Source: Deferribacterales bacterium | Lineage (GTDB): Bacteria; Chrysiogenota; Deferribacteres; Deferribacterales; Geovibrionaceae | Direction of reading: 5' to 3' | Assembly: GCA_050253075.1 (NCBI GenBank) | Contig: JBFWJS010000002.1 | Coordinates: forward strand, 512,001-576,000 | DNA: 64,000 nt | Part shown: positions 1-64,000 of the stretch, piece after piece | Numbering within the stretch: position 1 is the first letter of the stretch | Layout of the letters: the number at the start of each line of letters is the position of its first letter | Position numbers and translations under genes: made by a program | The notes under the pieces: generated by a model | Told to the model about the DNA's origin: nothing | The model's database searches: none | What the model saw: the letters and a program-made list of their open reading frames with translations, nothing else

Positions 1-258
1 GACTCTCAGGAGCTCTATCAGAAGGGGACGGCTCTCATGCAGGCAGAATCCCCCGAGGAAGCAAAAAGATTTTTCGCATCTGCCGTGATAAATAATCCGA
101 AAGATGCCGAATACAGATATATGCTGGCAGAGACCCTCGCACTGACAGGCTATGTTTCCAGTGCGAAGATACAGCTCCAGACATGCCTTGACCTTAACGA
201 CGGGCACGAGCGTGCCAGAAAGCTGCTTGAAGGGCTTTCAAACCTGAAAGAGCAATGA
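1..258 (+). CDS. TPR-repeat protein, C-terminal part (5' end outside window)
   Basis: Frame open from base 1; TPR-like helices (AKRFFASAVINNPKDAEYRYMLAETL...CLDLNDGHERARKLL); ATGA overlap with next gene. Confidence 0.7.
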   Translation, partial: DSQELYQKGTALMQAESPEEAKRFFASAVINNPKDAEYRYMLAETLALTGYVSSAKIQLQTCLDLNDGHERARKLLEGLSNLKEQ

Positions 259-1823
259 GCGAAATCAGAATACCCACTCTAACCCCCGTCCCCCATAGCG
301 AACTGGTGCGCATTGTAGAGCAGGCGTACAGTATCTCACGCAATGACTTCCGTGTTAATTACGACGACGACGGCATAGGCACCATCATAATAGACACTGT
401 GGACGACAAACACGCAGGTCTCGCCCTAGACATCACAGATGCAGGGATGACGGCAAAGCTGAGCCTTTTCCCTCCGATTAACTTCGGAGTGTCCATAGAC
501 CAGACCACCGTCGAGGAATTCCTGCTGGACGAGCGGAAGATCGACACAGAGATGATCAACTGGGACAAGTTCAAAGAATGCTTCGAAGCCTATAAGAAAG
601 GCGTCCTCGTGTATCAGGTGCCTATGGCATTCGGCATTCCTAAGGTCGACGGAGTGGATGCGAAGTATGACCTCTTCTTTGACATAGAGGAGAAAAGGCC
701 GAAGGTTCTCGCCGACGGCAGCGTGGATTTCAAAGATATAAATAACATAGTCATGGTGGAGGAAGGCTCCATCCTCATGACATACTATAAAGAGACGGAC
801 GGCATCGACGGTAAAAAGGTACGCGGTGAAAACATCCCCGCCAAAAAAGGGAAAAAGATCACCATCCACAAAGGGAACGGCGTGCTCTTCGACCAGGACA
901 CAGGCATCTACACCGCAGAGGTGGCAGGCCATGTCACATTCAAAAATAACAAGCTGACCGTAAACCCCGTGTATACCGTACAGGGGGATGTCGACTATTC
1001 CGAGGGGAACATAGACTTCCACGGTACAGTTAAAATAGGCGGAGACGTCCTGAGCGGATTCGAGGTCAGGGCGAAGAATATCATCGTCTTCGGCATAGCC
1101 AGAGACGCCACGCTCATAGCCGACGAGGACATAACCGTACGCACGGGGATAGTCTCCACAGGGAAAGGCATCACAAAAGCGGGCAATACCGTCAGCTCCG
1201 ACTTCATCGAGGGGGCAGTGGTGCACGCAGGGATCGCCGTCATCATCAGAAACTACTGCTATAATTCAAAGATATTCTGCGAAGGCGAGATACTCGCCCT
1301 CTCAGGCGACGGTGTTCTGAACGGCGGAGAATTCCACGCATTCAGCAGCATAGAGGCAAAGAAGATAGGATTCGAGCGGAGCAGCACCTTCACACTGCAC
1401 GCAGGGGTCAAATACACCCTGAATGATAAAATAGAAAAGCTGATACAGCAGAAGGAAAACATCCGGAAGCGTCTCGAAGAGGCAGACCAGACAATACGCC
1501 TCATCGCAAAGCAGAACCCCGACATAAAGCAGAAGGAACAGCTTAAGTCGATTGTCGCAAATAGAAAGATACTTTTTGAAAAATATGATGGCATTGACGG
1601 AGAAATAGAACATCTTATAAAGACATCTATGCATCCCATGCCGTACATAATGGCAAAGGATGAGATAAACGAAGGCATCCGCATAGTCATTTACAACACG
1701 GAGCAGATAGTTCCTAAAAAGGTAGAGGGCGGCGGTAAGTTCGTCTTTAACCAGGGGACGGGGCATGTCGTCATGACAGCCAAAGATGCCGATCTGGAAT
1801 ACGACCCGAAAAAGAGAAAGTAA
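255..1823 (+). CDS. FapA family / DUF342 flagellar assembly protein A
   Basis: 522 aa; motifs DGSVDFKDINNI, GDVDYSEGNIDF.G.V.I.GDVLSGFEV.A, beta-helix region followed by coiled coil. Confidence 0.85.
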   Translation: MSEIRIPTLTPVPHSELVRIVEQAYSISRNDFRVNYDDDGIGTIIIDTVDDKHAGLALDITDAGMTAKLSLFPPINFGVSIDQTTVEEFLLDERKIDTEMINWDKFKECFEAYKKGVLVYQVPMAFGIPKVDGVDAKYDLFFDIEEKRPKVLADGSVDFKDINNIVMVEEGSILMTYYKETDGIDGKKVRGENIPAKKGKKITIHKGNGVLFDQDTGIYTAEVAGHVTFKNNKLTVNPVYTVQGDVDYSEGNIDFHGTVKIGGDVLSGFEVRAKNIIVFGIARDATLIADEDITVRTGIVSTGKGITKAGNTVSSDFIEGAVVHAGIAVIIRNYCYNSKIFCEGEILALSGDGVLNGGEFHAFSSIEAKKIGFERSSTFTLHAGVKYTLNDKIEKLIQQKENIRKRLEEADQTIRLIAKQNPDIKQKEQLKSIVANRKILFEKYDGIDGEIEHLIKTSMHPMPYIMAKDEINEGIRIVIYNTEQIVPKKVEGGGKFVFNQGTGHVVMTAKDADLEYDPKKRK

Positions 1824-2228
1824 ATGTCATCCATGCTGAAACACAAAGCTGTAGTGCTGAATATCGAGAGCGACGGCACCGCAGTGGTAGAGATAGCCAG
1901 AGGGAGCGCATGTTCTGCCTGTGGGGAAAAGAGCTCCTGCACCATCACAGACGATACAAACATCCGCCTCAGATTCAAAAATTCATCACACCTCAAAGCA
2001 GGCGATATGGTAGAGATCGGCATAGAGAAGCAGAGCTTCTTTAAAGGGCTCTTCATCGTTTATATCGTACCGCTGATACTGATGCTGGCATCCGCCGTCA
2101 TCACAGACTCCATAACGGACAAACAGCTCATAACGGCAGGCGTAACCCTTGCGGTGCTTATCATGTACTTTATCGGATTAAAACTGTTACACAACGGTGA
2201 AGACAAACAGTCGTACCGATTACTTTAA
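1824..2228 (+). CDS. RseC/MucC family (SoxR-reducing system) membrane protein
   Basis: R.SACSAC....SC Cys motif, GDMVEI, YIVPL, two TM helices. Confidence 0.85.
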   Translation: MSSMLKHKAVVLNIESDGTAVVEIARGSACSACGEKSSCTITDDTNIRLRFKNSSHLKAGDMVEIGIEKQSFFKGLFIVYIVPLILMLASAVITDSITDKQLITAGVTLAVLIMYFIGLKLLHNGEDKQSYRLL

Positions 2229-2356
2229 TCTTTTACCGTCACAGTAAAAATTAAGGTCGTACATCCTGAACAAGAACATACCTATACCCATTATTTTAAG
2301 ATATTTAAATACTGAATCTATCTAAAAAGAAAGCACGTTTTGTGTAATAATTACAC

Positions 2357-2860
2357 ATGAAGTATTTCCTGACGATATTAATGCTAATCTCTTTCTGTGC
2401 TGCAGACGCATTTCAGTGTGACCACGCCGAGGTTATCGACGGCGACACAATCAGATGCGACATAGCCGACCTGCCCGAGATATTCGGCAGCGGGATATCC
2501 GTCCGCCTGAAGGACTGCGACTCGCCCGAGATACGCACCGCAGACAAGGCAGAAAAGGCCGCAGGACACAAGGCAAAGCAGGAACTGACCGAAAAGGTGA
2601 CAGGGAAGCAGATAGAGCTGAAGAATGTATCAAGAGGGAAATATTTCAGACTGGTAGCAGATGTTTACGCTGATTCTGCAAAGCTCACATGCCCACAGGA
2701 CAAGCTGGCATACGCCCCGCCCGCCTTTAAATGCGGCGCAAAGACAAAATGCTCGCAGATGTCCTCATGCGAAGAAGCATATTTTTATCTGCAAAAATGC
2801 GGTCTAAATGGGCTCGACAGAGACAAAGACGGCATCCCGTGCGAAAATATATGTAGGTAA
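2357..2860 (+). CDS. Secreted thermonuclease (SNase-like) with C-terminal Excalibur Ca-binding domain
   Basis: Signal peptide; VIDGDTI, VRL...DSPE, GKYFRLVADVY; C-terminal CSQMSSCEEA...LDRDKDGIPCENIC. Confidence 0.85.
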   Translation: MKYFLTILMLISFCAADAFQCDHAEVIDGDTIRCDIADLPEIFGSGISVRLKDCDSPEIRTADKAEKAAGHKAKQELTEKVTGKQIELKNVSRGKYFRLVADVYADSAKLTCPQDKLAYAPPAFKCGAKTKCSQMSSCEEAYFYLQKCGLNGLDRDKDGIPCENICR

Positions 2861-2868
2861 GACCTGCA

Positions 2869-3230
2869 TAAAAGTTATATTTTCTGCTGTCCTAGAGCAC
2901 ATAACAAAAATAATTTCGCATATTTGATTGTATTTTGTCATTCAGAGGATTTTAGTCCGAAGAATCTTATCCATACATAATCTCTAACAAGTAAATAGGC
3001 TTGCTATAGACACAGCGGTATCAGATTGCCGCACCTCCTTCGGAGGTTCGCAATGACTTATATGTGTTAAGTTTTATGATATATGTCCTACGAGTACGTG
3101 CCTACTCCCGCAAGCGAGGCACATCCTGTGGCTAAAAGTTACATTTTTCTGCTGTCCTAGCAGAAAAATTCGGGTCGCACAGCACGAACGAGTACGTGCC
3201 TACTCCCGCAAGCGAGGCACATCCTGTGCC
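2869..3230 (-). repeat. Tandem ~98-nt GGA-hairpin repeat: full unit 3131-3228, split unit 3090-3130 + 2869-2895
   Basis: 41-bp exact direct repeat 3090-3130/3188-3228; near-identical 27-28 bp repeat 2869-2895/3133-3160. Confidence 0.85.
2937..3057. repeat. GTCA...TGAC palindromic REP-like dimer
   Basis: gtcattcagagga...gaagaatct (2937-2967) facing agattgccgc...cgcaatgac (3023-3057). Confidence 0.7.
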
Positions 3231-4508
3231 TTAATCCTCGTCGCTTCTTATGATTACAGAATTCCTGTGCGCTATGAGCTCCTCGGATTCTGCCAGAACT
3301 CTGATGTCGGGCATGTCAGCCATGAGCTGTTCTTTGCTGTAGTATATGATGCTCGATTTCTTCTGAAAGTCATATGTGCCGAGGGGTGAGAAGAACTTCG
3401 CAGTTCCCCCCGTAGGCAGTACGTGGTTTGGACCTGCGTAATAATCGCCCACAGGCTCGGGTGTATTTGTACCGAGGAAGATAGCTCCTGCGTTGCGTAT
3501 CTTCAGCATGTATTCCATAGGGTTAGCCACACATAGCTCAAGGTGCTCCACGGCTATCTCGTTTGTGATGTCGGCTGCCTCGGCAAGGTCTTCCGTAACG
3601 ATGATAGCGCCGTATTTCTCTATAGATTTCTTCGCTATCTCCTTTTTCGGCAGTTCCTCAAGCTGAGCATAAACAGAGCTTTCGATCTCTTTCGCCAGCT
3701 CCATATCGTCTGTGACTACGATGGCAGATGCGAGCTCGTCGTGCTCTGCCTGAGACAGCATATCCGCAGCTACATAGTCAGGGTCTGCAGTGCTGTCTGC
3801 GACAATGAGTATCTCGCTCGGTCCTGCTATCATGTCTATATCCACCTGACCAAATACCATCTTCTTAGCGAGGGCGACATATATATTCCCCGGGCCGACT
3901 ATCTTGCACACTCTGGGCACTGTCTCCGTGCCGTATGCGAGAGCTGCGACAGCCTGTGCACCGCCTATCTTGAAGCCTCTGTCCACACCGGCGAGGTAAG
4001 CGGCAGCAAGCACAACGGGGTTCACCTCTCCGCCCGTAGCGGGGGTGACCATGACTATCTCGTCCACACCTGCGACCTTCGCAGGAAGAACATTCATCAG
4101 CACGGATGAAGGATAAACAGCCTTTCCGCCGGGAACATATACACCGACAGATTCCAGAGCAGTGACCTTCTGACCGAGGAAAGTGCCCGGAGCTTTTTCA
4201 TACATCCATGTGTTTTCGAGCTGTTTTTCGTGAAAGGAGATAACATTTGCCTTCGCATTTTCCAGAGCTTCTTTCAGCCTGTCGTCGAGGGCATCCCATG
4301 CAGATTTCATCTCTTCCTTTGTGATCTCCATGCCGTTTTTGGCTATGTCGAACTTGTCAAATCTAAGAGAAAGCTCACATAGAGCCTCATCCCCTCTCTT
4401 TTTCACGTCGTTTATGATGTTGAGGACAGTCTGGAGGTATTCCCCCTCCATTATCTCCCCTCTTTTTAATATGTCTTGTAAACGTTTGTCATTCTTATCT
4501 ATTATCAT
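3231..4508 (-). CDS. hisD: Histidinol dehydrogenase
   Basis: [58 protein letters not shown]. Confidence 0.97.
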
Positions 4509-5561
4509 CTATACACCTGTAAAAAATCCTTTCCCGTTCTTCTTGCTGTGGTAGAGCCTGCCGTCTGCTATCTTTACGATGTCTTCCGTGGTGTCGTCCT
4601 TAGTTATATCTCCGGGGACGGAAACAAGCCCCCCTGAGAGGCTCGCCACATCGCCGAAACCATAAGCGTTGAACACCTTTTTACCTATGTCCTGCAGTCT
4701 CTCCACCAGTATGAAGAGGTTCTCTATGTTTGCATGGGGTACGATGAGGAAAAATTCATCCCCGCCGAAGCGCCCTAATATGTCGCTGGTACGCAGACCT
4801 TCCTGTATCTCATCACTGATGGCTCTTATGATGGTGTCGCCAGTGACATGGCCTGCCGTGTCGTTTATCTGCTTAAAGTTGTCTATATCCATAAGGATAA
4901 AAACGAATCCCTGATCATAGCGCTTATACTTCGCCATGAAGTTATCTAGGAACTCACCCATGGCGAGCTTATTATATGTGCCCGTCATGAAGTCTGTTCT
5001 GGTCTGGCGGAAGATCACTTCCGTGTTATACAGCTTCTGCATTGAAACAGATGCGATGGACGCCAGATCCTTTATGAAATCAGTGGCTATATCACCGCCG
5101 AATTTCGACTCGCTCCTGCTATAGAGGTTAAGGCTGCCTATTATCTTTCCGCTCTTTACCAGCGGTGCAAAGAGGTATGAGCCCATATCTTCGTAAACAT
5201 TGAATTCGCTGATTATATTAGTAGCGTTGTCGTCGTTGTATGGTCTCTTTTCCAGATAAAAAGCCTTAAACACGTTTTCAGGCATGAAATATATACGATA
5301 ATCAAGATTGTTACTTTCACGTTCAAAGTCAAGTTCATCAGCATTCAAAAAGAGCACTGCCCTGTCCACTCCGAAGATATCCTCCAGATATCTAAGAGGT
5401 TTTTCGATCATTTCCTTAAGATTTTCAGCGAGGAGGAAGGCGAATTCCACAGTTTTAAAACCTGCGTGCTTTGCCTCGTTATTCTTAACCAGCTCCATAA
5501 GGTTGGTCAGCTCGCCTTTCAGGTCAGAGTTCTCTTTGATCATGTTGTTGACTTTGTTCAT
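4509..5561 (-). CDS. Diguanylate cyclase with N-terminal coiled-coil/GAF-like sensor
   Basis: DIDNFKQINDTAGHVTGD, RTSD I-site, intact RFGGDEF. Confidence 0.9.
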   Translation of the reverse strand: MNKVNNMIKENSDLKGELTNLMELVKNNEAKHAGFKTVEFAFLLAENLKEMIEKPLRYLEDIFGVDRAVLFLNADELDFERESNNLDYRIYFMPENVFKAFYLEKRPYNDDNATNIISEFNVYEDMGSYLFAPLVKSGKIIGSLNLYSRSESKFGGDIATDFIKDLASIASVSMQKLYNTEVIFRQTRTDFMTGTYNKLAMGEFLDNFMAKYKRYDQGFVFILMDIDNFKQINDTAGHVTGDTIIRAISDEIQEGLRTSDILGRFGGDEFFLIVPHANIENLFILVERLQDIGKKVFNAYGFGDVASLSGGLVSVPGDITKDDTTEDIVKIADGRLYHSKKNGKGFFTGV

Positions 5562-7954
5562 TTAAGCTCCCCCAGATTCCTGCCCACAGCACCGTTCACG
5601 ACGAGCGGCACGTCCAGCTCCATCACGTTTTCCATGATGTCCTGCACATGTTTACTGAAAGCATCGACATCTTTGTCGCTCACCTCAAAGACAAGTTCGT
5701 CATGCACCTGCAGAACGATGAGCGCATCATACTTCTTATCGTCCAAAAGCTCCTGACACTCAACCATCGCCAGCTTTATAATGTCTGCTGCCGAGCCCTG
5801 CATAGGCACGTTGGTTGCGATGCGTTCGCCCCTCATTGCCACCGTGCGGTTCTTGCTGCGTATCTCACGTATGAAACGCTTTCTCCCCGCCAGTGTCTCT
5901 GCATAGCCCTTTTCCCTTGTCTCGTTGGCTATCTTTTCGATGAACGACTTCACTTTCGGATATGTCGCAAAGTATTTTTCTATAAATTTCTTGGCACTCT
6001 TCTGGTCTACGCCCGTATCACGGGAAAGCCCGAATGCGGACAGACCGTAAAGTATGCCGAAGTTCACAGCCTTTGCCAGACGGCGCATGTCGCTGTCCAC
6101 GGCATTCGGAGCAACGCCGAATATACCGCAGGCTGTTTTTGTATGTATGTCTTCGTTGTTTCTGTATGCTTCGCCCAGCCTCTCGTCACCTGTGAGGTGT
6201 GCGAGGATGCGCAGTTCTATCTGTGAATAGTCGAAGGATACAAAGCTGTAGCCTTCCTTTGCCACAAAAGCCTCACGGAGCTTTACGCCCCATTCGCCCT
6301 TTATTGGGATGTTCTGCATGTTCGGGTTAACGGAGCTGAGTCGCCCTGTTGCCGTACCCGTCTGGCGGAAGGATGAATGTATACGTCCGTCGCCCGCCAC
6401 GTAGTCTTTCAGAGGGAGAGCATATGTGGAGAGCAGTTTTGCCAGCTCTCTGTATTTCAGAATGGATTCCAGCATGTGTGCAAACAGAGGGTTCAGAGGT
6501 ATCATACCCCTGATGGATTCCTCGTCTGTGCTGAATCCCGTCTTCGTCTTTTTCAGCCCCTCGAGCCCAAGATCCTCAAAGAGGTATACCTGAAGCTGTT
6601 TCGGGGAATTAAGGTTTATGTCGTAGCCTACGGCTGTCTTTATCTCTTCGCTGACCTTCCCTACTTCATCCTGAAGCTTGTCAGCCACCTTCGCCATGAT
6701 GTCGGCGTCGAAGCCTATGCCGTTCGACTCCATCTCGCCCAGACAGTATGCCACAGGGAGCTCCATATCGAGGTAGACGTCCATCAGTCCGTTCTGCTCC
6801 AGCTTCGTCTTTTCACTTTTGGCATTCGCCACCACAGTGCCGATGAACTGATCCATTGTGTCAGTCTTGCCCATTGTGATGCCGCCGCTGTCGGGGTCGT
6901 TCAGCCAGCTCATGAGGAAGACGTCGAAAGCCTTTTCGTACTTCTCGCCTGTGAGCCTGTAAATATTTTTTATATCATAGAAAAACTGTGCATCTTTCAG
7001 GCTGTGCCCGTCACGCTCACAGTATTTCTTTCCGTCTGTCACATATATCTTTCCGTCCACAAACAGCGCAATGGAGACATCCTTAACATCCCCCTGCTCC
7101 ACAGTGGCGACATCCGGCTGAACATCCTCACTGTCGGATTCTGCGAAGAGCTTCGCATGGATAGTCTTCAGTTCGAGGTCTGTGAGCATCTCGCTCAGCT
7201 TCTTTTCATCATCGATGATCTCTACCTGCGGCACTTCGTCCAGTATGTCCAGACCCACAAGGTCATAGCTGAGGTATGCATTGTCTTTATTCTCTATCAG
7301 CTTGTCTTTCAGCTTACCTTTTACCTCATCCACATGTTCGTAGATGCCGTCCAGCGAGCCGTATTCTATCAGCAGTTTTGCAGCAGTTTTTACACCTACC
7401 CCTGCCACACCGGGGATATTATCCGCCGTATCCCCTGCGAGGGCGAGCAGCTCACGAACCTTTTCAGGCCCCACGCCGAACTTCTCCACAACCATGTCTC
7501 TGCCGAGGAATTCACCCTTCTGGCTGTCGAATATCTTCACTCTGTCGTCCACTATCTGAAAGATATCCTTGTCCTTTGTCAGCATGCCGACCTCGTCGTC
7601 GGTATGTGCTGCGAGGGTCGCCATTATGTCGTCCCCTTCGTATCCGTCTATCTTATAGTAGGCTACGCCGAGGAGAGGTATCACCTCGTCCATAATGCCG
7701 AACTGCACTCCGAGATCCTCCGGTGTTGCGTCCCTTGTGGCTTTATATTCAGGGTGTATGTCGTGCCTGCGGTTCTTCCCTTTAGCGTCGAAAACCACGG
7801 CGACATTCTCTTTCCCGTATTTGTTTATCAGTGTGATGATGCTCTGTATAACTCCGTGTATGACGGATGTGGGCACACCCTTAGAGTTTGTGAGCGGAGG
7901 CGATTTGTGATATGTGCGAAAGGCTATGTAGCTTCCGTCTATGATGATCTTCAT
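5558..7954 (-). CDS. polA: DNA polymerase I (5'-3' exonuclease + polymerase; 3'-5' exonuclease region degenerate)
   Basis: IIDG, GDTADNIPGVAGVG, TATGRLSS, DYSQIELRILAH, AKAVNFGILYG, QVHDEL. Confidence 0.96.
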   Translation of the reverse strand: MKIIIDGSYIAFRTYHKSPPLTNSKGVPTSVIHGVIQSIITLINKYGKENVAVVFDAKGKNRRHDIHPEYKATRDATPEDLGVQFGIMDEVIPLLGVAYYKIDGYEGDDIMATLAAHTDDEVGMLTKDKDIFQIVDDRVKIFDSQKGEFLGRDMVVEKFGVGPEKVRELLALAGDTADNIPGVAGVGVKTAAKLLIEYGSLDGIYEHVDEVKGKLKDKLIENKDNAYLSYDLVGLDILDEVPQVEIIDDEKKLSEMLTDLELKTIHAKLFAESDSEDVQPDVATVEQGDVKDVSIALFVDGKIYVTDGKKYCERDGHSLKDAQFFYDIKNIYRLTGEKYEKAFDVFLMSWLNDPDSGGITMGKTDTMDQFIGTVVANAKSEKTKLEQNGLMDVYLDMELPVAYCLGEMESNGIGFDADIMAKVADKLQDEVGKVSEEIKTAVGYDINLNSPKQLQVYLFEDLGLEGLKKTKTGFSTDEESIRGMIPLNPLFAHMLESILKYRELAKLLSTYALPLKDYVAGDGRIHSSFRQTGTATGRLSSVNPNMQNIPIKGEWGVKLREAFVAKEGYSFVSFDYSQIELRILAHLTGDERLGEAYRNNEDIHTKTACGIFGVAPNAVDSDMRRLAKAVNFGILYGLSAFGLSRDTGVDQKSAKKFIEKYFATYPKVKSFIEKIANETREKGYAETLAGRKRFIREIRSKNRTVAMRGERIATNVPMQGSAADIIKLAMVECQELLDDKKYDALIVLQVHDELVFEVSDKDVDAFSKHVQDIMENVMELDVPLVVNGAVGRNLGELK

Positions 7955-7956
7955 TT

Positions 7957-8955
7957 TTATCCTTCGAGCTTTTCGCTTTTCAGCGGCCTGCCCATCAGCG
8001 ATGTAACAGAGTCATAAGGCTTCTTACCGAGGTATAAAATCTCGTAAACCTCGTTGATAATTGGCGCATCCACGCCGAGCTTCTCTGTCAGTTTTTTAGC
8101 AGCCATTGTGGTGTAAACCCCTTCGGCTACCATATTCATGCTTCCTGTTATCTCGTCGAGGGTCATCCCCTCTGCTATCTTTAATCCGACCGTCCTGTTA
8201 CGGGAGAGATCGCCCGTGCATGTCAGCACTAGGTCGCCCATGCCCGACAGCCCCATCAGCGTCTCAGGCTTTCCGCCGAGCGCAACGCCCAGCCTAGCCA
8301 TCTCCGCCAGCCCTCTGGTGATGAGCCCCGCCCTCGCATTATATCCAAAGCCGAGCCCGTCTGCTATCCCCGTGGCGATTGCCAGCACGTTCTTTATCGC
8401 ACCGCCGACCTCCACACCGGGTATATCGTCTGTGTAGTAAGCTCTAAAATAGTCCGTGGACAGCTTCTCCTGCCACCATATGGCGCATTCCTCGCATGAT
8501 GATGCGATGCTCACCGCTGTGGGCTTTTTAGACACGACCTCCTTTGCAAAGGAAGGCCCCGAAAGTATGGAAAACTCTGCATCGTAACAGCTTTTCAGCA
8601 CATGCACGATGAGGTCACCGGTGTCTATCTCTATACCTTTTGTCGCTACCAGCAGCTTCTTCCCTGTGAGAGCGTCTTTATAGTCTGTCGCCACCTTTCT
8701 CGAAAACTGAGTAGGCACGACCCATATTATCCTGTCTGTATCTATGTCGTTAAGCTGGCTGAAGTTTCTAGCAGAAATATTTTCATTCAGCTTTACTCCC
8801 GGCATGAAGAGAGTGTTCTCATGCTGTTCGTTTATAGCTTTCACCAGCTCGTCTTCAAACGCGTAAATATCTACAGCAAAACCGTTTCCCGCTGCCAGCT
8901 CTGCCAGCGCAGTTCCCCAGTTGCCACCGCCTATTACAGCCATTTTTTCTTGCAT
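7957..8955 (-). CDS. gpsA: NAD(P)H-dependent glycerol-3-phosphate dehydrogenase
   Basis: GGGNWGTALA, LSGPSFAKEV, GGAIKNVLAIA, GDLVLTCTGDLSRNR; start uncertain (8943/8955/8967). Confidence 0.95.
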   Translation of the reverse strand: MQEKMAVIGGGNWGTALAELAAGNGFAVDIYAFEDELVKAINEQHENTLFMPGVKLNENISARNFSQLNDIDTDRIIWVVPTQFSRKVATDYKDALTGKKLLVATKGIEIDTGDLIVHVLKSCYDAEFSILSGPSFAKEVVSKKPTAVSIASSCEECAIWWQEKLSTDYFRAYYTDDIPGVEVGGAIKNVLAIATGIADGLGFGYNARAGLITRGLAEMARLGVALGGKPETLMGLSGMGDLVLTCTGDLSRNRTVGLKIAEGMTLDEITGSMNMVAEGVYTTMAAKKLTEKLGVDAPIINEVYEILYLGKKPYDSVTSLMGRPLKSEKLEG

Positions 8956-9014
8956 GAATAACCCCATGATGATATCTTGTACTTAGGATACGCAAAAAAA
9001 TTGTAGGTGATTTT

Positions 9015-9296
9015 ATGCTTCAAATCAATCAATATGACATCGAAATGCTGAAAAACATCAATGAGCAGCGTGCTTGGGAGATTTTCCCGGTGTTTCTGGA
9101 GCATAATCCTGATGTCTGCATATGCAGAAGCTGTGTGCTGGACATCATGGCTATCACCCTCAATACCCTGCCACCATGCTATCACTCCGAAGAGCATAAT
9201 ATGAGCGCAGCCAGAAACAAGGTTTCCGACGAGGAGATCTACCGTAAGATGAAAGAGGCTTCCCTTATAGTTAAAGCTCGTCCACGTCACGATTAG
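9015..9296 (+). CDS. ComFB family protein (Zn-binding, cyclic dinucleotide receptor family)
   Basis: N.NE...C.C..C..D..A..LN.LPP.Y and C-terminal PRH, matching the ComFB signature. Confidence 0.85.
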   Translation: MLQINQYDIEMLKNINEQRAWEIFPVFLEHNPDVCICRSCVLDIMAITLNTLPPCYHSEEHNMSAARNKVSDEEIYRKMKEASLIVKARPRHD

Positions 9297-9521
9297 TCAG
9301 ATTATTTTTCCATCCTTGAAAAAATAATTCGGTCGTTCGACTTGTTAAAAGCAAGTCTCTCTCTCGCTACGCGCACTGCTTCCATGCAGTGGAGTCAGAT
9401 TATTTTTCTCTCCATAGAAAACATTTGATGGTCTCAAATGTTTCTGCACCTAGCTAGCTGCAAAAATAATTCGGTCGTTCGACTTGTTAAAAGCAAGTCT
9501 CGCTCTCGCTCCGCGCGCTGC
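9295..9521 (-). repeat. Two tandem units of the GGA-hairpin repeat (9295-9392; 9393-9521)
   Basis: ~60-bp near-identical repeat 9320-9379/9462-9521; agtcagattatttttc at 9295 and 9393. Confidence 0.85.
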
Positions 9522-9620
9522 ATTATAGAGACACATTACTATATTTGTTTTCAAAATTCCCCCTTCCTTTTTTACACTGACCAGTTTACTATAGTATAAA
9601 TTTATTATTGGAGTGTATTC

Positions 9621-10217
9621 ATGAAAGCTATTGCCATCAACGGAAGCCCCAGAAAAGACGGGAACACATCAATACTGCTTAACAGAGTCCTTGCGCCGCT
9701 CAAAGAAGCGGGATGGGAGACAGAGATCATTCAGCTCGGCGGGAAGCCCGTCAGAGGATGCTTGGCCTGCACAAAGTGCTTTGAAACAAAAGATATGCAG
9801 TGCATCATTAAGAATGACATTATAAATGACGTAATAGCAAAGATGGTCGAAGCTGACGCTGTCATCATCGGTACGCCCACATATTTTGCAAATGTTTCCA
9901 CAGAGATAAAGGCTCTCATAGATAGAGCAGGATACGTCACTATAGCAAACGGTAAACCGCTGAAGGGGAAAGTCGGCGCTCCTGTTGTCGCTGTTCGCCG
10001 TGCAGGTGCCATACCTGCATTCGATGCTATAAACCACTTCATGCACCTTTCACAGATGATAATGCCCGGTTCTACATACTGGAACTTAGGCATCGGACGC
10101 CTACCAGGCGAGGTCGAAGGCGATGAGGAAGGCCACAGAAACATGGAAAACCTCGGTAAGGTCATCGACTGGCTCACTAAGATAACAAAGCCGTCTCTCG
10201 ACTCTTTCCCTGCTTAA
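9621..10217 (+). CDS. Iron-sulfur flavoprotein (Isf / NADPH-dependent FMN reductase-like flavodoxin family), copy 1
   Basis: INGSPRKDGNT, CLACTKC......C 4Fe-4S motif, GTPTYF. Confidence 0.9.
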   Translation: MKAIAINGSPRKDGNTSILLNRVLAPLKEAGWETEIIQLGGKPVRGCLACTKCFETKDMQCIIKNDIINDVIAKMVEADAVIIGTPTYFANVSTEIKALIDRAGYVTIANGKPLKGKVGAPVVAVRRAGAIPAFDAINHFMHLSQMIMPGSTYWNLGIGRLPGEVEGDEEGHRNMENLGKVIDWLTKITKPSLDSFPA

Positions 10218-10221
10218 TCTA

Positions 10222-10414
10222 AATCACTAAAAAAAACACAGCTATGTCATTCTGAGCTGAGCGAAGAATCTGTGATACCATTAGAGAACCAACATGTTCA
10301 GATCCTTCGGCTAAAGCCTCAGGATGAAGAAAAAGTTTTCTGAAACAAAAAATCCCCGATGTTACTATAAACAACGGGGATTTTATTATTGTGGGTCAAA
10401 ATCCCAACATGTCT
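10222..10414 (+). mobile_element. MITE-like ~200-bp element, left end degraded
   Basis: Near-identical by eye to 30913-31103; contains GTCATTCTGAGC...GAAGAATCT / AGATCCTTCGG...CAGGATGA dimer and atccccgatgtt...aacggggat hairpin. Confidence 0.75.
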
Positions 10415-10474
10415 TTAAGGCCCTTGTCACAATGCCCCCTTTTTTATCATATACATCATTCGTTTAAAATTAAC

Positions 10475-10490
10475 TTGAACGATCATTCAA
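10475..10490. promoter_or_regulatory. Palindromic operator candidate TTGAACGATCATTCAA
   Basis: 14/16 dyad symmetry, ~65 bp upstream of the second Isf gene. Confidence 0.45.
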
Positions 10491-10556
10491 AATAACTCTT
10501 GAAAAGTACACCGCTTAGTATACATTAAGTATTACTTTATTATCAGGAGTAGTTAG

Positions 10557-11153
10557 ATGAAAGTAATCGCTATCAATGCAAGCCCCAGAAAGGGAGGAAA
10601 TACCGAGACCCTCATTAACAAAGTTCTCGAACCAATGAAAGATGCAGGCTGGGAAACAGAGGTTATTCAGATCGGCGGTAAGCCCATAAGAGGCTGCATG
10701 GCATGCTATAAGTGTATGGAAAATAAAGACATGCAGTGCGTCATAAAGACAGACATGATAAACGAGATACTGCCTAAACTTGCCGAAGCCGATGCGCTTA
10801 TCCTAGGCACACCTGTCTTTTACTCAAACGTCACATCAGAGATGAAAGCATTCATGGACAGAATAGGCTTCCTATCCCTCGCTAACGGATATCTTTTTAA
10901 AGGCAAGGTCGGAGCACCTGTCATAGCCGTTCGCCGCTCAGGAGCTATCCCCGCTTTCGACGCAGTAAACCACTTCCTGCATCATCAGCAGTTCGTAATG
11001 TCAGGCTCAACATACTGGAATCACGGCATAGGGCTCACACCGGGAGACGTTGAGGGAGATAAGGAAGGCATAGAAAATATGACTCATCTGGGCAAAGCAA
11101 TAGACTGGCTCGCCAGAGCAACAAAACCCGTCAGAGACTCATTCCCCGAGTAG
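10557..11153 (+). CDS. Iron-sulfur flavoprotein (flavodoxin family), copy 2
   Basis: INASPRKGGNT, CMACYKC......C; same length (198 aa) and colinear with copy 1. Confidence 0.9.
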   Translation: MKVIAINASPRKGGNTETLINKVLEPMKDAGWETEVIQIGGKPIRGCMACYKCMENKDMQCVIKTDMINEILPKLAEADALILGTPVFYSNVTSEMKAFMDRIGFLSLANGYLFKGKVGAPVIAVRRSGAIPAFDAVNHFLHHQQFVMSGSTYWNHGIGLTPGDVEGDKEGIENMTHLGKAIDWLARATKPVRDSFPE

Positions 11154-11182
11154 GTTTCATTTTTACATTATCAGGCAGCGGG

Positions 11183-11791
11183 CTACTTGTCTGCTGCCTT
11201 AGCTAAGGCAACTACATGTTTCAGATTCTTTAACAGTCTAAGGCGCTGTTTATACATTTTATAAACCTTATACGGACGCAGACTGTTCTGTATAGCATAT
11301 TTCATAGTCAGCTTTCTCGCACCCAGCCCGTCTATCACGACCAGCTTATACCTGCCCTCTTCAACTTTCTGAAGGAGTACGTTGGATATCACGGCATCCA
11401 CAAACAGTATGTTGTTCTTTTTGAGGTAGTCATTCAGCTCTTCCACAAGGGGAACAGCCTCTTCCCATGTGATCTGCCGTTCTTTCACAGCATGGTGAAG
11501 GGTCAGCACGGGTGATTCGTCATAATTCCTCACCCTGTCAAATACGAGCCCTTCGCCTTCGCTGGTCTCTACCCATCCATAGCACTTCGGCATAAATGAG
11601 AAATCAGTGACAGTATCTTCTGCGAGTTTATAGCTGAGAAATTCTATGAGATTCTGGCTTTTGAAGTTTGGATTTTTGCGTTTTTTAGTGACAACTTTAA
11701 TGACCTTGGTGTCATCATCGGGGTGTATATAACAAATTCTCTGGTGTCCGTGGCCCAGATAATGCTCTTCTTTAAGGTTTATAACGGTCAT
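11183..11791 (-). CDS. YrbL family (PhoP-regulatory-network, kinase-like) protein
   Basis: LG.G..R.CY.HP.D...IKV, G.VET..GEGLVFD, D....N.L, V.IDGLG. Confidence 0.8.
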   Translation of the reverse strand: MTVINLKEEHYLGHGHQRICYIHPDDDTKVIKVVTKKRKNPNFKSQNLIEFLSYKLAEDTVTDFSFMPKCYGWVETSEGEGLVFDRVRNYDESPVLTLHHAVKERQITWEEAVPLVEELNDYLKKNNILFVDAVISNVLLQKVEEGRYKLVVIDGLGARKLTMKYAIQNSLRPYKVYKMYKQRLRLLKNLKHVVALAKAADK

Positions 11792-11879
11792 CTTCTGTCC
11801 TAAAAATAATAGTTTTAATGAAGATGAATTTTAGCATAGAACAAAGAGAGTAAACAAGAGCGCTTTACAAATGATTCAC

Positions 11880-11912
11880 AAAAAAAAGGGAGCCTTTCGG
11901 CTCCCGTTTTTT
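11880..11912. terminator. Intrinsic terminator of the alpha operon
   Basis: gggagcc-tttc-ggctccc stem flanked by A and T tracts. Confidence 0.85.
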
Positions 11913-11915
11913 ATA

Positions 11916-12269
11916 TTAGTCTACGAACTCGATGATCGCCATTGGTGAGTTGTCACCCTGACGAAATCCAGTTTTAATTATTCTTGTATATCCGCCGGGA
12001 CGCTCGCTGAACTTAGGAGCGATCTCGTCGAAAAGTTTATGAACAACCGCCTTATTTGGGAGTTTCTTGAGTGCATTTCTGCGAGCTGCAAGATCGCCCT
12101 TCTTGCCAAGAGTTACAAGCGGCTCAACAAACATTTTGAGTGCTTTTGCTCTTGTAACGGTTGTTTCAATACGGCCGTGCTCCACAAGAGAAGTGGCGAG
12201 GTTACGAACCATAGCCTTTCTGTGTGCAGGTTTTCTGCCGAGTTTGAATCCGCTTACTTTATGGCGCAT
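11916..12269 (-). CDS. rplQ: 50S ribosomal protein L17
   Basis: MRH...KLGR...HRKAM.RNL, RPGGYTRI. Confidence 0.98.
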   Translation of the reverse strand: MRHKVSGFKLGRKPAHRKAMVRNLATSLVEHGRIETTVTRAKALKMFVEPLVTLGKKGDLAARRNALKKLPNKAVVHKLFDEIAPKFSERPGGYTRIIKTGFRQGDNSPMAIIEFVD

Positions 12270-13277
12270 TTACTCTTCCTCCGATTCGATGCTGTTATTG
12301 TAGCCGATGGTTTCAAGATCCATACCGAGGGAAAGTCCAAGCTCCTGGAGAACTTTTTTGATCTCTTCGAGTGACTTTCTACCGAAGTTTTTAGTCTTGA
12401 GCATCTCAGCATCAGTCTTCATGCAGAGTTCTGCAAGAGTCTTGATGTTAGCGTTTTTCAGACAGTTATAGGCACGAACAGAAAGCTCAAGCTCTTCGAT
12501 GCTCTTATCGAGCAGATCAAGAAGCTGATCGTTCTGATTCTCTTCCTCGTCCTGTTTGTCTTCAACCACTGGCTCGTCGAAATTGATGAAAAGGTTCATC
12601 TGATCTTTTATGATCTTAGCTGCGAAACCTATAGCGTCCTCAGGATTGATAGATCCGTCTGTCTCTATATCCAGAGTCAGCCTGTCGTAGTCTGTCGACT
12701 GACCGACACGGGCGTTATCCACATGGTAGTTTACCTTTTTGATAGGTGTAAACACAGCATCAACGGAAAGCATATCGATCTCGTCGAAGTCTTTCTCGAG
12801 CTCTTCAGCAGGTACGTATCCGATACCCCTCTGAATAACGAACTCCATGTTGAGTTCCTTCTTAGGGTCAGTGATAGTACAAATGTGCTGATCAGGTGTG
12901 AGTATCTCTACCATTGTGTCACCGGTGATATCACCGGCTGTCACAGGGCCTTCGCCTGTCTTCTTAATATACACGCGTCTAGTCTCGTGTGTATGAAGTT
13001 TAAGGTCCAGCATCTTGATATTCATAAGGATATCTACAACATCCTCGTAAACACCTTCGAGTGAATCAAACTCGTTGCTCACTCCGTCTATCTTAACGCC
13101 GACAACAGCCGTACCCTCGATAGTAGCGAGGAGAACTCTGCGCAGTGCGTTACCGATAGTGATTCCGAAACCTTTCTCGTAAGGCTCCGCAACATACTTG
13201 CCGCTTCTGTTTGTGACTTCGCCCACGGCTTCTATTTTTCTGGGCTTTATGATTTCATGAAAGTTCATGATGACCAT
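12270..13277 (-). CDS. rpoA: RNA polymerase alpha subunit
   Basis: [32 protein letters not shown]. Confidence 0.98.
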
Positions 13278-13301
13278 TTTATCTTAACCTCCGTGTGAAG
13301 C

Positions 13302-13928
13302 TTACTTAGAGTAAAGTTCCACGATCAGGTGTTCCTGAATGTCGTAACCAACGTCGTCTCTTTCAGGCAATCTGTTAACAACAGCCTTAAAGTTAGATTT
13401 TTCCAGACCGAGCCATTCGGATACACCGCGGCCATCCGCTGTGTCCAGACAGTCTTTAATTCTGGAAATGTTTTGGCTCTTTTCACGAACCTCTATTACC
13501 ATACCCGGCTTTACAAGGAAACTTGGAATGTTTGCCTTTTTTCCGTCTACAAGGAAGTGGCTGTGTCTAACCAGTTGTCTTGCTTCTTTACGGCTTCCCG
13601 CAAATCCTGCTCTGTAGACAATGTTATCCAGTCTTCTTTCAAGAAGCTGAAGAAGGTTTTCACCAGTAATTCCTTCCATTCTAGTCGCTTTATCAAAGTA
13701 GCGTCTGAATTGTTTTTCAAGTACGCCGTAAAGCCTTTTAACCTTTTGTTTCTCACGCAGCTGGAGACCGAAGTCGCTTATTTTCTTGCGACCCTGTCCG
13801 TGCTGACCGGGAGGATAAGGTTTTTTCTCAAATCCGCATTTATCTTTGTAGCAGCGTTCTCCTTTAAGGAAAAGCTTCATGCCCTCTCTGCGGCAGAGTT
13901 TACATACTGCTCCTGTATACCTAGCCAA
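13302..13928 (-). CDS. rpsD: 30S ribosomal protein S4
   Basis: [28 protein letters not shown]. Confidence 0.98.
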
Positions 13929-13940
13929 CTTGGACCTCCG

Positions 13941-14324
13941 TTACACTCTTCTCTTCTTTCTTGGTCTGCATCCGTTATGGGGAACAGGTGTTACGTCCCT
14001 GATAACAGTGATTTTCAGACCCGCAGCGGCGATAGCACGAATAGCAGATTCACGTCCGGCACCAGGGCCTTTTACGTTAACTTCTACTTCACGCATGCCG
14101 TTGTCTACAGCCTTTTTAGCCGCCTGCTCTGCCGCAATCTGCGCAGCAAATGGGGTGGATTTACGTGAGTTTCTGAAACCCACACCGCCGCCGGCTGCCC
14201 ATGTAACAGCATTGCCGTTCACATCGGTGAATGTAACGATGGTATTGTTAAATGTTGACCTGATATGGGCAACACCCTTCGGTACGTTCTTTTTTTCTCT
14301 TTTTTTAGAGCTTTTCTTAGCCAT
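13941..14324 (-). CDS. rpsK: 30S ribosomal protein S11
   Basis: [30 protein letters not shown]. Confidence 0.98.
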
Positions 14325-14338
14325 TTAGCTTCTACCCC

Positions 14339-14707
14339 TTACTTCTTCTTGATACCGCGCTTACCGGCAAGACCGCGTCTTGTTCTTGCGTTAGATCTGG
14401 TCTTCTGACCTCTGCAAGGAAGATGCATCTTGTGTCTGGAGCCACGATAGCAGTTAATTTCCATAAGTCTTTTGATGTTGAGAGCTGTCTCTTTACGGAG
14501 ATCACCTTCAACAGTGAGGTTGTCTTCGATGTAATTTCTAATAGCAGAGATATCCTGCTCAGAAAGATCGCCGATTCTCTTGGAGAGGTCACAGCCTATA
14601 TGTGCAAGTATATCTCTTGCAGTCGCACGACCCACACCAAAGATGTTTGTAAGGCCAACCTCGACTTTTTTGTTGTTCTGGATGTCTACACCAGCAATTC
14701 TTGCCAC
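14339..14707 (-). CDS. rpsM: 30S ribosomal protein S13
   Basis: MARIAGVD, RGQKTRSNARTR; GTG start. Confidence 0.98.
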   Translation of the reverse strand: MARIAGVDIQNNKKVEVGLTNIFGVGRATARDILAHIGCDLSKRIGDLSEQDISAIRNYIEDNLTVEGDLRKETALNIKRLMEINCYRGSRHKMHLPCRGQKTRSNARTRRGLAGKRGIKKK

Positions 14708-14719
14708 AAAAAGCCTCCT

Positions 14720-14833
14720 TTAACCTTGTCTCTGCTTGTGTCTAGGGTTTTCGCAGATAATTCTTACGACCCCTTTACGTTTTATAATTTTGCATTTGCT
14801 GCAAATAGGCTTTACACTAGCCCTGACTTTCAT
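14720..14833 (-). CDS. rpmJ: 50S ribosomal protein L36 (not in ORF track)
   Basis: Manual translation [37 protein letters not shown]. Confidence 0.97.
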
Positions 14834-14845
14834 TGTTCCACCCCG

Positions 14846-15070
14846 TTATTTCTTATGTCGGTAGGTTATTCTACCACGGGAAAGGTCATACGGTGAAAGT
14901 TCTACCGTAACCTTGTCGCCGGGAAGTATTCTGATAAAGTGCATTCTCATCTTTCCGGAGAGGTGCGACAGTATCACGTGCTTATTTTCAAGCTCAACCT
15001 TAAACATTGCATTAGGAAGCGCTTCTAGCACAGTCCCTATGGTTTCGATTACGTCTTCTTTCTTTCCCAT
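14846..15070 (-). CDS. infA: Translation initiation factor IF-1
   Basis: [34 protein letters not shown]. Confidence 0.98.
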
Positions 15071-15076
15071 ATACCT

Positions 15077-15820
15077 TTACAACGTTAATATTTCCGGTCC
15101 GTCGGGAGTGATGGCTACAGTGTTTTCATAATGTGCTGCCATGCTGCCGTCTTCTGTGACTGCAGTCCAGCCGTCTTTGAGGGTTCTAACACCGTAATAT
15201 CCTGCGGTAACCATAGGTTCCACAGCTATGACCATCCCTGCACGCAGCCGCACGCCTCTGTTAGGTCTCCCAAAATGGGGGATAGAGGGTTCCTCGTGCA
15301 GGTCTCGGCCGATACCGTGACCGAAAAAATCTCTTACTACGCCGTAGCCATGCTTTTCGACATGTACCTGCACCTCATGTGAGATGTCTGTAAGTCGACC
15401 ACCGGCAACGGCCTTTTTCATACCTTCAAAAAATGACTCTCTGGTCACTCTTATCAGTCTCTCTGATTCCTCAGATATATCCCCAACAGCAAAAGTGCGA
15501 GCAGCATCACCATGGAAGCCGTTTATATAGGCCCCAACGTCTACACTCACAATGTCGCCGTTATTTAACTTTCTGTCACCCGGAATTCCATGCACGACTA
15601 CTTCATTGACTGATGTGCATGTCGCAGCGGGAAAGCCGTGATAACCCTTAAACGAGGGCACGGCATCCCGAGAGTTTATAATACTCTCTGCAAATTTGTC
15701 AACATCTAATGTAGTCATGCCGGGTTTGATAAAATCTTCAAGCTTTTCAAGGACTTCACGCACAATACCACAGGCAATGCGCATTTTTTCCAGTTCTGCC
15801 TTTGATTTTATTGTAACCAT
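15077..15820 (-). CDS. map: Type I methionine aminopeptidase
   Basis: SVNEVVVHGIP, GHGIG..LHEEP, EPMV, AHYENTV. Confidence 0.97.
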   Translation of the reverse strand: MVTIKSKAELEKMRIACGIVREVLEKLEDFIKPGMTTLDVDKFAESIINSRDAVPSFKGYHGFPAATCTSVNEVVVHGIPGDRKLNNGDIVSVDVGAYINGFHGDAARTFAVGDISEESERLIRVTRESFFEGMKKAVAGGRLTDISHEVQVHVEKHGYGVVRDFFGHGIGRDLHEEPSIPHFGRPNRGVRLRAGMVIAVEPMVTAGYYGVRTLKDGWTAVTEDGSMAAHYENTVAITPDGPEILTL

Positions 15821-16467
15821 TAACCGAGAATATCCATAATTTTGGCATAAACATTCTTAGGATCGTCGTCGCCGTTGATCTCTGTGAACTTACCTGTTTT
15901 GCCGTAGTAATCTTTTAAAAGAGCTGTTGTGTCGTGGTAAACACCGAGTCTCTTACGGATGGTTTCCTCACGGTCGTCATCTCTGTGGACAAGTGTTTCG
16001 CCATCGTTATCACACTTACCACCCTCTTTTGAAGGGTTGAATTTGATGTGGTATGTTGCTCCGCATGTAGGGCAGACACGTCTGCCTGTGTTACGCTTAA
16101 CAACCACTTCGTCATCAACCTCAAGGCTGATGATGTGTGTGATAGAAGTTTTCAGCTCATTTTCGAGCATAGAGTCGAGCGCTTCCGCCTGAGCTGTAGT
16201 TCTTGGGAATCCATCAAGGATGAACCCGTTTTTACAGTCGTCTGCTTCGAAACGTTCTTTCATCATGTTTATGATCAGAGTATCAGGAACGAGCTGTCCG
16301 CCGTCCATATATACTTTTGCTTCCTTACCAAGCTCTGTTCCCGCTTTTACTGCAGCGCGGAGAAGGTCGCCTGTTGATATCTGTACTACTTTATAGTCAT
16401 CAATGATTCTTGCTGACTGTGTACCTTTACCTGCTCCCGGAGGTCCGAGAAAAATAAGGTTGATCAT
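15820..16467 (-). CDS. adk: Adenylate kinase (Zn-lid type)
   Basis: GPPGAGKGTQ, LDGFPRT, lid CPTC...CDND. Confidence 0.98.
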   Translation of the reverse strand: MINLIFLGPPGAGKGTQSARIIDDYKVVQISTGDLLRAAVKAGTELGKEAKVYMDGGQLVPDTLIINMMKERFEADDCKNGFILDGFPRTTAQAEALDSMLENELKTSITHIISLEVDDEVVVKRNTGRRVCPTCGATYHIKFNPSKEGGKCDNDGETLVHRDDDREETIRKRLGVYHDTTALLKDYYGKTGKFTEINGDDDPKNVYAKIMDILG

Positions 16468-17774
16468 ATCATGCTCCTGCCCTGAATACGGCCTTTCTTA
16501 AGAAAGCCGTCGTAGTTGTGTGTAACAAGGTGCGCTTCGATCTTAGAGATAACGTCCATACCCACACCGATAACGATGAGGATAGATGTTCCACCGAAGT
16601 AGAAAGGAACGTTGAATCCTTTAATAATCAGCTGCGGCAGTATCGCTACTGCTGCGAGGTAAAGCGCGCCGACAAATGTAAGTCTGGAGAGTGTGAAATC
16701 TATAAACTTAGATGTCTCTTCGCCAGGTCTCTTGCCGGGTATAACCCCGCCTGATTTGTTGATGTTGTCCGCTATATCATCAGGGTTAAAGATGATAGAT
16801 GTGTAGAAGTATGTGAAGAATATGATGAATCCGAGTGTCACGGCATAATATATCCATGAGCTAGGAGACAGATAAAAACTCATCTTCTGTATAATCACAT
16901 TTTCGCTGAATGTCGCAAGTGTGCTAGGGAAAGCAAGTATGGACATTGCGAAGATGATAGGGATAACACCCGCAGGGTTTAATTTAAGGGGCAGGTAGGA
17001 GGTGGCAACATTGCCTCTCCCACCGCCGCCTTTTCTAACATATTGTATGGGGAGCCTTCTGGATGATGTTTCCATGAAGACTATGGCCGCAGTAACAGCA
17101 AGTATTATGGCGACAACAGCTATAATTGTGATCAGCTGTACTTCGCCTGTCTTGATCAGTGTGAGCGTTCTGCTGACAGCTGATGGAAATCCGGCGATAA
17201 TACCTGCAAAAATGATAACTGATATACCATTACCGAGACCTTTTTCAGTGATTTTCTCTCCGAGCCACATAAGGAACACAGTACCTGTTGTCAGAGTGAT
17301 CGCTGTAACGATTCTAAATCCCATTCCAGGGAACATAACAACCGGTGCGCCGCCGGGGGATGTCATCCCCTCAAGGCCGATGGCGATACCCATACCCTGA
17401 AAGAGGGAGATGGCTACCGTACCGTATCGTGTATACCTAGTGATCTTATCACGCCCTTCCTGACCGCGCTTTTTAAGCTCCGCAAGATGCGGAACAGCAA
17501 CAGTCATCAGCTCCAGAATAATTGCAGCTGAGATATATGGCATGATACCGAGTCCGAACACTGTAAGTTTTGACAAAGCACCACCGGTAAACATGTCGAA
17601 AAATCCGAGCAGGTTACCAGCTTGCTGTGCGAAAAACTGGCTCAAGGCCTCGCCGTCTATACCTGGTGTTGGAACGTGTGCACCGATCCTGTAAACAAAC
17701 AGGAAAAACAACGTCCACATAATTCTTCTTCTAAGTTCAGGTATTGAGAAAATCTCTTCTATTTTTTTAAACAT
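16464..17774 (-). CDS. secY: Preprotein translocase SecY
   Basis: LGIMPYISA, WLGEKIT..GLGNGIS, IPGKRPG, FGGTSILI. Confidence 0.98.
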   Translation of the reverse strand: MFKKIEEIFSIPELRRRIMWTLFFLFVYRIGAHVPTPGIDGEALSQFFAQQAGNLLGFFDMFTGGALSKLTVFGLGIMPYISAAIILELMTVAVPHLAELKKRGQEGRDKITRYTRYGTVAISLFQGMGIAIGLEGMTSPGGAPVVMFPGMGFRIVTAITLTTGTVFLMWLGEKITEKGLGNGISVIIFAGIIAGFPSAVSRTLTLIKTGEVQLITIIAVVAIILAVTAAIVFMETSSRRLPIQYVRKGGGGRGNVATSYLPLKLNPAGVIPIIFAMSILAFPSTLATFSENVIIQKMSFYLSPSSWIYYAVTLGFIIFFTYFYTSIIFNPDDIADNINKSGGVIPGKRPGEETSKFIDFTLSRLTFVGALYLAAVAILPQLIIKGFNVPFYFGGTSILIVIGVGMDVISKIEAHLVTHNYDGFLKKGRIQGRSMI

Positions 17775-17777
17775 TAA

Positions 17778-18227
17778 TTACCCCAGAATGACCACTTCGC
17801 AGCCAGCTTTTTCACATTTTTCCTTAGCAGAACCGGAGATCTTGTCTACTTCGAATTTGAGCTTTTTTGTAAGCTCGCCTTCGCCGAGGACTTTGATACC
17901 GTCTTTGTTACCTGCAATAAGGTTTTTGTCTTTCAGAGTTTCGTAGTTTACTACTTCTCCGTCTGTATATCTGGCGTCGATTGTCTCAAGGTTTACTATT
18001 TCGTAAACAGTGGCGAATCTGGCGTTGTTGAAGCCTCTCTTAGGAAGTCTTCTGTTAAGAGGCATCTGGCCGCCTTCGAATCCCGGTCTAACACCGCCGC
18101 CAGATCTTGCTTTCTGACCTTTGTGTCCTTTACCGGAGGTTGTACCATGGCCGCTACCGCTACCACGTCCAAGCCTTTTTCTATCTTTATTGGCACCTTT
18201 TGCCGGTTTCAGATCATGAAGTTCCAT
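17778..18227 (-). CDS. rplO: 50S ribosomal protein L15
   Basis: GRGSGSGHG, GFEGGQMPL.RRLPKRGF. Confidence 0.98.
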   Translation of the reverse strand: MELHDLKPAKGANKDRKRLGRGSGSGHGTTSGKGHKGQKARSGGGVRPGFEGGQMPLNRRLPKRGFNNARFATVYEIVNLETIDARYTDGEVVNYETLKDKNLIAGNKDGIKVLGEGELTKKLKFEVDKISGSAKEKCEKAGCEVVILG

Positions 18228-18239
18228 TTATATAACCTC

Positions 18240-18737
18240 TTACCTGATGATTTCCTGGATAGACTTGCCTCTTGCTTCAGCAACTTCTTCCAGAGTTCTC
18301 ATTTTTTTGAATCCGTCCATAACAGCGTAAAGGGAGTTATAGGCGTTTCTGCTTCTTGTAGACTTGCAAAGGATGTTCTGTACACCTGCAAGCTCGAAAA
18401 GTGAACGTGTTACTCCACCGGAGATGATACCAGTACCGGGAGATGCCGGCTTCATGATGATCTCGGAAGAAACGAATTCACCGATAACCTCGTGAGGGAT
18501 AGTACCGTTCACAACAGGAACCTGTACCATGCTCTTTTTGGCATTATCGAGGGCTTTTTTGATAGCGTCGGGCACTTCACGTGCTTTACCGTATCCGATT
18601 CCGACGGAACCGTTCATATCACCCACTACAACAAGAGCAGTAAACTTGAAAATTCTACCACCCTTAACAACTTTTGTTACTCTGCCGATGTTGACTACTT
18701 TGTCAACGATCTGCTGTTCGTCTTTAATAGCGTTCAA
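18240..18737 (-). CDS. rpsE: 30S ribosomal protein S5
   Basis: RVTKVVKGGR.F.F.ALVVVGD, GKAREVPDAI. Confidence 0.98.
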   Translation of the reverse strand: MNAIKDEQQIVDKVVNIGRVTKVVKGGRIFKFTALVVVGDMNGSVGIGYGKAREVPDAIKKALDNAKKSMVQVPVVNGTIPHEVIGEFVSSEIIMKPASPGTGIISGGVTRSLFELAGVQNILCKSTRSRNAYNSLYAVMDGFKKMRTLEEVAEARGKSIQEIIR

Positions 18738-18748
18738 AGTAATCCTCC

Positions 18749-19114
18749 TTAGAACTCAAGACCGGCTTCACGGGCAGCTTCAGCAAGTGCTTTGATTCTG
18801 CCGTGGTAAAGGAAACCGCCTCTGTCGAAGATGACAGATTTGATGCCTTTCTCTGAAGCTCTTTTAGCCACTTCAGCGCCAACAGCTTTAGCGGACTCGA
18901 GGTTTACACGGCCGCTGAACTTCTCTTTCATCTCTTTTTCGAGAGAAGAAGCAGCTGCGAGTGTTGTGCCGTTTACATCATCTATAACCTGGGCATAGAT
19001 GTAGCTGTTTGATTTGAAAACAGCGAGCCTAGGTTTCAGTGTAGTGCCTTTTAACTTTTTTCTTGTGCGCATGTGTCTTCTGACACGAGCCTGCGCTCTT
19101 GATACCTTAGCCAC
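18749..19114 (-). CDS. rplR: 50S ribosomal protein L18
   Basis: [27 protein letters not shown] start with GGAG RBS. Confidence 0.97.
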
Positions 19115-19126
19115 TTTCAACACTCC

Positions 19127-19666
19127 TTATTTTTTACCGGTTTTACCGGCTTTTTTAGCGACGAATTCGCCGAGATATCTCACACCTTTACCTTTGTATG
19201 GCTCCGGTGGTCTGATCTCGCGAATGTTAGCAGCTACCTGACCAACGAGTTGCTTATCGATACCGGACACAGATATTTTAGTCTGTGTCTCAGCCTTAAG
19301 CTCGATGCCTTCAGGAGCACTGAACACTACAGGGTGTGAAAAGCCGAGTGCGAAATCGAGGTCGCTGCCCTTCTGAGCAACTTTGTAACCTACACCGATT
19401 ATCTCGAGGTCTTTCCTGTAACCCTGTGTTACGCCGATTATCATGTTGTTGATAAGTGTCCTTGTAAGGCCATAAACAGACCTGGAAAGCTTGGATGAAT
19501 CCACGTTTTTAACAGTGATGACATTCTCTTCGATTGTCACTGCTGCTTTAGGGTGGATATCCTGTGAAAGCTTGCCCTTAGGTCCTTCCACGCTGACGAT
19601 CTTGCCGTCGAAGGCTACTTTAACGCCTGCTGGGATTTCTATCGGTAATTTACCAATTCTGGACAT
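19127..19666 (-). CDS. rplF: 50S ribosomal protein L6
   Basis: MSRIGK.PI, PEPYKGKGVRY. Confidence 0.98.
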   Translation of the reverse strand: MSRIGKLPIEIPAGVKVAFDGKIVSVEGPKGKLSQDIHPKAAVTIEENVITVKNVDSSKLSRSVYGLTRTLINNMIIGVTQGYRKDLEIIGVGYKVAQKGSDLDFALGFSHPVVFSAPEGIELKAETQTKISVSGIDKQLVGQVAANIREIRPPEPYKGKGVRYLGEFVAKKAGKTGKK

Positions 19667-19678
19667 TACAGTTCTCCG

Positions 19679-20077
19679 TTACCATATCTGGCAGATATAT
19701 TCTCCGCCAACTTTCTCAGTTATGCACTGCTTGACGGTTTTGATTCCGCGTGATGTAGAAACAACACCATTACCAAGTCCGCCAAGAACAGGTTTAAGGT
19801 TCTTAGTGTTCACATACACTCTCTGACCGGGCTTAGAAACACGCTTCATTCCGCGTATTACAGATTCGCCGTGATCGTTATATTTGAGGTGTAGTACTAT
19901 ATTTTTACGATTTCCATCGTCAGCAACACGGAAGTCTTTTACATAGCCCTCTTCCACGAAAAGAGCTGCCATAGCCTCCTTCATCTTTGAATGAGGTACT
20001 ACTACTTCCTGATGACGCACCATCAGTGCGTTACGCATTCTTGCGAGCATGTCCGCAATAGGATCTGTCATTCCCAT
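19679..20077 (-). CDS. rpsH: 30S ribosomal protein S8
   Basis: DPIADML.R.RNA, RVSKPG.RVY. Confidence 0.98.
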   Translation of the reverse strand: MGMTDPIADMLARMRNALMVRHQEVVVPHSKMKEAMAALFVEEGYVKDFRVADDGNRKNIVLHLKYNDHGESVIRGMKRVSKPGQRVYVNTKNLKPVLGGLGNGVVSTSRGIKTVKQCITEKVGGEYICQIW

Positions 20078-20096
20078 GACTTAGTCTCCTTATTTT

Positions 20097-20282
20097 TTAC
20101 CAGCTGGATTTTCTTACGCCCGGGATTTCTCCCTCGAGCGCGAACTTCCTAAAACAAAGTCTGCACATATTGAATCTGCGCATAAAAGCCCTGGGTCTTC
20201 CGCATATTGGACAGCGGTTGTTTGCCCTTACCTTGTATTTCTTCTTGAGAAATGCACTGTGATATTTAGCTTTTGTGGCCAA
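20097..20282 (-). CDS. rpsN: 30S ribosomal protein S14, type Z (61 aa, TTG start)
   Basis: [24 protein letters not shown]. Confidence 0.96.
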
Positions 20283-20283
20283 C

Positions 20284-20832
20284 TTATGCCTCCTGAGTTG
20301 CAAAAGGCATACCGAGTTCTCTAAGGAGCTCTCTAGCCTCTTCGTCTGTATTAGCACTTGTGGTTATGATGATATCAAAACCGCGGATTTTGTCGATCTT
20401 ATCGTAATCGATTTCAGGGAAAACGATCTGTTCTTTAAGACCCATTGCATAGTTTCCGCGTCCATCAAAAGACTTAGGGTTTACACCCTGAAAGTCTCTA
20501 ACCCTTGCAAGTCCGATTCTTGTAAGTCTGTAAAGGAATTCGTAAGCTCTCTCGCCGCGAAGTGTAACTTTGCAACCGATAGGCATTCCTTCTCTCAGTT
20601 TGAAAGTAGCGATAGACTTTTTAGCTCTGCAAAGGACAGGTTTCTGTCCAGCGATGAGCTCCATGTCTCTAACTGCACCCTCTATTACTTTAGAGTTCTG
20701 TACAGCCTCGCCAACTCCCATGTTAAGAGTGACTTTTAAGACTTTAGGAACCTGCATGACGTTCTTGTAGCCGAATTTCTCTGTGAGTTTCGGTACTACC
20801 TCTTCTGTATAGATTCTCTTGAGTTCCGCCAT
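20284..20832 (-). CDS. rplE: 50S ribosomal protein L5
   Basis: [24 protein letters not shown]. Confidence 0.98.
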
Positions 20833-20845
20833 TAGTTATTCTCCG

Positions 20846-21175
20846 TTAGTCCTTATCGATAATCTCGCCGCAAGATCTGCAGAATCTAACTTTCTTGCCG
20901 GACTCAAGTACTTTAATACCAAGCTTTACGCCTTTACTGCATTTCTCACAGTAGTACGCAACGTTAGAGATATCAAGAGGCATCGGTTTATCAAAGATGC
21001 CGCCGTCCGGGTTGAACTGGTTAGGTTTCATATGCTTTTTAGAAACGTTAACGTTCTCGCATATAACCTTGCCTTGAGTTTTGTCTAATTTGACAACTTT
21101 AGACTTTGTACCCTTATCTTTACCAGTAGTAATGATAACAGTGTCGTCTGTTTTCAGTTTAAGTTTTCCGTTCAC
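20846..21175 (-). CDS. rplX: 50S ribosomal protein L24
   Basis: D.V...TGKDKG, KKH.KP, ISNV. Confidence 0.97.
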   Translation of the reverse strand: MNGKLKLKTDDTVIITTGKDKGTKSKVVKLDKTQGKVICENVNVSKKHMKPNQFNPDGGIFDKPMPLDISNVAYYCEKCSKGVKLGIKVLESGKKVRFCRSCGEIIDKD

Positions 21176-21187
21176 TTATGCACCCTC

Positions 21188-21559
21188 TTACAGTACTTCA
21201 GGAGCCATGGAAACGATCTTAAGGAAGCCTTTTCCACGAAGCTCTCTAGCAACTGGGCCGAAAACACGAGTCGCGATCGGCTCAAGATTTGTTTTGTTCA
21301 GAAGAACACAAGCGTTGTCATCAAACTTAATATAAGTTCCGTCGTTTCTGCGCTGCTCTTTCGCTGTGCGCACAACAACAGCTTTAACAACAGTACCTTT
21401 TTTGATGTTACTGTCAGGAGCTGCCACTTTTACAGTAGCCACTATGATATCGCCGATTCTGCCGTAGCGCTTTTTAGAACCACCAAGCACCTTAATGCAA
21501 AGCACCTCTTTAGCACCGGAGTTATCAGCAACTCTCAGTCTGGATTCTACCTGTATCAT
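21188..21559 (-). CDS. rplN: 50S ribosomal protein L14
   Basis: [28 protein letters not shown]. Confidence 0.98.
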
Positions 21560-21565
21560 GTTACG

Positions 21566-21838
21566 TTACCCCTCAACTGCTACTTCAACAGAGCGCTCGA
21601 TGATCTTTGTCACTCTCCAGCGTTTATCCTTAGAGAGTGGACGTGTCTCAACGATCTCAACTGTATCACCCATTCTGCATTCGTTGTTCTCATCATGGGC
21701 CTTGAAGTTTTTACTTCTCTTGATGAACTTCTGATACCTTGGATGGAGTTTCAGGTTCTGGACTTTAACAACAACTGTCTTGTCCATCTTATCGCTGACT
21801 ACCACCCCTTTTCTTACCTTTCTGCTGTTTCTTTCCAT
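21566..21838 (-). CDS. rpsQ: 30S ribosomal protein S17
   Basis: [24 protein letters not shown]. Confidence 0.98.
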
Positions 21839-22035
21839 TATTTTTCCTCAACAGCACGCTCGTTAAGGATAGTCTTAATACGAGCTATGTCTTTTTTAGC
21901 TTTTTGAATCTGGGAGCTATCTTCGATATCTCCTGTCGCAAGCTTGAACTTCATTCTGAAGATGTTTTCTCTGAGCTCTTTCTCTTTTTCGACAAGCTCA
22001 GCATCTTTCATTGCTTTCAGCTCGGATGCTTTCAT
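21838..22035 (-). CDS. rpmC: 50S ribosomal protein L29
   Basis: [15 protein letters not shown]; conserved position. Confidence 0.96.
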
Positions 22036-22460
22036 TCTGCAGCCTCCGCCATATCTTCTCTTTTTACGAATTTACATTTAATAGGCAGCTTGTGAGCAGC
22101 TCTTCTGAACGCTTCACGAGCCTGTGCTTCTGTAACACCGCCTACTTCATAGAGGATTGTACCCTCTTTAACAGGAGCTACATAGAACTCAACCGCACCT
22201 TTACCTTTACCCTGTCTAACCTCAAGAGGTTTAGCAGTTACAGGTTTGTGAGGGAAGATACGGATAACGACCTTACCACCTCTTTTGAGGTATCTGTTGA
22301 TCGCAATCCTCGCTGCCTCAATCTGGCGGCTGGTGAGCTTACCTTTACCTGCAGCAGAGAGACCGAAGTCGCCGAAAGCTACGTAGTTACCCTTTGTAGC
22401 TTTACCTTTGATGCGGCCTTTGTACTGCTTTCTGTATTTTAATCTCTTTGGAAGAAGCAT
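22032..22460 (-). CDS. rplP: 50S ribosomal protein L16
   Basis: [21 protein letters not shown]. Confidence 0.98.
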
Positions 22461-22462
22461 TG

Positions 22463-23116
22463 TTATTCACCTGCCTCAGCTTTTTTCTCTTCGAGTACTT
22501 CACCAGTGAAGACCCAAACTTTAATACCGATGATACCGTAAGTGGTCATAGCTTCTGTTGTGCCGTAGTCTATGTCCGCTCTGAGTGTCTGAAGAGGCAC
22601 GCGGCCTTTAATGTACCACTCAGTTCTGGCCATATCAGCACCAGCAAGACGACCGGAACATGCAACTCTGATACCGAGTGCGCCGGATTTCATCGCCTGA
22701 AGTACAGCTTTTTTCATAGCACGTCTGAAAGCCACACGACGCTGAATCTGCATAGCGATGTTTTCAGCTATGAGAACAGAGTTGATCTCAGGCTTTTTAA
22801 CTTCTCTGATAACAAGAAGTACTTCTGAGTTTGTAAATTTCTTAAGCTCTTTTTTGAGCTTGTCGATCTCTGCGCCTTTCTTACCGATAACGATACCGGG
22901 GCGTGATGTGTTCAGAGTTATTCTGACACGTGTACCCATACGTTCGATACCGATACGGGAGAGACCGGCTTGCATCAGCTTATCTTTGAGGAACTTTCTG
23001 ATTCTGATGTCCTCGATGAGCTGTTCTCTGTATTCTTTTTTGTTGGCATACCAAACCGATTTCCACGGCTTGTTGATACCAACTCTGAATCCATTAGGAT
23101 TTACCTTCTGTCCCAC
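22463..23116 (-). CDS. rpsC: 30S ribosomal protein S3
   Basis: [33 protein letters not shown]. Confidence 0.98.
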
Positions 23117-23128
23117 CAAATACCTCCG

Positions 23129-23461
23129 TTAGTCAGAAAGAACTACTGTTATGTTGCTGGTAGGTTTGCGGATGCTTGTAGCACGGCCGTAAGCTCTAGG
23201 AAGAAATCTCTTCCAAACTGGACCCTGATCCACCTTAACCTCTTTCACAACCATACGGCTAGCATCTGCGTGGTTGTGGTTCTCCTCTGCGTTGCTCGCA
23301 GCGGACTTAACAGCCTTGTAAAGGATCTCAGCACCTTTGTTAGGTGTGAACTTAAGGATAGCAAGAGCTTCCTCTACCTTTTTGCCTCTGATAAGATCAG
23401 CTATAGGACGAGTTTTTCTAGGAGAAACTCTCTGATATTTTGCGTATGCTCTAGCTTCCAT
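23129..23461 (-). CDS. rplV: 50S ribosomal protein L22
   Basis: RVSPRK, SA.SNAE.N, PRAYGRA. Confidence 0.98.
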   Translation of the reverse strand: MEARAYAKYQRVSPRKTRPIADLIRGKKVEEALAILKFTPNKGAEILYKAVKSAASNAEENHNHADASRMVVKEVKVDQGPVWKRFLPRAYGRATSIRKPTSNITVVLSD

Positions 23462-23462
23462 C

Positions 23463-23744
23463 TTATCTACCCTTTACTTTTTTGTCGTCTTTCTTATGTC
23501 CTCTGAAAGTTCTGGTAAGGGAAAACTCACCGAGTTTGTGTCCTACCATGTTTTCAGTAACATAAACAGGGATGAACTTGTTGCCGTTATGAACAGCGAA
23601 GGTCATTCCAACCATTTCAGGAAGTACGGTACTTCTTCTTGACCATGTCTTAATGACTTTTTTGTCGCCGCTTTCTTTAGCAGCATCTACCTTTTTCATA
23701 AGGTGGTCATCTATAAACGGGCCTTTCTTGAGTGATCTAGGCAC
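23463..23744 (-). CDS. rpsS: 30S ribosomal protein S19
   Basis: [22 protein letters not shown]. Confidence 0.98.
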
Positions 23745-23756
23745 TAGTCAATCCTC

Positions 23757-24584
23757 CTACTTCTTCCTGCGGGTTACGATATACTTGTTGGAAGGTTTGT
23801 TCTTCTTCCTTGTCTTGTATCCCTTTGTAGGAACACCCCAAGGAGTAACAGGATGACGTCCACCTGATGTTCTACCTTCACCACCACCGTGTGGGTGATC
23901 GATTGGGTTCATTGCAACACCACGGACTGTCGGACGTATGCCCTTCCAGCGAGCTCTACCCGCTTTACCGATTTTAATGTTCTCATGCTCTTGGTTAGAA
24001 ACCTGGCCGATTGTAGCTTTACATTCAGCTTTGATCAGTCTGATCTCACCGGATGGCATGCGGACGTGACAATAGGTTCCCTCTTTAGCGAGAAGCTGTG
24101 CGTATGTTCCAGCAGAACGAGCAAGCTGACCGCCTTTACCGGGCCTCATTTCAACGTTATGTATTACTGTACCGACTGGCAGATCTTTCAGCATTTTAGC
24201 GTTACCAAGTTTGATATCCGCTGCTTCGCCGCTTTCTACCTTATCGCCGACTTGAAGACCTGTTGGAGCGAGTATATATCTTTTCTCACCATCTGCATAG
24301 AAAACAAGAGCAATTCTTGCACTTCTGTTTGGATCGTATTCGATAGTTTTTACATTCGCTACAATGCCGTCTTTATTTCTTTTAAAGTCTATCAGACGAT
24401 ATTTCTGCTTATTACCGCCTCCCTTGTGCCTAACAGTAATGCGGCCGTGGTTGTTACGACCGGCTTTTTTGTGTTTAGGCGCGAGGAGTGACTTCTCAGG
24501 CTCATTAGTTGTGATGTCTGCGAAGTCGCTGTTGGTTCTAAACCTTACACCGTCTGAAGTTGGTTTAAACTTCTTTATTCCCAT
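23757..24584 (-). CDS. rplB: 50S ribosomal protein L2
   Basis: [30 protein letters not shown]. Confidence 0.99.
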
Positions 24585-24600
24585 TTAAGGTTTCCTCTTC

Positions 24601-24882
24601 TTAAACAAACTCGAGTGTTTCGCCTTCAGCGAGAACAACGATAGCTTTTTTCCAGTCGTTTCTCTTACCGAGTGAACGTCCGAAACGCTTAGCTTTACCT
24701 TTGTTGTTCATAGTTCTGACGTCTTTCACTTTCACGTTGAAAAGGGACTGTACAGCCTCTTTTACCTGGAGCTTTGTAGCTCTTGGATCAACTGCGAAAG
24801 TAATCTGGTTGAGGGTCTCTTTAGCCTCTACAGCTTTCTCTGTAATAACTGGCTTTTTAATAATGTCATAAATAGTCATCAT
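24601..24882 (-). CDS. rplW: 50S ribosomal protein L23
   Basis: PVITEKA, WKKAIV. Confidence 0.97.
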   Translation of the reverse strand: MMTIYDIIKKPVITEKAVEAKETLNQITFAVDPRATKLQVKEAVQSLFNVKVKDVRTMNNKGKAKRFGRSLGKRNDWKKAIVVLAEGETLEFV

Positions 24883-25505
24883 ATGAGAACCTCCTGAATG
24901 CGCTCAACTGCATCCTGGCAAAGCAGGATAGTTCTTGAGTTGATCACATCATAAACGTTAAGACCGTTTACATCGAGAAGGTCAACGTAAGGAACGTTAC
25001 GGAAAGCAAGTATAGCTTTCTCGTCGAGTTCTTTGTATACGATGAGGACCTTTCTGTCAGCAGAGAAATTCTTCAGAATTTCAACAGCTTCTTTGGTCTT
25101 GCCGTTTGCTACGCTGAGAGCGTCGAGTATATGAATTGCACCGGCCTCAGTTTTCGCTACTATAGCGGACTTGAGAGCATTCTTAATCTTCTTCTTAGGC
25201 ATTGTGTAGCTGTAATCTCTCGGCTGTGGACCGAAAGCTACTGCTCCGCCTCTCCAAATTGGAGATTTGCGGGAACCTGATCTGGCGCGGCCTGTACCTT
25301 TTTGTCTCCAAGGTTTAGCCCCTCTACCGCCTTTCATCTTAGCCCTGTTCAGAGTAGAATGAGTACCGGCTCTTCTGTTTGCGAGTTGCATTATTACAAC
25401 TTCATGCATGAGGGCGGGTTTTACAGGATATGACATTATTTCGTCACTCAGATCAACCGTTCCTACTGTTTCGTTTTTCACGTTTTTTACGTCAAAAGTA
25501 GCCAT
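24879..25505 (-). CDS. rplD: 50S ribosomal protein L4
   Basis: KPWRQKGTGRAR.GS..SP.WRGG. Confidence 0.98.
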   Translation of the reverse strand: MATFDVKNVKNETVGTVDLSDEIMSYPVKPALMHEVVIMQLANRRAGTHSTLNRAKMKGGRGAKPWRQKGTGRARSGSRKSPIWRGGAVAFGPQPRDYSYTMPKKKIKNALKSAIVAKTEAGAIHILDALSVANGKTKEAVEILKNFSADRKVLIVYKELDEKAILAFRNVPYVDLLDVNGLNVYDVINSRTILLCQDAVERIQEVLI

Positions 25506-25517
25506 TATTTCCTCTGA

Positions 25518-26153
25518 TTACTTCTTAGCCTTAACTGCTTCTTTAATGTAGACAATTCCGTCTTCGTGGCCTGGGATTGCACCTTTAACAAGCAGCAGGT
25601 TTGTTTCTGGGATTACTTTCACCACGGCGAGATTCTGTACAGTGACTTTTTTGCCACCCATTCTGCCGGGCATCTTTTTTCCTTTCATGGTTTCGCCGGG
25701 AAACTCACACATACCAATAGAACCAGGGGCTCTGTGGAAGTGAGAACCGTGTGTCGCGCGACCGCCGCTAAAGCCGTAACGCTTTACAACACCCTGAAAG
25801 CCTTTACCTATTGAGGTACCCTGTACATCTATGAGATCGCCTTCCTCAAAGATGTTAACATCAACCTGCTGACCCACTGTCATTTCGCCAGCTTCGCCCC
25901 TGAATTCTTTCAGGAACTTCATAGGCTTTACGCCTTGCTTTTTGAAATAACCGGCCATTGGTTTGTTTACTCTTGTTTCTTTAACAATTTCATCAAATCC
26001 AAGCTGAATGGCAGAGTACCCGTCTTTCTCTTCTGTTCTGACTTCGGTAACTACACAGGGGCCCGCAAGCACGACGGTTACAGGCACAACAGAACCGTCC
26101 TCGTTAAAGACCTGTGTCATTCCTACTTTCTTACCAATGATTGCTTTTGCCAT
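25518..26153 (-). CDS. rplC: 50S ribosomal protein L3
   Basis: [26 protein letters not shown]. Confidence 0.98.
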
Positions 26154-26170
26154 TTGTCTTCAACCTTTTA

Positions 26171-26479
26171 TTAAAGTTTTATTTCTACGTCAACGCCGGC
26201 AGAGAGCTCGAGCTTCATAAGGGCATCAATAGTTTGAGGGTTGTGCTCAAAGATATCTATGAGCCTTTTATGAGTCCTTACTTCAAACTGATCTCTAGCT
26301 TTTTTGTTAACGTGTGGAGACCTAAGAATAGTGAATTTTTCGATACGGGTAGGCAGAGGGATCGGACCGACCACCTCTGCACCTGTTCTTTTCGCTGTAT
26401 TGACTATGTCTTTTACAGCCTTATCCAGAATTCTATAATCGAAAGCTTTAAGCTTTATTCTTATTTTCTGATTTTCCAT
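26171..26479 (-). CDS. rpsJ: 30S ribosomal protein S10
   Basis: [23 protein letters not shown]. Confidence 0.98.
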
Positions 26480-26484
26480 CGTCA

Positions 26485-27669
26485 TTACTCGGATATTTCT
26501 GTTACAACACCGGCGCCGACTGTTCTACCACCCTCACGGATAGCGAAACGAAGACCAGCATCCATTGCGATTGGAGTGATAAGCTCCACGTCACAAGATA
26601 TGTTGTCACCAGGCATTACCATCTCTACTCCCTCTGGAAGTGCGATGATTCCTGTTACGTCTGTTGTTCTGAAGTAGAACTGTGGACGGTAACCTGTGAA
26701 GAATGGGGTATGACGGCCGCCTTCCTCTTTTGTAAGGATGTAAGCTTCTGCCTTAAACTTCTTATGTGGTGTGATAGAACCTGGTTTAGCAAGAACTTGT
26801 CCACGCTCAACATCGTCTTTCTTAATACCACGAAGAAGGATACCTACGTTGTCACCAGCCTCACCTTGGTCAAGAAGCTTACGGAACATTTCTACTCCGG
26901 TTACTACTGTCTTAACTGTGTCTTTGATACCAACGATCTCGATCTCTTCACCAACCTTTACTATACCGCGCTCAATACGACCTGTTACTACTGTACCACG
27001 GCCGGAGATAGAGAACACGTCCTCGATTGGCATAATAAATGGTTTATCTATGTCACGCTCTGGCTCTGGGATGTAGTCATCAAGAGCTTGTACAAGCTCG
27101 ATGATCTTCTCTTCCCATGCTGCATCGCCTTCAAGGGCTTTAAGAGCGGAACCCTGGATGATTGGTGTATCATCACCGGGGAATTCGTAAGCAGACAGAA
27201 GGTCGCGGATCTCAAGCTCTACAAGCTCAAGAAGCTCTTCGTCGTCTACCATGTCGCATTTGTTCATGAATACTACGATTGTAGGCACTCCTACCTGACG
27301 TGCAAGAAGGATGTGCTCACGTGTCTGAGGCATTGGGCCGTCAGATGCGCTTACTACAAGTATAGCGCCGTCCATCTGCGCTGCACCTGTGATCATGTTC
27401 TTAACGTAGTCGGCGTGACCTGGACAGTCTACGTGTGCGTAGTGACGAATCTGGGACTCGTACTCTACGTGTGCTGTCGCAATAGTAATACCACGCTCGC
27501 GCTCCTCCGGAGCCTTGTCAATGTTAGCGAAGTCTACAGCCTGGCAGAAACCGCGTTTAGCAAGTACTGCTGTCATTGCTGCTGTAAGAGTTGTTTTACC
27601 GTGGTCAACGTGACCGATTGTACCCACGTTAACGTGAGGTTTCTTTCTCTCAAATTTTTCTTTGGCCAT
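26485..27669 (-). CDS. tuf: Elongation factor Tu (str-operon copy)
   Basis: [30 protein letters not shown]. Confidence 0.99.
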
Positions 27670-27707
27670 TTCAGGTCCTCCAAAACTTTAAAGTATTTTA
27701 TCTTTAA

Positions 27708-29780
27708 TTAGTTAGTTTTTATAATCTCTTCTGCGATGTTGTTAGGTACTTGCTCATAGTGGTCGAAGTGCATTGTATATGTTGCACGTCCCTGTGTGAT
27801 AGATCTGAGCTGTGTAGAGTATCCGAACATTTCTTTAAGCGGAACCATACACTTAATTACCTGAGCACCACCGATCATGTCCATACCTTCAACCTTTCCT
27901 CTTCTTGCGCTGAGGTCACCCATAACGTCACCTGTGTAATCGTCAGGAGTAACAACTTCAACTTTCATAACAGGCTCAAGGATAACAGGGCCTGCTTTCT
28001 TAGAAAGGTCTTTGAAAGCCATAGAAGCAGCAATTTTGAATGCCATCTCGTTAGAGTCGACATCGTGGTAAGAACCATCGTAAAGAACTGCTTTAAGGTC
28101 TTCAACAGGGTATCCTGCAAGGCAACCGTTCTGAAGTGCTTCTTCGATACCTTTCTCGACAGCAGGTACGTATTCCTTAGGAATAGAACCACCAACGATC
28201 TTGTTCTCGAATATGAAGCCCTGACCGGGTTCAAGCGGATGAAGCTCGATACAAACGTGTCCGTACTGACCGCGGCCACCGGACTGTTTAATGTATTTAC
28301 CTTCACCGGATACTGACTTAGTGATAGCTTCACGGTAAGCAACCATCGGGTTACCAACGTTAGCTTCAACTTTAAACTCTCTCATCATACGGTCTACGAT
28401 GATCTCGAGGTGGAGCTCACCCATACCGGAGATGATTGTCTGACCTGTTTCCTGATCAACTTTAACTCTGAAAGAAGGGTCTTCCTGAGCGAGTTTCTGA
28501 AGCGCCTGAGAAAGTTTCTCCTGGTCAGCCTTTGATTTAGGCTCAACAGCAACGGAGATAACCGGATCAGGGAAAGTCATAGACTCAAGGATGATCGGCT
28601 TGTCAGGGTCACACAGAGTGTCACCAGTTGTTGTATACTTAAGACCTACGGTAGCGCAAATATCGCCAGCGAAGATCTCTTTGATCTCTTCACGGTTGTT
28701 GGCGTGCATCTTAATAAGACGGCCAACACGCTCTTTCTTGTCTTTTGTAGAGTTGACAACATAGCTTCCTGCCTCAAGGTGTCCTGAGTAAACACGGAAG
28801 TATGTAAGCTGACCCATGTAAGGGTCTGTCATAATCTTGAACGCAAGAGCAGAGAAAGGTGCGCTGTCATCAGCTTTTCTTTCTTCTTCGATCTCTGTAT
28901 CAGGGAGTATACCCTTGATAGCAGGAACGTCGAGCGGAGAAGGCATGTAGTCGATAACTGCGTCGAGAAGAGGCTGTACGCCCTTGTTCTTGAACGCTGT
29001 ACCGCAAAGTACAGGGATGAAAGAAATGTTGATAACAGCCTTTCTGATACCTGCTTTGATCTCTTCTACAGTGAGTTCCTCACCTTCGAAGTATTTCTCC
29101 ATAAGCTCTTCGTCAGATTCAGCAACAGCTTCGAGAAGTATGCCTCTGTACTCTTCCGCTTTGTCGGCGTATTCAGCAGGAATATCAACGACATCGAAAG
29201 AAGCACCGAGCTCCTCACCGTTCCATACAACAGCTTTCATCTCAACGAGGTCGATAACGCCCTGGAAGTTCTCTTCAGCGCCGATAGGGAGCTGAATAGC
29301 AACAGGGTTAGCACCGAGCTTCTCTTTGAGCTGCTTAAGTACGTTGTAGAAATCTGCGCCTGTTCTGTCCATTTTGTTGACGAAAGCAACTCTAGGGACT
29401 CTATATTTATCGGCTTGTCTCCATACTGTTTCAGACTGAGGCTGAACCCCGCCCACAGCACAGAAAACTGCACAAGCTGAATCGAGCACTTTAAGGGAAC
29501 GCTCAACTTCGATTGTGAAGTCAACGTGTCCCGGTGTGTCGATGATGTTAATGCGGTGTTCTTTCCAGAAACACTGAGTAGTAGCGGAAGTAATTGTAAT
29601 ACCTCTCTCCTGCTCCTGCTCCATCCAGTCCATTGTCGCATTACCGTCGTGCACTTCACCGATCTTGTAGTTTACGCCAGTGTAAAAGAGAATTCTTTCT
29701 GTTGTAGTTGTTTTACCGGCATCGATGTGAGCCATGATACCGATATTTCTCTGCAAATCGAGAGCGACTTTTCTAGCCAC
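27708..29780 (-). CDS. fusA: Elongation factor G
   Basis: [29 protein letters not shown]. Confidence 0.99.
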
Positions 29781-29792
29781 AGAAATCCTCCA

Positions 29793-30269
<477 letters not shown>

Positions 30270-30279
30270 TCACCTTTGC

Positions 30280-30651
30280 TTATTTAGGTTTTTTCACGCC
30301 GTATTTTGAACGGCTTTTCTTTCTGTTCTTAACACCTTCTGTGTCAAGAGCGCCTCTAACGATCTTATAACGAACACCGGGAAGGTCTTTTACCCTACCG
30401 CCACGAACAAGAACAACTGAGTGCTCCTGAAGGTTGTGGCCGATACCAGGAATGTAAGCTGTCACTTCTATACCTGAAGTAAGTCTTACCCTTGCTACTT
30501 TTCTAAGAGCAGAGTTAGGTTTCTTAGGTGTAGTTGTATAAACTCTTGTACACACGCCTCTTCTTTGTGGGTTACCCTGAAGAGCCGGAGACTTAGTCTT
30601 TTCAACTTGTCTCTTCCTGCCTTTTCTAACTAACTGGTTAAGTGTAGGCAA
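30280..30651 (-). CDS. rpsL: 30S ribosomal protein S12
   Basis: [27 protein letters not shown] start. Confidence 0.99.
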
Positions 30652-30729
30652 CTTCGCTACCTCCTTTATATTTCTTTCGCGACCTTAGACAAGACGTAAT
30701 TCTCCCATCTTTAGGGCGAAAGAGCATGT

Positions 30730-30758
30730 AATCTACCAATACAAGCAAATAATGTCAA
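30730..30758 (-). promoter_or_regulatory. Sigma70 promoter of the str operon
   Basis: TTGACA-17 bp-TAGATT on the minus strand. Confidence 0.75.
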
Positions 30759-30899
30759 GTACTATATTAGAATTTGTCAGAAGGGATGAAAGATTCCCCC
30801 GCAGGGGGTTTCGGGCTTTTGAAGATACACATTTTTAAAGATTTTGGCAACATATATATAATGTATAAAAAAGGGGGCTCGAAAGCCAAGCTGTTTAGA

Positions 30900-31103
30900 A
30901 TATTTGTTGCAGAATCTCTAAAACAAACACAGCTACGTCATTCTGAGCGTAGCGAAGAATCTGATACCATTAGAGAGCCCACGTGTTCAGATCCTTCGGC
31001 TAAAGCCTCAGGATGACGAAAAATTTTTCTGAAACAAAAAATCCCCGATGTTACTATAAACAACGGGGATTTTATTATTGTGGGTCAAAATTTCAACACA
31101 TCT
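30900..31103 (+). mobile_element. MITE-like ~204-bp element, most complete copy
   Basis: Imperfect terminal inverted repeats ATATTTGTTGCAGA / TTTCAACACATCT; internal CGTCATTCTGAGC...GGATGACG dimer; copies at 10222 and 61583. Confidence 0.75.
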
Positions 31104-31161
31104 TTTAAACGGGTTAGCTCGAAAGCCCCCTTTATATATTAATGATGCAAGTTGTAATTTC

Positions 31162-34100
31162 TTACGCTTCAGCTTCGCCTGCAGCCTCTTCGGCCTTAGC
31201 AGCTTTGATGAAGTTGTATTTTGTGTTACAGATGTGTTTTGCACCTGTACCGGCAGGGATAAGTTTACCCATAGTAACGTTCTCTTTGAGTCCTCTGAGT
31301 TCGTCGAGTTTACCGGAACAAGCAGCATCTGTAAGCACTCTCGTAGTTTCCTGGAAGGAAGCCGCAGAGATGAAAGACTGAGTATTAAGAGCAGCCTTTG
31401 TGATACCCTGCAGGATAGCCCTAGCCTGTGGAGGTCTGAGTCCTTTGTTGAGAGTCTCCTGGTAAACCTTAACGAATTCGGATTTGTAAACCTCTTCGTT
31501 AGGCATGAAGTTAGAGTCTCCTGCGTCCTCAATGATGACCTTCTTAAGCATCTGGCGTGTAATAACTTCGATGTGCTTATCGTTGATATGTACACCCTGC
31601 TTACGGTAAACTTCCTGGATCTCATCTACGAGATATCTTTCAAGAGCTTCCTCACCGAGTACAGCAAGGATGTCGTGTGGGTTTACGAGACCGTCGATGA
31701 GAGCCTCACCTGCTCTAACCCTGTCACCTTCGTGTACGTTGATGTATCTCTGTACGGAGATGTTGTAGCTCTTTTTAACATTTGTTTCTTCGTTAGTGAT
31801 AGTCAGCTTTCTAAGGCCTCTTGCTGTGTTTTCGATGGATACGATACCGTCGATCTCAGCGATAACAGCAGGGTCTTTCGGCTTTCTTGCTTCGAAGAGC
31901 TCGGCAACCCTTGGAAGACCGACAGTAATATCTTTTGTCTTCTGAGTATCGCGAGGTATCTTAGCAACGATATCACCAGGCATAACTTCGTCATTTTCTT
32001 CAACCATGATGTTCGCACCGACAGGAAGAATGTATCTCTGGATGGTCTTGTTGTTTTCATCCTTGATAGAGATACGCGGCTGCTTCTTGCCTCTGGTGTT
32101 GGCGATAACAACCTTCTGCGACAGACCTGTAATGGCGTCGATGTCTTCTTTAAGGGTTTCACCTTCGACGATATCGCCGAAAGCAACACGGCCTTTGAAT
32201 TCTGTCATGATCACGGCTGCATACGGATCCCACTCAGCGATGAGCTCACCCTGTTTAACATTGTCGCCCTCTTTCACATGGAGCTTTGTACCGTATGATA
32301 TATTGTATTTCTCAAGAACACGTCCGTCCGGATCCATGATCTTAAGTACACCGTTTCTGTTAAGAACGATAGGTTCGTTGTATCTGTTCTCTACAATCTT
32401 CATCTCTTCAACAGCAATTCTACCGCCTATCTTAGCGTTAAGGCTTGACTGCTCCGCAGATGAGGAAGCCGCACCACCGATGTGGAAAGTTCTCATCGTA
32501 AGCTGTGTACCGGGCTCACCGATAGACTGGGCAGCGATGATACCGACAGCTTCACCTGTTTCAACCTCACGGCGTGTCGCCAGGTCGAGACCGTAACAGC
32601 TGCGGCATACGCCGTGCTTAGCTTCACATGTGAGAACAGAGCGAACTTTAACTCTGTCGATACCGGCTCTCTCGATCTTCTTAACAATGTCACCCGTGAT
32701 GAGCGAGTTGCCTTCAACGATGAGTTCGTCAGTAACAGAGTCGTATATGTCTTCAAGAGTGTAACGTCCGTAGATACGCTCGCCGAGGGATTCCACAACT
32801 TCGGAACCTTCCATAAGAGCAGTGATCTCGATACCCTTGATAGTTTCGCAATCGTCAACAGAGATGATAACGTCCTGAGAAACGTCAACAAGTCTTCTTG
32901 TAAGGTAACCGGAGTTCGCTGTTTTAAGAGCTGTATCCGCAAGACCTTTACGAGCACCGTGAGTAGAGTTGAAGTACTGAAGTACTGTCAGACCTTCACG
33001 GAAGTTAGATACAATAGGTGTCTCGATGATCTCACCGGAAGGTTTCGCCATCAGACCTCTCATACCCGCAAGCTGTGATATCTGCGCCTTAGAACCCCTC
33101 GCACCTGAGTGCGCCATTACGTGGATAGGGTTATAGAAACGCTCACGCTTGTTCTCTTTAGACTTGTCACCGCCGATGCTCTGGATAGTTTTCATCAGCT
33201 TGTCAGTAATGATGTCGTTAGTTGTAGACCATGTATCGATTATCTGGTTGTAACGCTCACCTGATGTAAGTGCACCTTCACGGTAGTGCTCGTCGATCTC
33301 ACGAACTTTAGCATTCGCCTGATCGATGAGGTCCTGTTTCTCTTCAGGGATGATAAGGTCATCGATACAGATAGAGAAACCGGCATTAGCAGCCCATTTG
33401 AAACCGAGGTTTTTAAGAGCATCGAGGAAGTTAACCGTGTGGAAGTTACCGAGACGCTTGTAAACTGTGTCTACGAGTGTCACGAGGTCTTTCTTTCCGA
33501 ACAGTTTGTTTACGACATCGAACTCGATTCCCTCAGGAACAATGGAGTAAAGGATGATACGGCCCGGGATAGTATCGTAGTACTGTCCGTTGATACGTAC
33601 CTTTATTTCAGCGTGCATGTCGACCTTACCGTGGTCAAGGGCGATCATCACTTCGTTTGTGCTGGAGAATGTCTTGCCCGCACCTTTGGCGTTTCTCATC
33701 TCACGTGTGAGATAGTAGATACCGAGAACCATATCCTGTGTAGGAACAGCAAGCGGTTTACCGTGTGCAGGAGACAGAATGTTATAAGAAGCAAGCATAA
33801 GTGTACGTGCTTCAAGCTGTGCCTCGTATGAAAGAGGTACGTGTACGGCCATCTGGTCACCGTCGAAGTCGGCGTTGAACGCAGGACAAACGAGCGGGTG
33901 GAGACGGATAGCCTTACCCTCGATAAGTACGGGCTCGAAAGCCTGAATACCGAGTCTGTGCAGTGTGGGCGCACGGTTAAGCATTACAGGGTGTTCCCTG
34001 ATAACCTCTTCGAGTACGTCCCAAACCTCAGGTCTCTGCTCTTCAACCATCTTCTTAGCCTGCTTGATAGTGGAGGCGATACCGCGCTCTTTCTCAAGTT

Positions 34101-35256
34101 TGTAGTAGAGGAACGGTTTGAAAAGCTCAAGAGCCATTATCTTAGGGATACCACACTGGTTCATGTTCAGCGTAGGACCAGCAACGATAACGGAACGTCC
34201 TGAGTAGTCAACCCTTTTACCAAGAAGGTTCTGACGGAAACGACCCTGCTTACCCTTGATCATGTCTGAAAGGGATTTAAGAGGACGCTTGTTAGAGCTT
34301 CTGATAACTCTTCCGCGGCGACCGTTATCAAACAGAGCATCTACCGCTTCCTGAAGCATACGCTTCTCGTTTCTGATGATGATCTCAGGTGCGTTAAGCT
34401 CCATAAGTTTCTTCAGACGGTTGTTTCTGTTGATAACCCTTCTGTAAAGGTCGTTAAGGTCGGATGTCGCAAAACGTCCGCCGTCGAGAGGAACAAGTGG
34501 ACGAAGCTCCGGCGGAATAACCGGAAGAACGTCGAGGATCATCCACTCAGGCTTGTTGCCGGACTTTCTGAAAGCCTCTACGACTCTCAGACGTTTAGCC
34601 AGCTTCAGCTTTTTCTGCATGGATGTTGTATCGCGGAGTTCCTCTTTCAGCTCTATGAGGAGAAGGTCAAGGTCAACCTTTTTCAGGAGATCCTTGATAG
34701 CCTCAGCACCAATCTTCGCTTCGAAAGACCCTACGCCGAGCTCCTCGATGAGCTTTCTGTATCTGTCCTCTGTAAGGAGCTCGCGCTCTTTCAGAGGTGT
34801 GTTTTTAGGATCAGTCACAATGTATGACTCGAAATAGATGATTCTCTCGATATCTTTGATAGAGAGGTCAAGTATAGAGCCGATACGGCTTGGTGTTCCC
34901 TTGAAGAACCAGATGTGACAAACAGGAGAAGCAAGGTCGATGTGACCCATTCTCTCACGTCTGACTTTAGACTGAATAACCTCAACACCACACTTCTCAC
35001 ATACGATGCCTCTGTGCTTCATACGTTTGTATTTACCGCAGAGACACTCCCAGTCCTTTACAGGTCCGAATATCTTCGCACAGAAGAGACCGTCCCTTTC
35101 AGGTTTGAAAGTACGATAGTTGATAGTTTCAGGTTTTGTCACTTCACCGGAAGACCATGAAAGGATCTTTTCAGGGGAAGCTATCTTGATGCGTATAGCA
35201 TCAAAGAACTGTGATTTTTCGCTATTATTATCTAAGGTACTCATTCTATTTTCCAT
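31162..35256 (-). CDS. rpoC: RNA polymerase beta' subunit
   Basis: [34 protein letters not shown]; start may be 35244. Confidence 0.99.
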
Positions 35257-38200
35257 TATGAGTCCTCCATATTATCATCGTCATCATCTTTGTTAAGCTC
35301 ATCTTCAGGAAGCTCAAGAACACCGTCTGCATTAGTAGAGAGCAGTTCCATGTCGAGAGCAAGACCCTGAAGCTCTTTGATAAGAACGTTGAATGACTCA
35401 GGCATGCTAGGAGTGAAGCTGAAGTTACCGTTAACGATAGCCTCGTAAACTGTTGTACGTCCTTCAACGTCGTCGGACTTAACAGTAAGCATCTCCTGAA
35501 GTACGTTAGCCGCACCGTATGCCTCGAGTGCCCAAACCTCCATCTCTCCGAGACGCTGACCACCGAACTGTGCTTTACCACCGAGCGGCTGCTGTGTAAC
35601 GAGAGAGTATGGTCCGGTCGAACGAGCGTGCAGCTTAGTATCGACAAGGTGGTGAAGTTTCAGGATGTACATGACACCGACTGTAACTTCCTGCTCGAAG
35701 CGCTCGCCTGTACGTCCGTCGTAAAGGATCGTCTGGCCGTCTTCCTGGAATCCTGCATCAACGAGAAGCTCTTTGATGTCGGATTCGCGTGCACCGTCGA
35801 ATACTTCAGTAGCGAATTTCTGACCGAGTTTACGGCCTGCCCATCCGAGGTGAACTTCGAGAACCTGTCCAACGTTCATACGTGATGGAACCGCAAGCGG
35901 GTTCATAACCACATCGACCGGTGTACCGTCAGGGAGGTAAGGCATGTCTTCCTGAGGAAGAATTCTGGAAACAACACCCTTGTTACCGTGACGTCCCGCC
36001 ATTTTGTCACCGACGGAGAGCTTACGCTTGATAGCTACATATACTTTTACGGATTTAAGAACACCGGCCGGGAGCTCGTCGCCCTTCTCAACCTTTTTCT
36101 TCTTATCTTTGTAATAGTCTTCGGCTGCCTGTACTTTTTCAAAGTAGCTTCCGTTGACTTTCTGTATATGAGCTTCAAATTCGCTCTGTTCGTCTATTTC
36201 TATCTGGATAAGGTCTGTGTAAAGGAGGTCTTTAAGAACTTCCTCTGTGATAACAGTCCCCTTACCGAATTTTACTTCGTTGTTTGAGTATTCAGCTTTC
36301 AGCTTCTTACCGATGAGGAAGGAGCCGATCATGTCGTTTCTGGACTTTTCGAGTGCTTTGAGCTCTCTTTCGTAGTCCTTCTGGATAGCTGCATACTCAG
36401 CTTTTTCGATCATCTCTGTTCTGGAGTCTTTTTCGATACCGCGTCTTGTCATTACCTGTACGTCTACGACAGTACCAGTGATGCTAGGCGGAACTCTGAG
36501 AGATGCATCTTTAACATCGCCGGCCTTCTCGCCGAAGATAGCTCTGAGGAGTTTCTCTTCAGGTGTGGCCTGTGTCTCACCCTTAGGTGTGACTTTACCT
36601 ACGAGGATGTCTCTAGGCTTGACCCTTGCACCGATGCGGATGATACCTGATTCGTCGAGGTCTTTAAGAGCCTCATCGGAAACGTTAGGTATATCTGCTG
36701 TGATCTCTTCAGGTCCGAGCTTAGTATCTCTTGCCTCTATCTCGAACTCTTCGATGTGGATAGATGTGTATCTGTCCTCACGAACAACGTTCTCAGATAT
36801 AAGGATGGAGTCCTCGTAGTTGTAACCCATCCAAGGCATGAATGCGAGAACCATGTTCTGGCCGAGGGCGAGCTCACCGTTATCGGTGGCAGGTCCGCCT
36901 GCGAGCATGGATCCTTTAACAACTTTTTCGCCCGGTTTAACGATAGGCTTATAGTTGATGCATGTGTCCTGGTTGGATCTTCTGTATTTTACAAGATCGT
37001 ATACGTCGATACCGAATTCGTCACCGTCCTGGTATCTGACTGCGATCTTAGCAGAGTCGATATATTCGATAACTCCCGGTCTCTTGGCTGTGATAACAGC
37101 ACCGGAGTCGACAGCTACCTTGCCCTCCATACCTGTACCTACGATAGGAGAGTCTGTACGAACGAGCGGAACAGCCTGACGCTGCATGTTCGATCCCATG
37201 AGCGCACGGTTCGCGTCGTCATGCTCAAGGAATGGGATGAGCGCAGCAGAAACAGAAACCATCTGCTTAGGAGAAATGTCCATAAGAGTAATAGTCTCTT
37301 TCTCTGTCTGAATAGGCTCACCTTCGTGTCTTGCAGCTACGAAATCTCTGATGAATGTGCCGTCAGGGTTAAGAGGTGCGTTCGCCTGAGCGATGTAGTA
37401 ATCCTCTTCCTCGATAGCAGACATATAGACAACTTCGTCTGTTACTCTTCCGTCTTCTACCTTTCTGTACGGCGTCTCGATGAAACCGTACTCATTCACT
37501 TTCGCGAATGTTGTAAGAGATGTGATAAGACCGATGTTTGGTCCTTCAGGTGTCTCAATAGGGCAGATACGTCCGTAGTGGGATGTATGTACGTCTCGAA
37601 CTTCGAAGCCGGCTCTGTCACGGTTAAGACCGCCAGGTCCGAGAGCAGAAAGCCTTCTCTTGTGAGTGATCTCACTGAGCGGGTTAGTCTGGTCCATGAA
37701 CTGGGAGAGCTGATAGCTTCCGAAGAATTCTTTGATAGATGCAGACAGAGGCTTAGCATTGAGAAGATCCTGCGGTGTGAGGTCCTCTACGTCCTGAATG
37801 CTCATACGCTCTTTAACAGTCTTTTCCATTCTGGAGAGACCGATGCGGATGTGGTTCTGGAGCTGTTCGCCTGCTGCTCTTACCCTTCTGTGGCCAAGGT
37901 GGTCTATGTCGTCCACTCTGTCGAGTCCTTTACGGATATTCTCAAGAACACGTACAGTCTCAACAATGTCCTCTTTTGTAAGGGTAGTCGTGTCGAGGTC
38001 TACTTCGAGACCAAGACGTTTGTTTATTTTAAGACGACCAACTTTAGAGAGGTCGTATCTTTTCGGGTTAAAGAAAAGGTTGTCGAAGAGAGTCTTAGCT
38101 GTCTCCTCTGTGGCAGGTTCACCAGGACGAAGTTTCTTATAGATATCTATGAGGGCTTCTTCCTGAGTTTTAACCTTGTCAACAGCGAGGATGTCTCTCA

Positions 38201-39254
38201 TTACTGAGTCAGATGTAAGTCTGTCGATGAAAAGAACCTTGAATTCTTTGATTCTGTTCTCGTGAAGTCTTTCGATCATCTCTTCGCTCATAGCCGTGTT
38301 TGCTTCGATGACTACTTCACCGTCGGCAGAAACAACATCTTCAGCGAAGAATGTGTGCTCGATGTCCTCAAGAGTAACTGGGATCTTTTCGATCTCGGCT
38401 TTCACCATTCTCTTTCTGGCAGCCTTTGTTATCTTGTGGTTAGCCTTAACGACAACATTTCCTTCTTTATCGAGGATATCAAGGCTGTTGCGGAGGCCGA
38501 GGACTATGTCCTCATTAAAGTTTTTGAAAAGAGTGTCACGATCGCCGAAAGTGACTGTCTCTTTGGTATAGTAAGTATCGAGGATATCCTGCTCTGAATA
38601 ACCGAGAGCTTTAAGCAGAACAGTTACCGGGATCTTACGCTTTTTATCGATCCTTACATACATTATGTTTTTAGAATCGAAGTCGAAATCTATCCATGAA
38701 CCCCTGTAAGGGATTATTCTCGCACTGAAGAGGTGTTTTTCCATTACACCTTTGGATGCAGTGAGGTCTTCGAAGAAGATACCTGGAGAACGGTGGAGCT
38801 GACTTACGATAACTCTTTCAACACCGTTGATTACAAATGTTCCTCTGTCTGTCATCATAGGTATATCGCAGAGATAAACCTCTGATTCCTTGGCAGAGAC
38901 AACCATCTTCTCGCCTGTTTCCTCATTTACGTCGTGTGTTACCAGCCTGACCTTTATCTTTAGCGGCGCAGCAAATGTTGTGCTGCGGTCGATGGCCTCA
39001 CCGGGAGTATACTTATATTTTTCAATACTATAGCTTATATACTCCAATACCGCAGTTTCATTAAAGTCGGTAATTGGGAAAATTTCACGGAACACTTCCT
39101 CCAGTCCTTTAACGGCTCTGTCTTCGATAGACACGCCTGACTGAAGAAAATCAACATAAGAATCTCTTTGAACCTCTATGAGGTCTGGAATATCAATAAC
39201 CTTCTGAATTCTAGAAAAGTTACGTCTCTCGGTGGGTTTGCTGGTCAAATTCAT
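35256..39254 (-). CDS. rpoB: RNA polymerase beta subunit
   Basis: [40 protein letters not shown]; start placed at MNLTSK. Confidence 0.99.
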
Positions 39255-39279
39255 TCGTTTCACCTTCCGGTAATTTTTA

Positions 39280-39309
39280 AACGAAAGACGGGGGAGCGCT
39301 GGCTCCCCC
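39280..39309 (-). terminator. Attenuator-like hairpin between rplL and rpoB
   Basis: gggggagc-cagc-gctccccc followed by gtctttcgttt on the minus strand. Confidence 0.55.
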
Positions 39310-39346
39310 ATACTATTAATGCTTTAATATCAGTAGTTTACTGAAA

Positions 39347-39727
39347 TTACTTAATTGTTACGCTTGCGCCGGCTTCTTCAACTTTAGCTTTGATGTCTTC
39401 AGCTTCAGCTTTAGAGATGCCTTCTTTGATAGGAGCAGGAGCGCCGTCTACAAGAGCTTTTGCTTCTTTAAGTCCGAGACCTGTGATCTCTCTTACAACT
39501 TTGATAACGCCTACTTTTTTGTCGCCTGCAGCAGTAAGTTCAACAGTGAACTCTGTCTGCTCTTCAGCTGCAGCAGTTTCGCCGCCAGCAGCAGGACCAG
39601 CCATCATAGCAACTGGAGCAGCTGGAGATACGCCGAACTTGTCTTCAAGTTCTTTTACGAGCTCAGCAAGCTCGATTACAGTCATATTTTCGATAAATTC
39701 AATTACTTGTTCTTTAGTTACTGACAT
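39347..39727 (-). CDS. rplL: 50S ribosomal protein L7/L12
   Basis: [26 protein letters not shown]. Confidence 0.98.
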
Positions 39728-39741
39728 TTTGTCTCTCCTGA

Positions 39742-40260
39742 TTAGTTATCTTTTTTATCTTTCACAGCGGTCAACACGTTAAGCAGACTTCTTGGTATGT
39801 TCGCAAGAAGAGAAACGAAGTTGGACACAGGAGCGTTCATGCTGCCCAGCATTTTTGCAAGCAGCTCTTCGCGGCTTGGCAGATCTGCCAGAACATTTAC
39901 ATCGTTTGCTGTGAGCGCGTTTCCATCGAGGAAACCCGCTTTGATTTGAAACTTATCAAAGTCTTTAGCGTACTTTTTGATAACTTTAGCGACAGCGGCA
40001 ACGTCGCCAGTTACGATAGCACATGCTGTAGGCTCTACGAGGTATGAATCCATAGAGCTTATTTCGTTGTTATTAAGAGCAATTTTCAATAGCGTGTTCT
40101 TGACTACTTTGAAATCGCTTCCACTTTCTTTGATCTTTGTACGTATAGCAGTCTGCTGTACGTATGTAAGACCTTTGTAGTTTGTCAAAAACAGCGCATC
40201 TGACTCTTTTATTTGAGCGGTTAAGTCCGCTACAAGTTGTTGTTTATCAGCTTTTTTCAC
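39742..40260 (-). CDS. rplJ: 50S ribosomal protein L10
   Basis: [18 protein letters not shown] start with GGAGG RBS. Confidence 0.97.
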
Positions 40261-40269
40261 GCTGTTCCT

Positions 40270-40346
40270 CCGTTTCCGGTTGTATATCAACCGGTTTCCG
40301 CAGGGGTGTTTACACACATCCTAAGATGAGATACCTGCTTCTTTAA
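40270..40346 (-). ncRNA. L10 leader (autogenous regulatory RNA)
   Basis: Minus strand UAAAGAAGCAGG...UAAAC.CCCCUGCGGAA plus ACCGGUUG/CAACCGG hairpin, in the canonical rplA-rplJ position. Confidence 0.65.
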
Positions 40347-40366
40347 CCAGAATTAGTCTCTGTTTA

Positions 40367-41068
40367 TTACAGTTCGTTCACTAGTTTGTGGTGGTCAAGT
40401 TTGACCCTGGGGCCCATTGTTGCAGAAATATACATGCCCCTTACATAATGCCCTTTGGCACTTGCCGGCTTCAGCTTGACTAGTGTGTCAAGCAGCGCTT
40501 TGATGTTTTCCATCAGCTTGCCGTTCTCAAAAGATTTTTTGCCGACTACTGAGTGGATAATACCCATTTTGTCGACTCTGAATTCGATCATACCTGCTTT
40601 AAGCTCTTTAACAACTTTAGCAACATCTGCTGTTACTGTACCGACTTTGGGGTTAGGCATAAGACCGCGTGGTCCGAGCACCTTACCAAGTTTACCCACC
40701 TGAGCCATCATGTCAGGGGTTGCCACAACTTTGTCAAAGTCTGTCCAGCCGCCCTGGACCTTTTCGATAAGTTCGTCATCACCGACGTAATCTGCGCCGG
40801 CTTCCTGTGCGTCTTTCTGTTTCTCGCCTTTACAAAATACAAGAACCTTTACGTCGCGTCCTGTACCGTGGGGAAGACTAACTGAGCCACGAACCATCTG
40901 ATCAGCGTGCTTAGGGTTTACACCAAGCTTAATAGCTATATCGATAGTTTCGTCGAATTTTGCGAATGCGGCTTCCTTAGCGAGAGCGATAGCCTCTTCC
41001 AGGTCGTAAGATCTTTCAGCGTCGATCTTAGCAGAGGCAGCCTGGTACTGTTTTCCTCTTTTAGCCAT
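40367..41068 (-). CDS. rplA: 50S ribosomal protein L1
   Basis: [26 protein letters not shown]. Confidence 0.98.
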
Positions 41069-41078
41069 GATTCACCTC

Positions 41079-41504
41079 TTATAAATCTGTTGTGATGCCC
41101 ATACTGCGGGCTGAGCCTGCAACGATTTTCATCGCCTGCTCTACATCGTTTGTGTTCAGGTCGGGGAGTTTGATCTCCGCGATCTTTTTCAGCTGATCGT
41201 TTGTCAGGTGTCCTGCGACAGCCTTACCGGGTGTCTGAGACGCTGACTGAATGTTCAGCTCCTTCTTGATCAGGTTAGACACGGGTGGAGTCTTAGTGAT
41301 GAAGCTAAAGCTTCTGTCTTCATACACTGTAATGATTACAGGGATGATGTTGTCACCGAGGCTCTGTGTCTCTGCGTTGAAGGCCTTGCAAAAATCCATG
41401 ATGTTGACACCACGCTGACCCAGCGCTGGACCAACAGGAGGAGAAGGGTTTGCCTTTCCTGCCGGAATCTGGAGTTTAAGCTGACCTGTGACTTTCTTGG
41501 CCAT
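41079..41504 (-). CDS. rplK: 50S ribosomal protein L11
   Basis: [23 protein letters not shown]. Confidence 0.98.
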
Positions 41505-41645
41505 TTATAAACCTCCGGTTTGTCTTAAACCTTAGTTTTTTCTATCAGAGCCGCAGCTCTGTAGTTCACATGCGCAAAAGGGCAAACCTGCACTAGCAAG
41601 TTTGCTCCCTTGTATACTTATCGTTCACCCGAAAGGGGTAGAACG

Positions 41646-42170
41646 TTATCCAACTCTTTTAACCTGCAGATAATCAAGCTCTACAGGAGTTTGTCTTCCG
41701 AAGATACTTACGATAACGCGTACCTTCTCTTTTTCAGGGTTAACCTCTTCAACAACACCTGTGAATCCGAGGAAAGGTCCGTCTATAACCTCAACAGTAT
41801 CACCGTCAACATATTTAGAGGCAATACGTGGAGATTCAGACTTGGCAAGGTCTATCATAGCCTTAACATCATGCTCCGGGATCGGAACAGGGTTGATGCC
41901 GCCGACAAAACCTGTAACCTTTGGTATGCTTTTTACGACATGCCAGTTAGTTGTGCTCATTTCCATGTGCACAAGGATATAGCCGGGGAAGGTCTTCTTC
42001 TTACTGACCTTCTTCTTACCCTTTTTAAGCTCTATGACGTCTTCGGTAGGGATGAGAACATCATCTATTTGATCTTCCAGCTTTTCATTCTTCACTTTTT
42101 CCTCAAGGAGCGTAACTACACGCTTCTCGAAGCCGGAATAAGTGTGAACCACATACCACTGTTTTGCCAT
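41646..42170 (-). CDS. nusG: Transcription termination/antitermination factor NusG
   Basis: WYVVHTYSGFE, FPGYILV, IFGRQTPVEL. Confidence 0.98.
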   Translation of the reverse strand: MAKQWYVVHTYSGFEKRVVTLLEEKVKNEKLEDQIDDVLIPTEDVIELKKGKKKVSKKKTFPGYILVHMEMSTTNWHVVKSIPKVTGFVGGINPVPIPEHDVKAMIDLAKSESPRIASKYVDGDTVEVIDGPFLGFTGVVEEVNPEKEKVRVIVSIFGRQTPVELDYLQVKRVG

Positions 42171-42180
42171 GTTTATCTAC

Positions 42181-42360
42181 CTAGTATATAAACTGAGTTA
42201 TCTTTGCGAGTCCGAAGTCAACTATACCCATGAACACAGCGCAGACAACGCATATAGCGATAACAACGCCTGTTGTTCCGATAGTAGATTCCTTAGTAGG
42301 CCATACTACTTTCTTGAGCTCATCTTTAACTTCATTATAAAACGCAGACCATTTGCCCAT
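42181..42360 (-). CDS. secE: Preprotein translocase SecE (not in ORF track)
   Basis: Manual translation MGKWSAFYNEVKDELKKVVWPTKESTIGTTGVVIAICVVCAVFMGIVDFGLAKITQFIY. Confidence 0.95.
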   Translation of the reverse strand: MGKWSAFYNEVKDELKKVVWPTKESTIGTTGVVIAICVVCAVFMGIVDFGLAKITQFIY

Positions 42361-42391
42361 ATTTAAAACTCGTTTTTTTAAAAGGATTTAA

Positions 42392-42467
42392 TGGCAGGCC
42401 AGAGAAGACTCGAACTTCCAACCCCCGGTTTTGGAGACCGGTGCTCTGCCAATTGAGCTACTAGCCT
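42392..42467 (-). tRNA. tRNA-Trp (CCA)
   Basis: Cloverleaf AGGCUAG...; anticodon loop CUCCAAA; GUUCGAG T-arm; encoded CCA. Confidence 0.97.
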
Positions 42468-42489
42468 GCAATCCTTTTGTATTCATTAA

Positions 42490-42515
42490 GCAGCGGCAGT
42501 TTTAGCTGCCGCTGC
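42490..42515. terminator. GC hairpin downstream of rpmG
   Basis: gcagcggcag-ttttag-ctgccgctgc perfect 10-bp stem. Confidence 0.55.
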
Positions 42516-42528
42516 AAACTTAACTAAA

Positions 42529-42678
42529 TTACTTAGTCTCTTTATGAAGAGTGTGCTTTCTGTCAGTACGACAGTATTTCATCAACTCCAGCTTACCAGT
42601 CATAGTTTTCTTATTCTTGGTAGTTGTGTAGTTTCTGTTTTTACACTCAGTACATGCGAGAATAACTTTATCTCTCAT
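42529..42678 (-). CDS. rpmG: 50S ribosomal protein L33 (not in ORF track)
   Basis: Manual translation [49 protein letters not shown]. Confidence 0.96.
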
Positions 42679-42682
42679 TATA

Positions 42683-43867
42683 TTACTCCGATATTTCTGT
42701 TACAACACCGGCGCCGACTGTTCTACCACCCTCACGGATAGCGAAACGAAGACCAGCATCCATTGCGATTGGAGTGATAAGCTCCACGTCACAAGATATG
42801 TTGTCACCAGGCATTACCATCTCTACTCCCTCTGGAAGTGCGATGATTCCTGTTACGTCTGTTGTTCTGAAGTAGAACTGTGGACGGTAACCTGTGAAGA
42901 ATGGGGTATGACGGCCGCCTTCCTCTTTTGTAAGGATGTAAGCTTCTGCCTTAAACTTCTTATGTGGTGTGATAGAACCTGGTTTAGCAAGAACTTGTCC
43001 ACGCTCAACATCGTCTTTCTTAATACCACGAAGAAGGATACCTACGTTGTCACCAGCCTCACCTTGGTCAAGAAGCTTACGGAACATTTCTACTCCGGTT
43101 ACTACTGTCTTAACTGTGTCTTTGATACCAACGATCTCGATCTCTTCACCAACCTTTACTATACCGCGCTCAATACGACCTGTTACTACTGTACCACGGC
43201 CGGAGATAGAGAACACGTCCTCGATTGGCATAATAAATGGTTTATCTATGTCACGCTCTGGCTCTGGGATGTAGTCATCAAGAGCTTGTACAAGCTCGAT
43301 GATCTTCTCTTCCCATGCTGCATCGCCTTCAAGGGCTTTAAGAGCGGAACCCTGGATGATTGGTGTATCATCACCGGGGAATTCGTAAGCAGACAGAAGG
43401 TCGCGGATCTCAAGCTCTACAAGCTCAAGAAGCTCTTCGTCGTCTACCATGTCGCATTTGTTCATGAATACTACGATTGTAGGCACTCCTACCTGACGTG
43501 CAAGAAGGATGTGCTCACGTGTCTGAGGCATTGGGCCGTCAGATGCGCTTACTACAAGTATAGCGCCGTCCATCTGCGCTGCACCTGTGATCATGTTCTT
43601 AACGTAGTCGGCGTGACCTGGACAGTCTACGTGTGCGTAGTGACGAATCTGGGACTCGTACTCTACGTGTGCTGTCGCAATAGTAATACCACGCTCGCGC
43701 TCCTCCGGAGCCTTGTCAATGTTAGCGAAGTCTACAGCCTGGCAGAAACCGCGTTTAGCAAGTACTGCTGTCATTGCTGCTGTAAGAGTTGTTTTACCGT
43801 GGTCAACGTGACCGATTGTACCCACGTTAACGTGAGGTTTCTTTCTCTCAAATTTTTCCTTAGCCAT
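42683..43867 (-). CDS. tuf: Elongation factor Tu (tRNA-operon copy)
   Basis: Protein identical to 26485-27669. Confidence 0.99.
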
Positions 43868-43891
43868 CTTGATCTATCCTCCTCAAGTTAA

Positions 43892-43965
<74 letters not shown>

Positions 43966-44034
43966 AATATAAAAAAAAACAGACGTAACGGTATCGTCCG
44001 TCCTGATTTTTTATAAAAACCACTTAAAAAAAAG

Positions 44035-44108
44035 AGCGGGTAACGGGACTCGAACCCGTGACCCTCAGCTTGGAAGGCTGATGCTCTAGCCAACTGAGCT
44101 ACACCCGC
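44035..44108 (-). tRNA. tRNA-Gly (TCC)
   Basis: GCGGGUG acceptor, loop CUUCCAA, GUUCGAG; CCA not encoded. Confidence 0.96.
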
Positions 44109-44117
44109 TTTAAAAAA

Positions 44118-44200
44118 TGGGGAGAGAAGGATTCGAACCTTCGAAGTCATACGACAACAGGTTTACAGCCTGCCCCCTTTGGCCACTTGGGTATCTCCCC
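44118..44200 (-). tRNA. tRNA-Tyr (GTA)
   Basis: GGGGAGA acceptor, loop CUGUAAA, long variable arm. Confidence 0.96.
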
Positions 44201-44269
44201 TTTACGTGCTCCGGCGTTAACCGGCCAGCCAGTCTAAAAACCCTGTGGGTTCTTAGCTTTAAAAAGAAA

Positions 44270-44342
44270 AGCTGGTGATAGGACTTGAACCTACAACCTA
44301 CTGATTACAAGTCAGTTGCTCTACCGTTTGAGCTACACCAGC
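44270..44342 (-). tRNA. tRNA-Thr (TGT)
   Basis: GCUGGUG acceptor, loop CUUGUAA, GUUCAAG. Confidence 0.96.
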
Positions 44343-44368
44343 CTGTGTCCGCATTGAAGCGGAGGCAA

Positions 44369-44397
44369 ATACTATAATCTAACGTAAAATATGTCAA
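44369..44397 (-). promoter_or_regulatory. Sigma70 promoter of the tRNA-tuf operon
   Basis: TTGACA-17 bp-TAGTAT followed by a GC-rich discriminator-like stretch. Confidence 0.75.
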
Positions 44398-44452
44398 GCA
44401 TTTTGTTAGATTTTTTTTTAAACTTTTTCAAGTTATGTCCGAAGGCTTGCTG

Positions 44453-45589
44453 CTAGCCCATTTTCCTGTAAAAACTGCTTATAACATCACAGACTTCTTC
44501 GATCTCTGCATCAGTTTTATATGCACACATCGGAAGGCTTACTACCTTTTCGGACATCTCTTCGCTGATAGGGAAATCGCCTTTTTTATAGCCGAGGTCG
44601 GCGAAGGCTTCCTGAAGGTGAAGAGGCATAGGATAATGTACGGCACACGGTACCTGATTATCCTGCATATATTTCATCAGTTTGTCTCTTTCCACCGCCT
44701 GAAGGGTAAACTGTGCCCAGACATGCACTGTGTCAGGCATTACATACGGAAGTACTATCTTGCCTGCGTCAGCGAGCGGTTTAAGGAGCTCCATGTATTT
44801 GTTTGCGGTATTATTACGCTTTCTTATCTCAAGGTTTACAAATCTGTCAAACTTAGCATTAAGCACAGCACACTGCATGCTGTCGAGGCGTCCGTTGATG
44901 CCTATTATCTTGTGCTTATATCTTTCATTCTGACCGTGGTTACGCAGCCAGTTGAGTTTTTCGTCCAGCCCGGCATCGCTTGTGAAAACCATACCGCCGT
45001 CGCCGTAGCATCCGAAAGGTTTCGCAGGGAAGAATGATGTAGTACCTATATCGCCGTGTGAGCCTGCCTTCACGCCTTTATACTCTGCGCCGAAAGACTG
45101 TGCAGCATCCTGAACGATGAAAAGGTTATAGTCTTTGATAACTTCACGTATAGCTTCGTAGTCTGCGCACTGACCGTAAAGGTCTACAGGTATGACGCCT
45201 TTTATCTTTTCAAGAGGCACATCTGTTGTCTCGAGGAGTTCTTTCAGCTTCTGAGGACATATATTATATGTCTTAGGGTCGATGTCTACGAAGAGTGGTT
45301 TTGCACCTACAAGGGCGATGCACTCTGCTGTTGCTATGAATGTGAAAGGAGTCGTGATGACATAGTCGCCGTGACCGACCTCATAAGCCATAAGAGCAAG
45401 GACAAGAGCGTCTGTTCCCGAGCTGCATGCCTTTGCGTATGAAGAACCGGTGAAGTCCGTACATTTCTTTTCGAGCTCTGCCACTTCAGGTCCGCCGATA
45501 TACATACCGTGTTCGAGAACCTGTGCTATTGCGTTATCTATCTCAGGTTTAAGTTCCTGATACTGTTGTTTGAGATTACAAAACTGCAT
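44453..45589 (-). CDS. DegT/DnrJ/EryC1/StrS family sugar aminotransferase (WbpE-like)
   Basis: SSGTDAL, VDLYGQ.AD, DAAQSFGA, SFFPAKPFGCYGDGG (PLP Lys). Confidence 0.93.
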   Translation of the reverse strand: MQFCNLKQQYQELKPEIDNAIAQVLEHGMYIGGPEVAELEKKCTDFTGSSYAKACSSGTDALVLALMAYEVGHGDYVITTPFTFIATAECIALVGAKPLFVDIDPKTYNICPQKLKELLETTDVPLEKIKGVIPVDLYGQCADYEAIREVIKDYNLFIVQDAAQSFGAEYKGVKAGSHGDIGTTSFFPAKPFGCYGDGGMVFTSDAGLDEKLNWLRNHGQNERYKHKIIGINGRLDSMQCAVLNAKFDRFVNLEIRKRNNTANKYMELLKPLADAGKIVLPYVMPDTVHVWAQFTLQAVERDKLMKYMQDNQVPCAVHYPMPLHLQEAFADLGYKKGDFPISEEMSEKVVSLPMCAYKTDAEIEEVCDVISSFYRKMG

Positions 45590-45675
45590 TTTCCATTCCT
45601 TCTCTGTTTAATTTAGTTAATGCATAAACGATTTATAGACAGCTTTGCGCTGTAATAGTTCAATCATCACAAAAT

Positions 45676-45736
45676 GTCATCCTGAACGCAGTAAAGGATC
45701 TACTATGAACAGATTCTTCGCTGTGCTCAGAATGAC
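45676..45736. repeat. GTCA...TGAC palindromic REP-like dimer (compact)
   Basis: gtcatcctgaacgcagtaaaggatct...agattcttcgctgtgctcagaatgac. Confidence 0.8.
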
Positions 45737-45759
45737 TGTTTAGGTACACTACTGATTAA

Positions 45760-45923
45760 GCACCTTTGTTAACCGTTGTGCTCCATACCCTTCGACCGAT
45801 TACCAAAGAAAATCCTTAGTCCTAAAGAATTTTCTCCCGCGCTACGCCGAACAAGTACGGCTGCGCTTTCGCTTCGCGGGGTACATCCTGCACCTTTGTT
45901 AACCGTTGTGCTCCATACCCTTC
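45760..45923 (-). repeat. GGA-hairpin repeat unit (45794-45889) flanked by 34-bp direct repeats
   Basis: gcacctttgttaaccgttgtgctccatacccttc at 45760-45793 and 45890-45923; the second copy contains the arsR stop codon. Confidence 0.9.
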
Positions 45924-46246
45924 TCTATTAGCGCACGCACGGCATCGCTGTCAAGAGAGTAAAAGACCTGTTTGCCTGTCTTTTTCCACTGGACCAGTCT
46001 GGAGTTTCTGAGTATGCGGAGCTGGTGTGAAACAGCCGACTGTGAAACACCCGTAAGCTCTGATATATCCTGAACACAAAGCTCGGAAAGAGAGAGCACA
46101 TAGAGTATTTTCACACGGGTGAAATCGGAGAGCAGCTTAAAGGTATCTGCGAGCCCTTTAAGGCTGTCGTCGGAAAGCATCTTACCGCGGAGCTCAGATA
46201 GAAGATCCTCGTGCGGTTCGGATAGCTGAAAAATATCATCTGTCAT
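45899..46246 (-). CDS. ArsR/SmtB family transcriptional regulator
   Basis: FKLLSD.TRVKIL, ELCV.DI, SQSAVSHQLRILR, GKQVFYSL. Confidence 0.92.
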   Translation of the reverse strand: MTDDIFQLSEPHEDLLSELRGKMLSDDSLKGLADTFKLLSDFTRVKILYVLSLSELCVQDISELTGVSQSAVSHQLRILRNSRLVQWKKTGKQVFYSLDSDAVRALIEKGMEHNG

Positions 46247-46255
46247 AACATGTCC

Positions 46256-46306
46256 TCACATGTACAATTGTTCAGCTATACTATTACTCTCATATTTTTA
46301 TGTCAA
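46256..46306 (-). promoter_or_regulatory. arsR promoter with overlapping SmtB-like operator candidate
   Basis: TTGACA-17 bp-TAGTAT, then the dyad TGAACAATTGTACA before the RBS. Confidence 0.6.
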
Positions 46307-46336
46307 TTATTTGTTTTACGAAAAATATAGGAAAAT

Positions 46337-47101
46337 TTACAGCCCGAGATATCTGGCAGCCTGAATGAGCGAGACTGCCCCCTGTCTGTTGGTGACACCG
46401 AGCTTTTTATATATGTTTGCGATGTGGAATTTGACCGTTGCCTCAGTGATGTCCAGAGCCGATGCTATGTCCCCTGCTGCAAATCCGCTGCACAGAAGGT
46501 CTGCCACGGCATGCTCTCTGTCGGAAAGTGCGCCTGTGAGCTCTATCACGCTCAGCCTCTTACGCACGATGGTCAGCACGGGGATGACGGTGTTCATTAT
46601 CACCTCTGTGCGGATGTCGGGCTTTGTGCTTCCGCTCCCCAGCGTCATGAGAAATGTCATGTCCTTACTCTCATTATTATTAAATACGGAGCAGCCGTAG
46701 TAAAAGCCGTATTCATTCCGTCTGTTTATGACCGTCTTTTCCCCTTCGGATATCTCACGGTCAAATTTGTCCCAATAGATGAATGTCCCCTCACCCTTTG
46801 CCATCATCCGTTCCATCTCTATGCGCACGGGCTCATGCTCCAGAAATCCTCTGGCATGATACTCCTCCATCCACGCATCGGGGTAAGACAGATTTACGAA
46901 ATGCACATAGCTCCTCGGCGTATAGGCGTCCTTTGAATAGCAGTAAAGAATGTATTCAAAACCAAGATATGAGGTAAAAGCCAGTATGAGTTTATGGAAT
47001 TCGTCCTCACGGGAGGCTGTGAGGCAGTCTTTCATAAAACGTATGACTCTGGTCAGGTCGCTCTTTTCTAGAATATTAAGGGGATCGGCATATTTACTCA
47101 T
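46337..47101 (-). CDS. LuxR-family regulator with autoinducer-binding domain (LuxR solo)
   Basis: YP..W...Y........(E)PV, W, G in the N-domain; C-terminal LS.RE...G....IA..L.I.E.TVKFH..N...KLG..NR. Confidence 0.88.
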   Translation of the reverse strand: MSKYADPLNILEKSDLTRVIRFMKDCLTASREDEFHKLILAFTSYLGFEYILYCYSKDAYTPRSYVHFVNLSYPDAWMEEYHARGFLEHEPVRIEMERMMAKGEGTFIYWDKFDREISEGEKTVINRRNEYGFYYGCSVFNNNESKDMTFLMTLGSGSTKPDIRTEVIMNTVIPVLTIVRKRLSVIELTGALSDREHAVADLLCSGFAAGDIASALDITEATVKFHIANIYKKLGVTNRQGAVSLIQAARYLGL

Positions 47102-47351
47102 ACACAATAGTAACATACATGGACAAACATGCGCACTTAAAACATTGGAAAGGCTATTTTGAGATGCAGAGATATCTCACGGCAAGGATTACGGAGGAGA
47201 TGTTCCCTATCATTATATACATTCATATGCTTTAAACACATTTTTTTATTAAGCAAAAGGAGCTTTTCTTTAAATTTCTGCTATAATTTTGCCGTAACAT
47301 ATGTTTACATTATAATATGTATCAAGCATAAGTTCAATTCAGGAGGATAAA

Positions 47352-48770
47352 ATGAAGAAGCTGTTCATAGACGGCAGCTGGGTCGATACGGGCAGGACGA
47401 TCGAAGTCAGAAGCCCATTCGACGGCTCCGTCGTAGATACCATATGCGAAGCAAGCATCGACGACACAATGAAAGCCATCGACGCCGCATATAAAGCAAA
47501 AGATATAATGAAGAAACTAACCGCAGCACAGCGCGGAAAGATATTAGATAATATGTCTGCCCTTATCCTCAGAGATCAGGAAGAGATAGCCCGGATAATC
47601 ACCGCAGAAGCGGGCAAGGGGCTCATGTTTTCCAGAGGCGAGGCAAGCCGTACCGCAGAAAACTTTAAATTCGCCGCAGATGAAGCACGCAGACTGGGCG
47701 GAGAGCTCGTGCCTTACGACGCATCAGACAGCGGTGCAAACAGATTCGGATATTTCAAACGCTACCCCATAGGCGTTGTGGGTGCTATTACACCTTTCAA
47801 CTTTCCTCTGAACCTCGTAGCGCATAAGGTAGGCCCTGCTATAGCTGCAGGCAACGCCATAATACTCAAACCCGCATCCAGCACACCGCTCACAGCGGTT
47901 AAGATCGTCGAGCTGCTCCTCGAAGCGGGAATGCCGAAGGAAGGTATAAACCTTGTAGTCGGCTCAGGCTCCGTCGTAGGTAATGCAATGGTGGAATCCG
48001 AAAAGATAAACATGGTGACATTCACAGGCTCGCCAGGCGTCGGTCTCGGCATAAAGGCGAAAGCAGGTATAAAGAAGGTCACCCTCGAGCTCGGCTCAAA
48101 CTCCGCAGCGATTATCCACGAGGACGCCGACATCAGCTACGCAGTGCCTAAGTGTGTAGTGGGCGGATTCGCAAACTCCGGTCAGGTGTGTATCTCCATT
48201 CAGCGTATATACATCCACGAGAGCAGATACGACGAATTCCGCAATATGTTCGTAGACGCTGTGAAAGCCAGCGCATTCGGCGACCCGAACGATGTGAAAA
48301 CCCTCGTCGGCCCGATGATAGATGAAAAAGAGGCAGCCCGTGCCCACGGATGGATAGAAGAAGCCGTGAGAGACGGAGCAAAGATAGCCACAGGCGGTAA
48401 CCGCAAAGGCACTATGCTCGAGCCGACAGTACTCGAAGATACTAATGAGAAGATGACTGTTGTACGTGAGGAGGTCTTCGCACCTATCGTATGCATCATG
48501 AAATATAAGACTCTGGACGAAGTTATCGAAAGGGTGAACGACTCGCAGTTCGGACTGCAGGCGGGCATCTTCACCAATGACATAAAGAACGCCTACAAGG
48601 CCATCGACGAGCTCGAGGTCGGCGGTGTAATGGTGAACGACATGCCTACTTTCCGAGTGGATCAGATGCCATACGGCGGGCTGAAGCTCTCCGGTACAGG
48701 GCGTGAGGGTCCGAAATTTGCAGTCGAGGAAATGACAGAGCTCAAGACCGTAATGTTTAACCTGAATTAG
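47352..48770 (+). CDS. NAD(P)-dependent aldehyde dehydrogenase
   Basis: ITPFNFP, KPAS.TP, FTGS, LELGSN, GQVCIS, EEVFAP; AGGAGG RBS. Confidence 0.95.
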   Translation: MKKLFIDGSWVDTGRTIEVRSPFDGSVVDTICEASIDDTMKAIDAAYKAKDIMKKLTAAQRGKILDNMSALILRDQEEIARIITAEAGKGLMFSRGEASRTAENFKFAADEARRLGGELVPYDASDSGANRFGYFKRYPIGVVGAITPFNFPLNLVAHKVGPAIAAGNAIILKPASSTPLTAVKIVELLLEAGMPKEGINLVVGSGSVVGNAMVESEKINMVTFTGSPGVGLGIKAKAGIKKVTLELGSNSAAIIHEDADISYAVPKCVVGGFANSGQVCISIQRIYIHESRYDEFRNMFVDAVKASAFGDPNDVKTLVGPMIDEKEAARAHGWIEEAVRDGAKIATGGNRKGTMLEPTVLEDTNEKMTVVREEVFAPIVCIMKYKTLDEVIERVNDSQFGLQAGIFTNDIKNAYKAIDELEVGGVMVNDMPTFRVDQMPYGGLKLSGTGREGPKFAVEEMTELKTVMFNLN

Positions 48771-48779
48771 TGCCGAAGC

Positions 48780-48887
48780 GTCATTCAGAGGAAAACATGC
48801 CTGTTCTGACGTATGAATCTCAGCTAAAAGGCTTTATCACACTAAAGCCTGAGATCATTACGTCGCATAAATGCTCCTCATGATGAC
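48780..48887. repeat. Divergent GTCA...TGAC palindromic REP-like dimer
   Basis: gtcattcagagga...gacgtatgaatctcag / ctgagatcattacgtc...cctcatgatgac. Confidence 0.65.
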
Positions 48888-48959
48888 CGATGCCGAACAG
48901 GCTGAACTATAAGGTTATAAAACTGTCATTTAAGCATAAATAACCTATAAAGGACTAAA

Positions 48960-51050
48960 ATGACCAATAAAATACTCAGGGGGGCTTTTGCCCCTCTGCT
49001 TTTATTCATAATACTTTTTGCGTTTTCCGCCTCGGCGGGCATCATCTCAGACATGCAGGTAAAGAACCTCTTCCCAAAGGTGACAGACCTCGAAGGCGGC
49101 GCAGAGCTGTGGCTCAATACAGGCATTCGCAGCAAGACAGAGGAGAACCACACGGTTTTCTCCACCACATATTCATTCTACAGCGGTAAAGATAAGAAGA
49201 TGATGAACATCGTCCGTAAAGGACAGTATGAGACAAACATCGCTCTTTACTCATTCAACAACTTTGTCGATGCTTCAATGTATTTCCACGAGCTGACAAA
49301 GGACGCACCGAAAAACCGCAGTCAGCAGGTGCGATTCGGCGAAAGGGGGCTCTTCTTCCTTTATCCGAAATCCGGCTATATAAACGATGCGGATTTTTAC
49401 CTTGTTTTCATCAATAAGACATTCGTGGTGTGGATACATTCCAACGACGGATTTGCACTCATGGACATAGCAAACCCTATAAACGACAACCTCGATGCCT
49501 TCATAATGAACAACACAGAGATGTACCTTATAAAGAAACTCCATCTGGAAGCCTATGCCGAAGGATATGAGATACAGACGAAAGCCATCGAATTCACAAA
49601 CGAATTCCCCGCAAGCATAAAGGTCAGCGGAAAGGTGTTCACAAAAGACCTCGACCCTATGCCTGCGGCCACCGTCAACATACTCGAGACAGGCGACAGC
49701 ATCCTCACGGACAGCAGCGGCTATTTCGAACACACCATAGAGCTCGACGGCATCAGCGACATAGAGCTGGCGGAAAACTTTTACCTAGACTATGACAAAG
49801 CGTCGAAGATGACCATGTTCAAAGGCGGTTTCTTCGAAAGCGGGCTGAAGTATAACTCCGACGGGAAACTGCGAAACCAGATATGGAAGCTGGAGACAGC
49901 GGGCGAAAAGGTCTTCGGCACTTCATACGTCAAAACATCTCAGGGCTATAAAGGCTATCAGATAAAAGGTACGGCAACGGACGAAGGGATCGAGCTGACC
50001 CTCGACTGCAGGCGGGCCGGCTCAGACTTCGGCTGTGAGCAGATATTCAAAGGAAAGCTGAAAGGGAACGGCATCGAAGGCGAATGGAGCGGGACAGGCG
50101 GCGGAGGCGTATTCAAAGCCGACATGGGCGAATACCGTCCCGTGGAGCGCAAGATCATACTCACACAAAAGACCGCACAGACAAAGACTTTCGGCGTAAA
50201 TGCCGAAGGCAAACTGCTGAAATCATCCGAAAACCTGCTGAACATAGGCGCCAGCCGTGACAGCATAGCAATGATATATGTAAAGCCTAAGAGCGAGGCT
50301 CTCGAGATAGACCCTATAAAGAACATCTCGGCGAAGCTGGTGCTGACCCACCTGCCGGACGACCAGAGCGGACGGATATCACTCTTCAAATACAGTCTGC
50401 GCTATGTAGGAGCACAGGCATACCTCGGCGACAGTAGCTACGCAGGGCAGATATACCCCAGCGAAGAGCCGTATAAGCTGGAGATAGACATAACCGACAT
50501 GCTCGAAAAAGGCGACGGAAGCATCGTCATAGGCGGCGTTCCCGAGGCGGGGAGCACGGGCAACCATAACTTCTCCACCTCTCAGGCGATGTACGACACC
50601 CTGAAGCCATACATAGTGATAACAGAATATGCCAAAGACGGCGGAAAGCAGACAGTGATAAAGCCTTTTGTCATGATAAACGAGCCGAAGAAATCCGCAG
50701 ACCTCATAGGCGACAGAAACCGCCCGGGGAAAGACGGCACAGACGACTATTGCTATGACGCAGTTTTCTCATATCCGGGTAAAAAGCTGACAGGATTCGA
50801 GCTGGAGATAACAGGCGACATCAAGCGCAGGTACAATACCAATCCACTTGACATTTACCCACTGGTAGGATTTATTAATACCAGCGGCAGCCTGCTGAAC
50901 GACAGTAAGGGAGCCCTTGATCACACTTTTGAAAAGAATGCCGAAAAGCTCGGCATATGCATTAACGGCTCTTACGTTCCGACAAAAACAGACAGAATCT
51001 CATACAAATATTATATAGACGGCAGACCTGTGGAAGGACTGCTGAATTAG
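48960..51050 (+). CDS. Secreted multidomain hypothetical protein (carboxypeptidase-regulatory-like domain in the middle)
   Basis: Signal peptide (AFSASA); VSGKV...D..P...ATV.I......TD..GYF; 696 aa. Confidence 0.7.
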   Translation: MTNKILRGAFAPLLLFIILFAFSASAGIISDMQVKNLFPKVTDLEGGAELWLNTGIRSKTEENHTVFSTTYSFYSGKDKKMMNIVRKGQYETNIALYSFNNFVDASMYFHELTKDAPKNRSQQVRFGERGLFFLYPKSGYINDADFYLVFINKTFVVWIHSNDGFALMDIANPINDNLDAFIMNNTEMYLIKKLHLEAYAEGYEIQTKAIEFTNEFPASIKVSGKVFTKDLDPMPAATVNILETGDSILTDSSGYFEHTIELDGISDIELAENFYLDYDKASKMTMFKGGFFESGLKYNSDGKLRNQIWKLETAGEKVFGTSYVKTSQGYKGYQIKGTATDEGIELTLDCRRAGSDFGCEQIFKGKLKGNGIEGEWSGTGGGGVFKADMGEYRPVERKIILTQKTAQTKTFGVNAEGKLLKSSENLLNIGASRDSIAMIYVKPKSEALEIDPIKNISAKLVLTHLPDDQSGRISLFKYSLRYVGAQAYLGDSSYAGQIYPSEEPYKLEIDITDMLEKGDGSIVIGGVPEAGSTGNHNFSTSQAMYDTLKPYIVITEYAKDGGKQTVIKPFVMINEPKKSADLIGDRNRPGKDGTDDYCYDAVFSYPGKKLTGFELEITGDIKRRYNTNPLDIYPLVGFINTSGSLLNDSKGALDHTFEKNAEKLGICINGSYVPTKTDRISYKYYIDGRPVEGLLN

Positions 51051-51058
51051 AGGAACAG

Positions 51059-51205
51059 ATGGAAGATTATATCGGGTTGATCATCTTCGTGGTTCTGGTC
51101 TTCGTACTGGCTAAGCTAAAGCCGGGCGCAGGCTGAGGCCCAAATGCAGACAGCTGCAGTATCGAGGATCGATACAAAAAACAGAAAAAAGAAAAAAAGA
51201 AGTAA
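51059..51205 (+). CDS. Candidate 48-aa single-TM selenoprotein (UGA at 51134-51136); 25 aa if UGA is a stop
   Basis: MEDYIGLIIFVVLVFVLAKLKPGAG-U-GPNADSCSIEDRYKKQKKEKKK; GAGGA RBS; TAA directly abuts the hemW GTG; hairpin at 51159-51175. Confidence 0.6.
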
Positions 51206-52297
51206 GTGAAAGGTTTATACGTACATATCCCCTTCTGCCGTAATAAATGCGCTTATTGCGGATTCTACTCCGAGACAGACAGCTATGGGTCACAGCTCGA
51301 ATACTTTCGGGCTATGATAACAGACCTGAAATCGAGGGAAAAGAAACGCTACGACTCCATATATATCGGAGGCGGGACACCGTCCACGGCGGATAAGAAG
51401 ATGCTGGCGGCATTCACGGACATAGTGTCCGTTCTGCAGGCGGGGGATTCGAAAGAAACCACAATAGAGGCAAACCCAGAGAGCATCGACGAAGATTTCT
51501 GCCGTATGCTCCACGATTATAAATTCAGCCGTATCAGTATAGGCTGTCAGAGCACCGACGACGGCGTGCTTAAAATGCTCACACGGATACATTCCGCAGC
51601 CGACATCACAAAGGCATACGACACGGTGCGCAGGTTCTGCCCCGACATAGCGGTAAATCTGGACATGATGTACGACATCCCCGGCACAGATTTCGACACA
51701 AGCCATAAAACGATGAAAGACATCATAGCCATGGATCCCGAGCATATATCCGCATATACCTACAGCCACGACACCGACTTTCTCAAAGCGACGGACGACG
51801 ACACGACGGACTTTATGATTGTCCGTGAGGGGCTGGAGGACGCAGGGTATATCAAATACGAGATATCCAACTTCGCCAAAAAAGGGCACGAGAGCATACA
51901 TAACATAAACTATTGGCAGCTTGGGGATTATGACGGCATAGGCGCATCCGCATGGAGCCTTATAAACGAAAAAGACAGACGCATACTCAAAGGCAAGACT
52001 GACAATATAAAAGAATATATAGCAGACCCCACCGCTTTCAAAGAGGTGGAGATAACCGAAAGCCCGAAGATGGAGTACGAGAAGATAGTCTTCGGACTGC
52101 GTATCATCGGCGGTGTAGACGTCGGAACGATCTGCATGAATTTAGATGCAGAGATAAAGGAAAAATTGTATAATTTATTAATACAGCTAGCAGAACAGGA
52201 GCTGATAACATGGGATGGATCAAAGGCGGCATTAACAAAAAAGGGCGAGCTCTTGCTCGACTCTGTGCAATATTTATTATGGGAACAGCTGCCGTAG
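51206..52297 (+). CDS. hemW: Radical SAM heme chaperone HemW (HemN-like)
   Basis: YVHIPFC..KC.YC.F, IYIGGGTPS, EANP, YEISNF, HNINYW (HNxxYW HemW motif). Confidence 0.85.
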   Translation: MKGLYVHIPFCRNKCAYCGFYSETDSYGSQLEYFRAMITDLKSREKKRYDSIYIGGGTPSTADKKMLAAFTDIVSVLQAGDSKETTIEANPESIDEDFCRMLHDYKFSRISIGCQSTDDGVLKMLTRIHSAADITKAYDTVRRFCPDIAVNLDMMYDIPGTDFDTSHKTMKDIIAMDPEHISAYTYSHDTDFLKATDDDTTDFMIVREGLEDAGYIKYEISNFAKKGHESIHNINYWQLGDYDGIGASAWSLINEKDRRILKGKTDNIKEYIADPTAFKEVEITESPKMEYEKIVFGLRIIGGVDVGTICMNLDAEIKEKLYNLLIQLAEQELITWDGSKAALTKKGELLLDSVQYLLWEQLP

Positions 52298-52539
52298 CAG
52301 CATATGCCGGATGTGCCGGCGACTGCATGACATGCCATCCAAAGCTGGAAGGGAGCACTGACCATCTGGCACTGAAAAACTGTATTTCCTGTCACACGCC
52401 TTCGACAGAAAAACTCTTTGAATTTGGCGGCGGCGCAGCAGAGGAATGCGGAAACGACTGCTTTCAGTGTCACCAGCAGTGGCCTGCGGACGGGAATCAC
52501 GCTCCGCTCGACACATGCCAGAGCTGTCACCAGAAATAG
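52210..52539 (+). CDS. Small periplasmic tetraheme c-type cytochrome
   Basis: Four CxxCH motifs (CMTCH, CISCH, CFQCH, CQSCH); signal peptide ending AAYA; start uncertain. Confidence 0.85.
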   Translation: MGWIKGGINKKGRALARLCAIFIMGTAAVAAYAGCAGDCMTCHPKLEGSTDHLALKNCISCHTPSTEKLFEFGGGAAEECGNDCFQCHQQWPADGNHAPLDTCQSCHQK

Positions 52540-52547
52540 GGGGAAAA

Positions 52548-52952
52548 ATGCACATAGCCTGGAACGAATGCCTCATCAGCGGAAATACGACCATCGACTC
52601 ACAGCATCAGGAGCTCTTTACCCACATCAATTCATTTTTTAACAGTATTGACAAAGAGTTCAACCACGAGACGACCGTCCGCACACTTAACTATCTGGTA
52701 AAATACGTCCGCTTTCACTTCGGCACTGAAGAGGAGCTCATGGAAAGCAGCGACTATCAGGAACTGAAAGTACATAAAGCAGCACACAGAAAGCTGGTCG
52801 ACTCGCTCATGGTCTGCTATAAAAAGCTCATCGCTGAAGGGAACGCCATGTGTGTTAAAGATGAGCTGACGGAGCTTTTACAGGTGTGGTTCGTAGACCA
52901 CATCATGACATACGACCAGAGGCTTGCCGCTTTTCTAAAATATAATGGCTGA
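52548..52952 (+). CDS. Bacteriohemerythrin
   Basis: W......G...ID.QH..L, Y...HF..EE..M, Y....HK..H, W...HI...D. Confidence 0.92.
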   Translation: MHIAWNECLISGNTTIDSQHQELFTHINSFFNSIDKEFNHETTVRTLNYLVKYVRFHFGTEEELMESSDYQELKVHKAAHRKLVDSLMVCYKKLIAEGNAMCVKDELTELLQVWFVDHIMTYDQRLAAFLKYNG

Positions 52953-54099
52953 GAACAGCAAAAAGACGTTAGCCTTCGGGATACTATCCCTGTCCCTGCT
53001 GACCATAATGGCAGGAGCGGCGGTATCCCCTGCCCTGGCTGATATTCAAAAGAGCCTCAACGTCGCAAGCCCTACTTTGGTTAAGATGATACTCACCCTG
53101 CCCGCTGTCTTCATCATCCCCACATCATACATAGTCGGTAAATATGCGGGCATAATCTCTAAAAAGAAGCTCGCCCTTTTAGGGGTGCTGATATACGTAT
53201 CCGCTGGATGCGGGGCAGTCTTTGCCGACGGCATATATTTTCTGCTCGCCACCCGTGCAGTACTCGGTGTTGCCGTGGGTATCATAATGCCCCTTGCGGC
53301 GTCGCTCATCGCAGACTTTTTCGAAGGCGAGGACAGGATGCGCATGATGGGCTATAACGCTGCCTTTGCGAATTTCGGCGGGATACTGGCGACATTCTCT
53401 TCGGGGCTTCTCGCCTCGATAAACTGGCGTTACTCATTCTTTGTATACGGCTTAGGCATACCCGTATTTTTCATCGCATTGATGTTCATACGTGACAAGA
53501 AGCGTGAGACTACAGGGACGGCGCAGCCTAAAAAGAAACTGCCAAAGGAGACATACTTTGCGGCGTTTCCCGTATTTCTGGTCTTTCTCGGCTTTTACAC
53601 CATCCCCACAAACATCGCCGCATACCTCATATCCAAAGATCTCGGCGGACCTCCTGAGGCGGGCTATGCCATGGCAATGGCGACAGGTACTGCTATGCTG
53701 ATGGGGCTCTTCACCGTGAAGATACGGAACGTACTCGGCAGAGCATTCATACCTGCCATCGCTTTCACGATGCTTTTGACCCATGCCCTTCTCGGCTTTA
53801 CGTCCTCGATTCTGACGGTTAATCTGGCTCTGATATCAAACGGATTCACACTCAGCATGTCTGTGGCGTATGTGATGCACCGTGCAACGGAAACCTCAAG
53901 GGGGCACAACGTCGGGGCGACGTCACTTGTAACGGTTCTGATATTCCTCGGGCAGTTCTTTTCGCCTCTGGTGATGGATTTTTTGGGGGGTATATTTGGA
54001 ATGTATTCGCCCGCTTTCAGCTTTCAGGCTGTTTCTGCGGGGGCATTGGCCGCTTTTATATTTACTCTTTTACAGAGCTTTCGGCAGCCTCGGCACTAG
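52945..54099 (+). CDS. MFS transporter
   Basis: About 12 hydrophobic segments; RAVLGVAVG, LIADFF.G..R..MMG, WRYSF.VY. Confidence 0.9.
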   Translation: MAENSKKTLAFGILSLSLLTIMAGAAVSPALADIQKSLNVASPTLVKMILTLPAVFIIPTSYIVGKYAGIISKKKLALLGVLIYVSAGCGAVFADGIYFLLATRAVLGVAVGIIMPLAASLIADFFEGEDRMRMMGYNAAFANFGGILATFSSGLLASINWRYSFFVYGLGIPVFFIALMFIRDKKRETTGTAQPKKKLPKETYFAAFPVFLVFLGFYTIPTNIAAYLISKDLGGPPEAGYAMAMATGTAMLMGLFTVKIRNVLGRAFIPAIAFTMLLTHALLGFTSSILTVNLALISNGFTLSMSVAYVMHRATETSRGHNVGATSLVTVLIFLGQFFSPLVMDFLGGIFGMYSPAFSFQAVSAGALAAFIFTLLQSFRQPRH

Positions 54100-55318
54100 C
54101 TTTCACTTTTGCATCATCTTCCAGTCTTTTCAGATAGGTTCTGATAACGAGCGCCCTTTCGGAGGCGTTGTTCTTTATAGCTGAATCCGCATCCATAGAC
54201 GCTACTATCGTATACATCTCTGCTGCTTCGTTATATTTCTTATTCATATCCATAGCACGTGCATAGGCATATGCGTAATAAGCGTCTGCGGGCACTTCAC
54301 GGTGTGCATCGGCGTATGCCTGCTCCGCCTGCATCGACTTCCCGCTGTTTTCATATATCAGGCCGGATGTATAATGGAGCACACTCGGGTTTTCCACACT
54401 GTTTTTATAGTCGGATATCAGATCCTGCGCATGTGGTGCATATCCTGCCTCACCCATTGCCACAGACACGGCGGCTATCCCCTTCGCATCGGTGACGTAT
54501 GAATATCTGGAAACCAGTCTCGGCACCGAGCCGACATCACCCACGGCCAGCTTTGACCTTACAAGGCTGAGCAGTGTTGCCTGTGTAGGCTTTGTCTTCA
54601 TCGCTTCTGTATATCCTGCTATCGCTTTCTCATAGTTTCCGTCTGTGTATGCTCTGTCTGCTATAGTCAGCGTTGTGTTATAGCTTACTTTTTTGCGGAA
54701 TTCCTCACGGTCTTTCTGTGTCATGGCGCTTCCGCCTGCGCCCCCCTCTTCGGCATATCCCTGAATGGCGGCCTTTGCCGAGACCTCAGTATTCTTCACA
54801 CTGATTTCAGTGGTCTGAGGCTCCGGTCTTGAAACTGCCGTTTCGGATGTCTGGGGCAGTTTCCCTGCCATGCCTGCACTCTGGATAGTTGCGTCTCTGT
54901 TCTCCTGCAGTCTCTGGCTGATGGAGGTTTCTTTATCAGACAGTGCCTTTCTCACGGCATCGTCTATACGCTTTTGTATATCCTCCTCTGTCTGTGCAGG
55001 GGCTGATGTTTTATCGGATGGTTCTGCGGAAGGCTTTGCCTGAGCTGTCTCCACAGGTGCGGGTTTGTTAATCACTATCTGGGGCTGTGCGGTCTGGTCC
55101 GAAATGCGGACAGGCTCTGTCACGGCATACTTAGGCGTGCCGCTGCTGAGATAAAGCGTAATGGCGAAACCGACTAAGGCGAAAGCCAGCAGGGCAAGCA
55201 GAACATTGCTCGGTCTCTGTCCTCTGCGCTTCGGGGCGAGATTTATCATCCCCGGCGGAACAGACCCTGTGTCTTCTTTCTTTTTGAGTTTTTTCAGATT
55301 ATCCAGCACAAGGCTCAT
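54062..55318 (-). CDS. TPR-containing membrane-anchored protein (MshN-like)
   Basis: MSLV.D.LKKL N-terminus, one TM, Pro/Ala-rich linker, C-terminal TPRs; follows the secretin. Confidence 0.65.
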   Translation of the reverse strand: MSLVLDNLKKLKKKEDTGSVPPGMINLAPKRRGQRPSNVLLALLAFALVGFAITLYLSSGTPKYAVTEPVRISDQTAQPQIVINKPAPVETAQAKPSAEPSDKTSAPAQTEEDIQKRIDDAVRKALSDKETSISQRLQENRDATIQSAGMAGKLPQTSETAVSRPEPQTTEISVKNTEVSAKAAIQGYAEEGGAGGSAMTQKDREEFRKKVSYNTTLTIADRAYTDGNYEKAIAGYTEAMKTKPTQATLLSLVRSKLAVGDVGSVPRLVSRYSYVTDAKGIAAVSVAMGEAGYAPHAQDLISDYKNSVENPSVLHYTSGLIYENSGKSMQAEQAYADAHREVPADAYYAYAYARAMDMNKKYNEAAEMYTIVASMDADSAIKNNASERALVIRTYLKRLEDDAKVKASAEAAESSVKE

Positions 55319-56835
55319 AGCTTACCGTCTTTGCCGTCTATTATAGTAGTGGTGAGGAAGATGACCAGCTCACGCTTCTCCACCGACTTTGTGGTACCTT
55401 TGAAAAGATGCCCGATAACAGGCACATCGCCGAAGAAGGGAACCTTCTCCTCTGACTCGACCTCTACATTGCTGATGAGACCGCCCATCACGATGGTGCT
55501 TCCGCTCTTAACATTCAGCACGGTGCCAGCCTCTTTGAGGTTTATGATAGGGTAGCTCGCCGCTATCACACCGTCTGTGTCGAGCTGTGTCTTTACTGTC
55601 TCCACATCGGAGAAAACAGGGACGATGTTCAGCGTGATAGTATCGTCTTCTTTTATATGTGCAGATACGCCCATGACCACACCGTCCAGAACCGTTACAC
55701 GGGTGTATGTGATGGTGACGTCGTCTGTCTCTTCGTCTGTTTCTTTCTCCATCTCCCAGTACGGGATGAGCTGACCGGAGGATATCATGGCTGTCTGGCC
55801 GTTCATGACCCTTATGCGCGGATTACCCACGGATTCGATGCGTCCTTGTGTCGCCATAAAGGCAAACCAGTCGTCGCCTGTACCGCTGGATATAACGCCG
55901 AGAGCATCCAGAGAGCCGTTTGCAAAGTTAGCAGCACCGAGGGATATCCTGCCCACCGTACCGTTCAGTGCGCCCTGCCAGTTTATGCCGTATGCACTGC
56001 TGTCGTTCAGGATAACTTCCACCAGCTTCGCCTCGATGAGAACCTGTTTCCCCATTTCCGAGAGAACATCGCTCATATAGCTGTCTATCATCTTCATCTT
56101 TGCGGGTGTTGTCGTCACCTTCATAACACCGGTGAACTTGTTGAAAACATAGCCCTCTTTGCCGTTGAAGAATGAGCCTGAAGCAGACTCTGTGGTAGTC
56201 GCCGCGTCCGCAGAGGCAGAAGCACCGCCACCGCCTATTATGGCCTGAATGTCGAACTCTATCTGACCGAGGACATCATTTGCCTCGGGAGTATTTTCAT
56301 ATTTGATGGAATAATCACCGCGCAGATTCGCCTCTGTAGAGCCGAAAACATCACCGCCCACCTGACTGCTCTGTGTTGTCTGCATGCGAACATAAGGGAA
56401 CTTAAATGTCTTTGTCACGGTGGAGACTATCTTAAGCGCATTGCCCGAAACCTCGTAGTGTATCCCCGTGTTTTCAGAGATGATCTCCAGAGCGTCTCTG
56501 GCAGGCATATGGTTAACTGTTATGGTAAATGGTGTTTTTACATTTATATCGGGGCTTATGATGAGGTTCAGCCCTGCTTCGGAAGCTATCATGTATAGGA
56601 TGGATGAAAGTGTCTCTTCCACTGCGTCGATGGAGACAAATATATCGGCAAGGGGGTCACGCTTTATGACATCTTTTTTTATCACAGGAGGCGGAGGAGG
56701 CATAAGCTCCACAGGCGGAACAGCCTTCGAAAAGTCAGGCGCAGACGCTGCAGCCTTCTTAGCATTATCGCCGGTAGCCGCACATCCGAAAAGCATGAGA
56801 GAAAAAGCCAGTATTAATATTTTACGAATATCCAT
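55315..56835 (-). CDS. Lipoprotein secretin, MshL-like (MSHA pilus / T2SS GspD family)
   Basis: Lipobox LFGC; QVLIEAKLVEV.L.....GINW, NPRI.V.NGQ.A, GGLI, KVPFFGDVP..G.LF, KRELVIFL. Confidence 0.9.
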   Translation of the reverse strand: MDIRKILILAFSLMLFGCAATGDNAKKAAASAPDFSKAVPPVELMPPPPPVIKKDVIKRDPLADIFVSIDAVEETLSSILYMIASEAGLNLIISPDINVKTPFTITVNHMPARDALEIISENTGIHYEVSGNALKIVSTVTKTFKFPYVRMQTTQSSQVGGDVFGSTEANLRGDYSIKYENTPEANDVLGQIEFDIQAIIGGGGASASADAATTTESASGSFFNGKEGYVFNKFTGVMKVTTTPAKMKMIDSYMSDVLSEMGKQVLIEAKLVEVILNDSSAYGINWQGALNGTVGRISLGAANFANGSLDALGVISSGTGDDWFAFMATQGRIESVGNPRIRVMNGQTAMISSGQLIPYWEMEKETDEETDDVTITYTRVTVLDGVVMGVSAHIKEDDTITLNIVPVFSDVETVKTQLDTDGVIAASYPIINLKEAGTVLNVKSGSTIVMGGLISNVEVESEEKVPFFGDVPVIGHLFKGTTKSVEKRELVIFLTTTIIDGKDGKL

Positions 56836-57353
56836 CTAGTTCCCCAACGTCCCTCTAAAAGAACTTTACCGTCTTCGATAGCTGAAACCGACTCACCGCT
56901 GTCTAATGTATCTCCGATGCGGATCACCTTTTCATTCAGCACGGCAAATCTCTTCGCTTTGCCAATGAATACAGTACTAAGAGTGTACTGAGGAGCAGGC
57001 GGGAGCGCCTCTCCTTTATTTGCGGACTTATCATTTCGTCCGCTTTGTCTAGTAGCTGTTATATCATTATTTTGTTTTTTAATAAACTCTCTATTTCTAT
57101 AGTTGGAATAATCTTTATACAACACATGGGGGATCTCATTCTTCTTCGCAAGGGCAACGGCAAAGTCCTGTGTTTCCTTATCCAGATTCACCCTGTTCAC
57201 GCCCCTTGTGCTTATCAGCCTTTTGCTGATGAGACCGCCCAGATTGTCTACTATCATCCCCTGCAGAAAAAATACCACGGCGACAAATACCACAGGCACG
57301 GAGACCTTCGCCCAGTCTTTAGCAGAGAGATATTTGAGGTATTTAGTAGTCAT
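56814..57353 (-). CDS. MshK/PilP-like assembly protein
   Basis: N-terminal TM; L..VF.G...RFAVLN..VI..GD, V..IE...V.L. Confidence 0.55.
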   Translation of the reverse strand: MTTKYLKYLSAKDWAKVSVPVVFVAVVFFLQGMIVDNLGGLISKRLISTRGVNRVNLDKETQDFAVALAKKNEIPHVLYKDYSNYRNREFIKKQNNDITATRQSGRNDKSANKGEALPPAPQYTLSTVFIGKAKRFAVLNEKVIRIGDTLDSGESVSAIEDGKVLLEGRWGTRWIFVKY

Positions 57354-57867
57354 ATACCCCTCCTCTGTATGGCTGTGTGATGATCAGCTCCACAGAAACG
57401 ACCCTTGCGCCTCTGGTCTCTTTGAAATCCATCTGCGTCACTTTATATATAGGCGACACGCTGTTTTCCAGATATTCGATCATGCGGATAAAGTCGTCAG
57501 GTTTCCCCGGCTGATAGGAGAAGCTGATAGTTGTGGTATAGCTGCTCCCTTCGTTGGTGATGGGCTTTATTATCTTTGTATCATATAGACTTTTGAAATC
57601 TTCGGTAACTTCCAGCAGCCAGCTCCTCGCTGTCACAGCGTTGAACTGCGGAATGTGCATCTCATCCACCAGATGATCCAGCTTGTCCATATTGCTGTTC
57701 GTATTTTCGATGCGGAGCCGCTTAAGCTGTGCGTTAGCATCACGGGTGGCTGTCTCGATATTAACCGTGGCGGATGTCAGAGCAATAAATTCAACGATCA
57801 GGAGTGAAAGGACGACGCTCAGCACCAGCAGGAGTTTGTAGCTTCTGAAATATTTCTTCCACATCAT
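57343..57867 (-). CDS. MshJ/PilO-like inner-membrane protein
   Basis: N-terminal TM, coiled coil, F...I.YLE motif; position in cluster. Confidence 0.5.
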   Translation of the reverse strand: MMWKKYFRSYKLLLVLSVVLSLLIVEFIALTSATVNIETATRDANAQLKRLRIENTNSNMDKLDHLVDEMHIPQFNAVTARSWLLEVTEDFKSLYDTKIIKPITNEGSSYTTTISFSYQPGKPDDFIRMIEYLENSVSPIYKVTQMDFKETRGARVVSVELIITQPYRGGVYDY

Positions 57868-59246
57868 TTCTTCTTCCCGGTGAGAGAGATACGCACCGAC
57901 GCAGTCAGAGCGTCCATATTGTATTTCGTACCGTCTGTCACTTTATATTTCCCGCTTTTATCTATCTGATCTAAAATGTTTTCTATGTTATTCTTAAATT
58001 CGTCCGCCTCGATGAGCGATGCGAAATCACGCTTGCCCAGTATCTCTACCATTGGGATGCCGCCGCTGACAGAGAAGTTCACGTTGTCGTATCCGCCCTC
58101 GTCTATCAATATGCCTATGTCCTCGTAAAGATCGAAAGCATCAAGAGTATTTGCATCCAGCTTGTTCAGATAATAGAGCGCATAGCGCTTGTCGTCAGTA
58201 TTTTCGAAAACATGCTGATAGTCTTTCATTTTCAGGTTTATCGTCTTAGTGGCCATGTTATACCGTGAAAGTGAGAAAGACATCCTGTTGTATGCAGCGA
58301 TGACCATATTCAGCATTACCAGTATCGATATGACGAGTACAAGGTTTACAAACAGCTTCGCACTGTTCATCCCCCGTATCTCTTTGTATTCCTCAGGGGT
58401 GAAGTCGTACGCCTGATCAAGCATAACGAGGGATATAGGGAGGAGGAATTCGTGAAAGACCTCTCTCGAACAGCCCTTTATGATATGTGCAGGAATAATG
58501 ACCGTCTGCGGCTTCCCGTTGAATTCGAAAAGCATAGCGGACAGCTCTGTCCTGTCGCTGATTGCGCCGGAGAGTATCATGGTGTCCACATCTATATGCA
58601 GATTCTTCGTCACGAACATGTATGTCAGGTTTATATTCTCATAAAATGTGCTGTCCAGAGTGGATTCATCGACAGCATGATACTCCATCATACGTGTGTA
58701 GAGTATCGTCTTGCCTCTGCTCACGGCCACAACTATCTTATATTTATCCGCAAAAGCGTGGAAAACGACATCATCGGGGCACAGCTTTGCCGAGAGACCG
58801 CATATGGCGAAATCCGACAGGGTGAATATGTTCGTCTTCTGCTTCTGCTTTTCCGAGAGCACATCCATATCGCTGTAGAGAGACTCGGGTATCATGAACA
58901 CTCTGTGCTCTATACTGCCCGACTGGTCAGGCTTTGAGGTCTCATCCTGCTTATAGGCGATGAGGTATTTCTCGCCGTCTTCCATTCTGTCTTTCAGCTT
59001 ATTCTTCGCCAGCATTTTGAAAGTTTTAGAGTCGCTGACAGGGGGGACATTTATTGTGTCGATGATGGTGTCGTAGTGGTTTACCGAAAAATATACAGGT
59101 GCATCACCCGAAAGAGCCTTTAGATTCTCAGGTTCTGTGATATAATGACGTAAAAGAGTATAGCCCTGGTTAGTTTTTCTCACCGTTACAGCTTTTGCTG
59201 CTCTGGTGTCCTCGGCTGTCATTATCTCTGCACTAAATAGTTTCAT
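57864..59246 (-). CDS. MshI / PilM-PilN (GspL)-like assembly protein
   Basis: Cytoplasmic N-region (ILYTR, ILSG), one TM, periplasmic C-domain; first gene of the cluster. Confidence 0.5.
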   Translation of the reverse strand: MKLFSAEIMTAEDTRAAKAVTVRKTNQGYTLLRHYITEPENLKALSGDAPVYFSVNHYDTIIDTINVPPVSDSKTFKMLAKNKLKDRMEDGEKYLIAYKQDETSKPDQSGSIEHRVFMIPESLYSDMDVLSEKQKQKTNIFTLSDFAICGLSAKLCPDDVVFHAFADKYKIVVAVSRGKTILYTRMMEYHAVDESTLDSTFYENINLTYMFVTKNLHIDVDTMILSGAISDRTELSAMLFEFNGKPQTVIIPAHIIKGCSREVFHEFLLPISLVMLDQAYDFTPEEYKEIRGMNSAKLFVNLVLVISILVMLNMVIAAYNRMSFSLSRYNMATKTINLKMKDYQHVFENTDDKRYALYYLNKLDANTLDAFDLYEDIGILIDEGGYDNVNFSVSGGIPMVEILGKRDFASLIEADEFKNNIENILDQIDKSGKYKVTDGTKYNMDALTASVRISLTGKKK

Positions 59247-59297
59247 ACGTAACAATACTATTTAGTGAATTAACCTTCAAGCGTTTTTAAGGGTGCT

Positions 59298-59897
59298 ATG
59301 ACAAAGATAATTCTCATCGAAGACGACGAGGCTCTGAGAAAGCAGTTATGCTTCACACTGGAGTCAAAAAATGAAGTATACGAGGCAGGTAACAGGCTGG
59401 AGGCCATTGAGGCGCTCCGTGAAAATACGCCTGATATCGCCATCGTGGACCTTGGGCTGCCGCCTAATGAGAACACCCCCGACGAGGGGCTTTTCATCAT
59501 CGACCATATAGTCGGAAACTATCAGTGCAAGGTCATCGTTCTCACAGGTCAGGCTACAAAAGAGGCCGCCGTGAAAAGTCTCGAGCTTGGCTGTTTCGAC
59601 TATCTGGAAAAACCTGTAAATATCGACCAGCTCCTCTTTTCCATAGACAGGGCGAAGCTGTTCATCGACACAGAGCAGGAGCTGAAAAGCAGAGGTCTGG
59701 AAAAGCTGGAGATGCAGGTCGAGGTGGGCAAAGGGCTGCAGGACATACGTGAGCAGGCGGAGAAAAACATCATCATCCGTATTCTGAACGAGACTGGATT
59801 CAATGTTTATAAATCTGCCCAGATACTAGGCGTAAAGCGTGAAAGCCTCTACTATTTCATAAGAAAATTCAATCTGGAAAGAGACAAGGATGCTTGA
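59298..59897 (+). CDS. Response regulator, REC + Fis-type HTH (no AAA+ domain)
   Basis: IEDD, VDLGLPP...PDEG, VLTG, DYLEKP; AEK..I...L....NV..SA..LGV.R.SLY. Confidence 0.9.
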   Translation: MTKIILIEDDEALRKQLCFTLESKNEVYEAGNRLEAIEALRENTPDIAIVDLGLPPNENTPDEGLFIIDHIVGNYQCKVIVLTGQATKEAAVKSLELGCFDYLEKPVNIDQLLFSIDRAKLFIDTEQELKSRGLEKLEMQVEVGKGLQDIREQAEKNIIIRILNETGFNVYKSAQILGVKRESLYYFIRKFNLERDKDA

Positions 59898-60948
59898 TCT
59901 CCTATATTTTTCCCTTATATTCGCAGGTCTGATAATATTCGCCGTTGTCTTTTATCTTAAGCGGACAGCGAGCAACTTCCTGCGTGTCCTGACCGAGATA
60001 ATCAAAATGAACGAACTGAACGAATACGACCCCGTTAAGTTCATAGACAACCTCCCCCCGCTGATAAACAAACTGGGGATAAAGGACTATTCATATTACT
60101 TCTTTTACCTCGATACGGAATATCAGAAAACAGCGGAGCACACCAAATACTCCATAAAAAAGTTCGTCTATGCACAGGACTTCACCGTTTATGTCGAGAT
60201 TTCCCCCGGAAAGCTCAGATGGGAGAGGTCTTACCTCGGCAGACTTCTGGTGGAGACAGTCTTCCTCCTGCTGAAGATAGACGTGAACCTGCACCTCAGA
60301 GCCGCTAATAAAGCACTGATGGAATTCAGCAAGATAAACACGTTCCTCAGCCACGACATAAAGAATCTGGCTCAGTTTATAAATATAATGGACCACAACC
60401 TGGCAAATGCATCGACAGAAGCGGAAAAGGATAAGCTGATGGGCTATCTGAAAAGCACCGCCCCATCGCTCAGGATGCGCTCTGACAGGGTGCTCTATGC
60501 TCTGGCTGAAAACGGTAAGGACTATCTGCCCGAAAAAGATATGCTGAACCCGTGCGAGCTGGCCAGAAACATAGGCAACATCCTGAATCTGGACATCAAA
60601 TGCACGGGTGAGGATATAGATGTTTACAGCGAACGCAAAGGGCTGATAATCATATTCGAAAACATCATAAAGAACTATTACGACAAGAGTATCTCCGAGC
60701 CAGGGATAAGCCTCTCCATGGAAGTGAAAGACATGGGCGACACTGTCTCCATAACATTCACCGACAACGGCTCCCCCGTGGTAAACCCTGAAAAGATATT
60801 CGAGCCGTTCTTTTCCGAAAAAAAGGGCGGGCTGGGAATAGGACTTTACCACTGCCGAAATATAGCCAATAATATGAACGCCAGCCTGCGGGCTGAAAAT
60901 ACTGAAAACGGTCCTGCCTTCACCCTTAATATCAGGACAACAGGCTGA
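59890..60948 (+). CDS. Sensor histidine kinase (PrsK-like H-box)
   Basis: N-terminal TM; F.SHDIKN, ENIIKN, DNG, IFEPFFS.K.GGLGIGL. Confidence 0.9.
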   Translation: MLDLLYFSLIFAGLIIFAVVFYLKRTASNFLRVLTEIIKMNELNEYDPVKFIDNLPPLINKLGIKDYSYYFFYLDTEYQKTAEHTKYSIKKFVYAQDFTVYVEISPGKLRWERSYLGRLLVETVFLLLKIDVNLHLRAANKALMEFSKINTFLSHDIKNLAQFINIMDHNLANASTEAEKDKLMGYLKSTAPSLRMRSDRVLYALAENGKDYLPEKDMLNPCELARNIGNILNLDIKCTGEDIDVYSERKGLIIIFENIIKNYYDKSISEPGISLSMEVKDMGDTVSITFTDNGSPVVNPEKIFEPFFSEKKGGLGIGLYHCRNIANNMNASLRAENTENGPAFTLNIRTTG

Positions 60949-60953
60949 GGTAT

Positions 60954-61574
60954 ATGCGTAAAGGATTCACCCTTGTAGAAACAGCTATCGTGCTGATAAT
61001 CATTGGAATAATAGTCGCTGGAGCCATAAAGACCGTCACAATGGTAGATAACGCCAGAGCAAAACGCATCCTCTCACAGGTGGTCGTTCTGGTCGATGCT
61101 CAGAATCAATACTACGAAAGAACCTTCCGATATGCAGGGGATACCAACAACGACGGCGGTATAGACTATACAACTCTGAATGCATCATACGCCACCTTCA
61201 ACAGCGCAGGCAGCGGTATACACACAGCCTTCAACGAGCTGATACAGCTAGGCATATTTAATGACGAATCAGACGCAACCCTTGCATCTGGCGGTCCCGC
61301 TTATTACGCCAGATATAATAACGCAAATAACGTACCTATAAACATCGTAGTGATCAGGAATGTACCCTGCCTCACGGCTTTTCAGATGGAGATAAATCTG
61401 GATAAGAATCAGCCAAGCGACGCAAACGGCATAGGCTCCGGACGTGTAAGATGGTTCAGCACAAACGCCGCAAACAACATCGTTACAGCCACAGGGGCAT
61501 GGACAGCAGGGAACATCTGCGGAAACGGCACAGGCAATACAAACGTCATGTATCTCTTTGACAGGTTACAATAA
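60954..61574 (+). CDS. Type IV prepilin / pseudopilin
   Basis: MRKG|FTLVETAIVLIIIGII class III signal with E5; C-terminal Cys pair. Confidence 0.9.
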   Translation: MRKGFTLVETAIVLIIIGIIVAGAIKTVTMVDNARAKRILSQVVVLVDAQNQYYERTFRYAGDTNNDGGIDYTTLNASYATFNSAGSGIHTAFNELIQLGIFNDESDATLASGGPAYYARYNNANNVPINIVVIRNVPCLTAFQMEINLDKNQPSDANGIGSGRVRWFSTNAANNIVTATGAWTAGNICGNGTGNTNVMYLFDRLQ

Positions 61575-61582
61575 GTAATATT

Positions 61583-61729
61583 GGGTTTTTATGTTTCAGG
61601 GAAATTTTTTCGTCATCCTGAGGCCTTAGCCGAAGGATCTGAACACTTGGATTCTCTACTGGTATTAGATTCTTCGCTCCGCTCAGAATGACGCAGCCGT
61701 GCTTGTTTTAGAGATTCTGCAATAAATCT
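61583..61729 (-). mobile_element. MITE-like element, inverted partial copy
   Basis: Reverse complement aligns to 30900-31045, including the AGATTTATTGCAGAA end. Confidence 0.75.
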
Positions 61730-61763
61730 TTTAAGGGGCGCTTAAAGCACCCCCTGATAATAT

Positions 61764-64000
61764 CTATTTAGTAAACTGAGCTTTCAGTTCTTCGTATTTA
61801 GAATGGAATGTAGATACGGGAACAACCTTCGCATCACTTCTGAAAAGCTCCGCAGGTTTATATTTATCCATCGCTTTTGACAGTATCACCAGCTTCGTAT
61901 CATCCCCCAGACCCGATGCTATCTTTGCACCGCTCTCCCATGCCTTCACAGAGCCGTCGGATATCGCAGATACATCAATCGGTATCCAGATATTCTCGTC
62001 ATAAACGACAACCTGCTCCTTTGAAAAGCCCAGCCTGCCGAGCATCTCCTCAGGTATGGAGGTGTCGAAAAGTGCGAGCACCTTCCCGTCTGAAACGGTG
62101 AAAGCCATGTCTATACCCGATGCCTTTAGTATCGAGCCGTATGTTATGAGTATGTCGTCGCCGTCGCCCTGTTTGCCGGTTAAAAGCTCTGCGGGATACT
62201 GCGCCGAATCCACCTTTGTATTGCTTCCGTATACATCGGTGAAGGGACGCTTCTCGTCGGGGATGTATTTCACGCCTAGACCGTTGAGATAGTCCAGTGC
62301 TGTCATACCTTTATACAGCTTCATAAGCTGTTTGTCAGACGAGAGGCCTTCCGCCTCGGCTTTCAGCTCATCTGCGATGGATGCCACCGCAGGGGCAGCA
62401 CTGTCTATATATATGGCGAGCTTTTCGCCCGTGTTCCACCTTGTGGTATGGGCATCAAATATCACGATGGGGTATTTGATCTCTGCCTTTTTCTTACCGT
62501 AAGCAATGGATATCACAGCGTCAGTGCGCTTTGTCTTCGATATTTTTTTCAGCTCGTCCGTAAACTCGGCAAAGAGCTGTATCCGCACCCTGTCAAGGGC
62601 GGGTATGCTCTCGAGCTCTGCCGATATCGGCGATGTGAAATACCCGGGCACATCAAGGGTCAGCTCGGATTTCATAATATTTTCATCCGACTGGTTCTCT
62701 ATGACAAGCGTCATGAAAGGTCTGTCGATGAACTCCTCCGGCATGTTTGCAAACACAGGCTCCACACCCGCCACGGAAAGGATTATCCCCTTGTCCTCGG
62801 CTTTCGGTGCGGGCTTTTTCTGCTCTTTCTTCGGAGGCTGTTTCACTGCCGCAGAGGATGCTTTTGCGCTCTGCTTCACGTCAGCCTGAGCGACCTCCAC
62901 GGCAGGTGCAGGGAAACGCTTCCGCTCTATCTCCACCAGCTTATCCAGAGCACCCTGACCGATAGCGTCAAATGCCTGCTGCATGGCAGCCTTTGTGCCC
63001 ATGTTTTCGTTCATATGATAAACCACCAGCCCCTTCGAATCTTCGAAAAGGCGTGTGCCGTCCTTCGCATCATAAACTTCTATGCCCATGTCGGCGTTGA
63101 TCATTTTAAGGTTTTGGCTGACACGGCTTTTAGATGAATCGGCTGTCTCCTTCACTATCACCAGCAGGTCGATTCCGTTCATCTGCATATCTTCTTTATA
63201 TCCGTCAAATGTGCATCCCTTCGATGGAAGCTCCGCCACGGGGAAGAGCAGAGTGTTCAGCTCCTTTGCCAGTGTCGGTCTTGTCACGTCCCCTTCTCCG
63301 CAGGATGCTATACCTATCTTCAGCTCACGCTTTTTATCGCCTATAATGCGCAGATCCTGCAGGTCGGCAACTACCTGCCCCGTATTGAGGAAAACTACAT
63401 AGAGCCCCTCAAATCTTGCACCGTTTACCCTTGTGCCTACAGGGTAGACGCCCGTTGCGTATTTATCGGATGATGAGAGTATCTTATCTTTCACGATGAA
63501 TGATTTCTTTCTCGGCAGTTTGCCCGTGATGCTGTCCACATGGTCTTTCACCGACTGCATCACCGCTTTGTTCAGAGCTATTTTTGCAAGCCCCTCCCCT
63601 GTGCCTATAACGGGTATGCGGATACCTACGAATTTCAGCTTTGCCGCAGGGCCTGTCTGCTCCGCAAGTCCGAGCGACTCTGCCATTTTTGCAGCGTATG
63701 GTGCTCCCGATGAGTTTATCAGCTCTTTCCCCTCTGACTGCTGCCCCAGTCTGTAAAGAGCATAGCCTTCCACAGCCTTAACGCTTTCGTATCTCTCGGG
63801 GAAAAGCTCCTTCACCAGAGCGAATAGCTTCACGGCATCTTCGTATTTCTCTTTTATCAGTTCTTCCGCCAGATTCGCCATAAGGTCATTATCAGAGTCG
63901 GTCTTCAGCATGCTGAGAGACTTTCTGTGCGGTGTTATATACTTAACGTCTATCGGGCCTCTCATGCCTCTGATCACTTCGTATGATTCTTTTTCAGGTA
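61764..64000 (-). CDS. Large multidomain protein (TPR, FlgT-N/CsgG-like, Ig-like, inactive transglutaminase-like); 5' end outside window
   Basis: Frame open to the window end; QYP.E.L....GDGDD...Y.S.L...GI and WIPID in the C-terminal domain. Confidence 0.6.
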   Translation of the reverse strand, partial: PEKESYEVIRGMRGPIDVKYITPHRKSLSMLKTDSDNDLMANLAEELIKEKYEDAVKLFALVKELFPERYESVKAVEGYALYRLGQQSEGKELINSSGAPYAAKMAESLGLAEQTGPAAKLKFVGIRIPVIGTGEGLAKIALNKAVMQSVKDHVDSITGKLPRKKSFIVKDKILSSSDKYATGVYPVGTRVNGARFEGLYVVFLNTGQVVADLQDLRIIGDKKRELKIGIASCGEGDVTRPTLAKELNTLLFPVAELPSKGCTFDGYKEDMQMNGIDLLVIVKETADSSKSRVSQNLKMINADMGIEVYDAKDGTRLFEDSKGLVVYHMNENMGTKAAMQQAFDAIGQGALDKLVEIERKRFPAPAVEVAQADVKQSAKASSAAVKQPPKKEQKKPAPKAEDKGIILSVAGVEPVFANMPEEFIDRPFMTLVIENQSDENIMKSELTLDVPGYFTSPISAELESIPALDRVRIQLFAEFTDELKKISKTKRTDAVISIAYGKKKAEIKYPIVIFDAHTTRWNTGEKLAIYIDSAAPAVASIADELKAEAEGLSSDKQLMKLYKGMTALDYLNGLGVKYIPDEKRPFTDVYGSNTKVDSAQYPAELLTGKQGDGDDILITYGSILKASGIDMAFTVSDGKVLALFDTSIPEEMLGRLGFSKEQVVVYDENIWIPIDVSAISDGSVKAWESGAKIASGLGDDTKLVILSKAMDKYKPAELFRSDAKVVPVSTFHSKYEELKAQFTK

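Follow-up and report, generated by a model that had tools for sequence, protein, structure and literature searches.

The question raised by this window, the whole stretch of 64,000 nucleotides that was analysed, is what a short folded sequence recurring beside the stop codons of unrelated genes might be, and how it comes to lie there. The sequence-only reading had placed it on the minus strand at the ends of hisD, comFB and arsR, and the stems and loops that it quoted are all present on that strand at these three loci, with small coordinate shifts. The units lie within a few positions of where it had put them; locus 3 reaches 45895, and a limit at 45889 drops the 5' arm of H1. Each unit does adjoin a stop codon, but comFB is on the plus strand, and locus 2 is therefore antisense to comFB and not in a 3' UTR of the GGA strand. 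The three hairpin units are real and are part of one dispersed, strongly covarying repeat family, with the following features in the window, where the layout is gene end X, element, tail and second gene end X'.

2216..2290, minus: degenerate fourth copy (H3, H4 and tail), weak (nhmmer E 0.17)
2869..2895, minus: stranded 3' half of H4 with tail; repeats of another family lie between this fragment and the hisD array
3083..3133, minus: truncated second tandem unit, from H1 to the H3 loop and then a jump to the H4 loop TAGGACA (dispersed family D16)
3134..3231, minus: full unit 1 (H1 with AGGAT loop, CTTG mini-loop, H3, H4 with AGGAC loop, tail), by fold and covariance match
9015..9296, plus: comFB (PF10719); its stop codon directly adjoins the tail of unit 2, which runs antisense to it
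9297..9391, minus: full unit 2 (H1 with ATGGAA, GTA triloop, H3, H4 with AAGGAT), by fold and covariance match
9393..9421, minus: remnant H4 and tail of a preceding unit
9459..9521, minus: partial unit made up of H2-H3 with the 5' arm of H4 (dispersed family D10)
45752..45759, minus: tail-like remnant TTAATCAG beyond X' (a collapsed second unit)
45760..45793, minus: X', the duplicate arsR end, which begins 14 nt beyond H4 and is here identical to X
45794..45895, minus: full unit 3 (H1 with AGGAT, GAA triloop, H3, H4 with AGGAC at 45807-45835, tail GTAATCGGTC)
45890..45923, minus: X, the working arsR 3' end (last 8 codons, stop 45899-45901) with the 5' arm of H1 (dispersed family D19)

At locus 1, with a period of 98, H1 (3215-3231), H3 (3182-3199) and H4 (3143-3169) follow one another on the minus strand, and H1 starts on the final A of the stop codon of hisD (TIGR00069). 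The comFB stop, on the other strand, is 4 nt away from the end of unit 2, and the degenerate fourth copy overlaps the stop of a plus-strand gene (1824-2228).

The unit is non-coding, ~100-150 nt long, and consists of four hairpins (H1-H4) with a 3' tail. As a folded intergenic repeat of ~100 bases it occupies ~40 sites in the Denitrovibrio-like genome G000, where a covariance model gave 41 matches at E<=0.1, a family far above chance, and within the phylum 32 of 68 genomes gave matches. When 10 copies were aligned with plain MAFFT, all 18 of the 18 pairs had changed on both sides, and none of 500 shuffles reached the score. Folded as single units, loci 1, 2 and 3 gave z values of -3.3, -2.5 and -1.5 as RNA, and of -5.0, -4.2 and -2.5 as DNA; the plus strand folds about equally well, so that folding alone does not fix the strand. 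Elements already mapped hold 50 of the 62 non-coding ANGGAN hairpins of at least 5 bp, and a genome-wide tally of GGA loop cores is dominated by other hairpins. A strict, narrow DNA pattern matched 7 times in a collection of genome contigs and 0 times in one of viral contigs; two of the 7, on inspection, lay in apparent coding DNA of genomes with no match to the repeat. So narrow a pattern does not show the repeat to be absent elsewhere.

The loops of H1 and H4 read A(N)GGAY, most commonly the 5-nt AGGAY. The GGA that had been called conserved is common (131/165 H4 loops, 108/124 H1 loops) but not invariant, being absent from 13-21% of loops; about a sixth of all loops read AYGAY, and the 34 of 165 H4 loops without it are mostly AYGAN, and the first G is thus the least conserved loop base. 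On the GGA strand G-T pairs exceed A-C pairs (43 vs 17). H2 is not the constant mini-hairpin that was first described: in long copies it gives way to an additional stem and a GNA/GNA internal loop. Loops of this kind, GNA triloops and CTTG loops all occur among copies. The H2/H3 domain lies between H1 and H4, whose loops are ~67 nt or more apart and which stand side by side only across array junctions. Arrays run head-to-tail and often open with a 5'-truncated unit. The tail has a loose consensus near TAATCRG, the strict motif occurring in 9 of the 22 duplication-locus tails that were inspected, and the unit has no terminal inverted repeat, its ends being unpaired in folds.

Stop codons adjoin copies of both orientations, at H1 in 39 of 100 cases and at the tail in 26 of 131, and some sites are common to several genomes or genera (the tRNA-Glu/Val spacer, tRNA-Sec, a hemL-like gene). 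The GGA strand is the leading strand at 21 of 35 loci (P 0.31), which gives no replication-strand rule, and it is sense in 57 of 73 co-directional contexts and antisense in 16, as is the window's comFB copy; gene calls, here and elsewhere, come from an in-house ORF caller, and some of them are wrong. The sense bias in G000 is seen on both leading- and lagging-strand genes (10/12 and 9/14). In that genome, gene direction accounts for the orientation of the repeat better than replication strand does.

The loops resemble CsrA sites, as had been proposed. Hairpins of the same type, C-A(A)GGAY-G, stand in 3/3 flagellin-type leaders of G000, where csrA and fliW were both found, adjacent to each other, and binding of CsrA by the A(N)GGAY loops is therefore plausible. 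The host might maintain the repeats as a distributed CsrA sponge or a set of CsrA operators acting at the RNA level, with mobility secondary. The flagellin leaders, the sense bias on both classes of gene, the excess of G-T over A-C pairs and the sites common across genomes all point that way, as do the match to the CANGGANG hexaloop described for CsrA targets and the precedent of an mRNA able to titrate CsrA in a FliW-type species (both PMC4894983). Against it, the repeat is present or absent within one species, some copies are antisense, a share of H4 loops has no GGA, the loops lie much farther apart than the 18 nt given as the optimal spacing of CsrA sites (PMC4894983), and csrA does not track the repeat, being found also in 28 of 36 repeat-negative genomes. 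We consider host maintenance distinctly unlikely, and the dedicated sponge RNA suggested earlier is not supported, given the antisense contexts, the AYGAY loops and the distribution of csrA.

That the repeat is mobile, also suggested earlier, is borne out by its sites. Among contigs of one species, the arsR site is empty in two (X12, X13), filled in one (X3) and present in both states in another (X5); in the filled X3 and X5 the upstream copy of the gene end equals the empty allele, and X' carries two synonymous changes. The same site is filled in G000 and G002, where both the variant and the junction differ between the two; 10 of 11 other genomes have it empty, and the hisD site is empty in 15/15 family relatives. 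Integration and excision each reverse the other, so the strain data fit both equally.

Duplicated, synonymously re-spelled gene ends, the main feature of the repeat, do not appear in the sequence-only reading. We find 29 arrays between two copies of a flank of 17-93 bp, mostly a gene's 3' end. A flank duplication was scored in 31 of 129 arrays vs 1 of 126 control windows (the other 98 arrays fell below the score threshold, and most arrays thus have no detectable flank copy); 23 of the 31 were judged true flank copies and 8 other repeats. The junction is fixed: X' begins ~12 nt after the last hairpin, with 22 of the 23 true copies starting 7-17 nt after H4, and the 6 true duplications among 17 in a second set, obtained with another query, starting 9-12 nt after H4. 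An origin of this junction in ribosome stalling (in-frame NNG) was unsupported on a by-eye check of the duplication set.

Codons of X and X' differ at 33 synonymous vs 14 non-synonymous positions of 304 in the first set, and at 17 vs 10 of 116 in the second, giving 50 vs 24 in both. Had X' decayed while X evolved silently, the expected synonymous share would be 39-45%; P is 1e-4 to 7e-7, and <=2e-4 when orthologous repeats are dropped (47/70 synonymous), values that overstate the case because the loci are related. X' keeps its stop at the same codon in 16/16 cases where the alignment reaches the stop, with a different stop codon in 6, and at one locus (L285) 15 of 31 codons differ between the two gene ends, each of which is closed by a stop. 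The stop codon, like the spacer behind it, is often different in X and X'. Judged by their spelling, X and X' seem to differ as two working alleles would.

We lean modestly towards the reading that these are non-coding four-hairpin mobile repeats of gene boundaries, often placed between two gene-end alleles, which probably spread between lineages as a homing-like cassette through host recombination, and which, when co-transcribed, are predicted to offer CsrA binding sites in their A(N)GGAY loops. The spread by recombination is suggested by the strain-variable occurrence of the repeat and by its frequent position between differently spelled copies of a gene end. Synonymous differences would also result if an ordinary long target duplication were followed by allelic exchange limited to X; the different post-stop spacers are not explained by such exchange.

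No transposase, reverse transcriptase or nuclease partner of the repeat was found, and the single-strand-acting mobiliser proposed earlier was sought with the same outcome. Y1, IS110 and RVT_1 genes were not found in G000, a draft 99.9% complete, and across the 68 genomes the presence of Y1, RT, GIY-YIG, comEC or csrA does not track the repeat; comEC, found in 32/32 repeat-positive genomes, does not discriminate because it is near-universal in the phylum (65/68). When 508 flanking ORFs were clustered, the only recurring neighbours were orthologous housekeeping genes.

These searches bear on a rather unlikely alternative, that a transposase or nickase working on single-stranded DNA mobilises the repeat in trans, as a passenger of the REP/MITE type, with a variable long target duplication like that of YPAL and later allelic exchange in the working copy producing the synonymous differences. 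The fixed 3' junction would suit such a passenger, as would the GNA triloops, GNA/GNA internal loops and CTTG loops, GCGNAGC hairpins being described as far more stable as DNA than related RNA hairpins (PMC13037366). It would also accommodate stop codons abutted in both orientations and the capture of an antisense gene start at L020 and of divergent promoter regions at L143 and L168. The enzymes, however, do not fit: besides the negative searches in G000, Y1 occurs in 13 of 32 repeat-positive genomes, with a repeat copy near 1 of 28 Y1 loci, ~1.3 kb off, and small GIY-YIG genes are flanked by different, GTCA-type repeats, their 16 loci giving no match to ours better than E 0.058. Nor does the passenger reading sit well with the lack of a terminal inverted repeat or with stop codons and spacers that often differ between X and X'. 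A retrozyme-like route, in which a transcript fragment of gene end plus element would be circularised, reverse-transcribed and integrated, appears highly improbable. It would account for captured flanks that are mostly sense 3' gene ends, for arrays that often begin 5'-truncated and for a 3' end fixed just behind a strong hairpin, but RVT_1 is present in only 5 of 32 repeat-positive genomes and not in G000, the capture at L020 is antisense, and no ribozyme family in Rfam matches.

Under the homing-like reading, a putative activity that cuts single strands or trims ends would join the 3' tail, once, to a site lying 17-93 nt upstream, at a short microhomology. X' could then serve as the right-hand homology arm, so that donor DNA (gene body, X, element and X'), or alternatively a circle of X plus element popped out between repeats, may integrate into an empty allele; the gene would remain whole, with the recipient's own end displaced downstream. 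Recombination between X and X' would yield tandem arrays and empty alleles, and CsrA may bind the transcript loops, either incidentally or as a benefit that has been retained. H4 immediately precedes a Shine-Dalgarno site and start codon in 20 arrays, an arrangement that has the geometry of CsrA operators. This reading leaves arrival at new loci unaccounted for, most arrays having no detectable flank copy, and the searches found no enzyme for the fixed junction. A bolder version, which we put forward only tentatively, is that of a bacterial homing element without genes: a folded stretch of nucleic acid, ~100 nt long, that would fix its own 3' junction, make a second homology arm from the adjoining gene end, pass among strains and species at many housekeeping genes while leaving these intact, and deliver ready-made CsrA operators that can recruit downstream genes to the CsrA regulon or, in a bacterium of the FliW type, titrate CsrA.

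To our knowledge, copy-number variation in GGA-loop repeat families such as TwoAYGGAY has no explanation and their mobiliser is not known; allelic gene-end copies offer a concrete route of spread without an element-encoded protein, and arsR offers a polymorphic locus at which to watch it. If homing-like spread is true, the C-termini of housekeeping genes would be exchanged between lineages. If CsrA binds, the repeat would tie mobile DNA to a global regulator in a bacterium with csrA and fliW, and in that group, as far as we know, dedicated sponge RNAs are not the known control; if it does not, an uncatalogued repeat with an unusual footprint remains.

Among known systems, no Rfam family matches the repeat, and TwoAYGGAY, TD-2 and Bacillaceae-1 were tested individually. 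The window gave only 5 tRNAs at the Rfam gathering score, and repeat copies (window 2700-10600 and 13 array loci) gave nothing at E<=10. In the main texts of the open literature we found no publication that treats this family, and none in which a bacterial non-coding repeat duplicates gene ends in allelic form. TwoAYGGAY (RF01731), whose model gave 0 matches at E<=10 in G000, is alike in its two A(Y)GGAY-loop hairpins and tandem-GA loops; it is also described as multicopy and intergenic, with strain-variable numbers, as a neighbour of REP-type repeats, and as a proposed Csr/Rsm sponge with mobile-like spread (PMC2864571; PMC4333381; bioRxiv 10.64898/2026.09.22.753630). Its main-text descriptions put the GGA hairpins adjacent on a basal stem and the copies in divergent doublets, whereas ours lie at opposite ends of a linear unit in head-to-tail arrays, and gene-end duplication is not among the features described there. 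TD-1/TD-2 (RF03162; PMC1950547) and Bacillaceae-1 (RF01690) are described as genome-specific multicopy motifs with modular stems, the latter with CsrA-like loops on its reverse strand (PMC4333381). TD-2 gave 0 matches at E<=10 among the 150 of 275 candidates scored, Bacillaceae-1 reached at best 16.8 bits on a repeat copy against a cut-off of 35, and TD-1 was covered by the whole-Rfam scans.

CsrB/CsrC, RsmY/Z and the C. jejuni flaA leader share GGA-loop hairpins and a CsrA-bearing host (PMC4894983); unlike CsrB/CsrC and RsmY/Z as described, our repeat does not form one conserved gene that has a promoter and terminator of its own, and unlike CsrB/RsmZ it has 2 hairpin sites per unit and is dispersed, polymorphic within a species and partly antisense. 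GTAG/CGTC REPs with their RAYT are extragenic palindromes in arrays (PMC3733652), but we see neither a conserved GTAG or CGTC tag nor a Y1 gene flanked by the repeat. MITEs of the TIR type (Correia, ERIC, RUP) also show filled and empty sites, but our repeat has no terminal inverted repeats and no fixed TA duplication, its duplications being of variable length, 17-93 bp. Closer in habit is YPAL / RU-2 of Yersinia, described as non-coding and structured, without TA ends, with variable target duplications, filled and empty sites and co-transcription with upstream genes (PMC2229807); YPAL is one long palindrome with duplications of 3-26 bp, in contrast to four hairpins with GGA loops and longer duplications that are allelic (synonymous). 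The nearest parallel in layout is yeast WHO at FBA1, where the donor 3' end on the working gene is followed by the element and by the old 3' end as downstream arm, and repeated homing builds tandem clusters (PMC7282813). WHO, as described, is a eukaryotic element of kilobases that homes to one gene and encodes an allele-specific endonuclease, whereas the present repeat encodes nothing and shows this layout at many unrelated genes.

The source genome (G000; 17 contigs, 3.04 Mb), from which the window was taken as G000:C2:512001-576000, represents a Denitrovibrio-like member of the Deferribacterales, since the 90% clusters into which its proteins fall have members named Denitrovibrio. From its ORF layout the window includes what we take to be the rpoBC and ribosomal-protein region, and five tRNAs are its sole Rfam matches at gathering score. 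The three minus-strand units of the sequence-only reading exist, with slightly shifted coordinates, together with less complete copies:

3134-3231, minus strand: unit 1, directly after the end of hisD
9297-9391, minus strand: unit 2, tail abutting the comFB stop in antisense
45794-45895, minus strand: unit 3, directly after the end of arsR
3083-3133: partial unit
2869-2895: partial unit
9393-9421: partial unit
9459-9521: partial unit
2216-2290: weak fourth copy

All three lie at a gene stop codon, as in the earlier reading; comFB is encoded on the plus strand. Unit 3 looks decayed, because strains X3 and X5 of the same species have Watson-Crick pairs in place of its G-T pair in hairpin H4 and its broken outer pair in H1 (window 45803, 45814 and 45879). 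Elsewhere in the window, a ~190-bp intergenic block is present in duplicate (10222-10416 and 30913-31105; 90-94% identity), and long ORFs at 48960-51050 (+), 54062-55318 (-), 56814-59255 (-) and 61764-63977 (-), some adjoining a secretin gene (55315-56835), have no Pfam match at E<=1e-5.

The repeat is real, mobile and uncatalogued. Iterative nhmmer gave 44 matches, of which 37 had E<0.01 and were nearly complete; R1, a covariance model that covers H3-H4 and was built from 10 copies, gave 41 in G000 at E<=0.1, and four further divergent copies were spotted by eye. H1 has 6 bp and an A(N)GGAY loop; the middle domain takes one of two forms, a mini-loop (GNA or CTTG) or a longer stem that contains GNA/GNA internal loops; the H3 loop is of ACTTGT or CTTT type; and H4, with about 11 AT-rich bp and again an A(N)GGAY loop, is followed by a 10-15 nt tail. 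The proposed covariation was borne out, with both sides changing in 18 of 18 pairs of an unfitted alignment, and 95.8% of cells pair in 80 distinct copies from relatives, aligned by fitting to the model. This shows structure rather than action as RNA, since arm correction in palindromic DNA can also covary. With 67 candidates scored per genome, so that counts are lower bounds, R1 matched at least 32 of 68 phylum genomes (at least 14 of the family's 15 other genomes, 16 of 21 in f7 and 1 of 7 in f5) and none in six other families. The repeat matched none of RF01731, RF03162 and RF01690.

A second, GTCA-type repeat family (GTCATTCTGAG / GTCATTGCGAGG) has 284 motif matches in G000, including:

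3023-3057, 10246, 30937, 31017, 45676-45736 and 61612-61692: sites in the window
G000:C1:248346 and C2:446108: other sites

Of 35 element loci, 11 have a copy no more than 350 nt away, compared with 113 of the 832 remaining spacers (P 0.01), and in many phylum genomes it flanks small stand-alone GIY-YIG genes. The available part of one account says that CGTC-type repeats have no dedicated transposase, and leaves GIY unmentioned (PMC3733652).

Resemblance to CsrA sites was upheld in form. Both csrA and fliW are present, side by side, and the leaders of the three flagellin-type genes carry hairpins (GCGC-AAGGAT-GCGC; GAGC-AGGAT-GCTC; GGC-AAGGAC-GCC or GC-AAGGAT-GC) that share the form of H1. Outside coding sequence, 50 of 62 ANGGAN hairpins of at least 5 bp lie inside mapped elements; among the remaining 12, several belong to additional copies. 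That the repeat encodes a dedicated CsrA RNA is nevertheless quite improbable: GGA is missing from 34 of 165 H4 and 16 of 124 H1 loops, mostly as AYGAN (by a loop picker biased towards A at two positions), and csrA, found in 60 of 68 phylum genomes, occurs in 28 of the 36 repeat-negative ones. CsrA could still bind such variants, since some CsrA homologues are reported to tolerate GGA-to-GAA (PMC13443453). An ACGGAA-loop hairpin of 5 bp within the first codons of csrA itself (G000:C4:201396, -) is a possible autoregulation site. H1-only derivatives at L282, L277, L278, L279 and L266, directly ahead of a Shine-Dalgarno site and start codon of presumably fliQ-, trpB- and fliM-like genes, resemble domesticated CsrA operators.

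Mobility is seen in filled and empty arsR alleles within one species and at the hisD site, where 15 of 15 relatives from the family have no copy. At the arsR site, G000 and G002 carry different variants with different junctions, and the remaining 10 genomes and 3 metagenome contigs carry none; in contigs from 4 of the 23 runs listed (95-99% alike), X12 and X13 are empty, X3 is filled and X5 shows both. The empty allele may be an excision product, because it retains a few H1-like and tail-like letters. At the hisD site, G003 (L034) has a different hairpin-rich insert and G012 (L038) has GTCA-type repeats in tandem.

A sense stop lies within 25 nt of H1 in 39 of 100 H1-bearing arrays, and of 131 arrays, 26 have a convergent stop at the tail, 20 a Shine-Dalgarno site with its start codon and 9 the 5' end of a tRNA or tmRNA. 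These nine (L003, L008, L022, L028, L030, L079, L085, L128, L147) end 10-21 nt ahead of the mature 5' end and would therefore sit in precursor leaders; rRNA promoter or spacer regions harbour others (L075, L085). By our own ORF caller, which makes some errors, and with orthologous sites included, the co-directional contexts among 131 arrays have the GGA strand as sense in 57 and as antisense in 16, and the context is convergent in 35 arrays, divergent in 12 and unclassified in 11; in G000 the sense bias is present for leading- and lagging-strand genes alike.

A copy of the upstream flank follows the element in 31 of 129 arrays versus 1 of 126 controls; 8 were dropped as other repeats, and 22 of the 23 kept (17-92 bp) begin 7-17 nt after H4. 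A second array set, found by H1 motif, added 6 of 17. Between the upstream gene end (X) and its downstream copy (X'), 50 synonymous and 24 non-synonymous codon differences were counted in 420 codons at 25 loci, some orthologous and one, without differences, a false duplication; had a dead copy decayed next to a functional one, a synonymous share of 39-45% would be expected. Stops in X' are kept, though often swapped, wherever the alignment reaches them (it does not in eight loci), and sequence past the stop diverges at once. In X3 and X5, arsR has an upstream end identical to the empty allele, and its X' has GGC and GAG in place of GGT and GAA. Because of the synonymous excess, the kept stops and this identity, X and X' are best read, from sequence, as two alleles. 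Duplications captured an antisense gene start at L020 and a promoter region at each of L143 and L168, and these captures point to an event at the level of DNA; we give a retro route very little credence.

We consider it somewhat probable that the repeat is a homing-like cassette. In a first, rare event the tail would have been joined to a site slightly upstream; host recombination would then have spread the element at that locus, and X/X' crossovers would yield tandem arrays and empty alleles. DNA uptake is a possible route, comEC being present. CTTG mini-loops suit single-stranded DNA. GNA mini-loops do so too (PMC13037366). Sense bias and G-U excess fit RNA; taken together, the data are compatible with both. 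Partner-gene searches in G000 and the phylum genomes found no mobiliser, including the single-strand-acting one suggested earlier, and carriage as a transposase-driven passenger seems unlikely.

The cassette shares its layout with yeast WHO elements, whose second homology arm is a fragment stranded downstream (PMC7282813), but the repeat has no nuclease gene. YPAL is the closest known system for the variable duplications (PMC2229807). Literature searches found no description of this family or its gene-end footprint, and the closest described kind is TwoAYGGAY, a repeat carrying two AYGGAY loops, for which a role as Csr sponge and a mobile-like spread have been proposed (PMC2864571; PMC4333381; bioRxiv 10.64898/2026.09.22.753630). 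This locus adds a family that combines CsrA-type loops with the gene-end layout, along with codon statistics and a site that is polymorphic.

Follow-up and report, generated by a model that had tools for sequence, protein, structure and literature searches.

In known bacterial selenoprotein genes with a SECIS element inside the reading frame, selenocysteine (Sec) is inserted at an in-frame UGA that is followed, within the coding region, by a hairpin with G first in its loop, and decoding involves SelB. In PMC13188914, the bacterial SECIS model comprises a loop of 3–9 nt with a G among its first two nucleotides, a stem of 4–16 bp, a location 16–37 nt after the UGA, and an energy of at most −7.5 kcal/mol. 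Among the small selenoproteins catalogued there are KCU-star/DUF466, UXX-star, NF041197 (dual CXXC), and the hypothetical proteins DG, DW, and DF. Selenoproteins K and S, as described in bioRxiv 10.1101/2021.05.15.444318, have one hydrophobic helix, carry Sec in a flexible segment on the C-side of the helix, and lack a thioredoxin fold.

The window (the whole stretch of Deferribacterales DNA that was analysed, 64,000 nt) contains a small gene at 51059..51205 (+ strand), in an apparent intergenic gap, which would encode 48 residues if its UGA is read as Sec. It shares with the known genes the in-frame UGA, the G-first hairpin in the coding region, a 3-nt loop, a 7-bp stem, a spacing within 16–37 nt, a host with Sec machinery, and the existence of Cys homologues. 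In contrast to those genes, it is small (approximately 45–60 residues in the family) and without domain or family match, and its SECIS fills much of the tail and dictates an apparent CSIEDRY motif. Like the small catalogued selenoproteins, members of this family are often cut at the UGA in annotation and can be found by Cys/Sec pairing, but the motifs listed for those proteins differ, and a further difference is that Sec here closely follows a membrane helix at the N-terminus.

The single hydrophobic helix, the Sec in a flexible C-side segment, and the lack of a thioredoxin fold are also common to the small protein and SelK/SelS. Many members of the order have Gly-Gly-Gly before Sec, which is similar to the surroundings of Sec in SelK/SelS. 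However, the small protein is half the size, has no SelK family match in Pfam scans, carries Sec 5–6 residues after the helix (position 26 of 48, as compared to U92 of 94 in SelK), and has its SECIS in the ORF rather than in a 3' UTR; the features that define SelK or SelS were not found in it. FeoB-associated Cys-rich membrane proteins (PF12669) are tiny, with one helix, basic residues, and Gly/Cys after the helix. The small protein shares this build, yet it has no Pfam match, one or two reactive residues instead of a Cys cluster, and no conserved feo context.

Reading frame and hairpin of the small gene

The elements that the earlier note had described in the window are present. A Shine-Dalgarno-like GAGGA at 51050..51054 lies 4 nt 5' of the ATG at 51059 and overlaps the TAG of the upstream gene; purine-rich sites also precede the homologous starts. 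The frame opens with a hydrophobic helix (residues 3–20, 51065..51118), predicted to be a single membrane span, and reaches an in-frame TGA at codon 26 (51134..51136), which is conserved among homologues and is the putative Sec codon. A further 22 codons remain open up to a TAA at 51203–51205 that directly abuts the hemW GTG, with zero gap at 51205/51206, and residues 40–48 form, in translation, a Lys-rich tail (51176..51202). The perfect hairpin GTATCGA-GGA-TCGATAC occupies 51159..51175, with a 7-bp stem and a GGA loop (51166–51168) 29 nt past the UGA. Two of the described features hold in the window but do not extend across the family: a second, 5-bp hairpin at 51145..51158 is real but is not conserved among relatives, and the U-x6-C pairing with Cys33 (51155..51157) is the local form of what is U-x4-C in most homologues.

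The hairpin fits the SECIS model of PMC13188914 in its 3-nt loop, 7-bp stem, and 29-nt spacing, and the 72 nt starting at the UGA fold at −13.1 kcal/mol as a whole region (z −3.76; 1 of 200 shuffles was as good). The 11-mer at its core is unique within the 3.04-Mb genome. Genome-wide, 133 of 115,781 TGA triplets have a G-first triloop with seven Watson-Crick pairs 15–32 nt downstream. Using our own rule-based version of the published model, rather than bSECISearch, a SECIS-type hairpin was found in 29/29 members from the order, in 63 of 70 members from a second phylum, and in 14 of 18 divergent members, although the top-ranked members were recovered partly via residues encoded by the hairpin, and their share is thus not independent. 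As background, such a hairpin occurs at 122 of the 1677 TGA codons that close long frames in the window's genome and at 20 of 142 in flanks.

Across 29 sequences of equal spacing, both sides of the stem change in six of the seven pairs and 86% of cells pair; the covariation score is 0.396, as compared to 0.197 for shuffled sequences, a comparison that kinship among the sequences can inflate, and 0.07–0.10 for slid partners. The six codons under the hairpin (S-I-E-D-R-Y) show zero synonymous changes over the 29 gene-bearing genomes of the order, and the sole substitution within them turns an A-U pair into G-U and thus keeps the pairing. In contrast, the Cys codon and the codons upstream vary freely. 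CSIEDRY was therefore rejected as a protein motif, being imposed by the SECIS. Insertions and deletions in the spacer between UGA and hairpin are multiples of 3. The loop lies 29 or 23 nt from the UGA in this family, and 29 nt in the window, versus 17 nt in selD and a peroxiredoxin-like gene of the window's genome, but remains inside the 16–37 nt range of the model. Small extra hairpins, variable among the 12 genes of the window's own family and without a consistent counterpart in the other 17, might shorten the effective distance between UGA and loop. This natural series of SECIS elements, with loops approximately 16–29 nt from the UGA and covariation, offers compact material for studying the spacing rules of SelB.

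Conservation, spread, and the selenocysteine machinery

Matches to selA, selB, and selD above curated cut-offs were found in the window's genome together with a tRNA-Sec, whose anticodon is UCA; the tRNA-Trp has CCA. Among homologues with a name, records of Denitrovibrio come nearest (80–87% identity). The selD gene (G000:C1:670927-671841, − strand) carries an in-frame TGA of its own, with a GG-first loop 17 nt downstream. The same arrangement, again with a GG-first loop at 17 nt, occurs in a gene near position 29075 of G000:C4 (− strand), which we take to be peroxiredoxin-like from its motif.

The DNA-level sampling covered 61 genomes of the order Deferribacterales and 301 genomes of a second phylum, inferred to be Desulfobacterota. 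In the order, a full-length small gene with one in-frame TGA is present in 29 of the 61 genomes, from five families. The TGA is at the identical codon in all 29, the frame behind it stays open for 20–32 codons, and the partner position is a Cys at +5 in 17 genes and at +7 in 12. The gene largely tracks selA, which occurs in 28 of the 61 genomes: 27 have both and 31 have neither, the order's genomes being related and hence not independent, so that no P value is attached. The exceptions are one selA-positive genome, in 310 contigs, without the small gene, and two genomes, 87% and 73% complete, in which the gene is present but neither selA nor selB was detected. Five selA-less genomes were examined at the same slot, and in all five kdsA begins 3–24 nt after the upstream gene, with no small gene and no hairpin. 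Weak matches in a selA-less genus proved to be chance frames or a 40-aa lipoprotein-like ORF that has no relation to the family. This ORF, with two Cys, appears to be unannotated and lies at approximately position 1500 of L216–L218 in three genomes of that genus, behind a gene that is presumably surE-like.

A GTDB scan returned 18 loci, four of them outside the order and all four in selA-positive genomes. With one of these four as query, matches (E up to 0.02) were obtained in 138 of the 301 genomes of the second phylum, and a profile built from Cys-form proteins alone matched 136 of the 301. The family is thus matched in 138/301 genomes sampled from the second phylum and present in 27 of the 28 selA-positive genomes of the order. 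From the second phylum, 90 loci were examined (the 30 top-ranked, 40 sampled at intervals further down, and 20 that were weak or short and chosen to expose exceptions); the homologous codon is TGA in 88, TAA in one, and the remaining one is a chance match. The consensus there is W-x8-P-[KR]-x-G-x-x-T-U-x4-C. Frame 0 is open for at least 13 codons in 70/70 loci, which is partly built in by the search, versus 35 and 32 of 70 for the other frames. Since selA is near-ubiquitous in this phylum (279/301), its co-occurrence with the small gene carries no information there. Eight gene-positive genomes lack a selA match, and all eight have selB. Two selB matches above cut-off were seen in each of genomes G072, G184, and G201.

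The two branches align at a profile probability of 97.8%, and still at 97.2% after the 21 of 70 members sharing the hairpin-derived CSIEDRY motif were dropped. Their homology therefore does not depend on that motif alone, and an intermediate locus points the same way: L209 (G068:C368, near 3780) combines an N-terminus of the second-phylum type with a window-like G-U-G-A-N-A-D-S-C segment. The partner Cys that the earlier note had proposed holds for most members and is dispensable in others: 68 of 70 typical members have it at +4 to +8, a share partly due to how they were selected, whereas among 18 divergent members it lies there in only 3 and is absent from 4. Sec would therefore be the invariant residue. 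The TAA-bearing locus, L213 (G176:C11, near 52800), lies in a selA-positive genome with the downstream Cys in frame, and is possibly a decaying gene. In a metagenome hairpin scan, 22 matches comprised 13 family genes with TGA and 9 unrelated sequences; no relative of the small gene was found among viral contigs.

Among the best 120 of 353 database matches, 104 proteins end just before the Sec site, 14 have Cys there, one has Trp, and one has another residue. A profile of the order alignment, searched against 1.84 billion representatives, gave three matches, two with Trp at the Sec site and one by chance. The Trp-bearing homologues (P0002, P0003, and P0071) may be gene calls made under a code with TGA=Trp. 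The Cys-form profile revealed no Cys form in the 301 genomes of the second phylum, and Cys forms are thus known from database proteins only. Where database homologues are named, nearly all are called 'hypothetical' or 'uncharacterized', and one 29-aa homologue is labelled a transporter, a name at odds with its size. Scans of members against Pfam and NCBIfam 20.0 gave no score above a family cut-off, only weak generic membrane-helix matches being returned.

The features by which a selenoprotein gene is recognised were thus found together, i.e., sel genes, a conserved UGA with an open frame behind it, a hairpin of the SECIS model, and Cys homologues, and they support the earlier proposal of a 48-aa Sec protein. 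The internal UGA, the covarying G-loop hairpin, and the co-occurrence with the Sec machinery make it very likely, indeed close to certain, that codon 26 is read as Sec. Table 1 of PMC13188914 (2026, 119 families) lists no family with comparable architecture or motif. The filter described in PMC12013277 asks that the top ten hits include either a known Sec homologue or two with Cys, which is a plausible reason for this family having been missed. No description of the family was found in the literature covered, mostly open-access papers. Overall, the small gene is real and belongs to a widespread, uncatalogued family that very likely encodes selenoproteins by a known decoding mechanism. If so, a class of membrane micro-proteins would join a bacterial selenoproteome of mostly soluble redox enzymes, and many 'hypothetical' entries of 29–30 residues (104 of the best 120 listed) would be corrected.

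Topology, proposed function, and alternative readings

An AlphaFold model (pLDDT 69.6, pTM 0.34) contains only the helix at residues 3–20. Lys and Arg are richer on the C-side of the helix than on the N-side in 27 of 29 members from the order and 66 of 70 from the second phylum, and the positive-inside rule links such a bias to membrane topology. An N-out/C-in orientation is thus probable, and would place the Sec at the cytoplasmic surface of the membrane. Lipidation of the Sec as in a lipoprotein does not agree with these sequences. A lipoprotein signal has a basic n-region and an h-region that runs straight into the lipobox, but here the N-terminus is acidic (mean 0 K/R, 1.4 D/E) and basic residues stand between the helix and Sec.

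In the proposed mechanism, SelB-GTP-Sec-tRNA would bind the hairpin loop and insert Sec at the UGA, giving a 48-residue protein that would cross the inner membrane once and expose its selenol on the cytoplasmic face. The selenol might then cycle between a reduced and an oxidised or persulfidated state, together with the nearby Cys or, where this is absent, with a partner protein, and would be reset by thioredoxin. The cycling step and the reset, which are suggested by the motif and the neighbouring genes, are favoured only slightly. At 15 of 70 loci in the second phylum, a neighbour is a thioredoxin, AhpC/TSA, DsbD/CcdA, DsrE/DsrC, CMD, or YgaP-like gene, and at 9 more of the 70 it is an ArsR or zinc-ribbon gene, counts that come from 80 hand-chosen ORFs among 215 neighbours in related genomes, without a random background. 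It is these redox-type neighbours that point to a membrane-tethered selenol in thiol or sulfur redox chemistry; in the order, the neighbours (the exported protein, kdsA, hemW, and alaS) are not redox genes. The whole chain of Sec decoding, a single-span membrane protein, and a cytoplasmic thiol/sulfur redox selenol is given a probability of roughly 0.6, judged from sequence. A peptide of this length is directly synthesisable and assayable. In a broader proposal, this protein ranks among the most widespread selenoproteins in anaerobic members of Desulfobacterota and Deferribacterales and was missed because of its tiny size; it would be a bacterial functional counterpart of SelK/SelS, work through Sec alone rather than a Sec-Cys pair, and be deleted rather than converted to Cys when the Sec machinery disappears from a lineage of the order. 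This proposal is tentative and somewhat less likely than not.

The selenol could instead serve in metal handling: Sec, with or without the Cys, would bind soft metals or metalloids, and the protein would act at the membrane as their sensor, sink, or chaperone. A U-x4..6-C motif could chelate, the short flexible tail suits binding, and an ArsR-family regulator is encoded immediately upstream at 5 of 70 loci, a MerR-family one at 2. However, sulfur species are also sensed by ArsR-family proteins, the scan of 80 neighbour ORFs brought out no metal exporter, and divergent members can do without the partner Cys, so that metal binding is considered unlikely. The position of the read-through stop suggests a different role, that of a selenium-sensing leader, in which the next start would be accessible only to ribosomes that have decoded the UGA, so that translation of the next gene depends on selenium supply. 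In 12/12 loci of the window's own family this stop lies −20 to +17 nt from the next start (gaps of 0, −4, 17, 3, −4, 2, and −4, and five times −20), and thus abuts or overlaps it. Yet at 11 of the order's 29 loci no long gene on the same strand begins within 120 nt, the downstream genes vary and have no selenium link, Cys forms exist, and the membrane helix is conserved, all of which makes a leader improbable.

Decoding itself could also be questioned. If the UGA were a true stop, the gene would encode a membrane peptide of 25–30 residues, followed by an RNA hairpin or DNA palindrome of another role, as could be read from the 104 of the best 120 database entries that end there, the one TAA case, the poor conservation of the tail past the hairpin, and the near-invariance of the 17-nt palindrome in the order. 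But a stop would drift to TAA or TAG, and TGA is kept in 29/29 and in 88 of 89 true members; Cys stands at the Sec position in 14 homologues; frame 0 is open in 70/70; and the small gene is lost together with selA. The stem covaries as its sequence changes, which argues against a DNA-binding site. Nor was a terminator or promoter called at the hairpin, where the A-run is on the wrong side for a terminator, and Rfam gave no credible match (best E 4.1, 16 bits versus a cut-off of 70). Termination at this codon is accordingly very improbable. Reading of the UGA as Trp or Cys, or its bypass by a +1 frameshift, might account for the three database proteins with Trp at the site and for a +1 frame that is open for at least 13 codons in 29/29 genes of the order. 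It is at odds with the UCA anticodon of the tRNA-Sec and the CCA of the tRNA-Trp, with a +1 frame open in only 35 of 70 second-phylum loci, with Cys homologues that align in frame 0, and with the tracking of selA by the gene, and is the least credible of these alternatives.

Genes surrounding the locus

Upstream of the small gene lies a gene for a predicted exported protein of 696 aa (48960..51050, + strand) with no family above cut-off. It is a conserved neighbour, preceding the small gene in 23 of 29 loci and kdsA in selA-less genomes. Downstream, hemW (51206..52297, + strand) encodes a radical SAM heme chaperone (TIGR00539 over cut-off). The adjacency to hemW that the earlier note had stressed is true in the window, but kdsA stands between the small gene and hemW in 9 of 12 own-family loci, and hemW is therefore a recent neighbour. 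A functional link to hemW was rejected, as the two are adjacent in only 3 of the 12 loci and kdsA is elsewhere in the window's genome. Seven sequencing runs with 7–11% of the words covered either a piece of a relative's hemW or, in a run that is probably DNA, a 52-nt piece, and gave no sign of expression of the small gene.

Two further small genes follow hemW. An ORF of 109 aa at 52210–52539 (+ strand), with four CxxCH motifs and weak Pfam matches, appears to encode a small multiheme cytochrome c; its first 88 nt are shared with the 3' end of hemW, and the same pairing is present in the selA-less genus. Downstream of the cytochrome, at 52446–52952 (+ strand), is a gene for a single-domain hemerythrin.
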